A stretch of DNA of 64,000 nucleotides, taken from NCBI GenBank assembly GCA_963422735.1, contig OY730476.1:576001-640000 (forward strand), in the 5' to 3' direction. The notes beneath the pieces were generated by a model. That model worked only from the letters and a program-made list of their open reading frames with translations. It was not told where the DNA came from and did not search any database. The translations under genes were made by a program, and so were the position numbers. The stretch comes from Candidatus Latescibacterota bacterium. GTDB lineage: Bacteria; Latescibacterota; UBA2968; UBA8231. This document shows positions 1 through 64,000 of this stretch, one piece after another (the first letter of the stretch is position 1; every line of letters starts with the position of its first letter).

Positions 1-153
1 CGCGAGCAGACCGGCGGGATTTACACCGAGATGTGGGATGGGCAAAGCGATGCCGACGAGGCCGTGCCCCCGGGCAGTTACGTGGTCTCGCTCTCAGTTG
101 ATAGCGGGATCGGCAACTTCAGGCGGGTCGGCGTTATTGGCGTCGCCTATTGA
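1..153 (+). CDS. 3' end of secreted protein with FlgD-Ig-like C-terminal domain (partial)
   Basis: Frame 1 reads REQTGGIYTEMWDGQSDADEAVPPGSYVVSLSVDSGIGNFRRVGVIGVAY*. WDG..D....PPG.Y motif and terminal AY match the three CTD proteins at 10.9-17.8 kb. Confidence 0.85.
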   Translation, partial: REQTGGIYTEMWDGQSDADEAVPPGSYVVSLSVDSGIGNFRRVGVIGVAY

Positions 154-280
154 ATCTGTGCGAAGACGCCCAAGAAGTTCTCTGCGCTAACACTCCCAAC
201 TTCCAACGCGTTAAAGCCGCGACTCAGTGCAGGTGCCCTTCGACGCTTTGCGGTACCCTAGTGCGGCTGATTAGGTGGCG

Positions 281-421
281 ATGGGCAAAGAGGCCGATGG
301 CATTGTGGTAACGGGCGTGGCGGCCCTGGACCAAGTGCTGAGACGATTTGGAGTGCAAAGGGCGTTCTATCTCAAAGATGTGGAACCCGTTCGCACGGAA
401 CGAAGATGGCCGGCGCGATAG
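281..421 (+). CDS. possible 46-aa small ORF or gene remnant
   Basis: ATG at 281 preceded by AGGTGG; MGKEADGIVVTGVAALDQVLRRFGVQRAFYLKDVEPVRTERRWPAR*; too short for the ORF track. Confidence 0.25.
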   Translation: MGKEADGIVVTGVAALDQVLRRFGVQRAFYLKDVEPVRTERRWPAR

Positions 422-472
422 GCCCAAAAGGGATAGCTCAAAAACATAAAAATTCATAAGGGAGGGTTTTCC

Positions 473-3100
473 ATGAAGCGCATGCTCTGCGCAGCACTCG
501 CGATGTTAGGCATCGCGCTCGCGCACGATGGTGCCTTGGCCCAACGGGTCGGTTTTCTCACCGGACGCGAACCGCGAGGCGTGGATGTCTATGAGATGGC
601 GATGACGCCGGCGCAGCGGAAGTGGCAGTATCCGCAAAGCCTGTACCACTTCTACCGCTGGACTGGCGAGGAATACAGCAATTACGCGCGCGAAATATAC
701 GAGCGGTACGTGGGGACTGAACTAGAGGGATTTCGCACCTACGATCTGTACGGCAATTACATCACGCGCGGCTTTGAGGTGTACACTTGGTCGGTCGATA
801 GCCCGGTGACTTCCGGCAGCGAGGTTCGCAAAGGACTCTACTACTCACGGTTCTTTAGCGGCCTGATCGTCTCGTCCATGTCCAAGGGGCAGTTCTACTC
901 GTCGATGACCATTGGCGAGGCCCTGCGCACCACCCTGACGCCGCTGACCTTTTCCAAGCCAACCTTCAATGGGGTGCAGTGGGACTTTGCCGCCGACAAG
1001 TACCAGATGACCCTCTTGGCGTCGCGCTTGGCCTCCCCGGGCACGGCTGTGGCGCTTGAAAATTCGCTCGGCCAGATCCTAGGCGACATGACCAACCTCT
1101 TCGGTGTGCATTCCAAAGTGCAGCTCGGGGATTTCTCCAAGCTGGGCTTTACCTATCTGAACATTGCCAACTTCTCCACCGGTCGCAAATTGGGCGACAA
1201 CTCGCTCAAAGGGGTATTGACTGAGGCCCAAAACGGCGGCAATATCGAGACGATCGTCCTGCGGCTGTCGGACGATTCGCCCGAAGACGGCGTAGGCGGT
1301 GCCCAGCTTTTTGCCGAGCGCATTATCATCGACGGGGTCGATCACCCCGAGATCGTCCCTTCGCCGCGCGGCGGCGTGCGGCGCGCCGGCGTCATCGAGG
1401 CCAATGGGGCCGAAACCTTGGAGCTGACTTACAACATAGCCCGCGACTTCCGCCAACAGCCCGGCGACGAGATCACCACCTTTCAGGAGATCCGCGAAAT
1501 CGAGTTTGAGTTGGTCATCGCCAACGACTATCGGATCGAAATCACCTCCAATCTGCAAGTCAACGGCCAGGGCGAGCCCGTGTTCTTGGAGGTCGAGCGC
1601 GCCCATGGCAACGTCGGCGACGGCTCGAACCAGCGTTTCATCAGCTTTGAATACGGCCTGCCCACCGGCAAGGACATCATTGGCCTCAACTTTGATATAG
1701 ATGACATCAAAGGGTTCAATATGCGCTCGGAGATTGCCCTCAGCCGGGCGTTTCGCCGCTTTCCCAACCAGAACTTCCAAGAACACACCCTCGCTCAAGA
1801 CGACGGCTTGGCCTATTACCTCACGGCCTCACAGGACGCGTATCCGTTCTTCGCGTACGGAGAATTCTACCGCCTAGAGCCTGAGTACCAGACCAATGCG
1901 TTTATCGCGGATGCGCGGGGTTTTATCGACTACGAACATCCAGAGCGCTATTCCTTTGAGGCGGTTGATGACAACGACGACCAAGACCGTTTTCCCGACT
2001 GGAAGCGCCTGTGGCAAAACGGTGACAGTGCCTTTGGCCAAACGCCTTTTGGCACCGGCGGTGCAGCCGACCCGCAGGTCTTTCCCGGATACGACGAGAA
2101 CGCGGATTTTATCTCGGACTTCAACCAAAACGACAACGGCCAGCCGGATTTTGCCGAGCCGTTTCTGCGCTACAACGTCGATCCGCCCGAGTTTCTCTTT
2201 GGCGTTGACATGAACAACAACAACGTCATTGACCGCTTTGAAAACGACACCTTCGCCGATTATCCCTACCGACAGGATCGCGATGGTTACAATGTGTACG
2301 GGGGTGTTCACTTGACCGAAGGCATCAAGCTGACGGTAGGCCACTCCGCAGCCGATGAGATCAGTTCCAAGCGCAGTGCGCAGATGAGCTATGCGGTGCT
2401 TACGGGTCAGTGGAAGTGGCCGGGCATCGAGGCCCGGGCTTTCCAATACGCCCGCTCGGTCCAAGACGACATCGAAGACGATGTGATCGAATGGGTCGAT
2501 CCAGATGGATTTCGCGAAACCATCGATCCACTGATCGCCCAAGATGCCTTTGTCTGGACCGGCTATCTGACTCTCGATTACCTGCGCCTCAAAAACCTGA
2601 ATATCTACAACAAGGTGAAGTACGATTGGTTTAGGCAGCGCGGCGAGCAGGCCGAGGTCAAAGACAATCGCCTCTTTTTTGGCGCGATCAACAAGGTGGA
2701 TTATCCGCTACCGATTACCGATAACTTGTCTTTCTGGCCGCGCTACAAGAGCGTCTTCCGCAAGATCAACCCGACCTTTAGCACCGACCTCGACATTATC
2801 GAGTGGTCGCAGTTTTACATGCTGACCTCAAAGTACTTCATCCTGCCTGGGACCTTTATTGAATACGGCGTCGAGTTGAACCTCTTCCGCAATCTCGAAG
2901 AGCGCCCGGAGATCTTGCCGCCTGGATACGTCGATGACTTCACGGGTTCGGTGCTGGCCTTACAGCTTTCCAACAGGTCGGCGTACCTTGGTTATTCACT
3001 GATCATGAACACGGGTTTTCGCTGGGAGCGCCGAGCCTTTGCCGAAGCGACCGAAACCAACTCGCTGCTCTTCATTCGGGTCTTTGCGGGTCTCCAATAG
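473..3100 (+). CDS. secreted 875-aa protein, putative outer-membrane beta-barrel with Ca-binding acidic repeats
   Basis: RBS GGAGG, Sec signal peptide (ALA-Q), Dx[DN]x[DN] loops (DDNDDQD, DENADFISD, NQNDNGQPD, DMNNNNVID), alternating aromatic/hydrophobic strands in the C-terminal third ending LFIRVFAGLQ. Confidence 0.7.
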   Translation: MKRMLCAALAMLGIALAHDGALAQRVGFLTGREPRGVDVYEMAMTPAQRKWQYPQSLYHFYRWTGEEYSNYAREIYERYVGTELEGFRTYDLYGNYITRGFEVYTWSVDSPVTSGSEVRKGLYYSRFFSGLIVSSMSKGQFYSSMTIGEALRTTLTPLTFSKPTFNGVQWDFAADKYQMTLLASRLASPGTAVALENSLGQILGDMTNLFGVHSKVQLGDFSKLGFTYLNIANFSTGRKLGDNSLKGVLTEAQNGGNIETIVLRLSDDSPEDGVGGAQLFAERIIIDGVDHPEIVPSPRGGVRRAGVIEANGAETLELTYNIARDFRQQPGDEITTFQEIREIEFELVIANDYRIEITSNLQVNGQGEPVFLEVERAHGNVGDGSNQRFISFEYGLPTGKDIIGLNFDIDDIKGFNMRSEIALSRAFRRFPNQNFQEHTLAQDDGLAYYLTASQDAYPFFAYGEFYRLEPEYQTNAFIADARGFIDYEHPERYSFEAVDDNDDQDRFPDWKRLWQNGDSAFGQTPFGTGGAADPQVFPGYDENADFISDFNQNDNGQPDFAEPFLRYNVDPPEFLFGVDMNNNNVIDRFENDTFADYPYRQDRDGYNVYGGVHLTEGIKLTVGHSAADEISSKRSAQMSYAVLTGQWKWPGIEARAFQYARSVQDDIEDDVIEWVDPDGFRETIDPLIAQDAFVWTGYLTLDYLRLKNLNIYNKVKYDWFRQRGEQAEVKDNRLFFGAINKVDYPLPITDNLSFWPRYKSVFRKINPTFSTDLDIIEWSQFYMLTSKYFILPGTFIEYGVELNLFRNLEERPEILPPGYVDDFTGSVLALQLSNRSAYLGYSLIMNTGFRWERRAFAEATETNSLLFIRVFAGLQ

Positions 3101-3128
3101 TAGGGCTGCACTATTTCCTTGTGGATCC

Positions 3129-3168
3129 AAAGCACCCGGCGTTCTCTAGCGGAGATGCCGGGCGCTTT
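3129..3168 (+). terminator. GC-rich stem-loop after the 875-aa gene (terminator or mRNA-stabilising hairpin)
   Basis: AAAGCACCCGGCGTTCTC-TAGC-GGAGATGCCGGGCGCTTT imperfect inverted repeat, only a short T tail. Confidence 0.45.
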
Positions 3169-3181
3169 ACTGCCTAACAGT

Positions 3182-4426
3182 ATGGACATGCGCCTTGCCG
3201 CGACATGGATAGGGCTAGTCGGCCTCCTCGGAGGGATCGGCTGTGATTCCCCGGAACGCCACGTTCTCAAAAAGCCTGCCACGCCCCAGCCCCTCGCGTT
3301 CTACCAGCGCGCCTACGAGCAAAACCCCGCAGACCCAGAGGTGCTCTTGGCCTTGGGGTGGCTCTACCTACAAAAGGACCGTACGCGCCACGCCGTCGCC
3401 GTGCTGTCCGCACTGGGCGCGGTTGCGCCCGACGACGCGGATGCCCACTACTACCTCGGGGTTGCCCTCGCCAAAGAGCACCGCAAGAGCGAAGCCATAG
3501 CCTCCTTTAAGCGAGCACTTGAAAAGGCACCGGCCTTTGCCGAGGTGTACTGGGCCTTGGCATTGCTGTACAACGAGCGCGGCGATGGGTATGAAAAGGC
3601 GCTTGCAACGGCCGAAGAGGGATTGCAACTGGCTGCGGAGAGCGGCTATGGGCACTTCGTGTTGGGTTTTGTGCTGTGTTCGCGCGGCGACAATGAAAAC
3701 GCCAAGACTGCGCTGCTCAAGGCGATTGAACTCGATCCCGGCTTGGCCCACGCCTACTACTACTTGGCACTGGTGTACTTGCGCTTGCAGGACGATGAGC
3801 AAGCCATAGGGGCCATGGAGCAGACTATTGCCGCTGACCCGGGTTACTCCTCGGCCTATTACAGCTTAGGTACGCTCTATGCGCGCACGGGCCGCGTGGC
3901 CGAGGGAGCGCGAATGAGTGAGCTTTTTCAGCAGTTGAGTAGCACGACGATGGACGAGGATCACTACCGCCGCTTGCTCTATCGCCAGGCCGTGCCGCTG
4001 GCGGCCGACAAGCGGGTGGCCACGCATTTCAACTTGGGATTGGTTTACTTGCACAGAAAGGAGCTAGCAGCGGCACGCGAGCAGTTTGAGGCGGCCTTGG
4101 CCCTTGATTCCACGTACGCGGAGGCCAGCCACAACATCGGGGTGATCTATTCGCTACAAGAGCAACACGCGGTTGCCCGGCCCTTTTTGCTGCGTGCGGT
4201 GCGCCACAAGCCCGACTACGCTTTGGCCTTTGAGAACATCGGCAACAACAGTTTGGCCCTCGGCGAGTACGAGGCTGCGGCCGCTGCGTTTCGCCGCGCC
4301 TTGGCTCTCGACGGGAGCATGGCCTCGGCCCTCGACGGCTTGGGCACCGCGCTGATCCAGCAGGGCCGCGTGGCAGAAGGCCGCGCGGCTCGCGTCGAGG
4401 CCGCAGCCTTGAGGGCACAACGGTAA
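3182..4426 (+). CDS. TPR-repeat lipoprotein
   Basis: Lipobox-like GGIGC after a hydrophobic stretch; many TPRs (AHYYLGVAL, AYYSLGTLY, THFNLGLVY); start placed at ATG 3182 (3188 also possible). Confidence 0.85.
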   Translation: MDMRLAATWIGLVGLLGGIGCDSPERHVLKKPATPQPLAFYQRAYEQNPADPEVLLALGWLYLQKDRTRHAVAVLSALGAVAPDDADAHYYLGVALAKEHRKSEAIASFKRALEKAPAFAEVYWALALLYNERGDGYEKALATAEEGLQLAAESGYGHFVLGFVLCSRGDNENAKTALLKAIELDPGLAHAYYYLALVYLRLQDDEQAIGAMEQTIAADPGYSSAYYSLGTLYARTGRVAEGARMSELFQQLSSTTMDEDHYRRLLYRQAVPLAADKRVATHFNLGLVYLHRKELAAAREQFEAALALDSTYAEASHNIGVIYSLQEQHAVARPFLLRAVRHKPDYALAFENIGNNSLALGEYEAAAAAFRRALALDGSMASALDGLGTALIQQGRVAEGRAARVEAAALRAQR

Positions 4427-6118
4427 ATGCGGTTTGTACTAGCCGTGATTTGGGCGTTGGCAGGGTGCGGGGGCAAGGAGACGCGGCCCAGTTTCGTCGA
4501 TGTGGCTGCCGAAGCGGGCGTTCGCTTGCGCACAGTATCTGGGACGCCGCAAAAAGAGCACATCGTCGAATGCAACACGGGCGGGACGGCCCTTTTAGAC
4601 TACGACCTAGATGGGGACGTGGATATTTTTATCGTCAACGGCACCAGCCTTGCCGGATATGCCCCGGGCCGCGAACCCCGCGCCGAGCTGTACCGCAACG
4701 ACGGTGCTTGGTGCTTTACAGGCGTTGGTCGCGAGGCTGGCGTCGCCCGCGTGGGCTGGGGCATGGGGGTTGCGGCGGCCGACTACAACGCCGATGGGTG
4801 GCCCGATCTGTACCTATCGAACTACGGCCCCAACGCCCTGTACGAAAACGAAGGCGACGGCACGTTTGTCGATGTGGCGGCCGAGCGGGGCGTGGATTTT
4901 GGTGGCTGGAGCTCGTCTGCGGCCTTTGGCGACTACGACCTCGACGGCGACTTGGACTTCTACTTGGCCAATTACATCGACTTTGATCCGGCGTTTCGCC
5001 CGGCCGATCCGAGCTATTGCACTTGGCGAGGGCTGGACGTATTCTGCGGCCCGCGCGGGATGCCGGGCGAGCGGGATCAATTCTATCGCAACGACGGCCC
5101 TAGCGCGGGTTGGGCCTTTGCCGAGGCCAGTGCGGCCTTTGGCGTTGCTGACTACGAGTACTATGGTTTTGCCGCGCTGGCTGGCGACTGGGACGAGGAC
5201 GGTGACTTGGACATTTACATTGCCAATGATTCGACGCCGAATGTGCTCTACCGCAACGACCGGAGCGCGTTTGTGGACGTGTCGCTCCTGTCGGCAACTG
5301 CGTACAGCGAGGACGGCCGCGAACAGGGTGGCATGGGCTTGGCGGCCGGAGACTACGATCGCGACGGCGATTTCGACCTCTTCGTCACCAATTTCTCGCA
5401 CGACAACAACGCGCTCTACGAGAACAATGGCCGGGGGTTTTTCACCGACGTCAGCTTCATCTCGGTTCTAGGCCGTGCGAGTATCAGTTCCTTGGGATGG
5501 GGAACGGGTTTTTTCGATTGCGACAACGACGGCGACGACGACCTGTTCGTCGCCAACGGCCACGTGTACCCGGCCGTTGACCGCCGCGACTTAGGCACCC
5601 ACTACGCCCAGCGCAATCACTTGTTTGAGAATCGCGACGGTGCATTTGTCGAGGTCGGCGCGGCGGTAGGCCGAGGTTTGGCAGTGGAAAAGTCGAGCCG
5701 CGGCGCGGCCTTCGGGGATTTGGACAACGATGGCGACTTGGACCTTGTGGTGGTCAACATCGACGACACGCCGACCTTGCTGCGCAACGACGGAGGCAAT
5801 CGCCACAACTATTTGATGGTGAGGCTGCTCGGTGCCGGCGACAATACAGACGCCATTGGTGCTCGGGTCGCGGTTGCGGTGGGTGGCGCAGTGCAGATGC
5901 GGGAGGTGCGCGCGGGCACGGGGTACCTGTCGCAGGACGACCTGCGGCTGCACTTCGGCTTGGGACGGGCGACCGCGGCCGACTCCCTCGTGGTGCGCTG
6001 GCCCGATGGGGTGGAAGAGCGCATCGACGGGGTGGCGGGCAACCGGCTGATTACTATCCAGCGCGGCGCGGGCCTCGTCGCCGAGGGGTTTGGGCCGGTG
6101 CCGAGGCTGGAGCCGTGA
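4427..6118 (+). CDS. CRTAC1-family lipoprotein (FG-GAP/VCBS propeller + ASPIC/UnbV)
   Basis: LAGC lipobox; repeated DYDLDGDLD motifs; SRGAAFGDLDNDGDLD; C-terminal AIGARV...GYLSQ...LHFGLG...VRWPDG. Confidence 0.92.
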   Translation: MRFVLAVIWALAGCGGKETRPSFVDVAAEAGVRLRTVSGTPQKEHIVECNTGGTALLDYDLDGDVDIFIVNGTSLAGYAPGREPRAELYRNDGAWCFTGVGREAGVARVGWGMGVAAADYNADGWPDLYLSNYGPNALYENEGDGTFVDVAAERGVDFGGWSSSAAFGDYDLDGDLDFYLANYIDFDPAFRPADPSYCTWRGLDVFCGPRGMPGERDQFYRNDGPSAGWAFAEASAAFGVADYEYYGFAALAGDWDEDGDLDIYIANDSTPNVLYRNDRSAFVDVSLLSATAYSEDGREQGGMGLAAGDYDRDGDFDLFVTNFSHDNNALYENNGRGFFTDVSFISVLGRASISSLGWGTGFFDCDNDGDDDLFVANGHVYPAVDRRDLGTHYAQRNHLFENRDGAFVEVGAAVGRGLAVEKSSRGAAFGDLDNDGDLDLVVVNIDDTPTLLRNDGGNRHNYLMVRLLGAGDNTDAIGARVAVAVGGAVQMREVRAGTGYLSQDDLRLHFGLGRATAADSLVVRWPDGVEERIDGVAGNRLITIQRGAGLVAEGFGPVPRLEP

Positions 6119-7752
6119 AGGCGCGCTACGGAATGGTCCTGCTGCTGTGTTGCAATGCCGCCGCGGAATCGCGCTTTGTCGATATCGCGCAATCTGCTGG
6201 AGTCGATTTTGTCCACCGCAATGGCGCGGCCGGCGCGCGCTATTTGCCCGAGACCTACGGCTCGGGTGCTGCATTTTTGGATTTCGACGGCGATGGTGCG
6301 CTCGACCTCTACTTGGTCAACTCCGGGCGGCTGCCCGGGCTATCGAACGCGCCCGCAGCGGCCAACGCGCTCTTTCGCAACGAAGGTGCGGGCCGCTTCT
6401 CAGAGCAGACGGCGCGGGCTGGCGTCGGCGACCGCGGCTACGGCATGGGTGCGGCCGTCGGCGACTACGATAACGACGGCCAGGCCGACTTCTACGTCAC
6501 CAATTTTGGGGCCAACGCGCTCTTCCACAATCGCGGACAGGGCCGCTTTGCCGATGTCACGGCTGCGGCTGGCGTCGGCTGCCCGGGGTGGGGGACGAGC
6601 GCGGCTTTTGCCGATGTGGATCTCGACGGGGATTTGGACCTATTCGTCGGCAACTACCTCGACTATCCGACCGCCGATCCGCTCGTGTGTCGGATCGGCA
6701 ACAGCGAGGAGCGGCTCTACTGCGACCCCCGCAAGTTCGACGGCGAGGTCGATCGCCTCTATATCAACGAAGGCCGCGCCGGCGGTTGGGCTTTTGCCGA
6801 CCGCACGGCGGCCTTCGGCCTCGCCAGCACGGCCGGCAAGGAACTGGGGGTCGTCTTTGGCGACTACGACCAAGATGGAGATCCCGATCTGTACTTGGCC
6901 AACGACCTCGTGCCCAACATGCTCTACCGCAACGACGGCTCGCTCTTTGTCGATCGGGGGCTTGCCAGCGGTACCAGCCTCAACGGCGAAGGGGGCGTCG
7001 AGGCTGGGATGGGCGTTGACATGGCCGATGCAGACGGCGACGGGGACTTGGATTTGTTCGCGACCAACTTCCAATGGGAGAGCAATACCTTGTACCGCAA
7101 CCTAGGCGGAGGGTTCTTTGCAGACGCGACCGTGGAGTCGGGCATCGCCCGCGCCAGCATGGCCTTTCTCGGGTTTGGTACGGGGTTCTTCGACTGCGAC
7201 AACGACGGCGATCTCGACCTGTTCGTCGCCAACGGCCATGTGTACGACAACGTGGAAAAGGTCGATCGGGCGGCTGAGTACGCACAGCGCAATCAGCTTC
7301 TCGAAAACGTCGGCGCAGGTACTTTTGTAGAGCGCGGCGAGCGCGGCCCGGGCCTCGCGCTGGTACAGGTCAGTCGCGGGGCCGCATTCGGCGACATCGA
7401 CAGCGATGGCGACTTGGATATTGCGGTGAGCAACTCCAATGACCGGCCGGCCCTGTTGCGCAACGACGCAGAGGCCAGCGGGTGGTTGGGGCTTAAGTTG
7501 CAAGGCGCGGCGAGCAACCGCGACGCGATTGGGGCGCGGATCGCGCTGACCAGTGGCGGTCGCACCCTCGTACGCGAGGTGCGCCGCAGCGCGAGCTATC
7601 TGTCGTCGAACGACCCGCGCGTGCTTTTTGGCCTCGGCAACGCCGAGGTCGCCGAGCGAGTTGAGATTCGCTGGCCATCTGGTGCCGTCCAAGTCGTCGA
7701 GGCCCTGCCTGGGCGGCAATACGTGGTCATGGAGGAGGATACTAGTCGGTGA
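6115..7752 (+). CDS. CRTAC1-family protein (FG-GAP + ASPIC/UnbV)
   Basis: Same architecture (DFDGDGALD, DYDNDG, AIGARI, SYLSS, FGLG, IRWPSG); GTGA overlap with the upstream gene. Confidence 0.92.
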   Translation: MKARYGMVLLLCCNAAAESRFVDIAQSAGVDFVHRNGAAGARYLPETYGSGAAFLDFDGDGALDLYLVNSGRLPGLSNAPAAANALFRNEGAGRFSEQTARAGVGDRGYGMGAAVGDYDNDGQADFYVTNFGANALFHNRGQGRFADVTAAAGVGCPGWGTSAAFADVDLDGDLDLFVGNYLDYPTADPLVCRIGNSEERLYCDPRKFDGEVDRLYINEGRAGGWAFADRTAAFGLASTAGKELGVVFGDYDQDGDPDLYLANDLVPNMLYRNDGSLFVDRGLASGTSLNGEGGVEAGMGVDMADADGDGDLDLFATNFQWESNTLYRNLGGGFFADATVESGIARASMAFLGFGTGFFDCDNDGDLDLFVANGHVYDNVEKVDRAAEYAQRNQLLENVGAGTFVERGERGPGLALVQVSRGAAFGDIDSDGDLDIAVSNSNDRPALLRNDAEASGWLGLKLQGAASNRDAIGARIALTSGGRTLVREVRRSASYLSSNDPRVLFGLGNAEVAERVEIRWPSGAVQVVEALPGRQYVVMEEDTSR

Positions 7753-9134
7753 CTAAATGGGTTTCATTCGCACTGGGCGTTGCGCTGGCAGCCGGCTGCG
7801 AGACCAAGCCGGAAGCTCCGCCCTCTCCGCCTGTAGTGCAGCCGCCCCCGGTGGAGGATCCGCTGCTTATTGGGCGGGCCCTGTTGCGGCAGAAGCGCTA
7901 CGCGGACGCGCTGGCAGTGTATGGACAAGCGCGGAAGCGCCATCCGCAGTCGGGCGAGGTGCTAGCCACGCTGGGCCGGATCCACTTGGCCTTGGGCCAG
8001 CCCGAGGAGGCGACCCAATTCTACGAAATGGCCGTGGCCCTCGAATCCGACCAGCCCGAATGGCTCGTCGCCTTGGGCAATGTGCATCTGAAGCTGAGTC
8101 GCTACGACGAAGCCCACGCTGCGTTTGCCGCGGCCTTGGCCTTGGACTCGACGTACGCGCCAGCGCGGCGCAACAAGGCGGCAGCGTACAGCAAACAGGG
8201 GCGGCTGGGCGAGGCTGCCCACGAATATGAGCGCGCCTTGGCGCTGCGGGGCGAGCACCTCCACACCCGTTTCAACCTCGGGCTGGTGTACGCCAGCTTG
8301 GGCCGCTATGCAGACGCCAGCGAGGCCCTGCAACAGGTCTTGGTGGCAGCACCGAAAAATGCGCGCGCACTCTATGCGATGGGGGAGATCCGGCTGCAAG
8401 AGGGCAACGACGACGGGGCGACTGAGTACTTCGAGCGCACGCTGGCGGCCGACACCACCTACGCGGAGGCGCATCTACAACTGGGGAGGATCCAGATGCG
8501 CCAAAACGACCTAGCGGCTGCGGCCGACCGCTTCCGCCGGGCCATCCTACTCGAACCCGGGCTTGCTGAGTCCTTCCGTCTGCTGGGCCAGATCCACCTG
8601 CGGCAGGGCCGCGAGGCAGCCGGAGAAAAATCCCTTGCCGTCTACGAGAAGGTCGAGCGAGCCGAGGGGGATATCCAGCGCTACCGCGAGCTGTTGCGCA
8701 GCGATCCAGACGACGCTGAAGCTCATTACAGCTTGGGTTTTATATACAACCGCTTGGGGTTTACCGGCGTGGCCCTGCCGCACTATGTCCAAGCCGTGCG
8801 GATCAATCCCGAGCACGTGCGGGCGCTGAACAACATGGGGAACATCTACTTGCGCACCGGCCATTTCGACCAAGCGGCTGCTGCCTATCAGCAGATTATT
8901 CAGCAATATCCCGAGCACGTGGCCGCCTTTGCCGCCCTTGGGCAGGTCTATTTGAACCAACAGCGCACGGATGAAGCCATCGCCATGCTCAACCGCGCCC
9001 TCGCAATCGACAAAGACTGGCTCGGTGCCCACCAAGCCTTGGCCGAAGCCTACAAACGGCTGGGACAGATTGCCAAAAGCGAGGAACATAAACGCATGGC
9101 CGACGCCTTGATTAGAAAGCAAAAAGATGACTAG
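7749..9134 (+). CDS. TPR-repeat lipoprotein
   Basis: LAAGC lipobox, Pro-rich linker, many TPR units; GTGA overlap. Confidence 0.9.
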   Translation: MTKWVSFALGVALAAGCETKPEAPPSPPVVQPPPVEDPLLIGRALLRQKRYADALAVYGQARKRHPQSGEVLATLGRIHLALGQPEEATQFYEMAVALESDQPEWLVALGNVHLKLSRYDEAHAAFAAALALDSTYAPARRNKAAAYSKQGRLGEAAHEYERALALRGEHLHTRFNLGLVYASLGRYADASEALQQVLVAAPKNARALYAMGEIRLQEGNDDGATEYFERTLAADTTYAEAHLQLGRIQMRQNDLAAAADRFRRAILLEPGLAESFRLLGQIHLRQGREAAGEKSLAVYEKVERAEGDIQRYRELLRSDPDDAEAHYSLGFIYNRLGFTGVALPHYVQAVRINPEHVRALNNMGNIYLRTGHFDQAAAAYQQIIQQYPEHVAAFAALGQVYLNQQRTDEAIAMLNRALAIDKDWLGAHQALAEAYKRLGQIAKSEEHKRMADALIRKQKDD

Positions 9135-10893
9135 TAATGCGAGAAAATGGGCGGGGCTTGCAGCCTGCGCGTTGCTTTTTTGTTGCGCCCAAGAGCCGGC
9201 GGCCCCGGTCGCAGAGGAAGGCGGCTTAGTGGTGGCTGGTACTGCTTTGGCGCAAGTCGGCGACGACCTAATCGACGAGCGCACATTCCGCCGCTACGAA
9301 GCCCGAATCCAACCGCAGCACCGCTCGTTAGCGCAAGGCGTGGAAAAGCACCGCGAGCACCTGATGAGTTTGATCGACATCAAGCTCATGGTACGCGAGG
9401 CATATATGCGGGGACTGGACAAAAATCCCGAGTGGATCAAGGCCGTGGATCTCGCCCGGCACAAGGCCATGGTCGAAGCCTATCTACGCGAGCAGGTCGG
9501 CCTGCAAATCGAGGTTTCCGAAGACGAACTGAGGGCCAATTTTGCCGCGCACCCGGCCCGCTACGCAGTGCGCGGCGCGCACATCCTGCTCGACAGCCGG
9601 GCCCGTGCCGATTCTATCTACGCGGAGATCGAGGCCGGCCGGGCCACCTTTGAGGACATGGCGCGCGAGCACTCGCTGGACGCGGCGACCGCGGCCGATG
9701 GGGGATGGTTTGCTTCGTACTATGCCTTCGATCGGGTCTCAGACCGAGTGTACGAGCGCGTGTTCTCGTTGGACGCAGGCGAGGTTAGCCGGCCCTTTCG
9801 CACGCCCCAAGGCTGGGAGATCGCCAAGGTCGTTGATAAGGACTTGGTGTCTTTTGAGAAGTATCGCTCGGTGATTCAGCGAGCGACTTTCCTCGAAAAA
9901 ATCGAGAACTTGCGCAGCGACCACATCGACAAGCTGATCGCCGAGAGCGGCTTGCGCCCGGTGGGGGAACAGGTGCGGCGCTTTGTCGTGGCTTGGAACG
10001 AACAGCCTGGCGCGCCGCCGCTTGCGCCCGAGGAGTGGGCCGCCCCGCTCTACGAGTACGATGGCGGTGTCATCACCGTGCAGCAGGGCAGTTATTTGCT
10101 GCACAATACGCGGCTGGGTCGCGCCCAAATCGACAGTGCCTTGCTCGACGACCGCGTGCGTCGACGCGGAGCACCGGATCTGCTCTTGGGCTTGGCGGCC
10201 GAGCGCGGTGGATACGCCGAGCGGCCAGAGGTACAGGAGAAGATGGAAGCCGAAAAGGAGCGGCTGTTGCTCCAAGGGCTGTGGGAAGAGCTGCTCGAAG
10301 GTGCCCTAGCAGTAAGCGAAGAGGAAGCGCACGCCCACTACGAGGCGCATCCAGAGATGTATTGGGCACCGGAGGAAATCGTCGTCCAAGAAATCATGGT
10401 TGCCGACGAGTCGCTCGCCCGAGATCTGCTGGAGCAAATTCGCAATGGGGCCGACATGGGCGCACTGGCGACTAAGCACAGCATCCGGCGCGACGCGGAT
10501 GAAAACGGCGGCCTCTACGCGCTGCGCGCATTTGAAAAGATCGTTTACAAGGAGCTGATGGACGCGGCCATAGCCGCGCCCGAAAGGGAATTGCAAGGCC
10601 CGATTGAATTGGTTGACCCCTTGCCGTCTTCCCTGCGCGACCCTCGGCCTTTGGAAAGGGCCTTTTCGATCTTCAAAGTCTTGCAGCACCGGCCCAAGCG
10701 AGTGCAAGAATACGACTTGAGCCAACAGAAAGCCCACTACTTGGCCCGTCAAGCAAAGCAGCAGCGCGAATTGCGCACCCTCAACCTTGAGTTGCGAGAG
10801 AAGTGGCACACTGCATGGGGCATTAACGGCGATGCGCTCGCTCAGTACGCGCTTGCCAATGTTGATAAAGAGAAAACAGCGGCGGCTCGGTAA
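9127..10893 (+). CDS. PpiC/parvulin-type peptidyl-prolyl isomerase, two rotamase domains (PrsA/SurA-like), probable lipoprotein
   Basis: AHILL...FEDMAREHSLD...GG...GEVSRPFRTPQGWEI; second degenerate domain QEIMV...GADMGALATKHS...NGG; LLFCC lipobox-like. Confidence 0.85.
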   Translation: MTSNARKWAGLAACALLFCCAQEPAAPVAEEGGLVVAGTALAQVGDDLIDERTFRRYEARIQPQHRSLAQGVEKHREHLMSLIDIKLMVREAYMRGLDKNPEWIKAVDLARHKAMVEAYLREQVGLQIEVSEDELRANFAAHPARYAVRGAHILLDSRARADSIYAEIEAGRATFEDMAREHSLDAATAADGGWFASYYAFDRVSDRVYERVFSLDAGEVSRPFRTPQGWEIAKVVDKDLVSFEKYRSVIQRATFLEKIENLRSDHIDKLIAESGLRPVGEQVRRFVVAWNEQPGAPPLAPEEWAAPLYEYDGGVITVQQGSYLLHNTRLGRAQIDSALLDDRVRRRGAPDLLLGLAAERGGYAERPEVQEKMEAEKERLLLQGLWEELLEGALAVSEEEAHAHYEAHPEMYWAPEEIVVQEIMVADESLARDLLEQIRNGADMGALATKHSIRRDADENGGLYALRAFEKIVYKELMDAAIAAPERELQGPIELVDPLPSSLRDPRPLERAFSIFKVLQHRPKRVQEYDLSQQKAHYLARQAKQQRELRTLNLELREKWHTAWGINGDALAQYALANVDKEKTAAAR

Positions 10894-10930
10894 ATTTTTT
10901 ATACTATTTAGCCTAGCGGGAGAAGAAATT

Positions 10931-12976
10931 ATGAAACGTCTAGCGGATTTGTGGCTTTGGTTCCTCGCCGCAGCATCGGCTACGAGCGCGGCGGCAGACA
11001 TTTCTCTATGGCAGATCGGTGGGAGCGGCCTCCGCTGGGCCGATAGCGACTCGGCCCAAGTAATGATCGACTTTGCTGGCCCGAATAACTCGATCCAGCC
11101 GGTGATGGTCAGCGCGGATACGACGGTCTTTCCTCTGCTCTACAATTGGTCGCCAAAAAAGAATCCAGATGAGCTGGGTTTTGTCGATGGGGAGCGGCCC
11201 CGCGCTTGGAAGGGCGGGGCCGGCACCTCTTCGACGGTTGACAACGCGCTCAACCTCATCGACGGCAACGGTGCGACGTACAATCCGGTGACCAGCAACA
11301 GTATTAACAACGAGTACTACACCATTGATTTGGGGGTGCCGGTGCCGCTGTTTCGCTTTGCCATGAGTACGCCAGACAAGGGGTTCTACCGCTCAGATGG
11401 GACTCCGCTAGAGGAAGACGCCATCCCGGCTTATGAGGTGTCAATCGCCGCGGACACCAACAACGATGTGCTGAATACGTCCAATCCCATCGGCGAAATC
11501 ATCGCCGATGCGCGCGAGAATGTCATCTCCAAGATAGTGGCTGATTTTCCCCTGCAATACGTGCGCTACGTGCGCTACAAGCGCAAGAATTCGATCCTCG
11601 ACGAGGCGACCAATCAGTCGTCCGGGCATTCGGGTACGGCGCGCAAGGGGACGGTGGCCGAGTTCTTCCTCTGGGGAGAGGGAATCCCCAAGCGGGCCAC
11701 TTATAAGACGACTATTTTCGATCTCGGCACGGTCGTCAACTTCGGTCGGCTGTTCTGGAAGGCCACGCCTATGCGCCTAGTTGACGGCGTGGCCGAGGAA
11801 GCCCCGGACGCCAACGCGCAGATCGAGGTCGAAGTGCGCACCGGGATCGACTCAGATCCGGACATCTACTACGAGTTCACGGATATGGGGACGCGCGTCG
11901 TCGTCGCGCAAGACCGCTATCAGGGCGTGCTGAAAAACCAGAGCGCGTCCGTTACTAATGCCGACGGGCTGGGCGGCACCCTGACCCTCTCTACTCGGCC
12001 CAAGCCAGGGCTTCGCGCCGGCATTGAGTACGACCAACAAAACTGGACGTTCTGGTCCTTTCCAACGACCGAGTCCGGCCGACCTCTCAACCTCAACCGA
12101 GGGTCGTATTTGCAGGTCAAAGTGGTGCTGCACAGCGAGCGGTTCGACGAGTTCGTGCGCCTCGATTCCCTGTGGATTGAGACCTCGCCGATCTTGGCCA
12201 GCCGCGTCGTAGCCGAGGTGGCCCAGCTCGGCCAGCCCAACCCGGCGCACGGCGTGGCCGAGGTCGCCTTGGGCGAGATGACGGACTTCACCTACGATAT
12301 CAAGGCCGATTTTGCGGCTGGGGAGGTAGGTTTTGACGCCCTGCGGATTAGCACCGGCAGCGCGCAGACCGAGTTCAAGGGGCTGGAAATGGATGGAGTT
12401 GCAACCGACCCGGCCGGAGTCGCGATTGCGGACGGCGGCTTTGTCGTGCAATTGCCGCAGCGCATAAGCAGTGCCCACAACCCGAGCTTGCGGGTGACCT
12501 TTTCCGCCGAGGTCTTCGACTTTGCGCGCACCTTTGAAGGCGAAGTCTTCAACACCGACAGCGCAGACCTGCCGCAGCCGGTTGAGGACGGGGACGTCAG
12601 CGACGCGATCGGCACCAATAGTCTGCGGGTCTTGGCTGTGCGCGCGGCCAATCCGCAGTTAGTGCAGAATGTGCAGTTTTCCAGCGACGTGATCACTCCC
12701 AACGGCGACGGGGTCAACGACGAGTTGGTCATTTCCTACTCGCTTTTCGCGCTGCCGCAATCGGTGCCTGTACAGTTGCAAGTACTCTCGCTGGACGGCC
12801 GTCGGGTGGCTCAAATCCAGCGCGGCCAGCAAGGGTCCGGCCCCCAGCAATTGCACTGGGATGGACGGGACCAGCTCGGTGAGACACTCGCCCCGGGCCT
12901 GTACCTTTTGGGGATCGGCATCGAGGCCGAAAACAAAAGTGCCCTACAGCTGCGGCCCATCAACCTCGCCTATTAG
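10931..12976 (+). CDS. secreted protein with discoidin-like domain and PNGDGxND/FlgD-Ig C-terminal domain
   Basis: Signal peptide MKRLADLWLWFLAAASATSAAA; TIDLG motif; ITPNGDGVND...WDGRD...LAPGLY...INLAY*. Confidence 0.85.
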   Translation: MKRLADLWLWFLAAASATSAAADISLWQIGGSGLRWADSDSAQVMIDFAGPNNSIQPVMVSADTTVFPLLYNWSPKKNPDELGFVDGERPRAWKGGAGTSSTVDNALNLIDGNGATYNPVTSNSINNEYYTIDLGVPVPLFRFAMSTPDKGFYRSDGTPLEEDAIPAYEVSIAADTNNDVLNTSNPIGEIIADARENVISKIVADFPLQYVRYVRYKRKNSILDEATNQSSGHSGTARKGTVAEFFLWGEGIPKRATYKTTIFDLGTVVNFGRLFWKATPMRLVDGVAEEAPDANAQIEVEVRTGIDSDPDIYYEFTDMGTRVVVAQDRYQGVLKNQSASVTNADGLGGTLTLSTRPKPGLRAGIEYDQQNWTFWSFPTTESGRPLNLNRGSYLQVKVVLHSERFDEFVRLDSLWIETSPILASRVVAEVAQLGQPNPAHGVAEVALGEMTDFTYDIKADFAAGEVGFDALRISTGSAQTEFKGLEMDGVATDPAGVAIADGGFVVQLPQRISSAHNPSLRVTFSAEVFDFARTFEGEVFNTDSADLPQPVEDGDVSDAIGTNSLRVLAVRAANPQLVQNVQFSSDVITPNGDGVNDELVISYSLFALPQSVPVQLQVLSLDGRRVAQIQRGQQGSGPQQLHWDGRDQLGETLAPGLYLLGIGIEAENKSALQLRPINLAY

Positions 12977-12986
12977 GGAAGCACTC

Positions 12987-15419
12987 ATGTACAACCGAGC
13001 CATCGCCTTAGTATTGCTGCTTGCCTGCCACGCACGCGCCGAGTTTCTCACCTTCGCCAGCCAAGCGGCTTGGGAGGCCAACTGGTCGCTCAAGCCGCAG
13101 TTAAATATCTTCACCCCGGAGGGGCACCTAGGGCTGGTCAAGTTTCGCAAGGACATCAACGCCGCGCTCGACGCCCATCTCTTCGTCCACCCGACGAATG
13201 AGCGCGGGGATGTAGCGGGCGGCATCTGGTCTGCGCTAAGCAACCCAAACGACGCCCCCCAAATCATCGACGGGGATGCTGCCACCTTTTGGAAGCCGGC
13301 TGGTGGCGATCCACTTGACAAGTGGATCGTGCAAATAGACTTGGGCCGCGCAGTATTGGCCAAAGAGATCCGCATCTACTTCCCCGATGAAGAGGGGGCT
13401 AAGCCCTTCCGCCAGTTCAGCGTCTTCGCCTCTACGGGTGCCCACGTGGCGGCTTTAGAGGATGTATATCGCTTCGCGCCGATCTATCGCACGACTAAGC
13501 CCAACTTGGATACCTATGTCAGCTTTGGGTTCAAGCCGGCCGTGGAGGATACCACCCGCGCCGTGGAGCAACTGAGCGATGTCAGCGGTCGCGATGATTT
13601 TACCGTGGACTTATTCAGATTCAAGGCCAACACCGCAACGGAGACCGGCCAAGCGGATTCGCGGGTGGCGGCCAACTCCGAGTGGCAGACGATCCAGTTC
13701 ATCCGCTTCCTCGTCGATGAGCACCAGCTCGACGGCGCGCTCGCCGAGATCGAAGTCATTGCCGTCGGCGACAACATCAGCCTTGGGGTAGAAGAAAAAG
13801 GTGGCACCTACATCAATGGATCGCGGGCGACCGACCCCTTATTTTGGCTCGACGGCAACCTCAATACGTACGGGGTTATCGAGGTGCATCAGCAGTTTAC
13901 CGAGTCGCGCGGCACGGCCTTTGAAGGGGGCTTGTGGTGGCAGGTGGATCTGGGGGCTACCTACTGGGTTGACGACGCGTTCGTCTATTGGCAAAAGGCC
14001 GGAGAGCGCCTCGCCGACTTTCGCTTGGGCACCAACAACGCCGGCACGGGGTACACCTTTTTCTCTTCCGACGGGACCAAGACCTTGACCGGCGACATCG
14101 ACTTTGATACGTGGATTTTTGAACCGGAATGGACCAATCCCCGCGAACAATACAAGCGGCATTACCGCTATTTGTTCAATCCACGCAAGGTGCGGCACAT
14201 CTTCTGGCTAGCCCTGCACGACTTGGGCTGGCGCGCCCATCCGATGGAGCTACAGATGTTCTCCCCGGGCCACCCGGCCGAAGTCGCGATTCAATCGCAT
14301 TTTTTGGACCTGAGCGTCCTCGCTGGCGACGGACAGCCCAAGGTAATCAAGGCGCTTCACTACGACGCCGACCTGCCGCCCAATACCCAGATCGAACTGC
14401 GCTCCCGCTCGGGCAACGAGATGGGCGAGGTGTACACCTTTCACAACAAGATCGGCGAGGTCGTCACCGAGGAGAAGTGGAAAAGCTCGCCCAAGGTGCT
14501 GCGGGGCCGAGTGGATACCTCGGTTGTCGTCGGAGAGGAGTGGAGCGAGTGGAGCAACTTGTACAAGCTGTCGGGCGAGCCTTTTAAGTCGGACTCGCCG
14601 CGCAGGTTCGTCCAGCTAGAGCTGGTTATGAGCACGGAAGATCCGGAGGTGGCTCCCACGGTGCGCTCGGTCGAGTTGGAGTTTGTCGATGCGTTGGTCA
14701 ACGAGGCGCACGGGTCCATTCTGCCGCGCCAGGCCAAGCCCAACGAAGACACCCGTTTCACCTATATGCTATGGCCGTCCGCGACCCCGGAGAACGTGGG
14801 CTTTGACCGCCTGCGCTTGGTCGTGCCCGACTTGGTGCGGGCCGATGAGGTTGAGGTGATGGTCGCCGATCAGGCGGTCGTGCCGGCCGCCATGGACATT
14901 GCAGCGGATTCGCTGATGATCGACTTGCCGCAGGTGGTTCAGGGCGACTCCGTGCAGGTCTTCTTCACCACTCGGCTAATGAGGAACGCCGCGGTCGTAG
15001 AGGCCGATTTGGGCCTGAGCGACGCGCCCGGCCTGTGGCAGGACGTCGAGCCGGCCGAGCGCCGGTCCAACGTGGTGCTCCTGCCCGATCTGGCCGACAG
15101 CGACCGCTTGATTGGCGACTTGCAGCTTTCGAGCCGGATGCTCACGCCCAATGGCGATGGAGTCAACGACTTTGTGGCGCTGAGCTTTGTCGTCTTCAAG
15201 GCCCAAGATGCTATGCCTATGGTCGAGGTGCGCAGCTTGGGCGGTCGGCCCGTGGCCCAATTGACGCCGGTCGCAGAGGGGCCAACCCGCCGCTTTAGGT
15301 GGGATGGCCAAGACGCGGACGGTGCGATTGTGCCCCCAGGCATCTATCTCTGGCGCATAGACGTAAACGCAGACTCAGGTGACGCTATCGAGCTACGAGT
15401 TGTCGAGGTAGCCTACTAA
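12987..15419 (+). CDS. secreted protein with tandem discoidin-like domains and PNGDGxND/FlgD-Ig C-terminal domain
   Basis: Signal peptide MYNRAIALVLLLACHARA; WIVQIDLG and WWQVDLG; LTPNGDGVND...WDGQD...VPPGIY...VEVAY*. Confidence 0.85.
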   Translation: MYNRAIALVLLLACHARAEFLTFASQAAWEANWSLKPQLNIFTPEGHLGLVKFRKDINAALDAHLFVHPTNERGDVAGGIWSALSNPNDAPQIIDGDAATFWKPAGGDPLDKWIVQIDLGRAVLAKEIRIYFPDEEGAKPFRQFSVFASTGAHVAALEDVYRFAPIYRTTKPNLDTYVSFGFKPAVEDTTRAVEQLSDVSGRDDFTVDLFRFKANTATETGQADSRVAANSEWQTIQFIRFLVDEHQLDGALAEIEVIAVGDNISLGVEEKGGTYINGSRATDPLFWLDGNLNTYGVIEVHQQFTESRGTAFEGGLWWQVDLGATYWVDDAFVYWQKAGERLADFRLGTNNAGTGYTFFSSDGTKTLTGDIDFDTWIFEPEWTNPREQYKRHYRYLFNPRKVRHIFWLALHDLGWRAHPMELQMFSPGHPAEVAIQSHFLDLSVLAGDGQPKVIKALHYDADLPPNTQIELRSRSGNEMGEVYTFHNKIGEVVTEEKWKSSPKVLRGRVDTSVVVGEEWSEWSNLYKLSGEPFKSDSPRRFVQLELVMSTEDPEVAPTVRSVELEFVDALVNEAHGSILPRQAKPNEDTRFTYMLWPSATPENVGFDRLRLVVPDLVRADEVEVMVADQAVVPAAMDIAADSLMIDLPQVVQGDSVQVFFTTRLMRNAAVVEADLGLSDAPGLWQDVEPAERRSNVVLLPDLADSDRLIGDLQLSSRMLTPNGDGVNDFVALSFVVFKAQDAMPMVEVRSLGGRPVAQLTPVAEGPTRRFRWDGQDADGAIVPPGIYLWRIDVNADSGDAIELRVVEVAY

Positions 15420-15436
15420 CCGGTTGGAGCGGTAGG

Positions 15437-17788
15437 ATGCTAAACAAATACGGGATTTGCTGCTTGCTCTTGGGACTATTGCTCTACGGTTCGAGCCGGG
15501 CGGAGGAAGTCCGCTTCGACACCCCGGCCGAGTGGGCGACTTGGGATATCCCGGTGGATATCGTCCAGTTTGCAGACGACGGATCGCTGGAACTGAGGAA
15601 ATTTCGCAAGGAGATCAACGCCACCCTCGATGCCCATCTCTTCACCCAGCCTACCCAGAAGCGTGGCGAAATCGCCGGGGGGATCTGGCAGGCAGGCTCC
15701 AATCCGATGGCGGCTCAGCGCATCATGGACGGCAATCTGGAGACGGTGTGGCGGCCCAATTCGGCCGACGACTTGGTCGATTGGGTGGTGACTATCGACT
15801 TGGGACGGCCCGTGCTAGCTGAGCGCATTCGCTTGGTTTTTCCCGACCGTACAGGCGCACGTCCCTTGCGTCAATTCAGCGTCTTCACGGCCAATGGGGC
15901 GCGCATCCAAGCCACAGACGATGTCTTCAAGTTCGACCAAGCCTTTCAGACGACCCAGCCCAACCAAGAGCAGGTCGTCGATATCGAGCTAGTCGGCGAG
16001 CGCGACATAACGCGAGTTCTCGACGAAAGCCTCGGGCTGGAGCCGGACGCGCTGAATACCTTCCGCATGGTGCGCTTTGTGCGCGTACGCGCCGACGAAA
16101 AGAGCGCGGACGCGGCCTTGGCCGAAGTGGAGGTGATCGCCGCGGGCGACAACATAAGCATCGGGGTCTTGGCGCGCGGGGGCAGCTTCGACAACGGGCT
16201 TTTGGCGCGCGAGCCGCAGAACATGTTCGACGGCATCACCGACACGTACGGCAATATATTCACCGTCCAGAGCAAAGGCGGTTGGCGCGAGAGCGGAGTG
16301 TGGTGGGCCGTCGATCTAGGTGCGCTGTTCTGGCTCGACGAAGCATTCATCTACTGGCAGAATCGAGGCGAGGGCCTGTCGAGCTTCTTGTTTGAGGGGT
16401 TGCAGGCCGGCACTGGCTACCAAGTCCTCTTTTCCGATGGGCGGCGCACCATTGCCGGCGACATTGACTACGCGCCGCTGATCTTCGAGCCAAGGCCGGT
16501 CAACAGCGCAGAGTGGGCCTTGCGCCACCACCGCTACGTATTTGCCCCGCGCAAGATTCGCTACCTGTTCTGGCATTCGCTGACCGATACCGGCTGGTTT
16601 TCCCACCCCATGGAGCTGATGTTGTTCTCGCCGGGCTATCCCGCGCAGGTGGTGTTGCGATCGGGCTTTATCGACCTCGGGCAACTCGCCGGCGACGGTC
16701 GCCCCAAGGCCATCAAGCGCTTGCGCTGGGAGGCGACAGCGCCTGACCAGACGCGGTTGCAAGTGCGCTCGCGCGCGGGCAGCACCCTGCAAGAGTTATA
16801 CACGTTTTACGACAAAAAAGGCGAGCAAGTCACCGAGACGCGCTACAGCAGCTTGCCCAAAGTGATCCGAGGCCCCATTGACACCATGGTCGTCGTGGGG
16901 GCCGATTGGGGTCCGTGGAGCAACTTCTACCAGTTTTCCGGCGAGGCATTTAAGTCTCAGACGCCGCGTCGCTTTATCCAGTTAGAGCTGATTATTTCCA
17001 CGGAGGATCCAGCCGTCGCGCCAGTGCTACACGCCCTCGCACTGGATTTTGAGGACGCGTTGGTCGCGCAGGCTACCGGGCAGATTGCGCCGCGCCGCGC
17101 CGTGCCCAACGAGGCGACGCGGTTTGCGTACACGGTGCGGACGAGCGCGGCGGAGGGCGACTCGGGTTTCGACCGGCTGCGCTTATCTACGCCGAGTGCT
17201 GTCGATGCAGCGGATGTGCGGCTGCGGATCGGCGGTGCAGAGCGCGAGGCGAGCGGGGTGCGCGTGGTGGGGGATTCGCTGCTGTTCGTCGATTTGCCAG
17301 AGACCGTGCGGACGGATTCCATCGCCGTGGAATTTACCACTAAAGTGCTGCGCAACGCCACGGTCTTTGCTGCCGACTTAGGGCAAGAGGCACGTCCGGG
17401 GCTGTGGCAGTCGGTGGAGGCGGCCGAGCGGCAAGCCAACTTGGTGTTTCTACCCACTCTGCCCGGCAGCGTGCGGCTGGTCGGCGATTTGCAGATTGTG
17501 CCGCCGGTGTTTTCGCCCAACGGCGATGGTATCAACGACCGCGTGCAGATCCGCTTTGCGCTGTTCAAGGCCGTCGATGCCACCCCGAGCGTGTGCATTT
17601 TCGACTTGGCGGGTAGGGAAGTGGCCGCTCTTATGTCATCTGATGGGGATGTGTTACAGTCATTTAGCTGGGACGGGTTGGATGCGTCGGGAGTTCGGGT
17701 TGCGCCTGGGGTGTACGTGTGCCGCATTGACGCGGGAGCTGACGCCGGACAGGGACGAGTATTCCGCACCCTAGCCGTAGCCTATTGA
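15437..17788 (+). CDS. secreted paralog of 12987..15419 with PNGDGxND/FlgD-Ig C-terminal domain
   Basis: Shares KFRK.INA.LDAHLF, RQFSVF, HPMEL..FSPG, GDG.PK.IK, FKS..PRRF.QLEL with the upstream gene; FSPNGDGIND...WDGLD...LAVAY*. Confidence 0.85.
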   Translation: MLNKYGICCLLLGLLLYGSSRAEEVRFDTPAEWATWDIPVDIVQFADDGSLELRKFRKEINATLDAHLFTQPTQKRGEIAGGIWQAGSNPMAAQRIMDGNLETVWRPNSADDLVDWVVTIDLGRPVLAERIRLVFPDRTGARPLRQFSVFTANGARIQATDDVFKFDQAFQTTQPNQEQVVDIELVGERDITRVLDESLGLEPDALNTFRMVRFVRVRADEKSADAALAEVEVIAAGDNISIGVLARGGSFDNGLLAREPQNMFDGITDTYGNIFTVQSKGGWRESGVWWAVDLGALFWLDEAFIYWQNRGEGLSSFLFEGLQAGTGYQVLFSDGRRTIAGDIDYAPLIFEPRPVNSAEWALRHHRYVFAPRKIRYLFWHSLTDTGWFSHPMELMLFSPGYPAQVVLRSGFIDLGQLAGDGRPKAIKRLRWEATAPDQTRLQVRSRAGSTLQELYTFYDKKGEQVTETRYSSLPKVIRGPIDTMVVVGADWGPWSNFYQFSGEAFKSQTPRRFIQLELIISTEDPAVAPVLHALALDFEDALVAQATGQIAPRRAVPNEATRFAYTVRTSAAEGDSGFDRLRLSTPSAVDAADVRLRIGGAEREASGVRVVGDSLLFVDLPETVRTDSIAVEFTTKVLRNATVFAADLGQEARPGLWQSVEAAERQANLVFLPTLPGSVRLVGDLQIVPPVFSPNGDGINDRVQIRFALFKAVDATPSVCIFDLAGREVAALMSSDGDVLQSFSWDGLDASGVRVAPGVYVCRIDAGADAGQGRVFRTLAVAY

Positions 17789-17796
17789 GGAATGCC

Positions 17797-19671
17797 ATGA
17801 CTGTCGCTCCAGCGGTGTATCGAGATCAGAAGTGGATTATATCGCCTTTTGGCGACCTGTTCTTTTTTATTGGTACGCCGCTTTTGTGCTTGGTGACCAT
17901 GCTGCCGCTGCGGGCCGTGTTCGACTCGCAGACCATTGCTTTCTACGCGCTGGCGCTGTTTGCCACCGGGCATCATTTACCTGGCTTTATGCGCGCATAC
18001 GGTGACCCAGAGCTATTCCGCACCTTCAAGGAGAAGTTCGTCGTCGCGCCAATTGTCGTGCTCGTCGTGACGGCGCTGGCGCAATTCAATACCCTGCATG
18101 GGCTGTTCTTGGTGGTCTTGGTGTGGGAGATCTGGCATTTGTTTATGCAGCACTACGGCATCATGCGGATCTACGACGCCAAAAACAAGATATTCTCCAA
18201 GCTCAATTCCCGGCTCGACTGGTTGTTGACCTTATGTGCTTTTGTAACAGTCGTCATCTATAGCCCCGAATACTTCCACCGCATCCTCGACCACAACCAG
18301 CGGGTCGGCGTACCCTTTCTGTCAGCCGAGTTGACGTTCCTGCTCAAAAAGGTGCTGTTCTATTTTACGATGGCCGTACTCGCGGCTTACTTGGCCAATA
18401 TCGTCCAGCGGGCAGTTACCGGTCAAAAGATAAGCCTGCCCAAGGTCGCGGTGATGGCGACGACGGTGTTTATCATCTACTATGGCTGGATACATATCAA
18501 CGACCTCGTCATCGGCTACGCGGCCTTTGCCGTTTTCCACGATATCCAGTACTTCGCCATCGTCTGGATCTACAACAACAACCTAGTCAAAAGGCAGGAG
18601 CGCACCACCAAGCTCCTGCGCACCTTCTTCACCACGCGCACCTTGCCGATCTTGGTCGCGTACGTGCTAATATGCTTCGCCTACGGCAGCATCAACATGA
18701 TGGAGGGCTTCCTCAAGTCCGAGCAGGCGATCAAGATGGTCGAGATATTCGTCATCACCTCGACGCTTTTGCACTACTACTTCGACGGGTTTATCTGGAA
18801 AATCCGCGACCGCAAAAACCAAGCCAATTTGGGAATCAATGCCGAGGAGGGGTCCAACCGCATTGGATTGCAAGCATTGCCGAGCGGCTTGGCCTCGTAC
18901 TTGCGCGAGACCGGCAGGCAGTTGGCCTATTTCGCGGTGCCGGTGATGGCGTTCTCGCTTTTCCAGTTTTACTGGACGGCCGACGAGGCTGAGGCGCGGG
19001 AGAAGATGGTCGAATTGTTCCCGGACTTGGCCGGTGCCCACAACAACCTCGGCGTCTTGTACGCGCGGCAGGGCAATTGGGAAAAGGCCACCGACGAGTA
19101 TCGGCGGGCGCTAGAGCTGGATGCGAGGGCCTATGAGGCGCATAAGAACCTCGGTCTGCTCTACGCACGGCAGGGCGTGCTCGACAAGGCGCATGTTCAC
19201 TACCAGCAGGCGATAGACCGCAAGCCGCGCTACGTCGAAGCGCTCAACGCGCAGGGGTTGGTTTTTTTACAGCGGGGCGAGTTCGCCAAGGCCGAGGAAC
19301 GCTTTCGCGAGGCCCTTGACGAGTTCGATTACGCCCCGGCGTACAACAACCTCGGCACGGCCTATTTGCAGATGGGAAACTTGCCGGCGGCGATCTCCAC
19401 CTACGAAAGGGCCGTCGCGCTCGACCGGGCCGACGCCTCTCATCATTTCAACTTGGGGTTGGCCTTGCAGAAGGCCGGAGAGAACGAGCAGGCGGTCGCC
19501 GCGTTTGCTGCGGCCCTCTCTTTAGAGCCACGCCACGTCAAAGCTTATTTGAGTATGGCGCTTTCCTACCAGCGGCTGGGCCACCTCGCTGAGGCGCGGC
19601 AGGCGTTGCAACAGCTCTTGGCAGTGGAGCCGAACCATGCCACGGCTGCGCTGCTGTTGGCCCGAATGTGA
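17797..19671 (+). CDS. polytopic membrane protein with His motifs and C-terminal TPR domain
   Basis: Many hydrophobic segments with GHH, HLFMQHYG, FHDIQY, HYYFDGFIW; C-terminal TPRs (AHNNLGVLY, AYNNLGTAY); GAGG RBS before ATG 17797. Confidence 0.85.
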   Translation: MTVAPAVYRDQKWIISPFGDLFFFIGTPLLCLVTMLPLRAVFDSQTIAFYALALFATGHHLPGFMRAYGDPELFRTFKEKFVVAPIVVLVVTALAQFNTLHGLFLVVLVWEIWHLFMQHYGIMRIYDAKNKIFSKLNSRLDWLLTLCAFVTVVIYSPEYFHRILDHNQRVGVPFLSAELTFLLKKVLFYFTMAVLAAYLANIVQRAVTGQKISLPKVAVMATTVFIIYYGWIHINDLVIGYAAFAVFHDIQYFAIVWIYNNNLVKRQERTTKLLRTFFTTRTLPILVAYVLICFAYGSINMMEGFLKSEQAIKMVEIFVITSTLLHYYFDGFIWKIRDRKNQANLGINAEEGSNRIGLQALPSGLASYLRETGRQLAYFAVPVMAFSLFQFYWTADEAEAREKMVELFPDLAGAHNNLGVLYARQGNWEKATDEYRRALELDARAYEAHKNLGLLYARQGVLDKAHVHYQQAIDRKPRYVEALNAQGLVFLQRGEFAKAEERFREALDEFDYAPAYNNLGTAYLQMGNLPAAISTYERAVALDRADASHHFNLGLALQKAGENEQAVAAFAAALSLEPRHVKAYLSMALSYQRLGHLAEARQALQQLLAVEPNHATAALLLARM

Positions 19672-19684
19672 GCGGAAATCCTGC

Positions 19685-21859
19685 CTAATGGCGATGCGCT
19701 CGGTCACCCTGAGTAGCTAGCGCGAAGGGATAGACGTCCAAACGTTCTAGGGCCGTGGCGTCTTCGCGGACCCGGTACACTCCATTGACCGGCACGTTTG
19801 TAAAGGTCTGCACCGTGCCCGACGGCCAGTGCAAAGTCAGCGTGTCTAGTACCTCAGCTTCCCCCAATCCGATCTCCTGTTGTAAAGTCGAAGCCCCAAA
19901 ACTCGCGCCCGTGCCGGCGAGGATGTGGATCGTCTGCGCTCCGGCGCGGGCTTGAATCCGCGTCCCGATCCCGGCTCGATTCGATTTAGTTCCCTCTAGT
20001 TTGAGGGTGATCCAATGGTTGCCGTGCCCGGGGTTTTCAAAGAGCACGTTGGTGTATACGTCCCCGGCATACGCCCCGCCGACCACCGCGTAGATGTCCT
20101 GATCGCCGTCGTTGTCAATGTCGCCGAAGGCCACGCCGTGCCCCTTTTGCAAATGCCCGAAGCCTCCCGATGTGGTCACGTCTTGGAAGACGCGCCCTTG
20201 GGCATTGCGGAACATGCGGTTGGGGATTAGCGAACGGTAGTCGGGGTCACCAGTGCCAGCGTAGAAATCGAGCCAGCCGTCGTTGTCGAGGTCGCCGAAG
20301 TTACAGCCCATCGTATAGAGGACTTTGTCGCTGTGGGTCTGTTGGGCCATGTCGGCGAAAGTGCCGTCGCCTTGGTTGTGAAAGAGGCGGGGCGGTTCGC
20401 CTTTGTGCGGCAGGCCGAGGTAATCGGCAGCCACATCGCCGGCATCGGCCTTGTAGCCGGAGACGAACAGATCGAGCCAGCCATCGTTGTCGTAGTCCCA
20501 AAACCACACCGGAAAGCTAAACGTCGGTTGGCTCACGCCAGCGCGGGCGGTTATGTCCGAGAAACGCCAGCGGCCGTTGGCGTCTGGGCCATCATTGTGG
20601 AAGAGCAGGTTGGGCTGCCCGAGGCGGGAGATGTAGAGGTCGGGCCGGCGGTCGTTGTCGAGGTCGCCCCAAGCCACCCCTTTGACGAAGCCCACAACGT
20701 CTAGGCCGACTTCCGCTGCTACGTCGGTGAAGGTTCCGTCGCCTTGGTTGCGGAACAACTCGCAGGGATGTTGCTCTTGGGCGGAGGATTCGTTGCCCAC
20801 GAACAGGTCGAGCCAGCCGTCGTTGTCGTAGTCGATCCAAGCAGCCGTCTGTGTCGGGTGCAGAGTGAGCAGCCCAGCCGCTTGGGTTACATCGGCGAAG
20901 GTTCCGTCGCCTTGGTTGCGCAATAGCGAGTTGGGGTGGAGGCCGCTGGCACCAAACCAGCCGCCTCGCAGGACTAGCACATCGGCGAAGCCGTCGTTGT
21001 CAAAATCCGTCTGCACGGCGTTGAGGCCGCCGACTAAGCCGGTCAAACCAGCGACGGCAGTGCGCTCGGCAAAGGTTCCGTCGCCTTGGTTGCGGAAGTA
21101 GCGCAGTGGATCGTCGAGGCCCCAAGAAGTGGCGATGATGTCGAGGAAGCCGTCGTTGTCAAAGTCTTCCATAATGCCGCCCCCGGCCAAGCCGAGGACA
21201 TTCAACCCTAGGGCGGGTGCCCGGTCGGGGAAGCGGCCAATATCGGCGTCAGCGGCGAAGACCTCCGGGGGAATGAGATGGGCGGCTGGCACTTGGTGCG
21301 GGTACTCTCCCACGGTCATATAGGCGATGTTGAGCAGCCAGCGCGAGGTTAGGTCGTAGGGAGTCTTTTTTAGGATTGCTCGGTAGTAGGCGATGGCCGC
21401 ACGCGATCCGTCTTGCACGTTGTGGACTCCCTCGGCCGCGATGGGCAGCAGGCAGGAAGCGAGGTTGTGGTCGTCGATGCAGTTTTGCTGCTCGCCGAGC
21501 CGTAAGTAGGCGAGGGCAATCATTTCTTCGAGGCCCGGGCGAGTGCGGAAGCGGTGGGCATCGGCTTGGTCGCGCACCTGCTCGAAGAGGGCGGCCGCCT
21601 CGGCGGATGTGCCGGCGCGCAACAGCTCTTTGGCCAGTTCGACCTGTCGGCTGAGCTGTTGTACGGGGTCGTCTGGCGCGGACTGGCGGCGTAGCCAGTC
21701 AACGCGTCGCTGGCTCAAGTAGATGTTGTCCTCGGCGTTGGCATGCGCGGCGAGGGCGGCGAGTTGCTCGGCCATGCGCTGAGTGCCGGGAGTCTGGTAA
21801 GGATCGGCAGCGCAACTTGCTAGCGCGAGAACCAAGAGGGCGATGGCGCAGGGGTTCAT
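19685..21859 (-). CDS. CRTAC1-family lipoprotein with N-terminal helical/TPR region
   Basis: True start MNPCAIALLVLALASC (lipobox); DFDNDGFLD and DYDNDGWLD repeats; LQKGHGVAFGD; ASPIC/UnbV tail (EIGLG, HWPSG). Confidence 0.9.
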   Translation of the reverse strand: MNPCAIALLVLALASCAADPYQTPGTQRMAEQLAALAAHANAEDNIYLSQRRVDWLRRQSAPDDPVQQLSRQVELAKELLRAGTSAEAAALFEQVRDQADAHRFRTRPGLEEMIALAYLRLGEQQNCIDDHNLASCLLPIAAEGVHNVQDGSRAAIAYYRAILKKTPYDLTSRWLLNIAYMTVGEYPHQVPAAHLIPPEVFAADADIGRFPDRAPALGLNVLGLAGGGIMEDFDNDGFLDIIATSWGLDDPLRYFRNQGDGTFAERTAVAGLTGLVGGLNAVQTDFDNDGFADVLVLRGGWFGASGLHPNSLLRNQGDGTFADVTQAAGLLTLHPTQTAAWIDYDNDGWLDLFVGNESSAQEQHPCELFRNQGDGTFTDVAAEVGLDVVGFVKGVAWGDLDNDRRPDLYISRLGQPNLLFHNDGPDANGRWRFSDITARAGVSQPTFSFPVWFWDYDNDGWLDLFVSGYKADAGDVAADYLGLPHKGEPPRLFHNQGDGTFADMAQQTHSDKVLYTMGCNFGDLDNDGWLDFYAGTGDPDYRSLIPNRMFRNAQGRVFQDVTTSGGFGHLQKGHGVAFGDIDNDGDQDIYAVVGGAYAGDVYTNVLFENPGHGNHWITLKLEGTKSNRAGIGTRIQARAGAQTIHILAGTGASFGASTLQQEIGLGEAEVLDTLTLHWPSGTVQTFTNVPVNGVYRVREDATALERLDVYPFALATQGDRAHRH

Positions 21860-21906
21860 AAGGATCCATGGCAGAAGATAGGGGCGTTGATTATTCCGAT
21901 GGCTTT

Positions 21907-24849
21907 TTATTTTAACAGAGTCAGTTGCTTGGTGGCCAAGTAGGCCCCGGCCTGCAATCTGTAGAAGTAGGTGCCGCTGGCGACTGGGTGACCGGCGTCG
22001 TCGCGCCCGGTCCACTCGGTGCGATAGCGGCCGGTGACGAGATGTCGTGCGACTAAGGTGCGGACCTTTTGGCCGATCGCGTCGTAGATGTCTAATTCGA
22101 CGGCGGCCGGGGCCGCAAGCTGGAATTCGATGGTCGTGGCCGCATTGAAGGGGTTGGGGTGGTTCTGGTCGAGGGCAAAGGCTGCCGGTGTGGCCTCGGC
22201 GAAAGCAGGGGCAGCGGCGAGGACCGTTGGTGCGCCTAGGCTGGCGATCCATTCCGCGATGAGTTCAGCACCGCGTCGGTCGATGATGGAGGAAGCCAAA
22301 GGGGGCATGCGAAAGGTGCCCAGCGTCAGCATCCGCAGATAGAGCGTGGAAAGCTGCGGTGCCCCGGGGGTGAGGATGAGGGCCTCTGGCTCGCCCAGAT
22401 CGCCGAGCGTGGGGAAAGCCCCGATAGTATTGGTTTCGACTAAAGGCGTGTCGTAGCGCAGGTCAATGATGGTGCGGCCCACGCTCTCGGGCCGATGGCA
22501 CGGCGCACAGTTGACGTGTAGGTACGAGCGGGCGCGCTGGTTGAGCGGAACGCCTTCGTCGAAGGGATTGGGTAGGCGGGGCAAGGAAGACAGGTCGGCT
22601 GGCAATTCCTCGGCAAAAAGGCCCTGTTGGAAGAGGGTGTACAACTGGTTTTGCTCCGCGCCGGTGTGGAGTTGGGCCGTATGTACGCCGAGGACATAGC
22701 CCGCGCCCTTGGTGTGGCAGACCTCGCAGTCTTGGCGCGAGGGAAAGTAGTAGTCTTGCAAGAGAAAGCCCACCGGATCTTGCGGGTCGTCAATCACGTA
22801 TGCAACGGTCGTGCTGTCGGCGAGCAAGGTAGCGTCAGTGCCAGCCTCGTTCCATTGATAGCTATAACCGTCCCAGCCCGGGGCGTCCACGCGCTTGATG
22901 AGGAAGCGCGTTTCGACGATGCGCCGGCTGGCCGGATTGCCGCGCACCAAGTCGAGGTAAAAGTTCTTGATCAGGAGAGTCTCGTCGGGAAAGCTCCAAG
23001 GCCCACGGCTGGCAAAGGCCATGCGCTCACCGGGCGGCAGGCGAATGAACCGCATTTTTGTGGTTCCGTCCGACCAAAACGGCGCATTGACTTCGTACGG
23101 CACTACGCCGGCCGCGGGCGTTTGCGTTCCTAAGTCGCTGAAAACCTGCGCGTCGGCCAAGCGCACGGGCGGGAATTCCTCCGTGGGCGGGAAGACGATT
23201 TCCCACAGCCCGCGCTCGCCGCTCCATTCGATCACATAGAGGCGATTGCCGATGATTTCCGCGTCAATAGGGTTGGAAAACCCTCCGACGATGCGGGTGA
23301 CGCGCGCCTCGTACTTGCCGCCGACTTTCGCTAAATCGAGGTGGAGCAGGTCTTGGCTGGGATCGTTGAACGGGCCGTTGACGCTGTTGCCGTTGGGGTC
23401 GCCCCGAGTCCAACTGAGCACGAAGCCGTCGCCGCGGAACGGCTCGGCGAGGGCATGGGCCGCGTCGAACACCAGCCCCAAGGGAGAGCGATGCGCGGTG
23501 AAGGTGCCAAAGCGCACACCCTCTTCGCTGGCATTCTTGATTTGGCCGTCGGCTGGGTCGCGATAGGCGTCGGCGTCTGGTCCGAGATTGATTACCGGGT
23601 CGGTGAAGCGGCGCGGTGGTGGTGGGTACGTGGGATCGTTGTGGTAGTAGCCTTCGCGCACGGCCGTGGAGCGGGGGGAGAGGAGGAAGTCAGTGGCCGG
23701 GTCGTAGTCGGGAAATTGCTGCGGGGTGTCTTCGAGTCCCATGCGCCAAGGGAAGCCGTAGTGATGCCCTTGGCGCAGCCAATTGAGTTCCTCGGCCATG
23801 TCGCGGCCCGGTCCGTTCTCCGTGGCGAAGAGGTCGCCGTTGGGCGCGAAGGCGAGGTCATAGGCATTGCGCAGGCCCTCGGCAAAGAGGAATCCTTGGT
23901 CGAGAAGACTGTAGCGGTCGTTGGGCAGCACGAGGTCGCGGGCCTCGGTCGGGACGCGCAAAATCACGGCTGTAAGTGCGGTTTCACGCAACCCGGGGAA
24001 GTGCCCATCGCCGTCTTGTATTTCGCCGTGATCGGTGCGCGAGCCACTGTTGATAAAGAGCGAGCGATTGTCCAAGCTGACGACCAGCCCGTTGACCTCG
24101 TGGTTGTAGATGCAGTCGCACCGCTCATAGGGGACGGTCTCCGCGAGGGTGAAAAAGGTGCGCTCGCCACTGCTCGGATCGACTTCGCCCTTAGTGATGG
24201 TGGCGATGTTGTAGCTGGATAGGTCGATGCGTTTGAGGACGTAAAAGATGCCGTTGGCGTCGATAAACAGTGCGCTCGGGCGACGGAAGCCGTGGTCGGC
24301 GGCAGTGTACACCGCGCCCGCAGCAGGCACGAGGGTGATGTCGCCGTTGGTTTTGAGGACGTAGCGGTTGTCGGCCGTAGGATCGCGGCCAAAGATGGAG
24401 GCGGTGAGGATGTCGTCGATGGGAACATCGGCGGGTAGGTTGTCCGGATCGAGCTGTTCCCACTGTCGCTCGCCCGTGTCGGCGTCGAGCAAAAGCCCGC
24501 GGGCGAGGGCAAACTGGCCGCTGTCTCGGGGACCGTGGCGATTGGACGCAAGGTAAAATGAGCCATCCGGCCCGATGGCAAAGCCCGTGAAGCCGCTGCG
24601 GATGCCGTGATCGCTGTGGGAATAGGCTGGAACGCGCTCAGCCGCCGCTAGGTCAATGCGTTCGATGGCGCCATCCTGCCGCAAGATATAGAGCGCGTCG
24701 TCGCGTGGATCCTTGGCGATGCGGATGGTGCCTTGGGAGACGCCGAGGATGCGGCGAATTTCAAGGTCGTCGCGGGTGGCTTGCGGGTCGGCGTAGGCGG
24801 TGGAGCAAAGGGCTGCGAGCGCGACGAGCGAGAGACAACGGACCAGCAT
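21907..24849 (-). CDS. glucose/sorbosone-dehydrogenase-like propeller + diheme cytochrome c module + T9SS type-A-like/FlgD CTD
   Basis: Signal peptide; GSRTDHG, GLRNAYD, TENGP, EELN, HYGFPW, HRSPLG; PYEVNAPFWSDG, CEVCH and CAPCH, RMPP; LDQNHPNPFN...KQLTLLK*. Confidence 0.88.
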   Translation of the reverse strand: MLVRCLSLVALAALCSTAYADPQATRDDLEIRRILGVSQGTIRIAKDPRDDALYILRQDGAIERIDLAAAERVPAYSHSDHGIRSGFTGFAIGPDGSFYLASNRHGPRDSGQFALARGLLLDADTGERQWEQLDPDNLPADVPIDDILTASIFGRDPTADNRYVLKTNGDITLVPAAGAVYTAADHGFRRPSALFIDANGIFYVLKRIDLSSYNIATITKGEVDPSSGERTFFTLAETVPYERCDCIYNHEVNGLVVSLDNRSLFINSGSRTDHGEIQDGDGHFPGLRETALTAVILRVPTEARDLVLPNDRYSLLDQGFLFAEGLRNAYDLAFAPNGDLFATENGPGRDMAEELNWLRQGHHYGFPWRMGLEDTPQQFPDYDPATDFLLSPRSTAVREGYYHNDPTYPPPPRRFTDPVINLGPDADAYRDPADGQIKNASEEGVRFGTFTAHRSPLGLVFDAAHALAEPFRGDGFVLSWTRGDPNGNSVNGPFNDPSQDLLHLDLAKVGGKYEARVTRIVGGFSNPIDAEIIGNRLYVIEWSGERGLWEIVFPPTEEFPPVRLADAQVFSDLGTQTPAAGVVPYEVNAPFWSDGTTKMRFIRLPPGERMAFASRGPWSFPDETLLIKNFYLDLVRGNPASRRIVETRFLIKRVDAPGWDGYSYQWNEAGTDATLLADSTTVAYVIDDPQDPVGFLLQDYYFPSRQDCEVCHTKGAGYVLGVHTAQLHTGAEQNQLYTLFQQGLFAEELPADLSSLPRLPNPFDEGVPLNQRARSYLHVNCAPCHRPESVGRTIIDLRYDTPLVETNTIGAFPTLGDLGEPEALILTPGAPQLSTLYLRMLTLGTFRMPPLASSIIDRRGAELIAEWIASLGAPTVLAAAPAFAEATPAAFALDQNHPNPFNAATTIEFQLAAPAAVELDIYDAIGQKVRTLVARHLVTGRYRTEWTGRDDAGHPVASGTYFYRLQAGAYLATKQLTLLK

Positions 24850-26825
24850 GGAATTTCTTAGCGATGCTCACTTGAGCAGCATAAGCTGCCGGGTGGCGAC
24901 AAAATCGCCGGCCGATAGCTGGTATAGGTACGCGCCGCTGGCTACTGGCTCGCCGCGCTCGTTGCGACCGTCCCATTGCAGGCGATGGTGCCCGGCGGGC
25001 AGGAAACCGCTGATGAGAGTGCGTACGCGCTGCCCGCTGCTGCTGTAAATGGCCAACTCGGCTTGGGACGCAAGGGCGAGTTGGAAGGCAATGGTGGTGC
25101 TTGGGTTAAAGGGGTTTGGGAAATTTTGCCCCAACGCAAACTCCGCGGGTGCAACCCCTTCGGCCTCGGCAACAGCCGTCTCCTTTGCAGCCGGCGGCAG
25201 GACGATTTCCCAAAGCCCGCGCCCGCCGCTCCACTCGATGACATAGATGCGATTGCCGATGATTTCCGCATCAATGGGGTTGGAAAACCCGCCGACGAGG
25301 CGAGTGACGTGCGCTTCGTAGTTGTCGCCGAATTTTGCCAAGTCGAGGTGCAGTAGGTCCTGGCTGGGGTCGTTGAACGGGCCGTTGAGGTCGTCGCCGT
25401 CCGGGTCGCCCTCGGTCCAACTGAGCACGAACCCGTCGCCTTGGAACGGCTCGGCGAGCGCATTATTCGCGTCGAACACCAGCCCCAAAGGCGAGCGATG
25501 CGCGGTGAAAGTGCCAAAGCGCACGTCCTCTTCGCTGGCATCCTTGATTTGGCCATCGGCCGAATCGCGATATTTGTCGGCATCTGGCCCGAGGTTGATC
25601 ACCGGGTCGGTAAAGTCGCGCGGTGGTGGCGGGTACGCGGGGTCGTTGTGGTAATAGCCTTCGCGCACGGCGGTGAACCCGGCCGGGAGGAGGAAGTCGG
25701 TGGCCGGGTCGTAGTCGGGAAATTGCTGCGGAGTGTCTTCGAGTCCCATGCGCCAGGGAAAGCCGTAGTGATGCCCTTCGCGCAGCCAGTTGAGTTCCTC
25801 GGCCATGTCGCGGTCTGGTCCATTTTCCGTGGCGAAGAGGTCGCCGTTGGGCGCGAAAGCGAGGTCGTAGGCATTGCGCAGACCCTCGGCAAAGAGGAAA
25901 CCTTGGTCGAGAAGAGCGTCGCGGTCGTTAGGTAGCACGAGGTCGCGGGCATCGGTCGGGACGCGCAAGACAATAGCCGTGAGCGCGGTTTCGCGGAGAT
26001 CGGGAAAGGCACCTTTCCCATCTTGTATTTCGCCGTGATCGGTGCGCGAGCCACTGTTAATAAAAAGCGAGCGATTGTCCAAGCTGACGACCAGCCCGTT
26101 GACCTCGTGGTTGAAGATGCAGTCGCACCGCTCATAGGGTGCGGTCTCCGCGAGGGTGTACCAAGTGCGCTCGCCGCTGCTTGGATCGACCTCGCCCTTG
26201 GTGATGGTGGCGATGTTGTAGCTGGATAGGTCAATGCGTTTGAGGACGTAAAAGGTGCCGTCGGCGTCGATAAACAGCGCACTCGGGCGACTAAAGCCAT
26301 GGTCAGCGGCCGTATATACCGTACCCGAAGGCACGAGGGTGATGTCGCCGTTGGTCTTGAGCGCATAGCGGATGTCGGTCGTGGGATCGCGGCCGAGGCT
26401 GGTGGCGGCGAGGATGTCGTCGATGGGAATGTCGGCGGGTAGGTTGTCCGGGTCGAGTTGCTCCCACTGCCGCTCGCCGGTATCGGCGTCGAGCAAAAAT
26501 CCGCGGGCGAGGGCAAATTGGCCGCTATCACGGGGGCCGCGGCGGTTGGAGGCAAGGTAAAACGAGCCGTCCGGCCCAATGGCAAAGCCCGTAAAGCCGC
26601 TGCGGATGCCGTGATCGTTTCTGGAGTAGGCAGGCGCGTGTTCGGCTGCCGCTAGATCAATGCGATCAATCGCGCCGTTTTGCCGCAAGGAGTAGAGCGC
26701 ATCATCGCTCGGATCCGTGGCGATGCGGATCGTACCTCGGGGGACGTTGAGGATGCGGTGGATTTCGATGTCGTCGCGGGTGGCTCGCGGGTCGGCATAG
26801 GCGGTGGAGCAAAGGGCGGCGAGTG
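23194..26825 (-). repeat. direct tandem duplication of about 1.6 kb (approx. 23194-24830 and 25201-26825)
   Basis: Long near-identical DNA stretches, e.g. GTCGTAGTCGGGAAATTGCTGCGG.GTGTCTTCGAGTCCCATGCGCCA in both copies. Confidence 0.85.
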
Positions 26826-26853
26826 CTGCTAGCGCGAGGCAATGGGCGAACAT
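24868..26853 (-). CDS. glucose/sorbosone-dehydrogenase-like propeller + T9SS type-A-like/FlgD CTD (paralog without heme module)
   Basis: Propeller nearly colinear with 21907..24849; LGQNFPNPFNPSTTI...WDGRN...RQLMLLK*. Confidence 0.88.
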   Translation of the reverse strand: MFAHCLALAALAALCSTAYADPRATRDDIEIHRILNVPRGTIRIATDPSDDALYSLRQNGAIDRIDLAAAEHAPAYSRNDHGIRSGFTGFAIGPDGSFYLASNRRGPRDSGQFALARGFLLDADTGERQWEQLDPDNLPADIPIDDILAATSLGRDPTTDIRYALKTNGDITLVPSGTVYTAADHGFSRPSALFIDADGTFYVLKRIDLSSYNIATITKGEVDPSSGERTWYTLAETAPYERCDCIFNHEVNGLVVSLDNRSLFINSGSRTDHGEIQDGKGAFPDLRETALTAIVLRVPTDARDLVLPNDRDALLDQGFLFAEGLRNAYDLAFAPNGDLFATENGPDRDMAEELNWLREGHHYGFPWRMGLEDTPQQFPDYDPATDFLLPAGFTAVREGYYHNDPAYPPPPRDFTDPVINLGPDADKYRDSADGQIKDASEEDVRFGTFTAHRSPLGLVFDANNALAEPFQGDGFVLSWTEGDPDGDDLNGPFNDPSQDLLHLDLAKFGDNYEAHVTRLVGGFSNPIDAEIIGNRIYVIEWSGGRGLWEIVLPPAAKETAVAEAEGVAPAEFALGQNFPNPFNPSTTIAFQLALASQAELAIYSSSGQRVRTLISGFLPAGHHRLQWDGRNERGEPVASGAYLYQLSAGDFVATRQLMLLK

Positions 26854-27032
26854 GGGGTCCTTTCAGAGGGAGAGTGGGGTAGGAGTCAGCACAGTTAAAA
26901 TAGAAGGTTTAGGAGTAATGACAAACAGCGTCGGTAGTCCGTCCCGACCTTCCGGATCCGTCTTGATCCTTATCAGATTGGCGAAATTCGACCTAGTATG
27001 AAACCCGTAATTCTTTGTCTATCGGGTTCGTG

Positions 27033-28441
<1,409 letters not shown>

Positions 28442-28445
<4 letters not shown>

Positions 28446-29761
28446 TGGCGGACTCCAAAAGTTAGCTCTTCACGGGCTTGCTCAATCCGCACGTCCACGA
28501 ACTCGTTGGGCCCGGCCGGACCGGCGAAGAGAACCTTGACGTAGTTGTCGCTCAAGCCGATCTGCAAGCCGGTGGCTGGGTCTGGACGTCCTTCGGCGAG
28601 GACTTGGAGCGAACGGCCGACAAAGCGCTGGTGGAAGGCGAGTCGCTTGGCCGCGCCGAGGGCGATGAGTGCTTGGGCGCGCTCCTTTTTGACTGCAGCG
28701 TCTTGGTGTCTAGGCAGGCGCTCGGCCGGGGTACCTTCGCGCTGGGAGTACGAAAAGACGTGGAGATACGTCAGCGGCAGGTCGGCCAACAAGGCGCGGG
28801 TCTGGGCAAAATGCGCGTCGGTTTCCCCGGGGAAGCCGACCATGACGTCGGCACCAATGGCGCAATCGGGGATGCGGCTGGCGATCCGCTCAATCCGCTC
28901 GGCGTAATAGGCGCGGGTATAGCGCCGCCCCATGCGCTTGAGAATGTGGTCGTCGCCGCTTTGCAAAGGCACGTGGAAGTGGCGGCAGACTGCAAGGGAA
29001 GCTGCGGCTTGGTCGATCAGTGCGTCGGTGACATAACCCGGCTCAATGGAGTTGAGGCGGATGCGCTCCAAGCCGTCGATTTGCTCCAATGCTTCGAGCA
29101 GCCCAACGAGAGCTTCGGGCTGGCCTTGGTCGAACCCGTAGCGGCCCGTGTGGACGCCGGTCAGGGCGAGCTCGCGGTAGCCGGCCGCGACCATGCGCCG
29201 GGCTTGAGCGACGACTTCAGGGGCTGGGCGGCTCGCGCTGTGCCCGCGCACTGCCGGGATAATGCAATAGGTGCAGTGTTCGTCGCAGCCGTCTTGGATT
29301 TGCAGGCTGCCGCGCGTACGGCCTTGGGGCACTGCGCCGTCAATGACGAGAAATTGCTCGGTGCGTGGCCTCGTTGCCGAAGGCGCGGGGGGCGTGGCAC
29401 CCGCTAGATGCGCTTCGAGCAGCTCGACGAGTTGGGCCTTCTGGCCGTTGCCCACGACCAAGTCGGCACCGGCTGCTGCGAGGTCTGCTGGCCGCCGCTG
29501 GGCATAGCAGCCGGTGGCGACGATCTCCGCGCTTGGATTGCGCCGCCGGGCGCGGCGCACGGCCTTGCGCGAGTCCGCATCGCCCGCGCCGGTGACCGTA
29601 CAGGTATTGACCACGTACACGTCGGCCTCAGAGCTGAAGGGCACGATTGCGTAGCCGTGTTCGGTCAGGCGGTAGGTGAGGGCTTCTACCTCGTAGGCAT
29701 TGAGCTTGCAACCCACGTTTTGCAGGGCTACGCGCGTGTTTTCGGATGTTGGAGTGCTCAT
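28442..29761 (-). CDS. mtaB: tRNA (ms2t6A37) methylthiotransferase MtaB
   Basis: GCKLNAYE, NTCTVT, TGCYAQ, QDGCDEHCTYC, HVFSYS; start at MSTPTSE. Confidence 0.9.
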
Positions 29762-29835
29762 AAGTCGCGTCGCGAAAGGGAAATGAGATAAACAATAAAA
29801 ATTAAAGATCGGCCCTCTCTGGGGCAATGGGCCGC

Positions 29836-32046
29836 TTAGGCGGGTTCGAGCTGGGCGTACGCGACGGCAATGCGTTTGATCCGCGTCTGAAAGCGGATGG
29901 AGAGCTTCATCTTTTCGCCGTACCCTTCGCGGCTGACGATCTGGCCACGCCCCCATTGGGGGTGGCGCACCCACTGGCCAACGGCGAGGAAATCGTCTTG
30001 GGCGACAAACTCATCGAAGCCGGGCGACCGCTCGGCGTCCCACTCGTAGTGGACGCCTTGGGACGCCTTTTTGCGGCGCGGCGAGCCGATGCGCTGCCGC
30101 GAGCGGGCAAAGCCGTGGTCCAACTCGTAGCTCTGGGCCACGAGCTCGGCGGGAATTTCGCTTAAAAACCGCGAGGGTTCGGTTGAAAGCAGCGAGCCGT
30201 ACGCATAGCGGCGCAGGGCATAGGTGAGGCTGAGCTGCTCTTGCGCACGGGTCATGCCCACGTAGCAGAGCCGGCGCTCCTCTTCGATGGCTTGAGGATC
30301 ACCGACGGCCCGCGCCGTGGGAAAGAGGTTTTCTTCGAGACCGCAGACAAAGACCAAGGGGAACTCTAGGCCCTTGGCGCTGTGCAGGGTCATCAAGGTA
30401 ATGGCGTTGTCGCTGACGTCGCTTTCGTCCGCTGAGGTCAGCAGCGACTTTTCTTCGAGATAGGTCGCTAAAGTCGAGTCTGGGTTCGCGTCCGCGTACT
30501 CGGTCATCTCGGCCAATAGCTGGTCGAGATTCTGCAAGCGCGCTTCGGCTTCTGGGGTGTTTTCAGCCGCGAGCATTGCGCGGTACCCACTCTTTTCGAC
30601 GACTGCAAAGCCCAGTTCGGGCAAGGAACGCGCCGCGGTGGCTGCCATCAGCTCGCCGAGCAAGGCTGCGAAGGCTGCGAGGCTCTTTTGCGCACGGCCG
30701 CTAAGGCTGGGTACGTCGTCGAGGTGCTCAAACGCAGTGAAAAGGCTCCAGCCCTTGGCTTGGGCAAAAGCCTGCAAGCGGGCGAGGGAGGTGTCGCCAA
30801 TGCCGCGACGGGGCGTATTGACGATGCGGCGCAGGGCAATGTCGTCGGCCGGGTTGACCAACAGGCGCAAATAAGACAGCACGTCGCGAATTTCTCGGCG
30901 GTCGTAAAAGCGGATGCCCCCGACAATTACATAGGGGAGGCCGACGCGCTGTAGCTCTTCTTCAAAGGGCCGCGACTGGGCGTTGGTGCGGTAGAGCACC
31001 GCGGCGTCCCCGAGGCTGTAGCGGCCCAGGCGGTCGTAGCGGCGGATGGCATCGACCACGTGGCGGGCCTCGCGGCGGTCCGAGTCGCATTCGACGACCG
31101 AGACCGGGTCGCCTTCGGGGCCGTCCGTCCACAATTCTTTGCCCTTGCGGCCTTGGTTGTGGCTGATGACAGCGTTGGCCGCGGCGAGGATGCGGCCGGT
31201 GGAGCGGTAGTTTTGCTCCAGCCGCACGCTGCGGGCATCCGGGTAGTCGCGCTCAAAATCGAGGATGTTGCGAATGTCGGCACCGCGGAATTGGTAGATC
31301 GACTGGTCGTCGTCCCCGACCACGCAGATGTTGCGGTGGCGAGCTGCTAGCTGGCGGCAGAGCAAGTACTGGGGCCGGTTCGTGTCTTGGTATTCATCGA
31401 CGAGCAGGTGCTCAAAGCGCTCTTGGTAGGTTTGCAGAATGTCCGGGTGGCGGTCGAACTGGCGCACGACCTCAATGAGCAAGTCGTCGAAATCAAGGGC
31501 TTGGTTGCGGCGCAACTCGTGCTCATAGTCGGCATAGAGTTCGGCGATTTGCCGTTGGTTCTCGCTTGCTTGGTGCGCAAATTCCAACGGGTCGAGCATG
31601 GCGTTCTTGGCGCGGCTGATCTGGCTGGCGACAGCGCGTGGGGCAAGCTCGCGCTCATCGATCTGGTGGGCGTCGAGGACGCGGCGGATGGTAGCTCGGC
31701 GGTCGTCTTCGTCGTAGATGGAGAAATTGGGATCTAAACCAAATCCCTCGGCTTGGTGGCGCAGGATGCGCGCGCAGATTGAGTGAAAGGTGCCGATCCA
31801 TAACTCGGTAGCCGCCGAGCCGACTAACTGCTCGATGCGCTCGCGCATTTCGCCCGCGGCTTTGTTGGTAAAGGTCGCGGCGAGGATGCGCCACGGGGGC
31901 ACACCAACTTCTTTAATGAGGAAGGCGACTCGATGGGTGAGTACGCGGGTCTTGCCCGAGCCGGCCCCAGCGAGGATCAACAGGGGGCCGCCCGAGGCCT
32001 CGGCGGCCCGGCGTTGCGCTGGATTGAGGGCGTCTAGTATGGACAT
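29836..32046 (-). CDS. pcrA: ATP-dependent DNA helicase PcrA/UvrD
   Basis: AGAGSGKT, TFTNKAA, VDEYQD, GDDDQSIY, LEQNYRS, TLHSAKGLEF, EERRLCYVG, C-terminal Tudor-like domain. Confidence 0.93.
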   Translation of the reverse strand: MSILDALNPAQRRAAEASGGPLLILAGAGSGKTRVLTHRVAFLIKEVGVPPWRILAATFTNKAAGEMRERIEQLVGSAATELWIGTFHSICARILRHQAEGFGLDPNFSIYDEDDRRATIRRVLDAHQIDERELAPRAVASQISRAKNAMLDPLEFAHQASENQRQIAELYADYEHELRRNQALDFDDLLIEVVRQFDRHPDILQTYQERFEHLLVDEYQDTNRPQYLLCRQLAARHRNICVVGDDDQSIYQFRGADIRNILDFERDYPDARSVRLEQNYRSTGRILAAANAVISHNQGRKGKELWTDGPEGDPVSVVECDSDRREARHVVDAIRRYDRLGRYSLGDAAVLYRTNAQSRPFEEELQRVGLPYVIVGGIRFYDRREIRDVLSYLRLLVNPADDIALRRIVNTPRRGIGDTSLARLQAFAQAKGWSLFTAFEHLDDVPSLSGRAQKSLAAFAALLGELMAATAARSLPELGFAVVEKSGYRAMLAAENTPEAEARLQNLDQLLAEMTEYADANPDSTLATYLEEKSLLTSADESDVSDNAITLMTLHSAKGLEFPLVFVCGLEENLFPTARAVGDPQAIEEERRLCYVGMTRAQEQLSLTYALRRYAYGSLLSTEPSRFLSEIPAELVAQSYELDHGFARSRQRIGSPRRKKASQGVHYEWDAERSPGFDEFVAQDDFLAVGQWVRHPQWGRGQIVSREGYGEKMKLSIRFQTRIKRIAVAYAQLEPA

Positions 32047-32158
32047 TCAGTTAGTCTGTAAGTGCTGGGCTAGCTCGATCCGACGCTCGTGTAGCGCAGG
32101 TCTTGGATGGGTATTATCAGGGCGGTCAAGATGCCTTCAGGGTTACCGCCGCGAGTCG

Positions 32159-32365
32159 CTAAAGGTCGAGATCGTATGCGTCATCTTGCCACGAGACAAA
32201 GCCTATCGCAGCGATGACACAGGCCCCTAGCGCCAAAACGCCAAAGGCGATCAATCCCGCCCGATTCGCTCGATTGGAAGCTAGAGCCGTCATTAGAACC
32301 TCGCAGCCTTTAATCACTAGATAGAAGGCTAGCATATAGGTAATAATTTGCAACATCCCCGCCAT
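32159..32365 (-). CDS. small two-TM hypothetical membrane protein
   Basis: AAGGGG RBS; MAGMLQIITYMLAFYLVIKG...LIAFGVLALGACVIAAIGFV. Confidence 0.6.
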   Translation of the reverse strand: MAGMLQIITYMLAFYLVIKGCEVLMTALASNRANRAGLIAFGVLALGACVIAAIGFVSWQDDAYDLDL

Positions 32366-32427
32366 GCACTTACCCCTTGTTGGGTTTGGTTGGGTTTTGA
32401 GAGAATATAGCCGCAGGTCGTTGGGCA

Positions 32428-33453
32428 TCAATTCACGCGCTGGGCTAGCTTGATCCGGCGTTTGGCGCGCTCGTGTTCTTTGTTGGTGCGGCTGAAGATG
32501 TGGGTGCCGTCGCCGCGGGCGACGAAGTAGAGATATTCGGTTTCTGCCGGATAGAGCACAGCGAGAAGAGCCGTGCGGCCGGGGTTGCAGATGGGGCCGG
32601 GGGGCAGGCCGTGGTGGCGATACGTATTGAAGGGCGAATCCACTTCCAAGTCGGCATAGGTCAGCCGCCTCTTGTCCGTGCCGAGGGCGTAGTTGACCGT
32701 CGCACAGGATTCGAGGCGGCGATTGAGCTTGAGGCGGTGCTGGAAGACGCCGGAGATAATGGGCTGCTCCTCGACGGCCATCGCTTCGCGCTCAATGATC
32801 GAGGCGAGTGTTACGGCTTGGTGCAGCGAAAGGCCGCGAGCCTTGAGCCGCTGGCGCAGGGTGTCGGCAAATACGCGGTGAAATTGGTTGACCATGAGGG
32901 AAGCGATGGCGCGTTCATCGGCGTTTAGGTCGAAGAAGTACGTCTCGGGGAAGAGGTAGCCTTCAAGGGTGGACGCGGCCACCCCGAACTGGCGGATGAG
33001 GTGCGGGTCTTCGGTGGCAGCGATAAAGCGAGCCGAGTCGGCTACACCTGCAGCCTGTAGCTGGCCCGCGATCTGGTGGCGATTCAGGCCCTCGGGAATC
33101 GTTGCGGGTTGGGTTTGGATGGGGGCCTTGAGTAGGGATTGGGCCATGGCGGCTGTCGTGCCGGTGCCGTCGAGCTGATAGGTCCCCGCCTTGAGCTGAT
33201 GACCTAGGCCCTTGAGCCGGACGATCGAGGTAAAGACATGCGCGTTCTGGATCAGGTTTTCCCGCTCTAGCAACTGGCCGATCCAGCCAGCGCTCGCACC
33301 CTGCGGAATGTGGATCAGGCGCGCCGGGTATTCGTAGGTAGGTAGGTTCAAATACCACACCGCCCCAAGCGGCAACACCGCCCCCACCAGTGCAATAGCT
33401 GCGCCGAGTAAGAGCGCGCGGAGCCAGTGTGCAGACTTGGCTTGAGTTGACAT
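32428..33453 (-). CDS. mltG: endolytic transglycosylase MltG
   Basis: N-terminal TM, TIPEG, LEGYLFPETY, ASIIERE, SPFNTY, GLPPGPICNPG, LYFVA. Confidence 0.93.
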   Translation of the reverse strand: MSTQAKSAHWLRALLLGAAIALVGAVLPLGAVWYLNLPTYEYPARLIHIPQGASAGWIGQLLERENLIQNAHVFTSIVRLKGLGHQLKAGTYQLDGTGTTAAMAQSLLKAPIQTQPATIPEGLNRHQIAGQLQAAGVADSARFIAATEDPHLIRQFGVAASTLEGYLFPETYFFDLNADERAIASLMVNQFHRVFADTLRQRLKARGLSLHQAVTLASIIEREAMAVEEQPIISGVFQHRLKLNRRLESCATVNYALGTDKRRLTYADLEVDSPFNTYRHHGLPPGPICNPGRTALLAVLYPAETEYLYFVARGDGTHIFSRTNKEHERAKRRIKLAQRVN

Positions 33454-33602
33454 ACTGTAGGCCCTACTAAAATGACTAGAGTGTGTCGAGTTCGCGCCTA
33501 TCCATAGAGAACACAAGCTGCGAGCGCAACGTAAGGTCTAGCAGAAGAAAGTATGGATCGGGAATTTTTTTTACAACCAAGGCTGAGAATAAAAGCCTAG
33601 TA

Positions 33603-33678
33603 AGATTATGCGAAAAGGCAGTCAGTGTCAATCTGCGTCTGCCTCTTTCTTGACGCTAACGGGGAATCCGGTTAATTT
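33603..33678. promoter_or_regulatory. divergent sigma70-type promoters (mltG and ABC operon)
   Basis: Minus: TTGACA(33631-33626)-17-TAATCT. Plus: TTGACG(33650)-17-TAATTT. Confidence 0.5.
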
Positions 33679-33736
33679 CCCAGTTTTTTGTCTTGTCGCC
33701 TCAACACACCCTGCTTCCGGTTGCAGGAGATTTCCG

Positions 33737-34690
33737 TTGGACTCCCAAGTAATCATCAGCATTTCTCAGCTTTCCCACGTCTATGCGGGTACGCGCAAGA
33801 AAGCTGGCCGCCGTGCGCTCCACGAGATTGATCTCGACATCCGCTCCGGGGAGACAATGGCCCTATTGGGGCCTAATGGCAGCGGTAAATCCACGCTTCT
33901 GCGCATATTGACCACTGCACTGATGCCCACTTCGGGTGCGGTGCGAGTCGGCGGTGCGCTCTTGGGGCGAGATCCGTCTGCGGTGCGCCGCCAATTGGGG
34001 GTCGTCTTTCAAGAGCCGGCACTCGACGGGAAATTGACAGTCGGCGAAAACTTGCGGACGGCGGGGTTGCTCTATGACATGGGCCGTCGCGCCGTGCGCC
34101 AGCGCAGCCAACAGTTGCTGGAGACCGTCGGCTTGTGGGAGCGGCGCAACGAGCGGGTGGAGAAGCTGTCTGGAGGCCTGCGGAGGCGCGTAGAATTGGC
34201 CAAAGCGCTGCTGCCGACACCGGCCATTCTCGTACTCGACGAGCCGACGGCCGGGTTGGACCCAGTCGCGCGCCAGGATTTCTGGCACCAAGTGGAGGAA
34301 CTCAAAGCGGACGAACAGCTCACGGTTGTGGTCTCGACTCACCTCTTAGACGAAGCCGAGCGCACGGACCGAGTCGCCATTTTGCACCAAGGACAATTGC
34401 TCGTCTGCGGTCCCCCAAGGGTCTTACAGCGCCAATTGGGGCGCGAAATCCTCACGCTGCGCAGCGACGATGCGACCGCGCTGCAAACCGCCCTGCGCTG
34501 CGCCATGGGCCTAGAGGGCCTAGTTGTCGATCAAGACTTGCGCGTCCCGCTCAAGAGCGACATCAGCCTCGACGAGGTCTTCCAGCGCTTCGGCTCCCAG
34601 ATCCGCTCGCTGTCGTTGGCTCCTCCCTCTCTCGACGATGTGTTCGTGCGCCACACCGGCCAGCACCTCGCGGAGGGAAACGCCGCTTGA
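33737..34690 (+). CDS. ABC-2 type transporter ATP-binding protein
   Basis: GPNGSGKST, LSGG, LDEPT, STH; TTG start after AGGAG. Confidence 0.9.
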   Translation: MDSQVIISISQLSHVYAGTRKKAGRRALHEIDLDIRSGETMALLGPNGSGKSTLLRILTTALMPTSGAVRVGGALLGRDPSAVRRQLGVVFQEPALDGKLTVGENLRTAGLLYDMGRRAVRQRSQQLLETVGLWERRNERVEKLSGGLRRRVELAKALLPTPAILVLDEPTAGLDPVARQDFWHQVEELKADEQLTVVVSTHLLDEAERTDRVAILHQGQLLVCGPPRVLQRQLGREILTLRSDDATALQTALRCAMGLEGLVVDQDLRVPLKSDISLDEVFQRFGSQIRSLSLAPPSLDDVFVRHTGQHLAEGNAA

Positions 34691-35451
34691 ACGGCGTCTG
34701 GATTCTGGCCCAGCGCGAAGTGCTGCGCTTTTTTCGTCAGCCCTCTCGGCTCTTGGGGAGCTTGGTACAGCCACTGATGCTGTGGTTTTTCATGAGCTCG
34801 GGTTTTGTCGATAGCTTCATCAGCGGGGACCGCGAGTTGAGCTACGGAGAATTCTTCTATCCGGGCATCGTGCTGCTGATTCTGCTATTCGCGGCGATTT
34901 TTTCTACAATCACCCTCATCGAAGACCGCAGCGTCGGCTTTTTGCAAGGCGTGCTAGTGGCTCCGGTGCCGCGCCTGAGCGTGGCGTTGGGCAAGCTAAT
35001 CGGCGGTACGCTCATCGCTCTCTTGCAGGTGCTTGTGTTTTTGCTGCTGGCTCCGGTGGCCGGTATTGGCTTGGCAGTGGAGATGATCTTGGTACTCTTA
35101 GTCCTCTGTGCGCTGATCGGCATGGGCTTCACGGGTTTGGGCTTTGTGGTCGCGTGGAAGTTGGATTCAGTGGCTGGCTACCACGCGGTGATGAGCGTCG
35201 TTCTCATCCCCTTGTGGTTTCTTTCCGGTGCGCTCTTTCCCGTTGGAGGGGCCGCGCCTTGGCTCGAGTGGGTGATGCAGTGCAACCCTGTGACCTACGC
35301 GCTGGTCGTTTTGCGCAAGGCGTTCTACTTGGCGCCGGCCCAACTGATAGCCGATGCGGCGTTTGTGCGCGCCCTGTTAGTCACCAGTGGCTGGGCGGTG
35401 CTGACGACCACTGGGGCCGCTTGGATGGTGGCCCGCAGTCGCGGCCCCTGA
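34687..35451 (+). CDS. ABC-2 type transporter permease
   Basis: REVLRFFR, PGIV, EDR..GFLQGVLVAPV, FLSGALFP, NPVTY; TTGA overlap. Confidence 0.9.
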   Translation: MNGVWILAQREVLRFFRQPSRLLGSLVQPLMLWFFMSSGFVDSFISGDRELSYGEFFYPGIVLLILLFAAIFSTITLIEDRSVGFLQGVLVAPVPRLSVALGKLIGGTLIALLQVLVFLLLAPVAGIGLAVEMILVLLVLCALIGMGFTGLGFVVAWKLDSVAGYHAVMSVVLIPLWFLSGALFPVGGAAPWLEWVMQCNPVTYALVVLRKAFYLAPAQLIADAAFVRALLVTSGWAVLTTTGAAWMVARSRGP

Positions 35452-35453
35452 TT

Positions 35454-35867
35454 TCAGAGCTGATAGAGCATTAGATAGACCACCACGCCGCTAATCGAGA
35501 CAAAGATCCACGCCGGCCAGACCCAGCGGGCCAACCGCCGATGGCGGGCGAAATCTTGGTTGTAAGCGCGCCAGACGACGAGCCCTACAAAGGGGGCTAT
35601 TAACGCGGCGAGGACTACGTGGGGTATGAGCACGGCGAAGTACAAAAGGCGGGTCCAGTCGTGATGGGGATAGGGCACCGAGCCCACCTGAAAGTGGTAA
35701 ACCAAATACGAACAGAGGAAGAGCGCGGAGCAGACGAGGGCGGCCAGCATGGACTTTTGGTGGGCTTGGCGCGCGCCGCGGCGGATCTGCAGGAAGCCGC
35801 GTACGAGCAAAAGCGCACACAAAGTGTTGAGGCAAGCGTTTAGCGTGGGGAGATCTAGAACAGACAC
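35454..35867 (-). CDS. DUF420 family membrane protein
   Basis: LPTLNACLN, AHQKSM, FLCSYLVYH, RHRRLAR, SGVVVYLMLY. Confidence 0.88.
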   Translation of the reverse strand: MSVLDLPTLNACLNTLCALLLVRGFLQIRRGARQAHQKSMLAALVCSALFLCSYLVYHFQVGSVPYPHHDWTRLLYFAVLIPHVVLAALIAPFVGLVVWRAYNQDFARHRRLARWVWPAWIFVSISGVVVYLMLYQL

Positions 35868-35894
35868 AGGCTGAGCGGGAAGGAGAGTAGCGTA

Positions 35895-35929
35895 AACGAG
35901 GGCTTGCGACTAATGCACAAGCCCTCGTT
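35895..35929 (-). terminator. hairpin downstream of the tRNA
   Basis: AACGAGGGCTTG-loop-CAAGCCCTCGTT perfect 12-bp stem. Confidence 0.65.
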
Positions 35930-35935
35930 GTGTTG

Positions 35936-36011
35936 TGGAGCCGCCACCCGGAGTTGAACCGGGGACCTACTCATTACGAGTGAGTTGCTCTACCAGCTGA
36001 GCTATGGCGGC
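35936..36011 (-). tRNA. tRNA-Thr(CGT)
   Basis: GCCGCCATAGCTCAGCTGGTAGAGCAACTCACTCGTAATGAGTAGGTCCCCGGTTCAACTCCGGGTGGCGGCTCCA; 76 nt, anticodon CGT, encoded CCA. Confidence 0.96.
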
Positions 36012-36026
36012 TATGATATGAAGGAA

Positions 36027-36055
36027 AAACTAGGCGGGACCAGCTACGGTGTCAA
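36027..36055 (-). promoter_or_regulatory. sigma70 promoter of tRNA-Thr
   Basis: TTGACA-17-TAGTTT just upstream of the tRNA. Confidence 0.65.
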
Positions 36056-36080
36056 GAGCCGTCCCGGTCTGCACTACGCA

Positions 36081-37295
36081 TTAAAAGAAGTTGAATAGTT
36101 TGCCCAGCGCGTGGGCAAAGCCGTTGCGGGGTCGGTCGGCGTCGTGGGACTCGACCGGTGCTCTGTGTTCGTTGGCGACAAAGCGCAACAGGCCGACCGC
36201 GGTAGCATAGCTGGGGTCGCTGACCGTGGCTGGGGCGATCACGTCTTGGGGGATGCCAACGCGGACGTGGTGGCCGAGGACCTCTTCGGCGAGCGGCGCG
36301 ATCTGGTCGAGCGAGGCTCCGCCGCCGGTGAGCACGATGCCGGCAGACAAGCGGTCGTTGTAGGAGGTATCGACGAGGGCTTGGCGCACGTATTCAAAAA
36401 TCTCGCGCTGCCGGGCTTCGATGATCGCGCTGACCTGCTGCCGGGTTAAGGAACAGGCACGGCCGGCGGTAGTGTGGTACGTGACGGTTTGGTCGCCGTC
36501 TTCCCCGGGACAGCTAACGCTGCCAAAGCGGCATTTGAGCTGCTCGGCTTCGCGGATTGGGATGCTCAAGACGACTGAGATATCTCGCGTTATATCGTCG
36601 CTGCCGAGTGGAATTTCCCCTACGTGTCGCAGCGGACCTAGGAACACGGCTAGATCGCAGGTGCCGGCACCAAGGTCGAGCAGGGCCACGCCCATGTCTC
36701 GTTCATCTTGGGACAAGGTGGCGTGGGCAGCGCCGACACTTTCGAGGACTACGCCGGCGATCTCAACGCCGGCTTTGGAGGCGGCGTGGCGAAAGGCCGT
36801 GCATAGATGTTCGGCCACGGAAACGGTTAGCACCTCGATCGACAGGCGATTGCCGTGCAGCCAGAGCGGGTTTTGTACCGGCTCGTCATCGACGGCATAG
36901 CTCTGGACGAAGCGATGCATCACCGTTTGGTCCTCGACGACCTGTTCCTGCGCGACGGCGAGTAGGGCGCGGTCCCGATCCTCTTCGGAAATGGGGTTGG
37001 AGGAGCCGGAGATACCTACCGTGTTGTAACTTTTCCGGGCGCTGATGCCTTCGCCGGCCATGCCGAGATAGGCCCCGGCAATTTTGAGGCCGATCGAGCG
37101 CTCGGCTTCGGCGAGAGCCGTGTGGATCGACTCTGCTACTTGGGGCATGTCGATGACGGCACTGCGGCGCAGACCGGTGCAGGGGCTGTGCCCTAGGCCC
37201 AAAATCTTGACTTGAGAATTGTTCTGCACCTCGCCGACTAGGCATAGAACTTTTGATGCACCAACATCGAGAACGACGACGGGGGATCCAGCCAT
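36081..37295 (-). CDS. ftsA: cell division protein FtsA
   Basis: LDVGASKV, LDLGAGT, LTGGGA, YATAVGLL, C-terminal amphipathic helix FAHALGKLFNFF. Confidence 0.9.
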   Translation of the reverse strand: MAGSPVVVLDVGASKVLCLVGEVQNNSQVKILGLGHSPCTGLRRSAVIDMPQVAESIHTALAEAERSIGLKIAGAYLGMAGEGISARKSYNTVGISGSSNPISEEDRDRALLAVAQEQVVEDQTVMHRFVQSYAVDDEPVQNPLWLHGNRLSIEVLTVSVAEHLCTAFRHAASKAGVEIAGVVLESVGAAHATLSQDERDMGVALLDLGAGTCDLAVFLGPLRHVGEIPLGSDDITRDISVVLSIPIREAEQLKCRFGSVSCPGEDGDQTVTYHTTAGRACSLTRQQVSAIIEARQREIFEYVRQALVDTSYNDRLSAGIVLTGGGASLDQIAPLAEEVLGHHVRVGIPQDVIAPATVSDPSYATAVGLLRFVANEHRAPVESHDADRPRNGFAHALGKLFNFF

Positions 37296-37500
37296 AGTTG
37301 GCGTACCTTCTTTCTAAGCGCAGCCGCAAAATGCAGCGCAGTAGTCTAGGTGGATACGTACTGAGAGGGGAGAATGCTATCGCCTAGCGGCGGCGATGCG
37401 ACGGATTGAGGTGCTCGACCCCAAATTACTAGTGCTTACAACGCCAGACAAAGGGGGAAGTCGGCTCACCGTAAACACTTAATTAAGTAAGGATGATGGA

Positions 37501-37583
37501 AGAATAGGAAAGCCGCCGGAGAAAGTCAAGCCCACCGGAGGGCTGGGGCTGGCCTTGACTGGGCCAAGGCCAGCGCCTAAGAT
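37501..37583. promoter_or_regulatory. divergent sigma70 promoters for ftsA and ssb
   Basis: Minus: TTGACT(37529-37524)-17-TATTCT. Plus: TTGACT(37555)-17-TAAGAT. Confidence 0.6.
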
Positions 37584-37650
37584 AAGCGAAATCGCGAACA
37601 TTAATGGGTGTGTTCGCGCTTGCGGCGCACCCGCAAAAAGGAGCGAATAT

Positions 37651-38139
37651 ATGGCCCGTGGGATAAACAAAGTAATCTTGATCGGCAATTTGGGCAGCGA
37701 CCCCGAAGTGCGCTACACGCCAAATGGAGCACCCGTAGCCAATTTCAGCTTGGCCACCTCTGAAAGCTGGAACGACCGCAATACGGGCGAGCGCCAAGAG
37801 CGGACCGAATGGCACCGGCTCGTGCTTTGGAGCAAGCTGGCCGAGATCGCCGGGCAGTACCTCAAAAAGGGTGCCAAAATCTATGTCGAAGGCAGGTTGC
37901 AGACCCGTTCTTGGGACGACCAGAGCGGCCAGAAGCGCTATGCGACCGAGGTCGTGGTCAACGACATGCAGATGCTCGATTCTCGCGGCGAGGGCGGTGG
38001 CAGTGGCAGTGGCAGTGGCGGCAGAGATGCCGGCTACAATCCGTCCGGCGATCCGTCCGGCGGGCAAAACGTCGGCCCAGCCGCCCAGCCCGCCGCACCT
38101 CCGCCGCCGTCGGGCGACGACGACGACCTGCCGTTCTAA
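37651..38139 (+). CDS. ssb: single-stranded DNA-binding protein
   Basis: [30 protein letters not shown], acidic tail DDDLPF. Confidence 0.96.
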
Positions 38140-38142
38140 AGT

Positions 38143-38989
38143 TTGGCGGGCAGTTTCTTCCACTTGTGGCTGGCCGAGCAGGTCTTTCCCCTAGTTTTTG
38201 GCGACTGCGCGGGCGAAGGGGAACTGCGATCGGCCTTTGCCGCTGGTTCCGTAGGCCCGGATATCGGTTTTTTCCCCGGCGGCCCGGCGGCCTTGTCGCA
38301 TCGAGTACATCTGGAGCACTGCGGCGACTTTTTGCGGGCCCTAACCCAAGAGACTGCCAGTGCTAGCGAGCGGGCGTTTGCAGCGGGTTGGGGGCTTCAC
38401 GTCTATACGGATATGGCTTTGCATCCTTGGGTTGAGGCCCGCGTGGCTGCATTGCTCCGCGAGGGTATCCAGCCGGTCGCGCCTGATTTGTGGCACCTGC
38501 GCTTGGAATGGGGGATTGATTGCCGCTTGCTGGCCGGCGAGGGGATGGACGGGCTGTGGAGTGCGCGATTGCACTTTCCCCGCCGCGCTGATGGCCGCAG
38601 CTTGCTGGGGGAAGTAGGGCAGGCTTTCTACGGTCGAGATGCCGACGAGAGCTTGCTGGAACGGGGGGAGGAGGCCACCGCCTGGTGGCTGCAGCGAATT
38701 CCCAAAATCCTCTGGTGGGGAGGGCACATCCGCGTGGCCGGACGCCGCCCCAATCCCCTGTGTACATTGGCTTTTGCCCACCTAGGGCGCAAGGTCCTCG
38801 GGGATTGGCTCCAGCACTGGGCGCGCTTTAAGGATGGCGCGGCTTTGGCCCGTCCGCTGTTGCCTTCAGACCAAGTCTACGAGAAGGTCGTCAGGCTGGG
38901 CGAGTCGGCTGTGGAAAGGTTTTGCCACGGGTTTGACGAGGGCTTCTCCCAATTGGGCAATCCCGATTTATACACGGGCAAAGCAGGCG

Positions 38990-38997
<8 letters not shown>
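38143..38997 (+). CDS. zinc-dependent phospholipase C-like protein
   Basis: N-terminal His, GSVGPD, GWGLHVYTDMALHPWV, HLRLEWGID metal-ligand pattern. Confidence 0.7.
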
Positions 38998-41527
<2,530 letters not shown>

Positions 41528-41548
41528 TTAATCAACAAGCCCTTGAGA

Positions 41549-43246
41549 GTGCTGTCAATACAGATTCTACTGGGCTTGCTGATCCTGTTGGGCACCGTCG
41601 CAGCCGGAGCGGATTCGTCGGTTTACGTGCCTTTGGAGCACTGGGTTTATCGCTTTGCCGAGCGGCTCGAAGCCCAAGGGCAAGCCAACGGAATCGCAGA
41701 TGGAATTAAACCATACAGCCGCAATAAAATAATAGAATTACTTAATGCGGTTGATAAAAAATATCACTCCGAGCTTTCGCCGATTGAACTGGGCGAACTG
41801 GACTTGTTGCGCCGCGAGTTTATGAGCCAGCGGGCGATGTTTCACTACCGCGCCCGCGGAGGGGCCGTTTTCGCCGACTTTCTCGCCCGCCAGCAAACCG
41901 ATCGCTTTAGCGGCCGGGGGCGGGCGGCGGCCGAAGTGGTGTACCGCCATCGCGGCGGCGGCATCGTCCGCGGGCATCTAGGCCGCAGAGTGAGCTTCCG
42001 CATGGCTTTTGAACAGGTTCGTGAGCAAGGCTCGCGCCATTACGTCTATCGCCACGACCTGTATGAGCGGCGGATTGACCTGCCCCAGCTAAAGGGCGAG
42101 GTGGCCGATTTTCACGAGGGCACCGCGTACGTCAAGTTCGCGGTGGGACCGGTGGACGTGCAATTGGGCAAAGACGAGGCCTTGTGGGGGCCGGCTCCAG
42201 AGCAAAATTTAGGGCTGGGCAACAACGCGCCATCGTTTAACATGCTCCGCTTGCAGTCGCAGTTTGGGGCTTTTAAGCTGGTCAGCATCTCCGCCGAACT
42301 CCGCCCGTGTCCCAACCGGCCCGACTCGCCTCTTTGCGCGGGGACGGTCAATTCAGCGGCGACGTATGCAGTCAACGGCATGGTGCGCCTATTGGAGCGC
42401 CAAAAATACTTGGCGGCCCACCGCTTGGAGGTCGCGTTGGCTCCTTGGCTCGATGTGGGTTTTCAGGAGATAGTAGTGTACGGCGATCGGGGGCTAGAGC
42501 CTAGCTATGTCAATCCGCTGATGTTCTACTGGGCCGCCCAAAGCCACTTAGGCGACAAGGACAACCTCCTGATGGGTGTGGACTTAGATATTCATCCGGG
42601 ACGCGGGCGGCGCTATTATCTGGCGTACGTGGTCGATGACCTGAAGAAGGCCCGCGTCTTTTCCGATGATTTCGCCAACAAGTTTTCCTTGCAGGCCGGG
42701 ATGTTATGGGTCGATCCGTTAGGGTTGCCCGATGCCGAGCTGCAGGCCGAATACGTGCGCATCGAACCTTGGCTTTACTCACATCGGTTTCCCATTAACA
42801 CCTTTCGCCATTTCGACGCACCGCTGGGGCACGTCCTCGCACCCAACAGCGATCAATGGCAATTGGGCCTGACTAAGCGGGCGACTCGGGACCTAGCGTT
42901 CTCGGTATATGTCGCGCGCAGTCGCCACGGCGAGAACGAGTTAGGGGCGGACGATACCATTCGCAATGTCGGCGGTGATATGCACTATGGCTGGCGGCCG
43001 GGAGACGAGCGCGAGACCAAGCAATTCCTCGACGGGCATCTAGTGCAGCGCACCGCACTGGCCGCTGGCCTGCATTGGCGTATTTTGCCCGATTTTCAGC
43101 TAGAGGTCGAATACACGCAGGAGTGGGGCCAAGGTGTACCGCTGCCCCCAGCTTGGGGCCCGGCCGTGCCGCTAGCGCGGCGCTCTGGCTACGGAGATGG
43201 CCGTCAGCAGCACCTGCGCTTTGACTTGCGCTTCCACTACTTCTGA
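41549..43246 (+). CDS. capsule assembly Wzi-family outer-membrane protein
   Basis: Signal peptide, YVPL.HWVY, KPYSR, WGP...LGLGNNAPSF, KYLAAHRLE, DKDN, terminal FHYF; start uncertain (41504, 41543 or 41549). Confidence 0.75.
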   Translation: MLSIQILLGLLILLGTVAAGADSSVYVPLEHWVYRFAERLEAQGQANGIADGIKPYSRNKIIELLNAVDKKYHSELSPIELGELDLLRREFMSQRAMFHYRARGGAVFADFLARQQTDRFSGRGRAAAEVVYRHRGGGIVRGHLGRRVSFRMAFEQVREQGSRHYVYRHDLYERRIDLPQLKGEVADFHEGTAYVKFAVGPVDVQLGKDEALWGPAPEQNLGLGNNAPSFNMLRLQSQFGAFKLVSISAELRPCPNRPDSPLCAGTVNSAATYAVNGMVRLLERQKYLAAHRLEVALAPWLDVGFQEIVVYGDRGLEPSYVNPLMFYWAAQSHLGDKDNLLMGVDLDIHPGRGRRYYLAYVVDDLKKARVFSDDFANKFSLQAGMLWVDPLGLPDAELQAEYVRIEPWLYSHRFPINTFRHFDAPLGHVLAPNSDQWQLGLTKRATRDLAFSVYVARSRHGENELGADDTIRNVGGDMHYGWRPGDERETKQFLDGHLVQRTALAAGLHWRILPDFQLEVEYTQEWGQGVPLPPAWGPAVPLARRSGYGDGRQQHLRFDLRFHYF

Positions 43247-43255
43247 GATCGCCTT

Positions 43256-44368
43256 ATGGAGCTTATGGATCTGCAAAAGGCGGGTTTGCTCTTGAGCGGC
43301 GCAATCTACGTAGGCGTCCTCCTCTGGCTGTGGCGCGGCTTGAGCGGACGGCGATCCGGCCCGGGCCTAGTCAGAGATCGGCCCTCGGTCAGCGCCATTG
43401 TTGCCGCACGCGACGAGGAGACGACCTTGCCGCACTGCTTGGACGCGCTCGCCCGCCAGGATTATCAAGGAGCGTTTGAAGTAATCGTCGTGGACGACCG
43501 CTCTCGCGATCGAACTGGGGACATCATTGCTGCAAGGGCGTCGACTTGGCCGGTGCTCAAGGGCGTGCCGGCCGCGCCAAACGGGCGGTTTAAGTGTCCG
43601 AAGAAAAGCGCGTTAGCCGAGGGGATTGCAGCGAGCACTGGGGGGATCTTGCTCTTTACCGATGCCGATTGTCGTCCGCCCGCGGATTGGGTGCGCTCGA
43701 TGGTGGCGCATTTTGCACCGGGGGTTGGCTTAGTCGCCGGGTACGCGCGGCCCGATCCGGTCTCCGGCGTGCTGGCCAAGGTTTTGGCCGTGGACAATAT
43801 CGGGGTCGGGGCGCTGGGGGCGGGCAGCTTTGGCATGGGGCACCCGCTGTCGTGTACGGGCCGCAATTTGGGCTACCGCCGCCAGGTGTACGACGAGCTG
43901 GGCGGTTTCGCGCAAATCGGGCATCTGATCGGGGGCGACGATGTGTACTTCATGCGCCTGTTGGGTGTCCAAGGCAGGTGGGCTATGGCGTTTAACCGCC
44001 AAGCTGTCGTCCTCTCGCAGCCGCCGCCGGCCAAGCTCTCGGACGCAGTGCAGCAGAAGCTGCGGCACGCGGCCAAAGGAGGCCACTACAAGGGCCGTGC
44101 ATTCTATTTGGCCGTAAGTGTCTATTTGTTCCACGGCTTTCTCGCTTGGGGGCTGGTGCAGATGCTATGGACCCAAAGCTGGGATGGCTTTCTCGCGGGC
44201 GCGTGGTTTATGCGTTGGGCCGTTGACTTTTTGCTGCTCAGGCGGATGGCTGTGCCCGAGGAGCGAGCACTCCTGCACTATTTGCCGCTAGTGGAAGTTT
44301 TATATATTCCCTATGTGCTGATTTTTACGATCCTCGGCCGTTGGGGATGGTTTCGCTGGAAAACCTGA
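43256..44368 (+). CDS. membrane GT2 glycosyltransferase
   Basis: VAARDE, DDRS.D, KKSAL, FTDADC, GGDD, QKLRH. Confidence 0.9.
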   Translation: MELMDLQKAGLLLSGAIYVGVLLWLWRGLSGRRSGPGLVRDRPSVSAIVAARDEETTLPHCLDALARQDYQGAFEVIVVDDRSRDRTGDIIAARASTWPVLKGVPAAPNGRFKCPKKSALAEGIAASTGGILLFTDADCRPPADWVRSMVAHFAPGVGLVAGYARPDPVSGVLAKVLAVDNIGVGALGAGSFGMGHPLSCTGRNLGYRRQVYDELGGFAQIGHLIGGDDVYFMRLLGVQGRWAMAFNRQAVVLSQPPPAKLSDAVQQKLRHAAKGGHYKGRAFYLAVSVYLFHGFLAWGLVQMLWTQSWDGFLAGAWFMRWAVDFLLLRRMAVPEERALLHYLPLVEVLYIPYVLIFTILGRWGWFRWKT

Positions 44369-44381
44369 TAAAGGAGTTGAT

Positions 44382-45449
44382 TTGGCCTACCTAATCACGC
44401 CCAAAGCACTGCCGAGTTATGTTCGGCGCTACGCCCGCGTATTTTCCTGGAAGCGGCTGATTAATTTTTTCGCCGTTTTGGCCTCCATGGGGCTGTCGTG
44501 GATGGCCCGCCGGCCCATCGTGTGGGGGCGTCCTTTTATGCTCATGGTCGAGCCGACCAACTTCTGCAACCTCAAGTGCCCCTTGTGCCCCTCGGGCAAC
44601 GGCCAGATGCGTCGCCCGAGGGGAACTATGGGCTTGGAGAATTTCAAAAAGCTGGTTGACGAACTCGGCGACGAGGTCTTTATGATGATGCTGTGGAACC
44701 AAGGCGAGCCGTATATCAACAAGTGCTTCAACCAGATGGTGCGCTACGCCAGCGACCGCGGCCTCTTCACCTTCACCAGCACCAATGGCCACTTCGTTCG
44801 CAGCCCGGAGCAGGCGCAGGCCATCGTCGAGTCCGGGCTGGACGAAATGATCGTCTCACTGGACGGGGTTGACCAAGCCACGTACGAACGGTACCGGGTC
44901 GGTGGCCAGATCGAGCGCGTTTTCTCCGGGGTCCGCCTGCTGGTCGCAGCCAAAGAGGCACTGGGGTCGCAGACGCCGCAGATCAACTTGCAGTTCATCG
45001 TTATGAAGCACAACGAGCGCGATATGGCCACAGCCGAAACGCTGGCCAAAGACCTGCGCGTTGACAAGTTCTTGGTCAAGACCGCCCAAGTTTACACGGC
45101 GGAGGACGCCGAGGCGTTCTTACCCGAAGACGAGCAGTACAGCCGCTACGAGCACGCAGAGGACGAGTTGGTGGTCAAGGGGCAGCCCACGCGGGGTTGC
45201 AAGGTGCTGTGGTACAGCTCGATGGTCAATTGGAATGGAGCGGTCGCGCCTTGCTGTTTCGACAAAGACGTTGACTTTGCCATGGGGCAAGCGTTCGACG
45301 GTCGTTCTTTTGACGATATCTGGCGTAGCCGGGCCTATATGGACTTTCGCCGTCAGGTCCTCGCCGACCGCACTGGCTTCGACATGTGCCGCAACTGTTC
45401 CGAAGGCTATCGAGGCATGTTCTCGCTAATCAAGGAAATCAAGGGCTAA
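44382..45449 (+). CDS. radical SAM/SPASM domain protein
   Basis: CNLKCPLC, GEP, STNG, C-terminal C...PCCFD...CRNC. Confidence 0.9.
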   Translation: MAYLITPKALPSYVRRYARVFSWKRLINFFAVLASMGLSWMARRPIVWGRPFMLMVEPTNFCNLKCPLCPSGNGQMRRPRGTMGLENFKKLVDELGDEVFMMMLWNQGEPYINKCFNQMVRYASDRGLFTFTSTNGHFVRSPEQAQAIVESGLDEMIVSLDGVDQATYERYRVGGQIERVFSGVRLLVAAKEALGSQTPQINLQFIVMKHNERDMATAETLAKDLRVDKFLVKTAQVYTAEDAEAFLPEDEQYSRYEHAEDELVVKGQPTRGCKVLWYSSMVNWNGAVAPCCFDKDVDFAMGQAFDGRSFDDIWRSRAYMDFRRQVLADRTGFDMCRNCSEGYRGMFSLIKEIKG

Positions 45450-46645
45450 TGAGCGCATTGTACGCGCCCGAATGCCTTTTGGCGTTCTGTGCGCTGGCCT
45501 ACTTGCTCGGGGCTTGTTGGTTCGTCGCCGGGATGCGCCGCCGTCCCGGCAATGCTAATATCGAGCGCGTCCCCTTGGCCTCGGTCGTCGTCGCCGCCCG
45601 CGACGAAGCCGCGCACATCGCCTGCTGTCTGCGCGCCCTGCTGGCGCAGGATTATCCCCCAGAGCGCTGCGAAATCATCGTCGTTGACGACGGCTCTACC
45701 GACGGCACTGGCCGCATCGTGCGCGAGTTTAGCGGGGAGACTACGTCCGTGCGCGTGCTGCGAACCAAAGGGTCAAGTTCTAAGAAGGCCGCGCTCAGCT
45801 TAGGGATTGCCGAAGCGCGGGGGGAGGTGATTCTCACCACGGATGCCGACTGCCAGGTCGCGCCGGGATGGATCAGCGGCATGTTGTCGCACTTTGCCGA
45901 CGGGGTGGGCATGGTCATCGGCTTTTCGCAGATTGGTTCGCCGTCCGAGATCAAGGGGTGGCGCCAGGGATATGAGGCCGTTGACTTCACCTGTTTGATG
46001 GCTTGTATCTGGGGCAGTGCCGGATGGGGCCACCCCATGGCGGCCTCCGGGCAGAATTTGGCCTTTTTGCGGGAGGCATTTTTCGACGTTGGCGGCTATG
46101 AAAAAGTCATGCATCGGGCTTCTGGAGACGATGTGCTGCTCATGCAGACCATGCGCCGCTCAGGCCGGTGGTCCATTGTTTTTGCCAATCAGCCTGCGAC
46201 CTTTGTGCGGCACCCGGTGGCCGGGTCTTGGGGCGGATTATTCGGCCAGCGCAGCCGCTGGGCCTCCAATGCCCCGATCCTCGCCCGCTTAGATCCGCTC
46301 TTTTTCGGCTACATGCTGCTCACCTACGTTTTGAGCTGGGCGACGCTCATGGCCCCCTTGCTGTGCTTGACTGGTGCGCTGGATCCCCTGTGGACCTTGG
46401 GCGCGATGTGGGCGAAGGTGTGGGCCGAGTGGGGTATATTTAACGGCGGAATCGTGCTAGCAGGTCGGCGCGAGTTGCGCCGCTATTTTCCTCTTTGGGC
46501 CTTGTTGCAGCCCCTGCACGTAGTTTTGGTCGGTAGCTTGGGATGCTTGGGGATTTTTCGCTGGAAGGGCCGCGTCCACCTGTGGGGCCGGCGCGTGCGC
46601 GGGGCCGGCACCGGCGTCGGGCTATCCGAGCCGTCCCGGCGCTGA
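45449..46645 (+). CDS. membrane GT2 glycosyltransferase
   Basis: VAARDE, DDGSTD, KKAAL, TTDADC, SGDD, QRSRW. Confidence 0.9.
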   Translation: MSALYAPECLLAFCALAYLLGACWFVAGMRRRPGNANIERVPLASVVVAARDEAAHIACCLRALLAQDYPPERCEIIVVDDGSTDGTGRIVREFSGETTSVRVLRTKGSSSKKAALSLGIAEARGEVILTTDADCQVAPGWISGMLSHFADGVGMVIGFSQIGSPSEIKGWRQGYEAVDFTCLMACIWGSAGWGHPMAASGQNLAFLREAFFDVGGYEKVMHRASGDDVLLMQTMRRSGRWSIVFANQPATFVRHPVAGSWGGLFGQRSRWASNAPILARLDPLFFGYMLLTYVLSWATLMAPLLCLTGALDPLWTLGAMWAKVWAEWGIFNGGIVLAGRRELRRYFPLWALLQPLHVVLVGSLGCLGIFRWKGRVHLWGRRVRGAGTGVGLSEPSRR

Positions 46646-46660
46646 AGAACGAGGCCCGAG

Positions 46661-47311
46661 GTGGGGAAGCGCGAAGTCGAGCGGGCACAGATCGTCTGTA
46701 GAGAATTAAAGAGGACCATTCCCCAAGCGAGAGTGGAACTCAACTACGACAATGCCTTGGAGCTGATGGTGGCCACCGTGCTCGCGGCGCAGAGCACGGA
46801 TGTCAAGGTCAATGAAGTCACCGCAGGGCTATTCAAAAAATACCAGCGCGCAGCCGACTACGTGGCGGTGGCAGCCGAGGAACTGGAGGAGGATATTCGC
46901 CCAACCGGTTTCTACCGGCAAAAGGCCAAAAATATCCGTGCGGCCATGGCGATGCTCATCGCCGAACACGACGGCCAAGTCCCCGGGCACATGGACGCCT
47001 TGACCCGCTTGCCTGGCATTGGTCGCAAGAGTGCTAATGTCATCCTCGGCAACGTATATGGCGTACCCGGCATCGTGGTAGATACGCACGTGGGCCGGGT
47101 GAGTCAGCGCTTGGGGCTGATCCGAGAAAAAGATCCAGTCAAGGTCGAAATGGCCTTGGCGCAGCTACTGCCGGCTGAGGAATGGACGGCTTTTGGACAG
47201 CGCGTGGTTTTGCACGGCCGCTACGTGTGCAAGGCGCGCAAGCCCCTGTGCGACGAGTGCGTACTCATGCCGCATTGCGATTATTTTTCTAGCCAGATCG
47301 AGGGGACTTAG
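46661..47311 (+). CDS. nth: endonuclease III
   Basis: AQSTD, LPGIGRKSANV, VDTHV, CKARKPLCDECVLMPHC. Confidence 0.95.
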   Translation: MGKREVERAQIVCRELKRTIPQARVELNYDNALELMVATVLAAQSTDVKVNEVTAGLFKKYQRAADYVAVAAEELEEDIRPTGFYRQKAKNIRAAMAMLIAEHDGQVPGHMDALTRLPGIGRKSANVILGNVYGVPGIVVDTHVGRVSQRLGLIREKDPVKVEMALAQLLPAEEWTAFGQRVVLHGRYVCKARKPLCDECVLMPHCDYFSSQIEGT

Positions 47312-48588
47312 CGGCGCGGTTGCGGAAGGCGTTTGAGGACGGCGGTTATTTCCGCTGGCGTCTGCGAGGCGAGCATGTCGTGGTGGGTTGTGTCGGCGTG
47401 CATCAAGGTTGCGATCTGTGCGAGGATCGGGATGTAGCTGCGGTAGTTTTGTTCCGGGGTCAACAACAGGAAGATGAAGTGTACCGGCTCAGGGGTAGGA
47501 CCTTCAAAGTCGATGCCCTGTCGGCAAATCCCCAGGCAGCCGATGATCCCGTCCAAATCGGGGATGGGCGCATGGGGGATGGCCGTGCCGTGCCCTAGCG
47601 AGGTCGATCCTTTTCGCTCGCGGTCGAGCGCGGTCTCGAGTACGGTCTGGCGTTCGCTGGCGGGGATTTGTTTTTCTTCTATTAACGCATCAACCATCTG
47701 GGCGATGGCGTCCCACTTGTCTTTGGGGGCGAGGTCCAAGCGGATGGTGTGCTCCCAGAAAATGCGACTTAGCTGCAGGTCGTTGGCCGCGGCCGAGCGG
47801 ACCATTAGCACCGAACAGGGCACCTGATAGGCGATTTCGTCCGGGATGGAGCCAGCGAGATGTTCCTCTTGACGCCAGTCGTTTGAGGCACCGAGTACGA
47901 TCAAATCGTGGTCTTGCGCCCTTTCGACGATGGCCGGGGACACATTGACGGCTGGGACTACAGTCAACGGCACCTCGATCTTCAGCAGATCTAGCTGCAA
48001 GCGCGTGTCTGCGGCTAGCTGTGCACAGTAGCGCTGGAGGATCGGGTCGGAGGTGTCGCGGGTGTCGCGGACGATGCGGAGAATTTCCAGTTCAGCACCC
48101 CAAGTTTGGGCCAGATCGTAGGCTATCTGCACGCCTACCAGCGCATGATTGCCGCCGCCGAAGGGCACGAGAATCCGGCGCACTGGCCCGCTCTTTTTTT
48201 CTTTAAAAATCAAGGTGTCGACGTCGATGGCCTTGGTCAGGGCGCGGTTGGGCGCGGATAGGATTGCGTCGCGCTCGACATTGGCATTCCAGGCCATGAG
48301 CATCATGTTGCAACTCCAGCGGCGGACAGCCCGCTGAATTCCGCTCGTCACGTCCTCGTCTTTTTCCAAATGCGCGATAGCACCGATGTCGTGGGCCATG
48401 GCCCGGTCGGCCGAAATTTGGAGTGCCTGTTTTATGTCGGGCAGAGGGGCAGCGTCGGGCGTCAGTATATGGGTCAAGTGCAGCTCGCTCCAAGGCGAAG
48501 GGGCGAGAGTCGCGGCCAAGTCGACGAGATTGTGCTCTTGGTGCGGGTTTTCGAGAGGGACCAGAATGCGAAGTTGAGCAGGTGACAT
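47308..48588 (-). CDS. tandem USP domains fused to a PTS EIIA (Fru/Ntr-type) domain
   Basis: RILVP twice, LIVLGAS, CSVLMVR; RE..GSTSLGHGTAIPHA. Confidence 0.85.
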   Translation of the reverse strand: MSPAQLRILVPLENPHQEHNLVDLAATLAPSPWSELHLTHILTPDAAPLPDIKQALQISADRAMAHDIGAIAHLEKDEDVTSGIQRAVRRWSCNMMLMAWNANVERDAILSAPNRALTKAIDVDTLIFKEKKSGPVRRILVPFGGGNHALVGVQIAYDLAQTWGAELEILRIVRDTRDTSDPILQRYCAQLAADTRLQLDLLKIEVPLTVVPAVNVSPAIVERAQDHDLIVLGASNDWRQEEHLAGSIPDEIAYQVPCSVLMVRSAAANDLQLSRIFWEHTIRLDLAPKDKWDAIAQMVDALIEEKQIPASERQTVLETALDRERKGSTSLGHGTAIPHAPIPDLDGIIGCLGICRQGIDFEGPTPEPVHFIFLLLTPEQNYRSYIPILAQIATLMHADTTHHDMLASQTPAEITAVLKRLPQPRR

Positions 48589-48744
48589 CTTCGTTGTAAG
48601 GCGTCAAGCCAAGGACTAGCCCGAGGTGCTATCCATTAAATATAAGACAGGCCGTCATCTTTTCCAGCCTTCTTTCTCTCCCCGGTGGGTTGCCAGCGGC
48701 GGTGCGGTGCGGTTTGTTGTTGGCAATTCAACCGGGAGGTTTGC

Positions 48745-49722
48745 GTGAGGATATTGATCACTGGCATTACCGGCCGCATTGGTGCCAACTTGGCCAAACA
48801 ACTCGTCGAGCGTGGTCACCATCTGCGCGGGCTAGTCTGGCCCCGAGATCCACGAGTGGAAAACCTCAAAAAGATGCCGGTCGAACTCGTCGAGGGGAGT
48901 TTGACCGAGCCGGCCGCAGTCGAGCAGGCGGTCGAGGGGATCGAGGTTGTCTATCACTTGGGGGCAGCCTTTCAGGGCGGTGGCCCCTTTACCGACGAGG
49001 ATTTTTTTGAGATCAACGTGCGCGGTACCTTCAACATGCTGGAAGCCGTGCGTCGAGTGAAGGGGATGGGCCAATTCCTGTTCGCCAGCTCGGACGCGAT
49101 TTACGACAAGTACGTCCCCGGCGGCATGAGTACGCCCATTGATGAACAGACGCCGCGCGTGCCCAAGGGAGCTTATGCTTTGACTAAGGCACTGGGCGAA
49201 GAATTGTGCAGCGGCTATTGGCAGGGCTACCAAGTGCCAACGACGATCCTGCGTTTCGCCATGGTGCGAGCGGCCGACGAAATTTTGCAGTTCCCGCAGT
49301 TCTACCTGAGCAAGATGAAGGAGGTACACCTAGAACTAGCCGCCCTGTGGCAGGGCGAGGAGTGCGCGGTACTGCTAAAAGACCAGAGCGACCGTCCCTT
49401 CAAAAAGCACATCGCCGATGTGCGCGACATCGTGCATGGCTGCCTCTGTGCCTTGGGCAAAGAAAGAGCGTTGGGCGAGACCTTCCAGCTAGCTGGGCCG
49501 CGCCCTTTCACTTGGGACGAGGTCAGTTACCGGCTCGCCGAATTGCGCGACATGCCCCACGTCGAAGCGGCTGTAAAGGCCACTCCCACCTTTTATGAAT
49601 TCAACCTTCGCAAGGCAGAGGACTACCTAGGGTTCAGCCCCAGTTACGACATCGTACGGATGATCGTCGATGCCCTCAACTATCAGCGCGGCGAGGATAT
49701 CGGGGTGCTGCCGCACGGCTGA
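48745..49722 (+). CDS. NAD-dependent epimerase/dehydratase (extended SDR)
   Basis: ILITGITGRIG, ASS, YALTK; GGAGG RBS. Confidence 0.88.
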   Translation: MRILITGITGRIGANLAKQLVERGHHLRGLVWPRDPRVENLKKMPVELVEGSLTEPAAVEQAVEGIEVVYHLGAAFQGGGPFTDEDFFEINVRGTFNMLEAVRRVKGMGQFLFASSDAIYDKYVPGGMSTPIDEQTPRVPKGAYALTKALGEELCSGYWQGYQVPTTILRFAMVRAADEILQFPQFYLSKMKEVHLELAALWQGEECAVLLKDQSDRPFKKHIADVRDIVHGCLCALGKERALGETFQLAGPRPFTWDEVSYRLAELRDMPHVEAAVKATPTFYEFNLRKAEDYLGFSPSYDIVRMIVDALNYQRGEDIGVLPHG

Positions 49723-49725
49723 GGC

Positions 49726-50103
49726 TCAGGTCTCGTGCGGCACTAATTCTGAGGCGATGGCGGCGAGGACGTCCTCGGTGCGAAAGGGCTTGTAAAAAAT
49801 GGGGCAACCCTTGAGAGCTTGCAGCACCTCCTGCAGGTCGTCGGATGAGCGCCTTTGGCTCGACAGGAAGGCGATGAGCTTGGTGTTGTCGAGGGAGCGA
49901 CTCGCCGAGACAAAAGGAGCGGGGTCGTCAACCTCGACGCCAAGGAGGACTAAGTCCGGGGCATTGAGTTGGTAGTAGGCGAGTCCGTCGTCTAGTTGGT
50001 TGGCGACTTCGACCTGATAGCCGGACTGCTTGAGCAGCCCAGCGAGGGTTGTACCGAATATGGTATTGCGGTCAATTATCAGGATTTTGTACAATGCAAT
50101 CAC
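49726..50103 (-). CDS. single-domain atypical response-regulator receiver
   Basis: KILIID, GYQV, PDLVLL, KPF; phospho-Asp position is Gly. Confidence 0.75.
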   Translation of the reverse strand: MIALYKILIIDRNTIFGTTLAGLLKQSGYQVEVANQLDDGLAYYQLNAPDLVLLGVEVDDPAPFVSASRSLDNTKLIAFLSSQRRSSDDLQEVLQALKGCPIFYKPFRTEDVLAAIASELVPHET

Positions 50104-50186
50104 TCTGGGCGAGTTTGAGACCGGGCGAACGCTGCGGTCTCAAAAAATTAAGAGGTGCGCTAGACCTACGCAAGGCAGGGAATTGC

Positions 50187-50215
50187 TTGACAACCCCGGC
50201 GACGCCGGCTATACT
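50187..50215 (+). promoter_or_regulatory. near-consensus sigma70 promoter
   Basis: TTGACA-17-TATACT upstream of the amidohydrolase. Confidence 0.75.
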
Positions 50216-50240
50216 GGCCGACCTAAAAAGACGGAGATTT

Positions 50241-51596
50241 ATGCGGAGCAAAGAGGAATTAAAGGTCGCTGTCTGCGCGGCCATTGATCGGCAGAGCAAG
50301 CAGATCATCGGACTCGGCGAAGCTATTATGGATCAGCCCGAATTGGGCTTTAAGGAAGAGCAGACGGCCCGCCGCGTCTGCGAAAGTTTTGCCGGTCTCG
50401 GATTGCAGTACGAGCGGGAACTGGCGCTGACCGGCGTGAAGGCCCGGCTCAAAGGGCAGCAATCAGGGCCGACGGTGGCGCTGATGGGTGAACTCGACGC
50501 ACTCATCGTGCCCGATCACCCGCGCGCCGACCCGGCAACTGGGGCGGCACACGCCTGTGGCCACAACGCCCAGATAGCCGGAATGGTAGGGGCCGCCTAT
50601 GGGCTTGTAGAGGCCGGCGTCGGCGAGGAACTGGCCGGGGAAATCGCGCTTTTCGCCGTGCCCGCAGAAGAATACGTCGAGATAGACTACCGCTTAGGAC
50701 TTGTCGAGGAAGGCAAGATCGCATTTCTCGGTGGCAAGCCCGAGTTGGTCGAATTGGGGCACTTCGACGATGTAGATATGGCCGTGATGATCCACACTAG
50801 CAGTGCGGCCCAAACCGAGGGGGCGGTGGGGATCGCCCGTTCCTCCAATGGCTTTTTGGCCAAGAACGTGCGTTTCATTGGCCGGGCCGCCCACGCCGGA
50901 GGCGCGCCAGAGAAAGGCGTCAACGCGCTCAGCGCGGCGACGCTCGCCCTCAGCGCGATTGACGCCCAGCGCGAGACTTTCCGCGACCAGGACTGCGTGC
51001 GGGTGCATCCGATCGTCACCAAGGGGGGCGATCTGGTCAATATTATCCCAGCTGAGGTGCGGCTGGAAACCTACGTTCGCGCCCGCACTTCCGAAGCGAT
51101 ACTCGATGCGTCCCACAAGGTCGATCGAGCGCTGCGGGGGGCGGCGCTTGCCCTCGGCTGCTCGGTTGAGATCGAAACGGTGCCCGGCTACCTGCCGCTG
51201 TGCAATGATTCCGACCTAGGGCAGCTTTTCAAGGACAACGCCGCGCGGATTTTTGGCCCCGATCAGTACCGGGATTACCCCCACGGCGGTGGCTCCACGG
51301 ACGCTGGCGACCTCAGTCAGATCATGCCTGTTCTGCACCCGGCCATGACCGGGGCCAGCGGCGTGATCCACGGACCCGATTGGAGCATCGCCGACCCAGC
51401 CTCTGGGTACCTCGCTCCAGCCAAGGTCTTGGCCATGATGGCTATCGACCTGCTGTACGGCGATGCGTCTGCAGCCCGAGGCATCCTTCAAACCCATGCG
51501 CCCAACATGAGCAAGGACGAATATCTCCAACGACAGAAAGCACTCTTTCACCAGGAGCTCTTCGCTGGTGATCAAACAGGGAGGAATGCAACGTGA
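50241..51596 (+). CDS. M20-family amidohydrolase
   Basis: PELGFKE, GELDAL, HACGH, PAEE, G.AAHAG, GSTD.GD. Confidence 0.9.
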   Translation: MRSKEELKVAVCAAIDRQSKQIIGLGEAIMDQPELGFKEEQTARRVCESFAGLGLQYERELALTGVKARLKGQQSGPTVALMGELDALIVPDHPRADPATGAAHACGHNAQIAGMVGAAYGLVEAGVGEELAGEIALFAVPAEEYVEIDYRLGLVEEGKIAFLGGKPELVELGHFDDVDMAVMIHTSSAAQTEGAVGIARSSNGFLAKNVRFIGRAAHAGGAPEKGVNALSAATLALSAIDAQRETFRDQDCVRVHPIVTKGGDLVNIIPAEVRLETYVRARTSEAILDASHKVDRALRGAALALGCSVEIETVPGYLPLCNDSDLGQLFKDNAARIFGPDQYRDYPHGGGSTDAGDLSQIMPVLHPAMTGASGVIHGPDWSIADPASGYLAPAKVLAMMAIDLLYGDASAARGILQTHAPNMSKDEYLQRQKALFHQELFAGDQTGRNAT

Positions 51597-52357
51597 AGCT
51601 TGGCATGGTGACCTACAACTTGGGACGCGATTGGGATTTAGAGACGCTTATTGCCCATTGCGAAGAAGCTGGTTTTGCTGGAGTAGAGCTGCGAACGACG
51701 CACGCCCACGGGGTCGAAGTGGTGCTCGGTGTAGCTGAGCGAACTGAAGTCAAAAGGCGCTTTGCCGACTCGGTGGTCGAACTGGTAGGTTTGGGCAGTG
51801 CCTTTGAATACGACGCCGTCGATCCACAGGTGCTCCGAAGTCACATCGACGGGACCAAAGAATACGTGCGCTTGGCCCATGATCTCGGGGTCGGCGGAGT
51901 TAAGGTGCGCCCCAATAACGTCCATATAGATGAGGGGATCCCCATCGAGCAGACCTTGGAGCAGATCGGCATCAGCTTGCGCGAGTGCGGCGAATTCGCC
52001 AGCGGTCTAGGGGTGCAGATCCGCTTGGAGGTCCACGGCCGCATGACCTCGGATCCAGCCAATATCCGCAAGATCATCGACTACGCCGACCACGACAATG
52101 TCTTCGTCTGCTGGAACTCCAATGCAACGGACCTAGTCGATGGCTCCATCGACGGCAGTTTCGCTTCTTTGCAGGACGCCATTGCCTTGATCCACATTAC
52201 CGAATTGTGGAACGATTACCCGTGGGAGCGGCTCTTTGCCTTGCTGCGACAGAGCGGGTACGCAGGTTATTGCCTCGCCGAAATCCCCGAGAGCCCAGAG
52301 CCCCTGCGCCTGATGCGCTATTATCGAGCCTTGTGGCAGGCCCTCGCCAAAGGCTAG
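51593..52357 (+). CDS. sugar-phosphate isomerase/epimerase (AP2Ec TIM-barrel)
   Basis: GFAGVELR, LEVHG, VCWNS, IHI, GYAGY..AE. Confidence 0.85.
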   Translation: MKLGMVTYNLGRDWDLETLIAHCEEAGFAGVELRTTHAHGVEVVLGVAERTEVKRRFADSVVELVGLGSAFEYDAVDPQVLRSHIDGTKEYVRLAHDLGVGGVKVRPNNVHIDEGIPIEQTLEQIGISLRECGEFASGLGVQIRLEVHGRMTSDPANIRKIIDYADHDNVFVCWNSNATDLVDGSIDGSFASLQDAIALIHITELWNDYPWERLFALLRQSGYAGYCLAEIPESPEPLRLMRYYRALWQALAKG

Positions 52358-52367
52358 CGAGAAGACG

Positions 52368-53219
52368 ATGTCTGAGATCGCCTATGTCAACGGTCGCTTC
52401 TGTCCACTGGCCGAAGCCGTGGTGTCGGTTGAGGACCGGGGCTATCAGTTCGCCGATGGGGCCTATGAGGTCGTTGGGACCTACGGCGGGTGCCCCTATG
52501 CCTTAGAGCCGCATTTGGTGCGTCTCCAAGGCAACCTAGAAGTGCTGCACTTGCCGTTGGATATTCGCGAGTATGGCCTTAGGGACAAGTTGATGGAGGG
52601 CATTGAGCGGAGCGGTTTTGGCGAGACCTTGGTCTATATCCAAGTCACGCGCGGGGTCGCCCCTAGGCAACACGAGTTTCCCCCTGTCCCGGTGGCCCCT
52701 ACCGTCGTAATGACGTTTAAGGAATTGCGTCGCCTGCCACAGGACCTTTACGACTGCGGCGTCGAGGTTATTAGTACCGCAGACTTGCGCTGGAAGCGCT
52801 GCGATATCAAAAGTATCGCCTTGCTGCCCAACATCTTGGCCAAACAGGCGGCGGCGCAAGTGGGGGCTTTTGAGGCGCTGCTAGTCGATGCGGAAGGACG
52901 AGTCACCGAAGGGGCTTCGACTAGTGCCTTCTGCATACAGGCGGGGCGATTGTACACCGCGCCTATTGGCCCTCATATCCTGCCGAGTATCACTAGGGGA
53001 ATTCTCCTCGACTTGGCCCGCAAGCTCGACATTCCCATCGAAGAAGAGTTTTGTACACGGGCCCAATTTAAGGCCGCCGATGAGGTCTTTCTCGCTGGTA
53101 CTGCTACCGAGGCGATGCCGGTAGTGAAGATTGATGATGCCGTCATCGGCGAGGGTACACCAGGACCAATTACGCGGCAGATCCGCGGCGCATTTCTGGA
53201 GTCGCTATATTCAACCTGA
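52368..53219 (+). CDS. class IV aminotransferase, D-amino-acid aminotransferase-like
   Basis: DRGYQFADGAYE, YIQVTRG, RCDIKS, TEG, ILPSITR, ADEVF. Confidence 0.88.
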   Translation: MSEIAYVNGRFCPLAEAVVSVEDRGYQFADGAYEVVGTYGGCPYALEPHLVRLQGNLEVLHLPLDIREYGLRDKLMEGIERSGFGETLVYIQVTRGVAPRQHEFPPVPVAPTVVMTFKELRRLPQDLYDCGVEVISTADLRWKRCDIKSIALLPNILAKQAAAQVGAFEALLVDAEGRVTEGASTSAFCIQAGRLYTAPIGPHILPSITRGILLDLARKLDIPIEEEFCTRAQFKAADEVFLAGTATEAMPVVKIDDAVIGEGTPGPITRQIRGAFLESLYST

Positions 53220-53257
53220 AAAAAGGGGGACGCGCCAGCCAGCGCGTCCCCCTTTTT
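53220..53257. terminator. bidirectional intrinsic terminator
   Basis: AAAAAGGGGGACGCGC-CAGCCA-GCGCGTCCCCCTTTTT between convergent genes. Confidence 0.85.
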
Positions 53258-53276
53258 GCGTTGTTGCAAGAGGTTT

Positions 53277-54686
53277 TTAATGGATGACGACCATCTTGGT
53301 TTCGGTCATTTCCTCGACTGCGTATCGAGGGCCTTCCTTGCCCATGCCGCTTTCCTTGAGGCCACCATAGGGCATCAAATCTGCCCGCCACTGAGTACCC
53401 CAGTTAATGTGGATGTTGCCCGATTCCACCTGCTGGGCAAACTGGAGGGCCCAGTTGAGGTTCTCGGTGAAAATTGCGGCGCTGAGACCATAGTTGGTGT
53501 CGTTGGCCATGGCGATGGCTTGGTCGATATCGTCGATCCGGCTGACGCCGAGTGCCGGCCCGAAAATCTCGTCGCAGGAGACCTTCATCTCCGGTGCTAC
53601 ATCGGCTAGAATGGTCGGGGCATGCATTGTGCCCTCGCGGGTCCCGCCGGTGACAATGCTAGCTCCAGACCCAACGGCTTCTTGTACCCAAGCCTCGACG
53701 CGCTCGGCGTCTTGGGCGCGGATCATTGGCCCCATCTTGACATCGTCGTCGAGGGGATTGCCGGTCGTTAAGGCTTCGACAGCGGGTTTGAGGGCATCTA
53801 TAAAATCCCCGTACACCTCGCTGCTGGCGAATACTCGCTGAGTCGAGATGCAGACTTGGCCCGCGTTGGCAAAGCCGGTATTGGCGGTGGCGGCGGCGAC
53901 CTTTTCGAGATCGGCGTCCGGCATGACAATCAGCGGGGCATTGGAGCCTAGCTCCATCGTTACTTTCTTCAGGCCGGCGACCTGACAGATGTGTTCGCCG
54001 ACATCGCGGCTGCCGGTAAAGCTGATTTTGCGGACTTTGGGATTGGAACTGATCGCGTCGCCAATGACGCTGCCTGAACCCGTGACGCATTGAATGGCTT
54101 CTTCCGGCAGGCCCGCGTCGAGAAAAATCTCGGTTAGTTTGAGTGCCGAAAGCGGGGTGTCGCTGGCGGGCTTGACGACAATTGCGTTGCCAGCGGCCAG
54201 TGCAGGGCCGACCTTATGGCAGACGAGGTTGAGGGGGAAGTTAAAGGGCGTAATGGCGGCCACCACGCCACAGGGGACCCGCAGCGTAAAGCCGAATCTA
54301 CCCGCCCCATTAGAGGCCCCGCTCAGGTCGATCGTTTCGCCAGTTAGGCGCTTAGCTTCCTCGGCTGACAGGACGATGGTCTCTTGGGCACGGGACGCCT
54401 CACCCATGCCCTCGGCGAGGATCTTGCCCTCTTCGAGGGTAATCGTGCGCCCCAAGTCGTCGAGCCGTTCTAACATTATATCTGCCGCTCGATGGATGAT
54501 CTGGTAGCGCTCATAGGCACTCATTGTGGCCATGACCTTGGCACCGCGCTCGGCCGAGTCAATGGCGCGGTCGATGTCTGCGGCATCGCCCCTTGGGACG
54601 GCGTCAATGACCGAGCCGTTATAAGGGTTGACGATGTCCATGGTCTCGGCTTTGTCAACCCATTCTCCGGCGATGTACATCTTCAT
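53277..54686 (-). CDS. NAD(P)-dependent aldehyde dehydrogenase
   Basis: ITPFNFP, KPA, FTGS, MELG, AGQVCIS, EIFGP, PYGGLKESG. Confidence 0.93.
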   Translation of the reverse strand: MKMYIAGEWVDKAETMDIVNPYNGSVIDAVPRGDAADIDRAIDSAERGAKVMATMSAYERYQIIHRAADIMLERLDDLGRTITLEEGKILAEGMGEASRAQETIVLSAEEAKRLTGETIDLSGASNGAGRFGFTLRVPCGVVAAITPFNFPLNLVCHKVGPALAAGNAIVVKPASDTPLSALKLTEIFLDAGLPEEAIQCVTGSGSVIGDAISSNPKVRKISFTGSRDVGEHICQVAGLKKVTMELGSNAPLIVMPDADLEKVAAATANTGFANAGQVCISTQRVFASSEVYGDFIDALKPAVEALTTGNPLDDDVKMGPMIRAQDAERVEAWVQEAVGSGASIVTGGTREGTMHAPTILADVAPEMKVSCDEIFGPALGVSRIDDIDQAIAMANDTNYGLSAAIFTENLNWALQFAQQVESGNIHINWGTQWRADLMPYGGLKESGMGKEGPRYAVEEMTETKMVVIH

Positions 54687-54764
54687 GGTCAAATTCCTTT
54701 TTAAGGTGGTGGTAAGCAGTCAACAAGTTAAACGTACGCTTCTACCTGTCAAGCGAGTTTAGGA

Positions 54765-56207
54765 TTAAATGCCCAAGCGGTTTTTATAGGGCAGAGGGCG
54801 TCCCTCGGCATCGAGTAAGGGCTGCGGCGGAGCTTTCTGTTGGGTTAGTAAGCTGACGATTACTAAGGCGAAGGCGGAAAAAGGCACAGCCAAAAGGTCG
54901 GCCGGCAAATCCGCGGGAAGCATCCTCAGTACCTGCCAAGCGCACAGGCCGACCCCTATGGAAGCTAAGGCCCCGGGGCCGTTGCTTTTGGGCCACCACA
55001 ACCCAGCGGTTAGCGGGACGAACAGCGATGCGAGGAGCACGGACCAAGAGTTGACCATCAAGCCGTAAACCGAAGCGGTCCGGAGAGCCAACAGTAGAGA
55101 TACCACACCCAAGAGGAGGACGGACAAGCGCGTCAGGCGCAGAGACGACCGTTCTTCGGCATCGGGTTTGAAGTAGCGAAGGAGATCCCAGCCAATGACG
55201 CTCGCTGGAGCGAGGAGAGCACTATCGGCACTGGACAGGAGGGCCGAGACGAGGGCACCCATAAAGAGGATCAAGGCCAGATCGGGGAGGTACTCTAGTG
55301 CGAGGGCCATCATAACCAGGTCGGGGTCGGCCAAATCCGGGAGAATGACTGCACCTGCCATGCCGAGAAAAACGGGCAACAGCCCGACCGTGATATAAAG
55401 CAGACCAGCAAGATAAGCGCTGCGATAAGCCACCTTTTCGTCGCGGCTGGATAGACTGCGCTGGATTAGGTCTTGGCCCGCTAGGTTGCCGAGGCCGATG
55501 ACCAGCCAGTCGCGCGTATAGGCCAACCAACTGGCTGTGTCGCCGCGAGGATAGAAATCGAAGCGGGAGGCCGGGATTTGGGCGACGAGGGTCTTCCAGC
55601 CGCCCATGTCACCGAGGAGGATCGGTGTCAAAATGAACAGCCCGAGCACGAGGACGGTCACTTGGACGAAGTCGGTTAGCGTGACGGCCCACATGCCGCC
55701 GGCCCAAGTGTAGATTAGCACGATGACTGCGGCTGCGCAGATGCCGAGAGCGGGATCGATGCCGGTCAGGCTCTGCAGGATCCGCCCAAAGGCCACCAAG
55801 AGAGAACCGGTCCAGCCGACATAGGCGGGAATGGTGCAAAGACTGGCCAGCAGGCCCGCCTGCGGGCCGAAGCGGCGGCTAAAAAAGGATGCGATCGTCA
55901 TCAAGCCCATGCGCCGCATTAGCCGGACGTAAAAGAGGCCAGCGATAAATAGGCACAAAGCCGCGCCAAAAGGGTCGGCAACGACCGCGAGGATGCCCCC
56001 TTTGTATGCAGCACTCGCAGCGCCAATGCAGATTCCACCGCCAAACCACGTCGCAGCAAGAGTTGCGGTACAGAGCAACAGAGGCAGACGTTGGCCGGCG
56101 ACGATGAAGTCAGTCGGGCCGTGGACGCGGCGACCAGCGTATAAGCCAACGCCGAGCATCACCGCGAGATAGACAACCAAGCCGATCAAGACCAATGGAT
56201 TGGCCAT
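54765..56207 (-). CDS. sodium:solute symporter family protein
   Basis: FIVAG, ATWFGG, YTWAGGMWAVTLTDFVQ, QDLIQR, SALLSSADS. Confidence 0.9.
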   Translation of the reverse strand: MANPLVLIGLVVYLAVMLGVGLYAGRRVHGPTDFIVAGQRLPLLLCTATLAATWFGGGICIGAASAAYKGGILAVVADPFGAALCLFIAGLFYVRLMRRMGLMTIASFFSRRFGPQAGLLASLCTIPAYVGWTGSLLVAFGRILQSLTGIDPALGICAAAVIVLIYTWAGGMWAVTLTDFVQVTVLVLGLFILTPILLGDMGGWKTLVAQIPASRFDFYPRGDTASWLAYTRDWLVIGLGNLAGQDLIQRSLSSRDEKVAYRSAYLAGLLYITVGLLPVFLGMAGAVILPDLADPDLVMMALALEYLPDLALILFMGALVSALLSSADSALLAPASVIGWDLLRYFKPDAEERSSLRLTRLSVLLLGVVSLLLALRTASVYGLMVNSWSVLLASLFVPLTAGLWWPKSNGPGALASIGVGLCAWQVLRMLPADLPADLLAVPFSAFALVIVSLLTQQKAPPQPLLDAEGRPLPYKNRLGI

Positions 56208-56255
56208 GGCAAAATCCTTTTCGAAGATTTGTTATAATAACTAAAGGAGTAAAAA

Positions 56256-56291
56256 TGGCCAATGGCGCCAGCCAAGTGGCGAATCTGGCCA
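56256..56291 (+). promoter_or_regulatory. tandem palindromic upstream activator sites
   Basis: TGGCCAATGGCGCCA (56256-70) and TGGCGAATCTGGCCA (56277-91): both TGGC-N7-GCCA, 21 bp apart, about 80-110 bp upstream of the -24 box. Confidence 0.6.
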
Positions 56292-56367
56292 TTAACAAGT
56301 AATAATTCGATCTATGTTTTTTCTATAATAAATTGGGCTGTAATAAATTATGGGTGTGCTAGTGCTT

Positions 56368-56384
56368 TTGGCACGGCCCTTGCA
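56368..56384 (+). promoter_or_regulatory. sigma54 (-24/-12) promoter of pspA
   Basis: TTGGCACGGCCCTTGCA, a match to TGGCAC-N5-TTGCW, preceded by an AT-rich tract. Confidence 0.88.
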
Positions 56385-56434
56385 AGGATAGGTACAGCGC
56401 ATGATAAACTCCACTCAATCAAGGAAGGTGTACA

Positions 56435-57109
56435 ATGGCTAAGGGAGCCTTCGCGAGGATAAGCGATATCCTCAAGTCCAATATCAACGAGATGCTCGAC
56501 CGGGCCGAAGAGCCGGATAAGATGATCCGCCAGATGGTGCGGGACATGGAAGAGGCGGTCGGCAAGGCCACCGCTTCGGTAGGGACCGCTGTGGCCAACC
56601 ACAAGCGGCTCGAACGCCAGTTCAACGACAAGCAAAGCCAGGTCGCCGAATGGCAGCGCAAGGCTGAACGGGCGGTGGAAGCAGGCGAGGATGCGCTGGC
56701 GCGACGTGCGCTGGAGCGCAAGGCAGTTTTTGCCAAAGCTGCTGAGAATCTGGCTCCGGCTCTGGAGGAGAGTCGGCAGACGGCCGAGCAATTGCGCGAG
56801 CAGCTACGCGAGCTAAAGACCAAGCTCGAAGAAGCGCGGACCCGACAGGGCACGTTGATCGCTCGCCACCAAGCTGCCCAAGCCCGCAAGCGTCTAGCCC
56901 AAAGCATTTCCGGGTTGGGTCAGGATGCCTTTTCCAGCTTTGAACGCTTTGAGCAGAAAGTCGAAGAGAGCGAGGCAGAGGCTGCCGCGCACGTGGAGAT
57001 CTCGGGCGAGATGGAAGACGTTGAGAAAGAGATCCGCCAAATCGAAGTCGATCACAGTGTTGACGACGAATTGAAGGCCCTAAAGGACAAGATGAAGAAA
57101 GATAAGTAG
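56435..57109 (+). CDS. pspA: PspA/IM30 family protein
   Basis: FARISDILKSNINEMLDRAEEPDKMIRQ, G.DALARRAL.RK, FERFEQKV, VDDEL.ALK. Confidence 0.93.
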   Translation: MAKGAFARISDILKSNINEMLDRAEEPDKMIRQMVRDMEEAVGKATASVGTAVANHKRLERQFNDKQSQVAEWQRKAERAVEAGEDALARRALERKAVFAKAAENLAPALEESRQTAEQLREQLRELKTKLEEARTRQGTLIARHQAAQARKRLAQSISGLGQDAFSSFERFEQKVEESEAEAAAHVEISGEMEDVEKEIRQIEVDHSVDDELKALKDKMKKDK

Positions 57110-57163
57110 CGCAATGGCCCGCAGCATGTTGTGCGGTCTTTTGAATTAGGAGAACTAACGGAT

Positions 57164-57682
57164 ATGAAGATGAGATCGCCTAACGCGACAAAAAGCGAGG
57201 TGAGAAGTGCTATGGAAGGGGGATTCAAGCGCCTAGGTGCTCTTTTTCTCAAGGTAATGGCCGTGCCGCTGGTGCCGCTGGGGCTGGGGTTTATGCTCTA
57301 CGGACTTTTTCAGATCCTCCATGCCGATGGTCCAGAGTCCCATTTCGAGTTTTTTGCCATTGGCGTCACCCAGACCATTTTTGGCAGCTTGCTCTGGATA
57401 CTGGCCAAAAAGCTCGATGCGGCCGCGCACTTGGTCCGCTACCGACGTCAACAAAACCGCGTGGTGCGTCTGGCCCAGAAGAGGAATGGCCGCCTGACGG
57501 TGACCGAAACGGCCGCGGAAACCGAGCTGACGGTCGAGGAGGCTGCAGAGATCCTCAAGCGCTTGGCCGATGGGGGATTCGTCGAGGTCGAAATAACCGA
57601 TTCTGGCTTGATCGTCTATCGCTTTCCAGAAGTGCTTTTCGCGCACGAGAAACACTGGAGCCGAGGCGTCGAAAGTGCCTGA
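57164..57682 (+). CDS. two-TM protein with C-terminal winged-helix-like domain
   Basis: Two hydrophobic helices, then LAQKRNGRLTVTETAAETELTVEEAAEILKRL...VEITDSGLIVYRFPE. Confidence 0.75.
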   Translation: MKMRSPNATKSEVRSAMEGGFKRLGALFLKVMAVPLVPLGLGFMLYGLFQILHADGPESHFEFFAIGVTQTIFGSLLWILAKKLDAAAHLVRYRRQQNRVVRLAQKRNGRLTVTETAAETELTVEEAAEILKRLADGGFVEVEITDSGLIVYRFPEVLFAHEKHWSRGVESA

Positions 57683-57783
57683 TACAAATAGGCAAAGGCG
57701 GGATCAAGTGAACTGCTTTTGCCGCAATTCAATAGCACACGCTCACGGCCGGCGTGTGCGTGGCTCAGACCGGGAGGGAGCAA

Positions 57784-58056
57784 ATGAATGGATTTTTGCA
57801 GCTTGCCATTGGTGTCTGCTTCATCATCTTGAGCAGCGGATTGGTCAGTTGGGGCAACAAGTATTACGCGAGCCGCAGGGGACGAGACAAAAAAGCCAAA
57901 CAGGAAGAGAATCGGATCGTCAAGCGGCTAGAGCGAGTTGAGCAGCGGCTGACCGAGGTGCAGGACGTGATGATCGCCCTCAGCGAAAAAATCGACTACA
58001 TGGATGAGGTGGGGGCTAAAACTCGGGAACGCCAAGAACAACGAGAGCAAGGCTAG
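57784..58056 (+). CDS. single-TM coiled-coil protein, PspB-like
   Basis: GGAGGGAG RBS; N-terminal TM, then KRLERVEQRLTEVQDVMIAL heptads. Confidence 0.65.
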   Translation: MNGFLQLAIGVCFIILSSGLVSWGNKYYASRRGRDKKAKQEENRIVKRLERVEQRLTEVQDVMIALSEKIDYMDEVGAKTRERQEQREQG

Positions 58057-58059
58057 GCT

Positions 58060-59415
58060 GTGAGTTGGCTCGACCGCGCTGTAGAGGCCTGTGAAGATGC
58101 GCGTTGGGCCGAGGCTCTAGAGTGGTGCGAGCGTGGCCTAGCGCAGGTGCCCGACGACTTGGAGCTTCAGCATCGCAAAGGGTTTTGTCTCTTGGAACTG
58201 GGGGACGAGCAAGCGGCCATTGCCGCGCTGGAAGCGGCAGCGACGAGTGGGCATCTAGCAAGCCACTACCAGCTCGGCTTGCTCGCAATGCGCCAAGGAC
58301 GGAGGAACGCCCGGTTCCGCGAGCGGTCGCTGGCACACTTTGAGGCCATCGTGCGGGCGGGCGAGGAAGGGCGCGAATACCCAGCCCTCGACCGCGTCTT
58401 TTTCGCTCTTGGCAGCCAGTACAACGAAGATCCGCAGCGGCGTGGAGAAGCCATCCGCGCGTTCCGCCAAGGGCTGGCGCTCAACCCGCTTTCCGCGGTT
58501 GGCCACAACAGCTTGGGCCAACTCTTGCTGCAAGGCGGCCAGGTGTTGGGAGCGATGGGGGAATTTAAGGTCGCCATCCAGCTCGACCCCAAGCTCGGTC
58601 AGCCATACGCGAATTTGGCCCGTTTGTTTTTTCGCCACGTAAAACCCCCTGAATTAGAACAAGAATACCAGCATATCTGCGAGGAGTTCGAGCAAAGCGC
58701 TCCACAGGTCCTCGCGCGTTTGTCGCTGGAAATGGTCGAACTGGGAAAGGAGCAGGTGTACGAGGGGTTTTACACGAAGGGACATCGCATCAAAAACCTG
58801 ATGGGGATCATCGGCAGCCGCTTGCGGGGGCTAGGACGCAAGGCCGAAGAGGCACAGCGGGGGGAATTGAATCGCTTAGGGGGCGAATACGAGGCATTGT
58901 ACGACGAATGGGTGGGGTTCTTGGAGGCGATGAAAATGGAAAAAATCCACCCGGCAGTGATCGATCTCGGGCGCTTGGTGCGCCGGGTGGCCGCCGGGTT
59001 TGGTCGCCAAACTTGGAAATCCGCGATCCAGACGCGGGTCCAAGAGGGCTTGCCGCGCGTAGAGGCCGACGAGCGGATGCTGCGCGAGGCCATTACTAAC
59101 CTCTGCCTCAACGCCTTGGAAATCCTCGAAGAAGGCTGCGGCGGCCAAGTGGTGTTGGGCACTGGCTACGACGGAGATCAATCGCTGGTCTTTATTGAGG
59201 TTGAGGACGATGGGCCAGGCATTGAGGAAGAGCATTTGGAATTGATATTCGAGCCTGGATTTACCACTAGGGAGCGGGGCAATGGCTATGGCTTGAGCAT
59301 TGCGCGCCGCATTGCCCAAGCCCATCAGGGCGTGTTGCGCGTCAAGAGCAGGAAGGGACATGGAACCGTTTTTCGGCTCGATCTGCCGCTCAACTTCGCG
59401 GGCGGCGAGACCTAG
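58060..59415 (+). CDS. soluble TPR-domain histidine kinase
   Basis: N-terminal TPRs and no TM; H-box GHRIKN, N-box TNLCLNA, EDDGPGI, IFEPGFTT, GNGYGL. Confidence 0.88.
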   Translation: MSWLDRAVEACEDARWAEALEWCERGLAQVPDDLELQHRKGFCLLELGDEQAAIAALEAAATSGHLASHYQLGLLAMRQGRRNARFRERSLAHFEAIVRAGEEGREYPALDRVFFALGSQYNEDPQRRGEAIRAFRQGLALNPLSAVGHNSLGQLLLQGGQVLGAMGEFKVAIQLDPKLGQPYANLARLFFRHVKPPELEQEYQHICEEFEQSAPQVLARLSLEMVELGKEQVYEGFYTKGHRIKNLMGIIGSRLRGLGRKAEEAQRGELNRLGGEYEALYDEWVGFLEAMKMEKIHPAVIDLGRLVRRVAAGFGRQTWKSAIQTRVQEGLPRVEADERMLREAITNLCLNALEILEEGCGGQVVLGTGYDGDQSLVFIEVEDDGPGIEEEHLELIFEPGFTTRERGNGYGLSIARRIAQAHQGVLRVKSRKGHGTVFRLDLPLNFAGGET

Positions 59416-59436
59416 CCTTTCAGTGGTTGAACGAGG

Positions 59437-60861
59437 ATGGGCATGGCAAGCAAAAAACAGAAAGCCGTCTTAATCGCCGATGACCAACGGGAATTGCGCG
59501 AGATGTTGGCGGAGAAACTGTGCAGTTTGGGCAAGGAGGTCATCTCGTTTTCCAATGGTCAGCGGTTGCTCGGGCATCTGGCTGCTAGGCCAACGGATGT
59601 CGAACTCGTGGTGCTGGATTTGGACTTTGGCGTTGGCCAGCCCAATGGCCTCGAAGTGCTGAAAGAAATCAAAAAGTGCTGGGCCGATCTGCCGGTCATT
59701 ATTCTCACGGGCAAGGGGAGTGTTGACTTGGCGGTCGAAGCTGTGCAGGCCGGGGCTGCGGACTTTATTGAGAAGGACTTGTACGTCGAGGACAAGCTCG
59801 AAGTGGAAATGGAAAAGGTCGAGCGGATGTTGGCGGTCTTGCGCGAAAATGCCCGCCTCAAGGCAGAGAACGAAGCCCTCGACCGCGACAACACCTTTTA
59901 CCGGACCCAGCTAGGCCAGCGCTATCAGATCGTCAGTCGCAGTCCCCAAATTCAGGGCCTGCTAAAGCAAGTTGAACAAATCGCCTCCATACCGAGGCCC
60001 GTGCTGATCTGCGGCGAGCGCGGTACTGGCAAGGAGTTGATCGCCGCCGCCTTGCACTACGGGAGCAATCGCCGCGAGCGGGCCTTTGTCAAGACGAACT
60101 GCGCGGCGCTGTCGGATACTCTGCTCGAAAGCGAGCTGTTCGGCCATGAGAAGGGAGCCTTTACGGGCGCGGCCGAAATGCGCTACGGCCGCTTTGAAGC
60201 CGCCGATGGCGGTACGCTTTTTCTCGACGAAATCGGGAACACGTCGCTGGACTTTCAAAAAAATGTATTGCGCGTTATAGAATACCAAGAGTTTGAACGC
60301 ACGGGTGGGACGCAGACGATCCACGTTGACGTTCGCGTCGTGGCGGCGACCAATGCGGATCTGGAGCGGGAAATAGCCAGCGGGCAATTCCGCGCCGATC
60401 TCTACGACCGCCTGCGGTTTAGCGTGCTCCAGCTACCGCCCTTACGGGAGCGGCTCGAGGACATCCAGCCCTTGGTTACTTACTTTGCTCAGCAGCTATG
60501 CGACGAAGTGCCTGCGATTGAAAGACGCCCCTTTGCCGAAGGCATTTTGGCCACGTTAGAGACCTATGCTTGGCCGGGCAATGTGCGCGAACTCAAATTC
60601 GCCGTCGAGCGCGCGCTCTGCGTCGCGCAAGGGGATGCAGTGGTCGTGGAGGACTTGCCCCCAGAAGTGCGCGGCGGCAGTGGCGTTGCCCTTCCTGAAG
60701 GCGGCAGTTTCGACGAGCAAGTCGCGCGTGTTGAACGGGGCTTACTCGACGGCGCGCTAGCGCAGATGGGAGGGCGGCAGAAAGACGCGGCACAGCAATT
60801 GGGCTTGACCTACGATCGCTTTCGGCACTTGCTCCGCAAATACCAAATCACCGCCAAATGA
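59437..60861 (+). CDS. sigma54-dependent response regulator (REC-AAA+-HTH), PspF-like
   Basis: IADD, LDL, K receiver motifs; GERGTGKELIA, GAFTGA, LRVIEY, RADLYDRL, LGLTYDRFRHLLRKYQI. Confidence 0.92.
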   Translation: MGMASKKQKAVLIADDQRELREMLAEKLCSLGKEVISFSNGQRLLGHLAARPTDVELVVLDLDFGVGQPNGLEVLKEIKKCWADLPVIILTGKGSVDLAVEAVQAGAADFIEKDLYVEDKLEVEMEKVERMLAVLRENARLKAENEALDRDNTFYRTQLGQRYQIVSRSPQIQGLLKQVEQIASIPRPVLICGERGTGKELIAAALHYGSNRRERAFVKTNCAALSDTLLESELFGHEKGAFTGAAEMRYGRFEAADGGTLFLDEIGNTSLDFQKNVLRVIEYQEFERTGGTQTIHVDVRVVAATNADLEREIASGQFRADLYDRLRFSVLQLPPLRERLEDIQPLVTYFAQQLCDEVPAIERRPFAEGILATLETYAWPGNVRELKFAVERALCVAQGDAVVVEDLPPEVRGGSGVALPEGGSFDEQVARVERGLLDGALAQMGGRQKDAAQQLGLTYDRFRHLLRKYQITAK

Positions 60862-60889
60862 CCGACCGCGTCCTTCGGGCCGAGTCTTG

Positions 60890-60917
60890 TTGACAGTGGG
60901 AACGCGCCGGGTATATT
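60890..60917 (+). promoter_or_regulatory. sigma70 promoter
   Basis: TTGACA-16-TATATT. Confidence 0.55.
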
Positions 60918-60947
60918 AACCGAGGCTCCCACACGGGCGAGAGGCGC

Positions 60948-61271
60948 ATGGAAAAAGTTTACAAGGTCGAGACCACGCTTTCCCACAGCTTGGCCGAACT
61001 CTATGCCGGACTCGAAGAGGAGTTCGCCAACAAAAGCAGCATCCCCCTCTCGGACATGAACCGCACGTTGTTGCAAACGGGCTTGATCCATCACCTGACG
61101 ATGATGAGCGGATTGGGGCTGATCGAGCCTGAGAAGGCCGCGAGGCTGCACGCGTTGATCGACCAAGTAGCGAAGGATACCATACTCTGGGACATCTTGC
61201 AGATGGTGCGGACCTACTGGCGAGATTGCGGCCCTGGTGGTCCGGGCGGTTCCGATAGTCTCAAAGCCTGA
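60948..61271 (+). CDS. hypothetical 107-aa protein
   Basis: GAGG RBS, own promoter, coding-like composition. Confidence 0.75.
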   Translation: MEKVYKVETTLSHSLAELYAGLEEEFANKSSIPLSDMNRTLLQTGLIHHLTMMSGLGLIEPEKAARLHALIDQVAKDTILWDILQMVRTYWRDCGPGGPGGSDSLKA

Positions 61272-61321
61272 TGTGGTGGTTATAACTCGTTGTATAGATT
61301 GTAGTTCAGGGGGATGTGCGG

Positions 61322-61350
61322 TTGACAACTCCCGTGGTCACAAGTATTAT
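61322..61350 (+). promoter_or_regulatory. near-consensus sigma70 promoter
   Basis: TTGACA-17-TATTAT. Confidence 0.75.
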
Positions 61351-61395
61351 ACAACCCATTTCTCGGACCTCTTTACTAGCTGTTGAAGCGAGCAG

Positions 61396-61773
61396 ATGAC
61401 CTCCTTTAGCGCAGCGGTTTTCGACCACTACCGGCATCCCCGCAACGCTGGGCAAATCGGTGACGCCAATGCCTCGGGGCAAGCTGAAAATCAGGCCTGC
61501 GGCGATGCGATGCAGCTTTTTGCCCGCGTCGAAAACGGCCGCATCGTCCGCGTTAGCTGTAAGACTTTTGGATGCGCTCCTTCGGTCGCGGCTGGCTCAG
61601 TGCTCACTGAGTTGCTGGCAGACTTGCTGCTGGCGGACGCAGTTCAGCTAGAGCCGGCCGCTATTGAGGAGGCGCTAGGGGGGCTGCCGCCAATGAAGCG
61701 CCACGCCGCCCAACTAGCTGCTGACGCGACTCGGGCCCTAGTGAAAAACTACCAGGCCAATACGGCCTCCTAA
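61396..61773 (+). CDS. IscU/NifU-N-type scaffold-like protein
   Basis: [27 protein letters not shown]. Confidence 0.88.
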
Positions 61774-61819
61774 CGCATTCTCGCCTTGCGTTTTAACCTC
61801 AAGCCGAAAGGATTGCACC

Positions 61820-62440
61820 ATGGCTCACTCTCTTCCCGATCTCCCTTATGCCTATGACGCGCTAGAACCCGTCATAGATGCCCGCACCATGGAGATTCAC
61901 CACACCAAGCACCACAACACCTATGTGACCAGCCTCAACACCGCTCTCGGGGGACATGACGACTTGGCCGCTAAAAGCGTCGAAGACCTCATCAGCGATC
62001 TCGATGCCGTCCCCGAGAGCATCCGCACAGCGGTGCGCAACCACGGCGGCGGTCATGCCAACCACAGCCTATTTTGGCAGATCATGGCTCCAGCAGAGGA
62101 GCGCGGCGAGCCTTCGGCCGAATTGAAGGCTGCGGTAGAAACCGCATTCGGTAGCACCGACAAAGCCCACGAAGCCTTCGTGCAAGCCGCAACCACCCGG
62201 TTCGGTAGCGGCTGGGCTTGGCTTGTAGTTAAGGATGGCAAGCTCGACATCCTCAGCACCGCCAATCAAGATAATCCCCTAATGACCGGCGACGGAGTTC
62301 CCATCCTCGGCATCGATGTCTGGGAACACGCCTATTATCTCAACTACCAAAATCGCCGGCCCGACTATATCGCAGCGTGGACCGACATCGTCAACTGGAA
62401 CGAAGTCAGTCGCCGCTTTGCCGAGGTGATAGGGAGCTAG
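61820..62440 (+). CDS. sodA: superoxide dismutase, Mn-type signature
   Basis: [33 protein letters not shown]. Confidence 0.93.
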
Positions 62441-62443
62441 CAG

Positions 62444-62911
62444 ATGGCGATCCAAGTAGGGGACAAAGCACCCGCGTTCACCCTTAAGAATGCGGATATG
62501 GAAGACGTAAGCCTCGGGGATTTTGCCAGTAAAAATGTCGTCCTACTCTTCGTACCGCTGGCCTTCACCAGTGTCTGTACGCAGGAGTTGTGCGAGATTT
62601 CCGCCGGAATTAACGCGTACCAGGGCCTCAATGCCCAGGTTTTGGGAATCAGCGTCGATAGTCCTTTTAGCCTCAACGCTTGGGCCGAAAAGGAAGGTAT
62701 TGAGATTCCGCTACTCAGTGATTTCAACAAGGAGGTGTCCGCTGCGTACGGTGCCCAGCACGAAGATCTGTTGGGCTTCAAAGGCGTCGCCAAGCGCTCG
62801 GCCTTCATAGTTGATGGGCAAGGCAGCGTCCGCTATGCTTGGGTGTCCGACAATCCCAAGGTCCTGCCGAATTTTGCTGCGATTAGGGCTTGTTTGCAGT
62901 CGCTCAACTGA
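62444..62911 (+). CDS. peroxiredoxin (AhpC/TSA, AhpE-like)
   Basis: PLAFTSVCTQELC, GISVDS, LLSDFN, RSAF. Confidence 0.9.
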   Translation: MAIQVGDKAPAFTLKNADMEDVSLGDFASKNVVLLFVPLAFTSVCTQELCEISAGINAYQGLNAQVLGISVDSPFSLNAWAEKEGIEIPLLSDFNKEVSAAYGAQHEDLLGFKGVAKRSAFIVDGQGSVRYAWVSDNPKVLPNFAAIRACLQSLN

Positions 62912-62933
62912 AGATCTTCGTTTTCGCAATAAT

Positions 62934-62964
62934 GTGGGGCAAGGCGCAGAGGGCTTTGCCCCAC
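62934..62964 (+). terminator. hairpin after the peroxiredoxin gene
   Basis: GTGGGGCAAGG...CTTTGCCCCAC followed by TGTTT. Confidence 0.5.
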
Positions 62965-62995
62965 TGTTTATGCTGCTCGCAAAGGAAATCACGCA

Positions 62996-63622
62996 ATGGA
63001 AGATGCGACGACAGGGCCGCTTAACGAGCGAGAGGCTCCGATCTGGCTCCAAGGCCAGAACAAGGCCAAGGCTGCCGAAATAGCCGGTCACTTCGCTCAG
63101 ATAATGCAGGTTTTGGGGCTCGACTTGAGCGATCCGCACTTGCGGGGCACCCCAGACCGCGTCGGGCGAATGTACATGGAGATTTTTCGAGAGTTGGACG
63201 ACCAAGGCGAACCGGAGATCACCTGCTTTCCCAATAGCGATGGCTACGACAACATGGTGATCGTCAAGGACATCGAGTTCTTTTCAGTTTGTTCCCACCA
63301 CATGATTCCGTTCTTCGGCAAGGCGCACATAGCCTACATACCTAGAGACGCGATCGTCGGCTTGAGCAAAATCGTGCGCGTCGTCGAATTCTACGCCCGC
63401 CGGCCCCAGCTTCAAGAACGTCTCACCAGGCAAATTGTGGACTTTCTCGAAGCCAAGCTGGCCCCCAAAGGATCCATCGTCGTAATGGAGGCCCGGCATT
63501 TGTGCATGGAGATGCGGGGGGTGGAAAGGCCCGGGGCGGTGACGACCACTTCGGCGCTCCGGGGCCATTTTGCCGAGCCGATAGTGCGCGAGGAATTTTT
63601 CAATTTAATCAAGAGAAATTGA
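62996..63622 (+). CDS. folE: GTP cyclohydrolase I
   Basis: TPDRV, CSHH, GLSK, RRPQLQERLT, HLCMEMRG. Confidence 0.95.
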   Translation: MEDATTGPLNEREAPIWLQGQNKAKAAEIAGHFAQIMQVLGLDLSDPHLRGTPDRVGRMYMEIFRELDDQGEPEITCFPNSDGYDNMVIVKDIEFFSVCSHHMIPFFGKAHIAYIPRDAIVGLSKIVRVVEFYARRPQLQERLTRQIVDFLEAKLAPKGSIVVMEARHLCMEMRGVERPGAVTTTSALRGHFAEPIVREEFFNLIKRN

Positions 63623-63641
63623 AGCAGAACGGGACAACCCC

Positions 63642-64000
63642 ATGTCTGAGATTCGAGAGCAGGTACTGACGCCGACTACCAGCGCGGTACTCGATATATC
63701 CCACCGGGACTTGCGCGACGACGAGTATTGGCGCGCCATTCCCGCCTATGCCGATTTGCGTGCCGATGAGTTCCACGAGCACCGCTTTCAGAGCCGCAAT
63801 AGCGTGACGAGCCTGAAGAAGCTGCGGGAGGTACTCGGTGGCCTCGTTTCAGAGGCGTTCTATCGAGATGTCGAGCAGGGGCTTTTGCGCTCGCCGATGA
63901 GCCTGCGGATTTCCCCGTACCTGCTGAGCTTGATCGACTGGTCGGAGCCAGCCGCAGATCCCCTGCGCATTCAGTTTCTGCCTATGGGGTCGCGAATGCG
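63642..64000 (+). CDS. KamA-family radical SAM aminomutase, 5' part (partial)
   Basis: MSEIREQ...YWRAIPAY...FQSRNSV...PMSLRISPYLLSLIDW...DPLRIQFLP; runs off the window. Confidence 0.8.
   Translation, partial: MSEIREQVLTPTTSAVLDISHRDLRDDEYWRAIPAYADLRADEFHEHRFQSRNSVTSLKKLREVLGGLVSEAFYRDVEQGLLRSPMSLRISPYLLSLIDWSEPAADPLRIQFLPMGSRM

Follow-up and report, generated by a model that had tools for sequence, protein, structure and literature searches.

Taking gene content, structural models and conservation together, we interpret the first 19,671 positions of the window (the whole stretch of DNA that was analyzed, 64,000 nucleotides) as the larger part of one copy of a cell-envelope module that Latescibacterota have conserved and duplicated many times and in which a large barrel takes the role of PorP/SprF, a reading to which we would give roughly even chances. 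The module probably shows how these uncultured Latescibacterota place sugar-catching proteins on their surface. Its core would be B875, a predicted barrel of 875 aa, together with two to four Sec-exported lectins (CBM32 / F5-8 type C plus beta-sandwich domains), each ending in a domain of the T9SS type B class (CHU_C) whose final tyrosine is nearly invariant. The accessories would be outer-membrane or periplasmic lipoproteins (TPR, FG-GAP/ASPIC propeller, double parvulin PPIase and a protein Y) and a secreted protein X.

Gene layout and conservation

Gene coordinates are based on the ORF list, and all of the listed genes, ten complete and one cut, are on the plus strand:

1..153, plus strand: 3' end (50 aa, ...GVAY and stop) of a c1-type lectin-like protein with a type-B-class C-terminal domain (translation)
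154..472, no strand: intergenic region
473..3100, plus strand: B875, 875-aa predicted outer-membrane beta-barrel (AlphaFold2, Foldseek)
3182..4426 (ORF opens at 3119), plus strand: TPR lipoprotein, TPR1 (Pfam TPR families; N-terminus ...LLGGIGC)
4427..6118, plus strand: CRTAC1-like lipoprotein, CRT1, FG-GAP propeller and UnbV_ASPIC (Pfam; N-terminus ...ALAGC)
6115..7752, plus strand: second CRTAC1-like protein (Pfam FG-GAP_3, UnbV_ASPIC)
7749..9134, plus strand: second TPR lipoprotein, TPR2 (Pfam TPR families; N-terminus ...LAAGC)
9127..10893, plus strand: parvulin-type PPIase with two rotamase stretches, probable lipoprotein (Pfam)
10931..12976 (ORF from 10787), plus strand: c1-type lectin-like protein, 681 aa, tail ...NLAY (CHU_C, FlgD_ig)
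12987..15419 (ORF from 12861), plus strand: c3-type lectin-like protein, 810 aa, tail ...EVAY (Pfam)
15437..17788, plus strand: c3-type lectin-like protein, 783 aa, tail ...AVAY (AlphaFold2, Foldseek, CHU_C)
17785..19671, plus strand: polytopic membrane domain (~400 aa) fused to TPR repeats (Pfam, hydropathy)

An earlier note on this DNA had described plus-strand genes that overlap or lie less than 40 bp apart from 3182 to 19671, and the junctions agree: with signal-peptide starts, those from 4426 to 19671 measure +0, -4, -4, -8, +37, +10, +17 and -4 bp. Pfam likewise agrees with its gene order and domains for the TPR, CRTAC1, double rotamase and F5/8 type C genes. The gap between B875 and TPR1 is 18 bp with the start at 3119 and 81 bp with the start at 3182; the latter start carries the lipobox, and the gene is conserved in orthologues. 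Lipoboxes were seen by eye in TPR1, CRT1, TPR2 and the PPIase.

Above-cut-off CRTAC1 architectures (FG-GAP plus UnbV_ASPIC) were found at 4427-6118 (FG-GAP_3 158.7 bits, UnbV_ASPIC 80.7 bits), at 6115-7752 (158.5 and 69.1 bits) and on the minus strand at 19685-22252. The PPIase matches Rotamase_2 and Rotamase in two stretches each, Rotamase_2 scoring above its cut-off at 75.7 bits, while its NCBIfam matches, of PrsA/SurA/EpsD type, all stay below theirs (EpsD 69.6 versus 108.9; SurA 42.1 versus 394). In the protein of 17785..19671, TPR matches in Pfam are limited to residues ~405-628, a crude hydropathy scan finds at least six hydrophobic stretches and the Atlas returns only unnamed clusters with scores <0.9. 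Its membership in the module is uncertain: none of the best 80 of 555 loci shows a match to the membrane part, although the orthologous flanks stop before this position.

At the other end, the barrel gene of the orthologous locus L001 follows a 654-aa c1-type gene, whose end is 92.8% identical in DNA to the cut gene. Homology of the window to L001-L009 ends at 153 and restarts at 448, where the corresponding gap in L001 is ~53 nt; before its barrel gene, the window has a 295-nt stretch (154-448) that is missing from the orthologues. This stretch was not found again anywhere in the window or the loci, and it matched no Rfam family. Since orthologues have the conserved genes X and Y before the cut gene, the locus begins upstream of the window. 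X (secreted, weakly CBM9-like) occurs in 57/80 and Y (a lipoprotein) in 51/80 of the best 80 of 555 loci, and some paralogues' modules include a gene for a DUF6785/DUF6784 inner-membrane protein. All three belong to the module, the limits of which had been drawn too narrowly.

Loci were compared among the best 80 of 555 related stretches, with many orthologues from closely related genomes. Some source records of the module are labeled Gemmatimonadota. The gene order recurs in the orthologous loci L001-L015, L024 and L025 at barrel identities of 73-94%, which argues that the arrangement is not due to chance. The barrel tree also contains deep clades, 46-50% identical to the window's barrel, in which gene order is clade-specific. 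Within the best 80 of 555, 67 loci include 2.4 kb or more of sequence upstream of the barrel gene, and in 51 of these the barrel gene is immediately preceded, on the same strand, by a tail-bearing gene. For the 55 of these best 80 with at least 7 kb on either side, we counted at least one tail-bearing gene in 52, at least two in 50 and at least three in 39, accompanied by TPR (51), PPIase (43) and CRTAC1-like (39) genes. Up to five loci come from one genome within the best 80 of 555. Across deep paralogous clades, the barrel keeps the company of tail-bearing proteins, TPR and PPIase; the earlier note had made conserved co-occurrence of barrel, cargo and PPIase a test of its idea, and the idea passes. 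One clade of eight barrel genes (L016-L023), which share 65-71% identity with the barrel of the window, sits among unrelated genes, with no tail-bearing, PPIase or CRTAC1-like gene in flanks that covered 1.4-10 kb per side (the full 10 kb on both sides in some).

The predicted B875 barrel and the tail-bearing lectin-like proteins

B875 has a signal peptide, a conserved but poorly modeled N-terminal stretch and two insertions, at ~236-395 and at 469-602, the second acidic. Its AlphaFold2 model reaches a pLDDT of 66.4 and a pTM of 0.65, with residues 19-139 and 500-596 scoring <50, and the DSSP line shows 23 long antiparallel strands with tight hairpins between them. All ten top-ranked Foldseek matches in the PDB are outer-membrane barrels, led by MtrB, SlpA, LptD and FimD (E from 9e-10 to 1e-5), at TM-scores of 0.2-0.3. 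B875 thus models, at moderate quality, as a large, ~24-stranded outer-membrane beta-barrel, in keeping with the earlier proposal for this protein. Its C-terminus, ...FAGLQ, lacks the terminal aromatic residue expected of an outer-membrane barrel.

The family is large, with 1,171 relatives and 948 clusters at 50% identity. B875 matches no Pfam or NCBIfam family, including Plug, TonB_dep_Rec and SusC-type models, and in none of 34 family members did a Pfam model give a hit even at E<=10, PorP_SprF, SlpA_C and Plug included. For SlpA_C (PF21620, cut-off 35 bits) there was no match for B875 or 33 aligned relatives; 4/20 distant relatives match below the cut-off (16.8-30.2 bits), and among distant relatives at E 3e-104 to the B875 profile, the 120 listed for P0167 include 46 with PF21620 as a precomputed label. 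The nearest named cluster in the Atlas, DUF6029 ('TonB-dependent receptor-like', score 0.89), is a lead only. Judged by its sequence, B875 appears to represent a new, large barrel family without a database model.

The tail of the lectin-like proteins, by comparison, belongs to a known family. CHU_C (Pfam PF13585) matches 47/47 non-redundant tails at E<=0.01 and FlgD_ig 46/47, whereas the type B model TIGR04131 matches 33/47 at that threshold (best E 1.1e-07) and gives the window tail 22.2 bits against a cut-off of 35. The isolated tail of 15437-17788 exceeds the CHU_C cut-off of 27 bits with 31.8; the full-length tail proteins of the window score slightly under it (24.4, 19.2 and 26.9 bits). 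In addition, the family A3 profile finds the FlgD Ig domain 3osv (E 3.1e-08), most of the listed c3 homologues carry precomputed PF13585 and two NCBI records are named 'gliding motility-associated C-terminal domain-containing protein'. On these profile matches, the ...AY tail and the T9SS type B tail are homologues, where only analogy had first been suggested. The CHU_C match aligns profile positions 3-72 of 86, which leaves the terminal ...AY strand uncovered by the known model. Among complete tail-bearing ORFs, 167/171 end in Y and 115/171 in AY; in the rows listed, the tail matches run to the very C-terminus (distance 0), and hydrophobic N-terminal leaders were seen by eye. Mean tail identity is 37-40% in all four classes of comparison within and between modules. 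Tails of one module are thus no more alike than tails of different modules, and their sequences give no sign of module-specific pairing.

Upstream of the tails, the proteins are of two kinds. Pfam finds only a weak CHU_C/FlgD_ig tail and no F5/8 type C match in the c1-type protein of 10931..12976, which is 92% identical to a 681-aa gene product in L002. Both c3-type proteins combine F5/8 type C matches with weak CHU_C/FlgD_ig tails, that of 12987..15419 having two F5/8 type C domains (F5_F8_type_C_2 53.9 bits, F5_F8_type_C 39.7 bits); the latter protein is a member of alignment A2. The AlphaFold2 model of 15437..17788 (pLDDT 83.1) places tandem CBM32 / F5-8 type C domains before further beta-sandwich domains, and Foldseek matches it to tandem CBM32 / discoidin structures (ZmpB 7jfs, neuropilin b1b2, factor V) and, at lower rank, to archaeal S-layer proteins (TM-scores ~0.1) and a flagellar hair protein. 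The model is consistent with the earlier description of these proteins as lectin-like. The word 'cargo' suits them less well: they are fixed subunits instead of variable cargo, each paralogous module keeping its own CBM32-like lectins, one or two of the c1 type and one of the c3 type.

A candidate display route and its alternatives

We propose that Sec would bring the lectins into the periplasm, where the PPIase and TPR proteins would handle them, and that a T9SS-like route would carry them across the outer membrane. The C-terminal domain would then bind the adjacently encoded barrel, so that the lectins are held on the surface and may capture glycans there. In this scheme the barrel would be the counterpart of the PorP/SprF shuttles or anchors of Bacteroidota type B cargo, and the TPR and propeller lipoproteins might play a PorE-like part. 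PorP, PorE and PG1035 are described as a complex, with TPR and propeller domains in PorE (PMC9143113, PMC12773672). In Flavobacterium, type B cargo genes are reported to be commonly followed at once by a porP/sprF-like gene, and three orphan cargoes to be served by one orphan shuttle (PMC12618676).

A T9SS-like export route for the tail-bearing proteins is plausible from sequence evidence. Two neighboring window genes exceed the cut-off of the type A tail model TIGR04183 (23.8 and 28.1 bits versus 23), both of their products ending in ...LLK, and the presence of type A tails in the window argues for a T9SS-like machine; Pfam found no T9SS parts among the window's other genes. A review says that T9SS may occur in other FCB phyla (PMC11285876), a TXSScan survey placed it solely in Bacteroidetes (PMC4793230) and it is reported as confined to Bacteroidota (PMC4793230, PMC12618676). 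Our literature search found no paper on T9SS in Latescibacterota.

The module could instead serve glycan uptake as an analogue of SusC/D, B875 being an oligosaccharide channel, the lectins its surface binders and the TPR lipoproteins SusD-like. The tails would then serve only export and anchoring via another partner, and the genes would be linked by a shared substrate. We regard this as possible rather than probable. The c1 and c3 proteins are built from CBM32 / F5-8 type C domains, X is weakly CBM9-like and the many paralogous copies per genome are the pattern expected for substrate-specific uptake loci. Annotation of the flanks in 12 representative loci and a small number of further ones places sugar ABC importers right next to the modules of L001, L047 and L066, and other flanks encode a PL4 lyase (L034), BNR proteins (L019, L026), a sulfatase (L071) and GFO/IDH/MocA oxidoreductases, the orphan barrel L019 adjoining both its BNR protein and an enolase-superfamily enzyme. 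However, these neighboring enzymes vary by locus, the window encodes neither a carbohydrate-active enzyme nor a sugar importer next to its own copy, B875 matches neither Plug nor TonB-dependent receptor models and the module contains no energy-coupling part. Because the barrel could both anchor and conduct, glycan uptake is compatible with surface display.

Alternatively, export could be self-contained, with B875 (~24 strands, usher-sized) as the translocon for the tail-bearing proteins and no need for a T9SS. The PPIase and TPR proteins would be dedicated periplasmic chaperones and the final tyrosine the recognition signal. This seems unlikely to us, and so, to the same degree, does its fuller form, in which B875 with the PPIase, TPR, propeller and Y proteins would make up an unrecognized Latescibacterota pathway for export across and display on the outer membrane, one that dispenses with the T9SS core of Bacteroidota. 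The ~24-strand barrel would read the CHU_C-like domain and the free C-terminal tyrosine, and the lectins would pass through or alongside it and then stay attached. Consistent with this, the size and strand count of B875 fall in the range of the FimD/PapC ushers and LptD, both Foldseek matches, PPIase and TPR genes accompany the barrel in 43/55 and 51/55 loci (from the best 80 of 555), the invariance of the C-terminal tyrosine (167/171) suggests that a free C-terminus is read and T9SS is reported from Bacteroidota only (PMC4793230, PMC12618676), with no paper found for Latescibacterota. Against it, B875 has no sequence relation to ushers and TM-scores of only ~0.2, the tail is homologous to T9SS tails, the type A tails point to a T9SS-like machine and the module holds no evident energy source for transport. 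If true, this would mean that the pair of type B tail and partner predates T9SS and is more modular than it.

It is improbable that the module forms a surface coat or serves adhesion, with B875 as an abundant barrel of the SlpA kind tying a lectin-like layer or adhesins to the outer membrane and paralogues supplying variety or attachment to different targets instead of capturing nutrients. SlpA barrels occupy Foldseek ranks 2-4 for B875, SlpA_C occurs in its distant relatives, the lower-ranked c3 matches include archaeal S-layer and flagellar hair proteins and Flavobacterium adhesins such as SprB bear type B tails (PMC9143113), but B875 itself has no SlpA_C match, Pfam found no SLH domain, the S-layer matches of c3 are low in TM-score (~0.1) and nutrient capture fits the sugar-importer neighbors better. 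That these are neighboring genes with no joint function is hardly credible: the eight separate barrel genes (L016-L023) would fit, but in all other deep clades the same families accompany the barrel in rearranged order at 46-50% barrel identity, and the window's genes overlap or abut.

T9SS with type B tails is commonly regarded as a Bacteroidota specialty. Here, in an uncultured sister phylum, the type B tail family is tied to a different and much larger, unmodeled barrel family. If the barrel is the tail's partner, as in the PorP/SprF-like reading that we prefer, type B tails can have unrelated barrels as their cognate partners, which would help to decide which part of the system came first. 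Latescibacterota are reported polysaccharide degraders, and the module points to how they may capture glycans without SusC/D. It also gives a reading for ~10 'hypothetical' genes that recur in Latescibacterota, up to five or more times in a genome, and four unmodeled protein families for databases: B875, X, Y and the c1/c3 bodies.

Comparison with known systems

As the earlier note had supposed, we found no described system of like composition in the literature. Chaperone-usher systems (FimD, PapC) share the ~24-strand barrel (Foldseek E ~1e-5) and co-encoded periplasmic helpers, but the module has no Usher or PapD match, the TM-score is ~0.2 and the lectins do not resemble pilins. The Deinococcus SlpA barrels (PF21620; PDB 8ae1, 7zgx, 8agd) are, as B875 is predicted to be, large and all-beta, and hold Foldseek ranks 2-4 (E 1.5e-08 to 7.4e-08), yet at a TM-score of only ~0.22. 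Unlike SlpA, B875 lacks an SLH or coiled-coil part and a SlpA_C match, and carries two large insertions, of which one is acidic with many D/N loops.

SusC/SusD loci resemble the module in the co-encoded outer-membrane barrel, helical-repeat lipoprotein and surface sugar-binding proteins, in the many paralogous loci per genome and in the sugar importers and carbohydrate enzymes near some copies. They differ in that the module has no TonB-dependent receptor, Plug or SusD match, its binders have export tails instead of lipid anchors and it includes no fixed glycoside hydrolases.

T9SS type B with PorP/SprF (SprB-SprF, Fjoh_3952-Fjoh_3951; PG1035-PorP-PorE) likewise shows both differences and likenesses. 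PorP/SprF proteins are far smaller than 875 aa, the length of B875, which has no PorP_SprF match. The last ...AY strand is outside the CHU_C model and the tail scores below the TIGR04131 cut-off; each module has two constant kinds of tail-bearing protein in place of diverse cargo, extra fixed components (PPIase, CRTAC1-like, X, Y, DUF6785) are present and the phylum is without a described T9SS. Shared are the CHU_C tail family (47/47), signal peptides and, as with PorE, TPR and propeller proteins near the barrel. The B875 gene lies directly downstream of a tail-bearing gene in 51/67 loci (from the best 80 of 555), as porP/sprF genes are stated to do (PMC12618676), and here too there are several cognate sets per genome, together with 'orphan' barrels.

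Gene content of the locus and the tail of its secreted proteins

ORF listing of the first 19.7 kb of the window gave 10 complete genes, all on the plus strand, preceded by an eleventh that is present only as its 3' end. When the starts at 3182, 10931 and 12987, chosen for their signal peptides, replaced those of the longest ORFs, neighboring genes from 4426 to 19671 lay 0–37 bp apart or overlapped by 4–8 bp, confirming the tight packing described in an earlier note. The domain calls of that note were also upheld by Pfam and NCBIfam, which placed TPRs in three proteins (joined in the last one to a polytopic membrane part), FG-GAP_3 plus UnbV_ASPIC (CRTAC1-type) in two, two rotamase stretches in the PPIase and weak CHU_C/FlgD_ig tails in three, two of which also carried F5/8 type C domains. 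Neither database had any family match for the 875-aa protein. The genes referred to below are:

1–153, plus strand: 3' end of a cut c1-type gene (lectin-like protein with a tail ending in AY)
473–3100, plus strand: B875, a predicted outer-membrane barrel of 875 aa
9127–10893, plus strand: PPIase (double parvulin)
10931–12976, plus strand: c1-type protein
12987–15419 and 15437–17788, plus strand: two c3-type proteins (also lectin-like, with the same tail)
17785–19671, plus strand: membrane part plus TPR

Scans of positions 1–20000 for promoter-like sites (6 versus 4.8 expected) and terminator-like sites (24 versus 20.5 expected) performed no better than shuffles, so no operon boundaries were drawn from them, and Rfam returned zero families in the same interval. 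Between the cut c1 gene and the barrel gene, the window has 295 nt (154–448) that are missing from the orthologous loci L001–L009; this intergenic stretch matches no Rfam family, occurs only once in the window and has no copy among the 80 related loci described below. A counterpart of the membrane-TPR gene was not found in the 80 loci, where orthologous flanks end before its position, and its membrane part matched nothing above 0.88 in an Atlas look-alike search.

To characterize the tail, we filtered the 171 complete ORFs that bear it at 65% identity, which left 46 representatives, then removed two and added the window's three tails. All 47 of the aligned tails matched Pfam CHU_C, the signal domain of T9SS type B, and 46 matched FlgD_ig; the window's tail scored 31.8 bits on CHU_C versus a cut-off of 27. 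NCBIfam gave a weaker result at E ≤ 0.01 (TIGR04131, type B, 33/47; PorU tail, 44/47; TIGR04183, type A, 29/47), with the window's tail under both curated cut-offs. Whole-family c1 and c3 profiles matched the solved FlgD Ig domain 3osv (E = 3.1e-08 and 8.1e-07), and many c3 homologues in public records already carry the PF13585 label, two of them under the name 'gliding motility-associated C-terminal domain-containing protein'. Together, the CHU_C and FlgD_ig matches, the 3osv match and the public labels place the tail, as a divergent member, in a known family, that of the type B class. Its peculiar feature is its end: the match to CHU_C runs no further than position 72 of the 86-position profile, and the last residue is tyrosine in 167 of 171 tails (115 AY, 39 VY, 8 SY and 5 IY). 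Tails gave no signal of pairing by module, with 37.8–38.5% identity within modules versus 37.2–40.2% between them. Their conserved PNGDGxND motif is of a calcium-binding kind. Sub-threshold NCBIfam matches to PrsT and EpsD prompted a PEP-CTERM/exosortase reading of the helper proteins, which was rejected because those proteins that bear tails lack a PEP-CTERM motif and carry tails of the CHU_C family.

An AlphaFold2 model of the 783-aa c3 protein (pLDDT 83.1) was all-beta and multi-domain. Its best Foldseek matches were tandem CBM32/discoidin pairs, among them ZmpB (7jfs and 7jnf), neuropilin b1b2 (target-normalized TM-score ~0.46), the C domains of factor V, and fucolectin. The earlier description of these proteins as lectin-like cargo therefore stands for the lectin-like part, given the tandem CBM32 fold, and fails for the cargo part: every module has its own c1-type (~650 aa) and c3-type (~775 aa) copies, making these constant subunits rather than a varying cargo list.

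The remainder of the window consists largely of housekeeping genes, with three adjacent minus-strand genes being conspicuous:

19685–22252, minus strand: third CRTAC1-like gene (TPR-like N-terminal part, FG-GAP_3 and UnbV_ASPIC)
21907–24849 and 24868–26853, minus strand: paralogous, secreted GSDH-like propeller proteins with type A tails

Taken as the longest ORF, the first begins with a stretch rich in arginine and proline and shares 346 bp with the upstream gene; its start is more likely the lipoprotein-type one at 21859, which gives 724 aa. The tails of both GSDH-like proteins end in LLK and exceed the TIGR04183 cut-off (23.8 and 28.1 bits versus 23), so two distinct tail classes occur side by side in the window. 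The longer of the pair additionally contains a region that matches the SO2930-type dihaem cytochrome c below threshold (236 bits versus 313). Elsewhere, at 41345–46645 on the plus strand, genes for a Wzi-like outer-membrane protein and then two GT2 glycosyltransferases, with a radical SAM/SPASM protein between the two, form a small surface-polysaccharide or peptide-modification cluster that is unrelated to the locus described here.

A family of predicted outer-membrane barrels

Of the candidates that were scored, 1,171 were related to B875 at E ≤ 0.001. The 120 listed were all ~870–900 aa or fragments, none had a Pfam domain, and those with names were each a 'hypothetical protein' from MAGs of Latescibacterota, Gemmatimonadota or Handelsmanbacteria. 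When searched against 1.84 billion representatives, the profile recovered 948 clusters at E ≤ 0.001, of which 303 reached E ≤ 1e-30. Relaxing the threshold to E ≤ 10 still gave no Pfam match for any of 34 family members, the profile found nothing below E = 0.47 among PDB sequences, and the Atlas look-alike search returned only its own unnamed clusters, the nearest named cluster being at 0.89.

Using 34 sequences, AlphaFold2 modeled B875 with a pLDDT of 66.4 and a pTM of 0.65. DSSP assigned 23 long antiparallel strands, in which hairpins of 2–4 residues alternate with longer links. Two of the links are very long, namely a beta-rich insert (~236–395) and an acidic stretch (469–602; window 1877–2278) that is the best-conserved part of the family and is modeled with pLDDT <50. 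By eye, this stretch appears to hold several D/N-rich loops resembling EF-hand/dockerin-type calcium sites (for example, DxNxNxxxDxxE). Residues 19–139 are also conserved and poorly modeled. The 10 top-ranked Foldseek matches in the PDB were all outer-membrane barrels, with TM-scores of just 0.2–0.3, including MtrB (8.8e-10), Deinococcus SlpA (1.5e-08 to 7.4e-08), LptD and FimD. This result and the strand pattern fit the earlier proposal of a barrel, and B875 very probably represents a new family of large outer-membrane barrels. Assignment to the chaperone-usher, LptD or TonB-dependent receptor families was rejected, as these show weak fold resemblance only and zero sequence matches.

A distant, highly multi-copy branch (P0167; ~980 aa) matched the B875 profile at E = 3.3e-104, and 46 of its 120 listed proteins carry a precomputed SlpA_C label; the B875 family is probably a remote ally of the SlpA kind. 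The branch is even more multi-copy than that of B875, with at least 15 different listed proteins sharing a longest contig of 5,870,491 bp.

Related loci and further parts of the module

One scan of GTDB species genomes revealed 555 related stretches, the best 80 of which were taken with 10-kb flanks (numbered from L001; from fewer than 80 genomes, with five from one genome), and the window's proteins were searched against their ORFs by BLASTP. Orthologues (73–94% barrel identity) retain the gene order of the window. Paralogues at 46–50% barrel identity form deep clades (FastTree, 77 rows), each with its own order, as in these examples (B, barrel gene; X and Y, genes described below):

c1-c1-c3-B-PPIase-TPR
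PPIase-X-Y-c1-c1-c3-B-CRTAC1-TPR
c1-c3-B-TPR
TPR<CRTAC1<PPIase<c1<...B-DUF6785-c1-c3

Among loci with at least 2.4 kb upstream, 51 of 67 have a tail-bearing gene directly upstream of the barrel gene on the same strand. Where at least 7 kb is available on each side, loci contain at least one tail-bearing gene in 52/55 cases, at least two in 50/55 and at least three in 39/55, together with TPR (51/55), PPIase (43/55) and CRTAC1-like genes (39/55), all such counts being biased toward the closest 80 of 555 stretches, with many near-identical orthologues among them. Independent evidence of linkage comes from about ten deep clades, all but one of which keep it, and the co-occurrence of barrel, tail-bearing proteins and PPIase that the earlier note asked for is conserved across deep paralogues. 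A clade of eight barrel genes (L016–L023), 65–71% identical to the window's and sister to its subclade (16 rows, 80–94% barrel identity), has no module neighbors in the available flanks (1.4–10 kb per side). These orphan barrels (for example, L017:9917–12571 and L019:8432–11065) lie in the midst of unrelated genes (for RecD2 helicase, SDR, thiamine pyrophosphokinase and a BNR protein), and at least one MAG contains both an orphan barrel and a window-type module (L017 and L010).

Taxonomic labels were not uniform: Gemmatimonadota/Gemmatimonadetes records (L005, L011, L014 and others) are 80–93% barrel-identical to records labeled Latescibacterota. One 3,163-bp contig with a c3 tail and a barrel gene (L060), binned as a Thermoplasmata archaeon, is probably mis-binned.

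Applying Pfam to unassigned neighbors in representative loci, then BLASTP over all 80, yielded three further parts. X (57/80 loci; for example, L001:6164–7090, L047:1886–2779 and L033:12625–13539) is ~300 aa with a signal peptide and a weak CBM9_1 match; against PDB sequences its profile found only the CBM9 of a xylanase (E = 0.21). A conserved motif, TAVE..SWG(R/A)(I/V)K (...SWGRIK), lies a few residues ahead of its stop and could be placed in no known sorting signal. Y (51/80) is a lipoprotein of ~260 aa with no family, 43–65% identity across paralogues and zero matches to PDB sequences. In the window's orthologues, X and Y sit just upstream of the cut first gene (L001:6164–7960), so the module begins outside the window. 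The third part, a DUF6785+DUF6784 membrane protein of ~650 aa (E down to 1e-126), occurs in 28/80 loci and belongs to several paralogous modules (for example, L028:12605–14545, L033:1478–3427 and L036:3373–5211); a full-text literature search, with most subscription journals outside it, found no paper on it. One such gene is adjoined by a gene for an 845-aa TMEM260-like protein O-mannosyltransferase homologue (L036:772–3309, minus strand). This homologue and the window's membrane-TPR gene hint that module proteins may be glycosylated.

Comparison with type B export

Among documented systems, the logic nearest to that of the module is type B export in Bacteroidota. There, a porP/sprF-like barrel gene is commonly found immediately downstream of the gene for a type B cargo and encodes its cognate shuttle, and three orphan cargoes are served by one orphan shuttle (PMC12618676). 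PorP binds PG1035, which is a type B protein, as well as PorE in the periplasm; SprF binds SprB (PMC9143113); PorE combines TPR, propeller, CRD and OmpA-like domains (PMC12773672). The Latescibacterota module likewise places a barrel gene after one that encodes a type-B-class tail and includes TPR and propeller lipoproteins nearby, and the orphan-barrel clade parallels the orphan shuttle. It differs in repeating this layout with other parts.

Given the shared layout, we favor B875 as the putative surface partner of the tails. Complex prediction of B875 (residues 24–875) with a 105-aa tail scored 0.00 in both runs, without controls, and speaks neither for nor against binding. A rival reading, B875 as a SusC-like uptake channel, is compatible with anchoring; two others are a self-contained translocon and a surface coat. 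With B875 as the tails' partner, the lectins would be exported by a T9SS-like route, the presence of which is suggested only by the window's type A tails and by a review stating that T9SS may exist in other FCB phyla (PMC11285876). Once displayed, they would capture glycans. Both the sugar-binding domains and the flanking genes suggest that this capture is the module's purpose; among the latter are sugar ABC importers (L001, L047 and L066), a PL4 lyase (L034) and genes for BNR proteins, a sulfatase and oxidoreductases acting on sugars.

Full-text searching, with most subscription journals outside its reach, found no paper on type IX secretion or T9SS in Latescibacteria, and the secretion passages of a Latescibacter paper covering polysaccharide utilization name the type VI system only (PMC4454575). 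The tail class and the gene logic are already known; the barrel family and its fixed set of companions are new, in a phylum without an earlier description among the literature searched.

Follow-up and report, generated by a model that had tools for sequence, protein, structure and literature searches.

A probable Psp-type operon in a Latescibacterota bacterium combining a sigma-54 promoter, a receiver-bearing PspF-clade activator and a soluble TPR histidine kinase

The pspA gene cluster and its distribution

The stretch of DNA analysed here ("the window", 64,000 nt) covers positions 576,001-640,000 of the forward strand of contig OY730476.1, from a Candidatus Latescibacterota bacterium (GCA_963422735.1), whose 4.95-Mb genome was examined as well. 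It contains a run of five co-oriented genes, encoding PspA, two small membrane proteins (P2 and P3), a TPR histidine kinase and a REC-AAA+-HTH activator, preceded by putative control sites (positions are those of the window):

56256..56270, no strand: UAS site 1, palindrome TGGC-N7-GCCA, TGGCCAATGGCGCCA, conserved in the three-family alignment A1
56277..56291, no strand: UAS site 2, palindrome TGGC-N7-GCCA, TGGCGAATCTGGCCA, conserved in the three-family alignment
56292..56368, no strand: AT-rich spacer from enhancer to promoter, with a 12-nt direct repeat CTATAATAAATT/CTGTAATAAATT
56369..56384, + strand: sigma-54 promoter (-24/-12), TGGCAC-N5-TTGCA, TGGCACGGCCCTTGCA
56435..57109, + strand: pspA, 224 aa, PspA/IM30 family (PF04012, E 4.2e-47)
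57170..57682, + strand: P2, 170 aa from ATG, two TM helices, then a winged-helix domain at the cytoplasmic C-terminus
57784..58056, + strand: P3, 90 aa from ATG, a single TM helix at the N-terminus plus a conserved helix in the cytoplasm, RRLTxxQDxMIxxxEK
58060..59415, + strand: TPR histidine kinase, 451 aa, matching the HATPase_c and TPR families
59437..60861, + strand: REC-AAA+-HTH enhancer-binding protein, 474 aa, PspF clade

The preliminary description had read this region as a co-oriented Psp cluster with a pspA gene, a gene for a winged-helix protein with two TM helices, a PspB-like gene, a soluble TPR kinase and no pspC, and nearly all of this was borne out. All five genes lie on the + strand, and pspA was confirmed by its family match (33% identity to E. 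coli PspA over 221 columns). P2, for which a GTG at 57131 is a possible alternative start further upstream, has two hydrophobic segments by hydropathy, and its structural model (pLDDT 77) consists of two long helices and a winged helix; it matched nothing in Pfam or NCBIfam, and Foldseek returned generic winged-helix matches only (E at least 5.6e-3). P3, which occurs in one to three tandem copies in relatives (family length 65-112 aa), has the PspB-like architecture of an N-terminal TM helix and a cytoplasmic helix, but homology to PspB was rejected: none of 18 family members matches Pfam PspB even at E<=10, and a profile-profile alignment to a PspB alignment extended over no more than 19 columns, all transmembrane, with 11% identity. 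Neither P2 nor P3 falls into a known family. Neither pspB nor pspC was found in the genome, all of which was searched for PspC (PF04024) without a match.

The kinase comprises a TPR solenoid (about residues 3-193), a DHp hairpin (238-291) with His242, and a CA domain (299-443), all three recovered in its model (pLDDT 86), and is soluble, as no TM segment was found by hydropathy. Pfam gave no HisKA match, and the DHp assignment therefore rests on the model and on the invariant histidine. The best PDB match of the model is the DHp-CA part of ZraS (E 4e-14, 27% identity over 227 columns), and H242, N347/N351, D383xGxG and G407xGxG are invariant in 10 aligned kinases from four lineages. By these residues and the modelled fold, the kinase appears to have competent catalytic parts.

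The order pspA-P2-P3-kinase-activator is kept in 11/11 loci with an orthologous activator (54-95% identical, three families), and the gene set, the sigma-54 promoter and the enhancer pair are conserved over three families of a probable Latescibacterota class. The gap between P3 and the kinase gene is 3 bp in this genus and about 3.5 kb, with other genes between, in families f2 and f4; two of the families have additional cluster genes for an ECF sigma factor and for STAS, SPFH/Band 7 and SpoIIE phosphatase proteins. Of 168 genomes of the phylum, 100 carry an orthologue of the activator (f1, 50/75; f2, 28/31; f4, 21/22; eleven other families, 0/39), and P2 is distributed almost identically (101 of 168, same three families). 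Contigs from RNA libraries of three studies span all five genes, bridging pspA-P2-P3 (56401-57968), P3 and the kinase (57948-58865) and the kinase and the activator (58858-59647); at 90-99% similarity to the window they come from relatives, contigs cannot establish a single transcript, and RNA libraries can contain DNA. They are a hint of expression, and the five genes presumably form one operon.

Promoter and enhancer sites

The sigma-54 promoter and the pair of upstream sites, both proposed in the preliminary description, were substantiated by footprinting: promoter and enhancer pair recur in 11/11 upstream regions, in which GG..A......TTGC is invariant across three families while the flanks diverge (mean column identity 52%). 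The genome contains rpoN. The two UAS palindromes lie 21 bp apart, start to start, and only one further pair of this type was found in the 4.95 Mb, within a dehydrogenase gene, so that the pair at the pspA promoter is the only intergenic one of the genome; in each of 5 shuffling trials the density was 0 pairs per Mb. Neither of the other two pspA paralogues of the genome has a match to the strict sigma-54 pattern in its locus. The AT-rich spacer between enhancer and promoter is a possible DNA-bending (IHF-type) region.

The same enhancer motif recurs at canonical Psp promoters. Of 43 canonical intergenic regions between pspF and pspA, 20 contain TGGY-N7-RCCA (shuffle mean 0.43, maximum 4), and 14 contain it in pairs 20-23 bp apart (shuffle mean 0.045); the half-site TGGCGAAT of UAS site 2 is also present in the E. 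coli pspF-pspA intergenic region. The window activator and PspF have the enhancer motif in common, and probably the target gene as well.

A receiver-bearing activator of the PspF clade

The activator has an intact receiver (D15/D16, D61, T91, K113), Walker A (193-199) and GAFTGA (240-245) motifs and, C-terminally, an HTH of the Fis type. All PspF-like motifs quoted in the preliminary description are present, and the protein shows 49% identity with E. coli PspF across 312 columns (PspF residues 18-325), compared with 41-43% with paralogues. In three trees it groups with canonical PspF and not with NtrC/AtoC: in a FastTree analysis (194 rows, support 99), a quick IQ-TREE analysis (91 rows, support 99) and a careful IQ-TREE analysis (63 rows), in which 37 rows form a clade with canonical PspF and the window activator (support 100/100) that leaves out E. 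coli NtrC, AtoC, ZraR, GlrR and NorR. Activators of the same genome also fall outside the PspF clade, nine in the quick and eight in the careful IQ-TREE, among them a receiver-less one of 342 aa. The tree rows were picked by hand from the best query matches, so sampling is biased towards relatives. The best 17 of 54 ranked matches to the window receiver plus linker are all clade members, in line with an old receiver.

These placements bear on the idea that a generic NtrC/AtoC-type system merely adjoins pspA and controls other genes, while another activator serves the pspA promoter. Automatic source names do give most homologues as "NtrC family response regulator", and the NCBI models barely separate the possibilities: the activator scores 362 with PspF (cut-off 443.55 bits), 362.5 with AtoC and 352 with NtrC. 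Within its own genome, it is nevertheless the best match to the PspF model (332 bits versus 289 for the next). The tree support of 99-100, the position of all other tree activators of the genome outside the clade, the canonical enhancer motif at pspA with its lack of a second intergenic pair, and the linkage to pspA kept in four lineages leave this explanation very improbable.

Kofleriaceae have the trio of TPR kinase, receiver-bearing activator and pspA too, as do one MAG of Armatimonadota and one deltaproteobacterial MAG. Among the tree rows with scanned loci, pspA is found at a distance of 21 bp to 7.4 kb from 4/4 in-clade receiver-bearing activators, and three of the four adjoin kinases with Pfam TPR or full-length window-kinase-profile matches; outside the clade, pspA is near 1 of 20 receiver-bearing activators. 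Locus L070 has 7 kb between pspA and the kinase-activator pair, and its pspA comes with a TGGCACGGAAGCTGCA promoter of its own and a TGGCGCCCAGCGCCA palindrome. The architecture is old and widespread, with at least three lineages besides this phylum. The two-component control architecture of the preliminary description stands, but not its notion of a local rewiring. As canonical PspF nests among receiver-bearing lineages in the trees, the form with a receiver is more probably the ancestral one, a direction of gain or loss that depends on outgroup rooting because the branching order inside the clade has poor resolution (82/86 and lower; bootstrap incompletely settled, correlation 0.983, in the careful IQ-TREE). 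This suggests that PspF itself may descend from a two-component regulator.

Proposed control of the operon and known systems

The trees, the pspA target, the enhancer motif and the missing docking patch (see below) support the initial reading, in which a soluble kinase exerts two-component control over a sigma-54 activator from the PspF clade. The locus is thus probably a Psp-type membrane-stress operon, whose sigma-54 promoter would be driven by the receiver-bearing activator under its cognate TPR kinase. We infer phosphotransfer, enhancer binding, direct activation of the pspA promoter, the extent of the operon, the input signal and induction by stress. Membrane stress would alter what the TPR domain of the kinase binds, the kinase would autophosphorylate at His242, and the phosphate would move to Asp61 of the receiver. 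This would allow the AAA+ domain to assemble on both TGGC-N7-GCCA sites, which lie some 85-105 bp upstream of the promoter, and the activator to remodel sigma-54 RNA polymerase at TGGCAC-N5-TTGCA, leading to transcription of pspA, P2 and P3 and probably also of the downstream kinase and activator genes, i.e., positive autoregulation. If the latter two were transcribed solely from this promoter, a basal promoter would be needed, and none was found on the + strand within the operon, which counts against the proposed control.

In PspF, Y51, L52 and W56 have a role in PspA binding, according to passages of PMC3791423. W56 is present in 22/22 canonical PspFs, in 0/27 receiver-bearing clade members, in 0/5 short in-clade forms and in 0/37 proteins outside the clade; the window activator has Y208/G209/R213 at the aligned positions and lacks this docking patch. 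PspA might still inhibit the AAA+ domain directly through another surface, in addition to the phosphorylation switch. Such dual control would fit an AAA+ domain of the PspF clade, a PspA that resembles its E. coli counterpart along its full length, and a second PspA-binding site that has been proposed for PspF (PMC6003685), but with the primary docking residues missing in the window activator and W56 missing throughout the receiver-bearing clade members, and with the receiver already providing a regulator in cis, we consider it unlikely.

PspA may instead act on the kinase. A complex prediction for PspA and the TPR part of the kinase (residues 1-232) scored 0.56 (runs 0.55-0.59; best of three controls 0.00), above a weak-support mark that is reached by 116 of 157 solved complexes and 2 of 215 mismatched pairs, and in a range (0.60 or under) that holds 18 of the 157 solved complexes and both mismatches that passed. 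Contacts agreed between runs by at least 91%, and partner pLDDT was at least 74. Docking of PspA on the TPR domain is thus weakly supported. We tentatively favour PspA as the input: in its free state it would occupy the TPR domain, which would be released once PspA is recruited to damaged membrane. On this reading, P2 and P3 would act as membrane partners specific to the lineage. Alternatively, PspA could be output only, with the TPR domain reading the cytoplasmic domains of P2/P3, mislocalised envelope proteins or a lipid-linked factor. The 3-bp spacing of P3 and the kinase in this genus, the nearly identical distributions of P2 and the activator and the weakness of the docking prediction speak for this alternative. 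However, P3 and the kinase are far apart in f2 and f4, and the Kofleriaceae, Armatimonadota and deltaproteobacterial loci, in which TPR kinase, activator and pspA are retained, contain neither P2 nor P3 (the P2 profile has no match in L067-L146), so PspA is the one conserved companion there. The chance that the kinase senses something other than PspA is substantial, if somewhat short of even.

Searches of the Psp and sigma-54 literature returned no description of this architecture. Passages of Ravi et al. 2024 (PMC11237479) report variants of PspF, among which are gammaproteobacterial NtrC-like factors bearing ACT and PAS domains at the N-terminus; in these passages and one supplementary file, a receiver-bearing PspF with a histidine kinase does not appear. 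The enterobacterial Psp system (E. coli, Yersinia; pspF divergent from pspABCDE) has in common with the window a sigma-54 promoter and a pair of enhancer sites in front of pspA, TGGY-N7-RCCA sites about 21 bp apart, AAA+ and Fis-type HTH domains of one clade, and small membrane proteins encoded after pspA. In contrast to PspF, the window activator has a receiver and a cognate soluble TPR kinase, is encoded co-oriented at the operon end and lacks the PspA-docking patch, and no homologues of PspB, PspC, PspD or PspE were detected here (the genome was tested for PspB and PspC).

LiaR of Bacillus is a REC-HTH regulator and is not known to act through sigma-54. As in the window, LiaRS-LiaIH places a PspA homologue under a two-component system, with a membrane-anchor gene beside it (passages of PMC9239133 and PMC11237479), whereas the kinase LiaS is membrane-bound and under the control of LiaF, and the window kinase is soluble with a TPR input and is paired with a sigma-54 AAA+ activator. 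Systems of the ZraSR/NtrBC type have the same logic of a kinase and a REC-AAA+-HTH activator, and ZraS is the best match of the DHp-CA model. They differ in that the window activator falls outside the NtrC, ZraR, AtoC and GlrR groups in three trees, its kinase is devoid of a membrane or periplasmic sensor, and its probable target is pspA.

The pspA cluster and its control region

Five co-oriented genes, headed by a pair of enhancer palindromes and a σ54 promoter, form the cluster along the window:

Features of the pspA cluster (window positions)
56256-56270 and 56277-56291, upstream of pspA: enhancer palindromes, 15 bp each, TGGC-N7-GCCA
Between the enhancer pair and the promoter: AT-rich spacer
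56369-56384, 50 bp before the pspA start: σ54 promoter, TGGCACGGCCCTTGCA
56435-57109, + strand: pspA; Pfam PspA/IM30, E 4.2e-47
57170-57682 (GTG start at 57131 possible), + strand: P2, a winged-helix protein with two transmembrane (TM) helices; no Pfam match
57784-58056, + strand: P3, a small protein with one TM helix; no Pfam match
58060-59415, + strand: soluble TPR histidine kinase; Pfam HATPase_c and many TPR families
59437-60861, + strand: activator (REC-AAA+-HTH); Pfam Response_reg, Sigma54_activat, AAA_lid_14 and HTH_8

The product of the first gene belongs to the PspA/IM30 family (PF04012, 161 bits vs. a gathering score of 33.9), and lies under the NCBI equivalog cut-off for enterobacterial-type PspA (161.8 vs. 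242.95). In operon order, the genes are separated by 60, 101, 3, and 21 bp, the kinase gene ending 21 bp upstream of the activator. A hairpin with a T-run behind pspA (57119-57146, terminator scan) was considered as an attenuator and rejected, with z 0.00 and 97 of 200 shuffles folding equally well or better.

The cluster, including its σ54 promoter and enhancer pair, is real, as the preliminary description had proposed, and a neighborhood survey recovers the same arrangement elsewhere in the phylum: of twelve 12-kb regions fetched, eleven contain an activator orthologue, and all eleven show the order pspA, P2, P3 (one to three copies), kinase, activator, with pspA truncated by the locus edge in one of them. 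The twelfth region (L056) lacks the orthologue and the other operon genes; it contains just a paralogue with 44% identity. Activator orthologues share 76–95% identity within the genus and 54–58% in two other families of the class, compared to 41–47% for paralogues. At E<=1e-120, an orthologue is present in 100 of 168 genomes of the phylum, including 50/75, 28/31, and 21/22 genomes of the families f1, f2, and f4, and in 0 of 39 genomes from eleven other families. P2 occurs in 101 of the 168 genomes with the same family pattern, and both P2 and P3 are confined to three Latescibacterota families. Named activator homologues at 60–75% identity carry the labels Latescibacterota or Latescibacteria and, in a few cases, Gemmatimonadota, which makes Latescibacterota the probable phylum. 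In f2 and f4, about 3.5 kb are inserted between P3 and the kinase, encoding a STAS protein, an ECF sigma factor, a 200–230-aa protein of no known kind, which is possibly an anti-sigma factor, and an SPFH/Band 7 protein; a membrane-type SpoIIE phosphatase lies 3′ of the activator (L050 3050-6284; L049 6763-10629). In these families, the Psp cluster is a larger envelope-stress island. As a side observation, the activator gene of the window is followed by an ORF of 107 aa (60948-61271, +) without Pfam or NCBIfam match, which is preceded by a near-consensus σ70-type promoter-like site (60890-60917, TTGACA-16-TATATT, 11/12) and is kept downstream of the operon in four of four same-genus loci (78–98% identity).

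The regions upstream of pspA are otherwise divergent in the eleven loci (mean column identity 52%), yet GG..A......TTGC is invariant in all of them and both enhancer palindromes are retained; the strict σ54 pattern TGGYAY-N5-YTGCW fits nine of the eleven, and the remaining two are each one base off. The palindromes were also compared with the intergenic regions of canonical PspF, i.e., the receiver-less, E. coli-type regulator encoded divergently from pspA. Among 43 such regions (42 scanned loci, L074-L146, plus E. coli, L061 2914-3079), 20 contain TGGY-N7-RCCA (mean of 0.43 and maximum of 4 in 500 shuffles), and 14 contain pairs spaced by 20–23 bp in which neither copy has more than one mismatch (shuffle mean 0.045). 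The E. coli region has two imperfect copies, placed by motif, which share the half-site (T/A)GCGAAT and lie about 20 bp apart. By this comparison, the enhancer motif at the window's pspA is PspF's own. TGGY-N7-RCCA was not found stated as a consensus for canonical PspF enhancers in those parts of the Psp literature that were searched.

The window's own genome, a single 4.95-Mb contig of 95% completeness, encodes σ54, three PspA paralogues and about a dozen σ54 activators. Enhancer pairs 20–23 bp apart occur in it only upstream of pspA and once inside a dehydrogenase gene (genome position 3260596); the latter was dismissed as chance, since it falls within the glycine-rich motif of a 2-hydroxyacid-dehydrogenase-like gene and has no σ54 promoter nearby. 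The second PspA paralogue (G000:C1:700597-701283; locus L002 747-2205) is located about 68 kb off, and a search of its locus for the σ54 promoter pattern found none. The genes preceding it resemble, by reading of their sequences, those for a J-domain-like protein and a 130-aa acidic protein, a layout similar to the CesT/Tir-PspA class as outlined in passages of Ravi et al. (PMC11237479). The third PspA is encoded at C1:4928920-4929549.

Four metatranscriptome runs from three studies contain contigs that cover all five genes. These must stem from related strains, because they are only 90–99% like the window. The contigs bridge the pspA-P2-P3, P3-kinase, and kinase-activator junctions, although contigs of this kind are no proof of a single transcript, and DNA may be present in RNA libraries. 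The bin 56200-56360, comprising enhancer and spacer, is not covered by contigs in any of the four runs, and contigs start around 56401-56426, in some cases with loose ends. Contigs from relatives cannot show transcript starts as such, but these beginnings could fit a start at the σ54 promoter.

Position of the activator among PspF and its relatives

Is the activator a PspF or a generic response regulator of the NtrC/AtoC type? In the PspF equivalog test (NCBIfam TIGR02974), the activator reaches 362.2 bits over residues 167-406, below the cut-off of 443.55 and about the same as its AtoC and NtrC scores; its match to the PspF model is confined to the AAA+ core (240 residues). Unlike canonical PspF, the protein has an N-terminal regulatory domain (Response_reg, residues 11-116, E 5.1e-18), the receiver residues D15/D16, D61, T91, and K113 can be read from the sequence (PF00072), as in NtrC-type response regulators, and a receiver is carried by 117 of the best 120 activator homologues. 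The AAA+ and HTH parts are those of a σ54 activator (PF00158, E 1.6e-64; GAFTGA at 240-245; HTH_8 at 22 bits, equal to the cut-off) and align with E. coli PspF at 49% identity over 312 columns, the HTH through PspF's last residue. When residues 160-474 were searched against 1.84 billion representatives by HMMER, the best single-stretch matches were a mixture of proteins of about 460–476 aa and PspF-sized proteins of about 320–350 aa, and automatic source annotations call some members “psp operon transcriptional activator PspF.”

Phylogeny groups it with PspF. Three trees of the AAA+-HTH region recover a clade holding both canonical PspF and the window's activator, in samples that are biased to relatives of the query, with rows hand-picked from best matches plus references:

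Support for the clade and for its canonical receiver-less PspF subclade
FastTree, 194 rows: clade of 64 rows, support 99; canonical subclade of 13 rows, 100
Quick IQ-TREE (LG+C20+F+G4), 91 rows: clade of 54 rows, SH-aLRT 99, stem 0.47; canonical subclade of 22 rows, 100
Careful IQ-TREE, 63 rows: clade of 37 rows, 100/100; canonical subclade of 11 rows, 100/100, nested inside

The FastTree set comprised all 150 representatives, 20 of the 120 close homologues, the orthologues from loci, six E. coli activators and the own-genome paralogues, as far as they passed a 200-column filter. For the quick IQ-TREE, 39 rows were hand-picked from this set and combined with own-genome paralogues and 43 of 80 scanned loci (L085 was left out); a further 28 rows were left out of the careful tree. 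E. coli NtrC, AtoC, ZraR, GlrR, and NorR fall outside the clade, as do all own-genome paralogues in the trees (nine in the quick and eight in the careful IQ-TREE) and 20 receiver-bearing activators from scanned loci. The first branch in the careful tree is a receiver-bearing pair from Kofleriaceae; its bootstrap, at a correlation of 0.983, had not fully settled, and branch order within the clade is weakly supported. The own genome also encodes a receiver-less activator of 342 aa (C1:4631543-4632571, −), which was considered as a PspF and discarded: it lies outside the clade and pairs with a 353-aa representative (P0201) with support 100.

Linkage to pspA in other lineages follows the clade. 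Among receiver-bearing activators from scanned loci, four of four inside the clade are located near pspA, as opposed to one of 20 outside. In two Kofleriaceae loci (L067, L068), kinase, activator, and pspA follow each other 19–21 bp apart; a MAG of an Armatimonadota class (L069) has two pspA genes 1.5 kb away, and in a deltaproteobacterial MAG (L070) pspA lies 7.4 kb away. The kinases of these four loci score 124–237 bits against a profile of the window's kinase, with matches extending well past the ATPase domain, compared to 18–111 bits for other kinases, and those of L069 and L070 contain Pfam TPR repeats. The L070 pspA is preceded by TGGCACGGAAGCTGCA 65 bp upstream, a perfect TGGCGCCCAGCGCCA palindrome 77 bp above this site, and a one-mismatch copy 23 bp farther. 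The strict σ54 pattern is absent from the Kofleriaceae and Armatimonadota loci (L067-L069); in L067, the pspA promoter must lie elsewhere, because only 21 bp separate the activator gene from the start of pspA. The single outside case, L127 (Nitrospiria), where pspA lies 5.5 kb from a kinase-activator pair, was set aside as coincidence, its activator being outside the PspF clade.

Some of these loci have peculiarities of their own. In L070, a gene for a REC-adenylate/guanylate cyclase (6075-7127) is found directly 3′ of the PspF-like activator, which hints that the same kinase has a second output. The activator ORF of L069 (9962-12451) spans 829 aa, of which REC, AAA+, and lid end near residue 428; the roughly 400 further residues lack any Pfam match, including HTH_8, and the ORF may be a fusion or a call that runs on. 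L073 (9833-11804) and L142 (9956-11573) contain receiver-less in-clade activators of a non-canonical kind, on the same strand as pspA, directly upstream of it, and without the W56 discussed below; they may represent either an additional type of wiring or a separate event of receiver loss.

The preliminary reading, a Psp system under two-component control by a PspF-clade σ54 activator, is thus supported, because the AAA+ phylogeny places the activator with PspF, and further lines agree, i.e., pspA linkage, the kinases, the cis elements of L070, the enhancer motif, and the age of the receiver. The sequences are consistent with this activator acting at the σ54 promoter of pspA via the paired enhancer sites; that it is switched by phosphorylation is what we infer as the mechanism.

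The kinase and the membrane proteins P2 and P3

The kinase is a histidine kinase by its HATPase_c domain (E 5.4e-23), and H242, N347/N351, D383xGxG, and G407xGxG are invariant in ten kinases from four lineages; neither a Pfam HisKA match nor a hydrophobic segment was found in it. Its structural model (pLDDT 86) consists of eleven TPR-like helices (3-193), a long connecting helix, a DHp hairpin (238-291) with His242, and an α/β CA domain, and the best Foldseek matches of the model are the DHp-CA parts of ZraS (E 4e-14), CckA, and HK853. Since PspA is the only partner kept with kinase and activator across lineages, the TPR part (1-232) was modeled in complex with PspA. The prediction scored 0.56 (0.55–0.59 in three runs), which is graded “weak support,” while the best of three controls scored 0.00. 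At least 91% of contacts recur across the runs, with a partner pLDDT of at least 74. Of 157 solved complexes, 116 reach the mark applied, as do two of 215 mismatches, but scores of up to 0.60 at this mark are seen in only 18 of the 157, and in both passing mismatches. The model is somewhat suggestive of PspA titrating the kinase, an idea that is raised rather than established.

P2 is modeled as two TM helices followed by a winged helix at about residues 105-170 (pLDDT 77). A fold search gave no match at E<=0.001 and only generic winged helices at E >= 5.6e-3 (MarR, ArsR, IclR, TFE), with human ESCRT-II (3cuq_A) at rank 5 (E 9.5e-3, rmsd 1.6 Å, 60 columns, 30% identity; model m5bd22b03cd4f). 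Because PspA is a relative of ESCRT-III, P2 as a membrane-anchored, ESCRT-II-like adaptor is appealing, but such a role is an unsupported lead. The protein atlas lists only unnamed clusters for P2, and the P2 profile has no match in 80 other loci.

P3 (65–112 aa) has one TM helix and a conserved cytoplasmic helix and is often tandemly duplicated. Its earlier label as a PspB-like gene was not borne out: none of 18 family members matches Pfam PF06667 (PspB) at E<=10, and in hhalign the similarity is confined to the TM helix (19 columns, 11% identity). A pairwise comparison gives 25% identity over 72 columns (E 2e-4, a value that applies to this one comparison), and jackhmmer started from E. coli PspB recruits the P3 family, with E-values that mean little because the database held only a few hundred ORFs. 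P3 is accordingly no detectable PspB homologue, and the own genome has no PspB. The absence of pspC holds genome-wide: PF04024 finds no match in the 4.95 Mb, in a search whose control was positive in seven of 14 known genomes. We infer that P2 and P3 are lineage-specific membrane partners with roles like those of PspB/PspC or LiaI.

Receiver, docking patch, and control by PspA

PspF is the textbook σ54 activator without a sensor domain; PspA, its own target, controls it in trans. Residues Y51, L52, and W56 of PspF form the docking patch for PspA, variants at which escape inhibition, and PspA mimics a regulatory domain, according to passages in Zhang et al. (2013, PMC3791423). In our alignment, canonical receiver-less PspFs have W56 in 22/22 sequences, Y or F at position 51 in 21/22, and L or M at position 52 in 22/22. 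W56 is missing from all 27 receiver-bearing clade members, all five short in-clade forms and all 37 outsiders, and the window's activator has Y, G, and R at the three positions, i.e., it lacks the patch. The presence of the patch coincides with absence of the receiver. The simplest reading of these sequences would therefore be that receiver-bearing forms are controlled by phosphorylation in cis, and that PspA in trans has replaced the receiver in the canonical branch.

The receiver of the clade appears to be old: the 17 best matches of the window's receiver and linker are all clade members, including those from Kofleriaceae, L069, and L070. When the careful tree is rooted with the outgroup, the canonical branch sits among lineages that bear a receiver, and this nesting favors loss of the receiver over gain, albeit with weak internal branches. 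A far-reaching scenario, which we regard as tentative and rather unlikely in its entirety, is that canonical PspF is a degenerate response regulator. The ancestral system would have paired a soluble TPR kinase, subject to feedback from PspA, with a PspF that carried a receiver; the lineage leading to proteobacterial PspF would have lost receiver and kinase and evolved the Y/L/W patch, PspA taking over the receiver's inhibitory job in trans, and P2, as a membrane-anchored winged helix, may be a membrane adaptor for the ESCRT-III-like PspA. If true, the system in the window would be a living example of the ancestral wiring.

Published accounts, as far as the consulted passages go, present PspF without a receiver. 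According to Popp et al. (2022, PMC9239133), the regulator has been described only in Enterobacteriaceae, and in other groups its connection to Psp is difficult to establish. The PspF class is counted among activators without sensor domain (Francke et al., 2011, PMC3162934), and the PspF of Desulfovibrio is devoid of an N-terminal domain (Kazakov et al., 2015, PMC4641369). Ravi et al. (2024, PMC11237479) report PspF variants that carry ACT/PAS domains, along with REC-HTH two-component systems; a PspF that has both a receiver and a partner kinase was not found in the text passages and the one supplementary file consulted. Literature searched by title and abstract likewise yielded no description of a receiver-bearing PspF with a histidine kinase.

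Proteins closely related to PspF, which share its enhancer motif and its target gene, would be conventional response regulators switched by phosphorylation and served by a soluble kinase of their own, and the PspA-docking patch is limited to the receiver-less branch. This provides a concrete, testable account of how control by PspA in trans possibly replaced a receiver in cis; the idea of PspA as a stand-in regulatory domain was already raised in the passages of Zhang et al. (PMC3791423). The two undescribed membrane proteins and the TPR kinase are candidates for membrane-damage sensing in the phylum. This phylum is not known to have cultured members. The known types of Psp wiring are thereby extended beyond PspF/PspBC, LiaRS, and ClgR.
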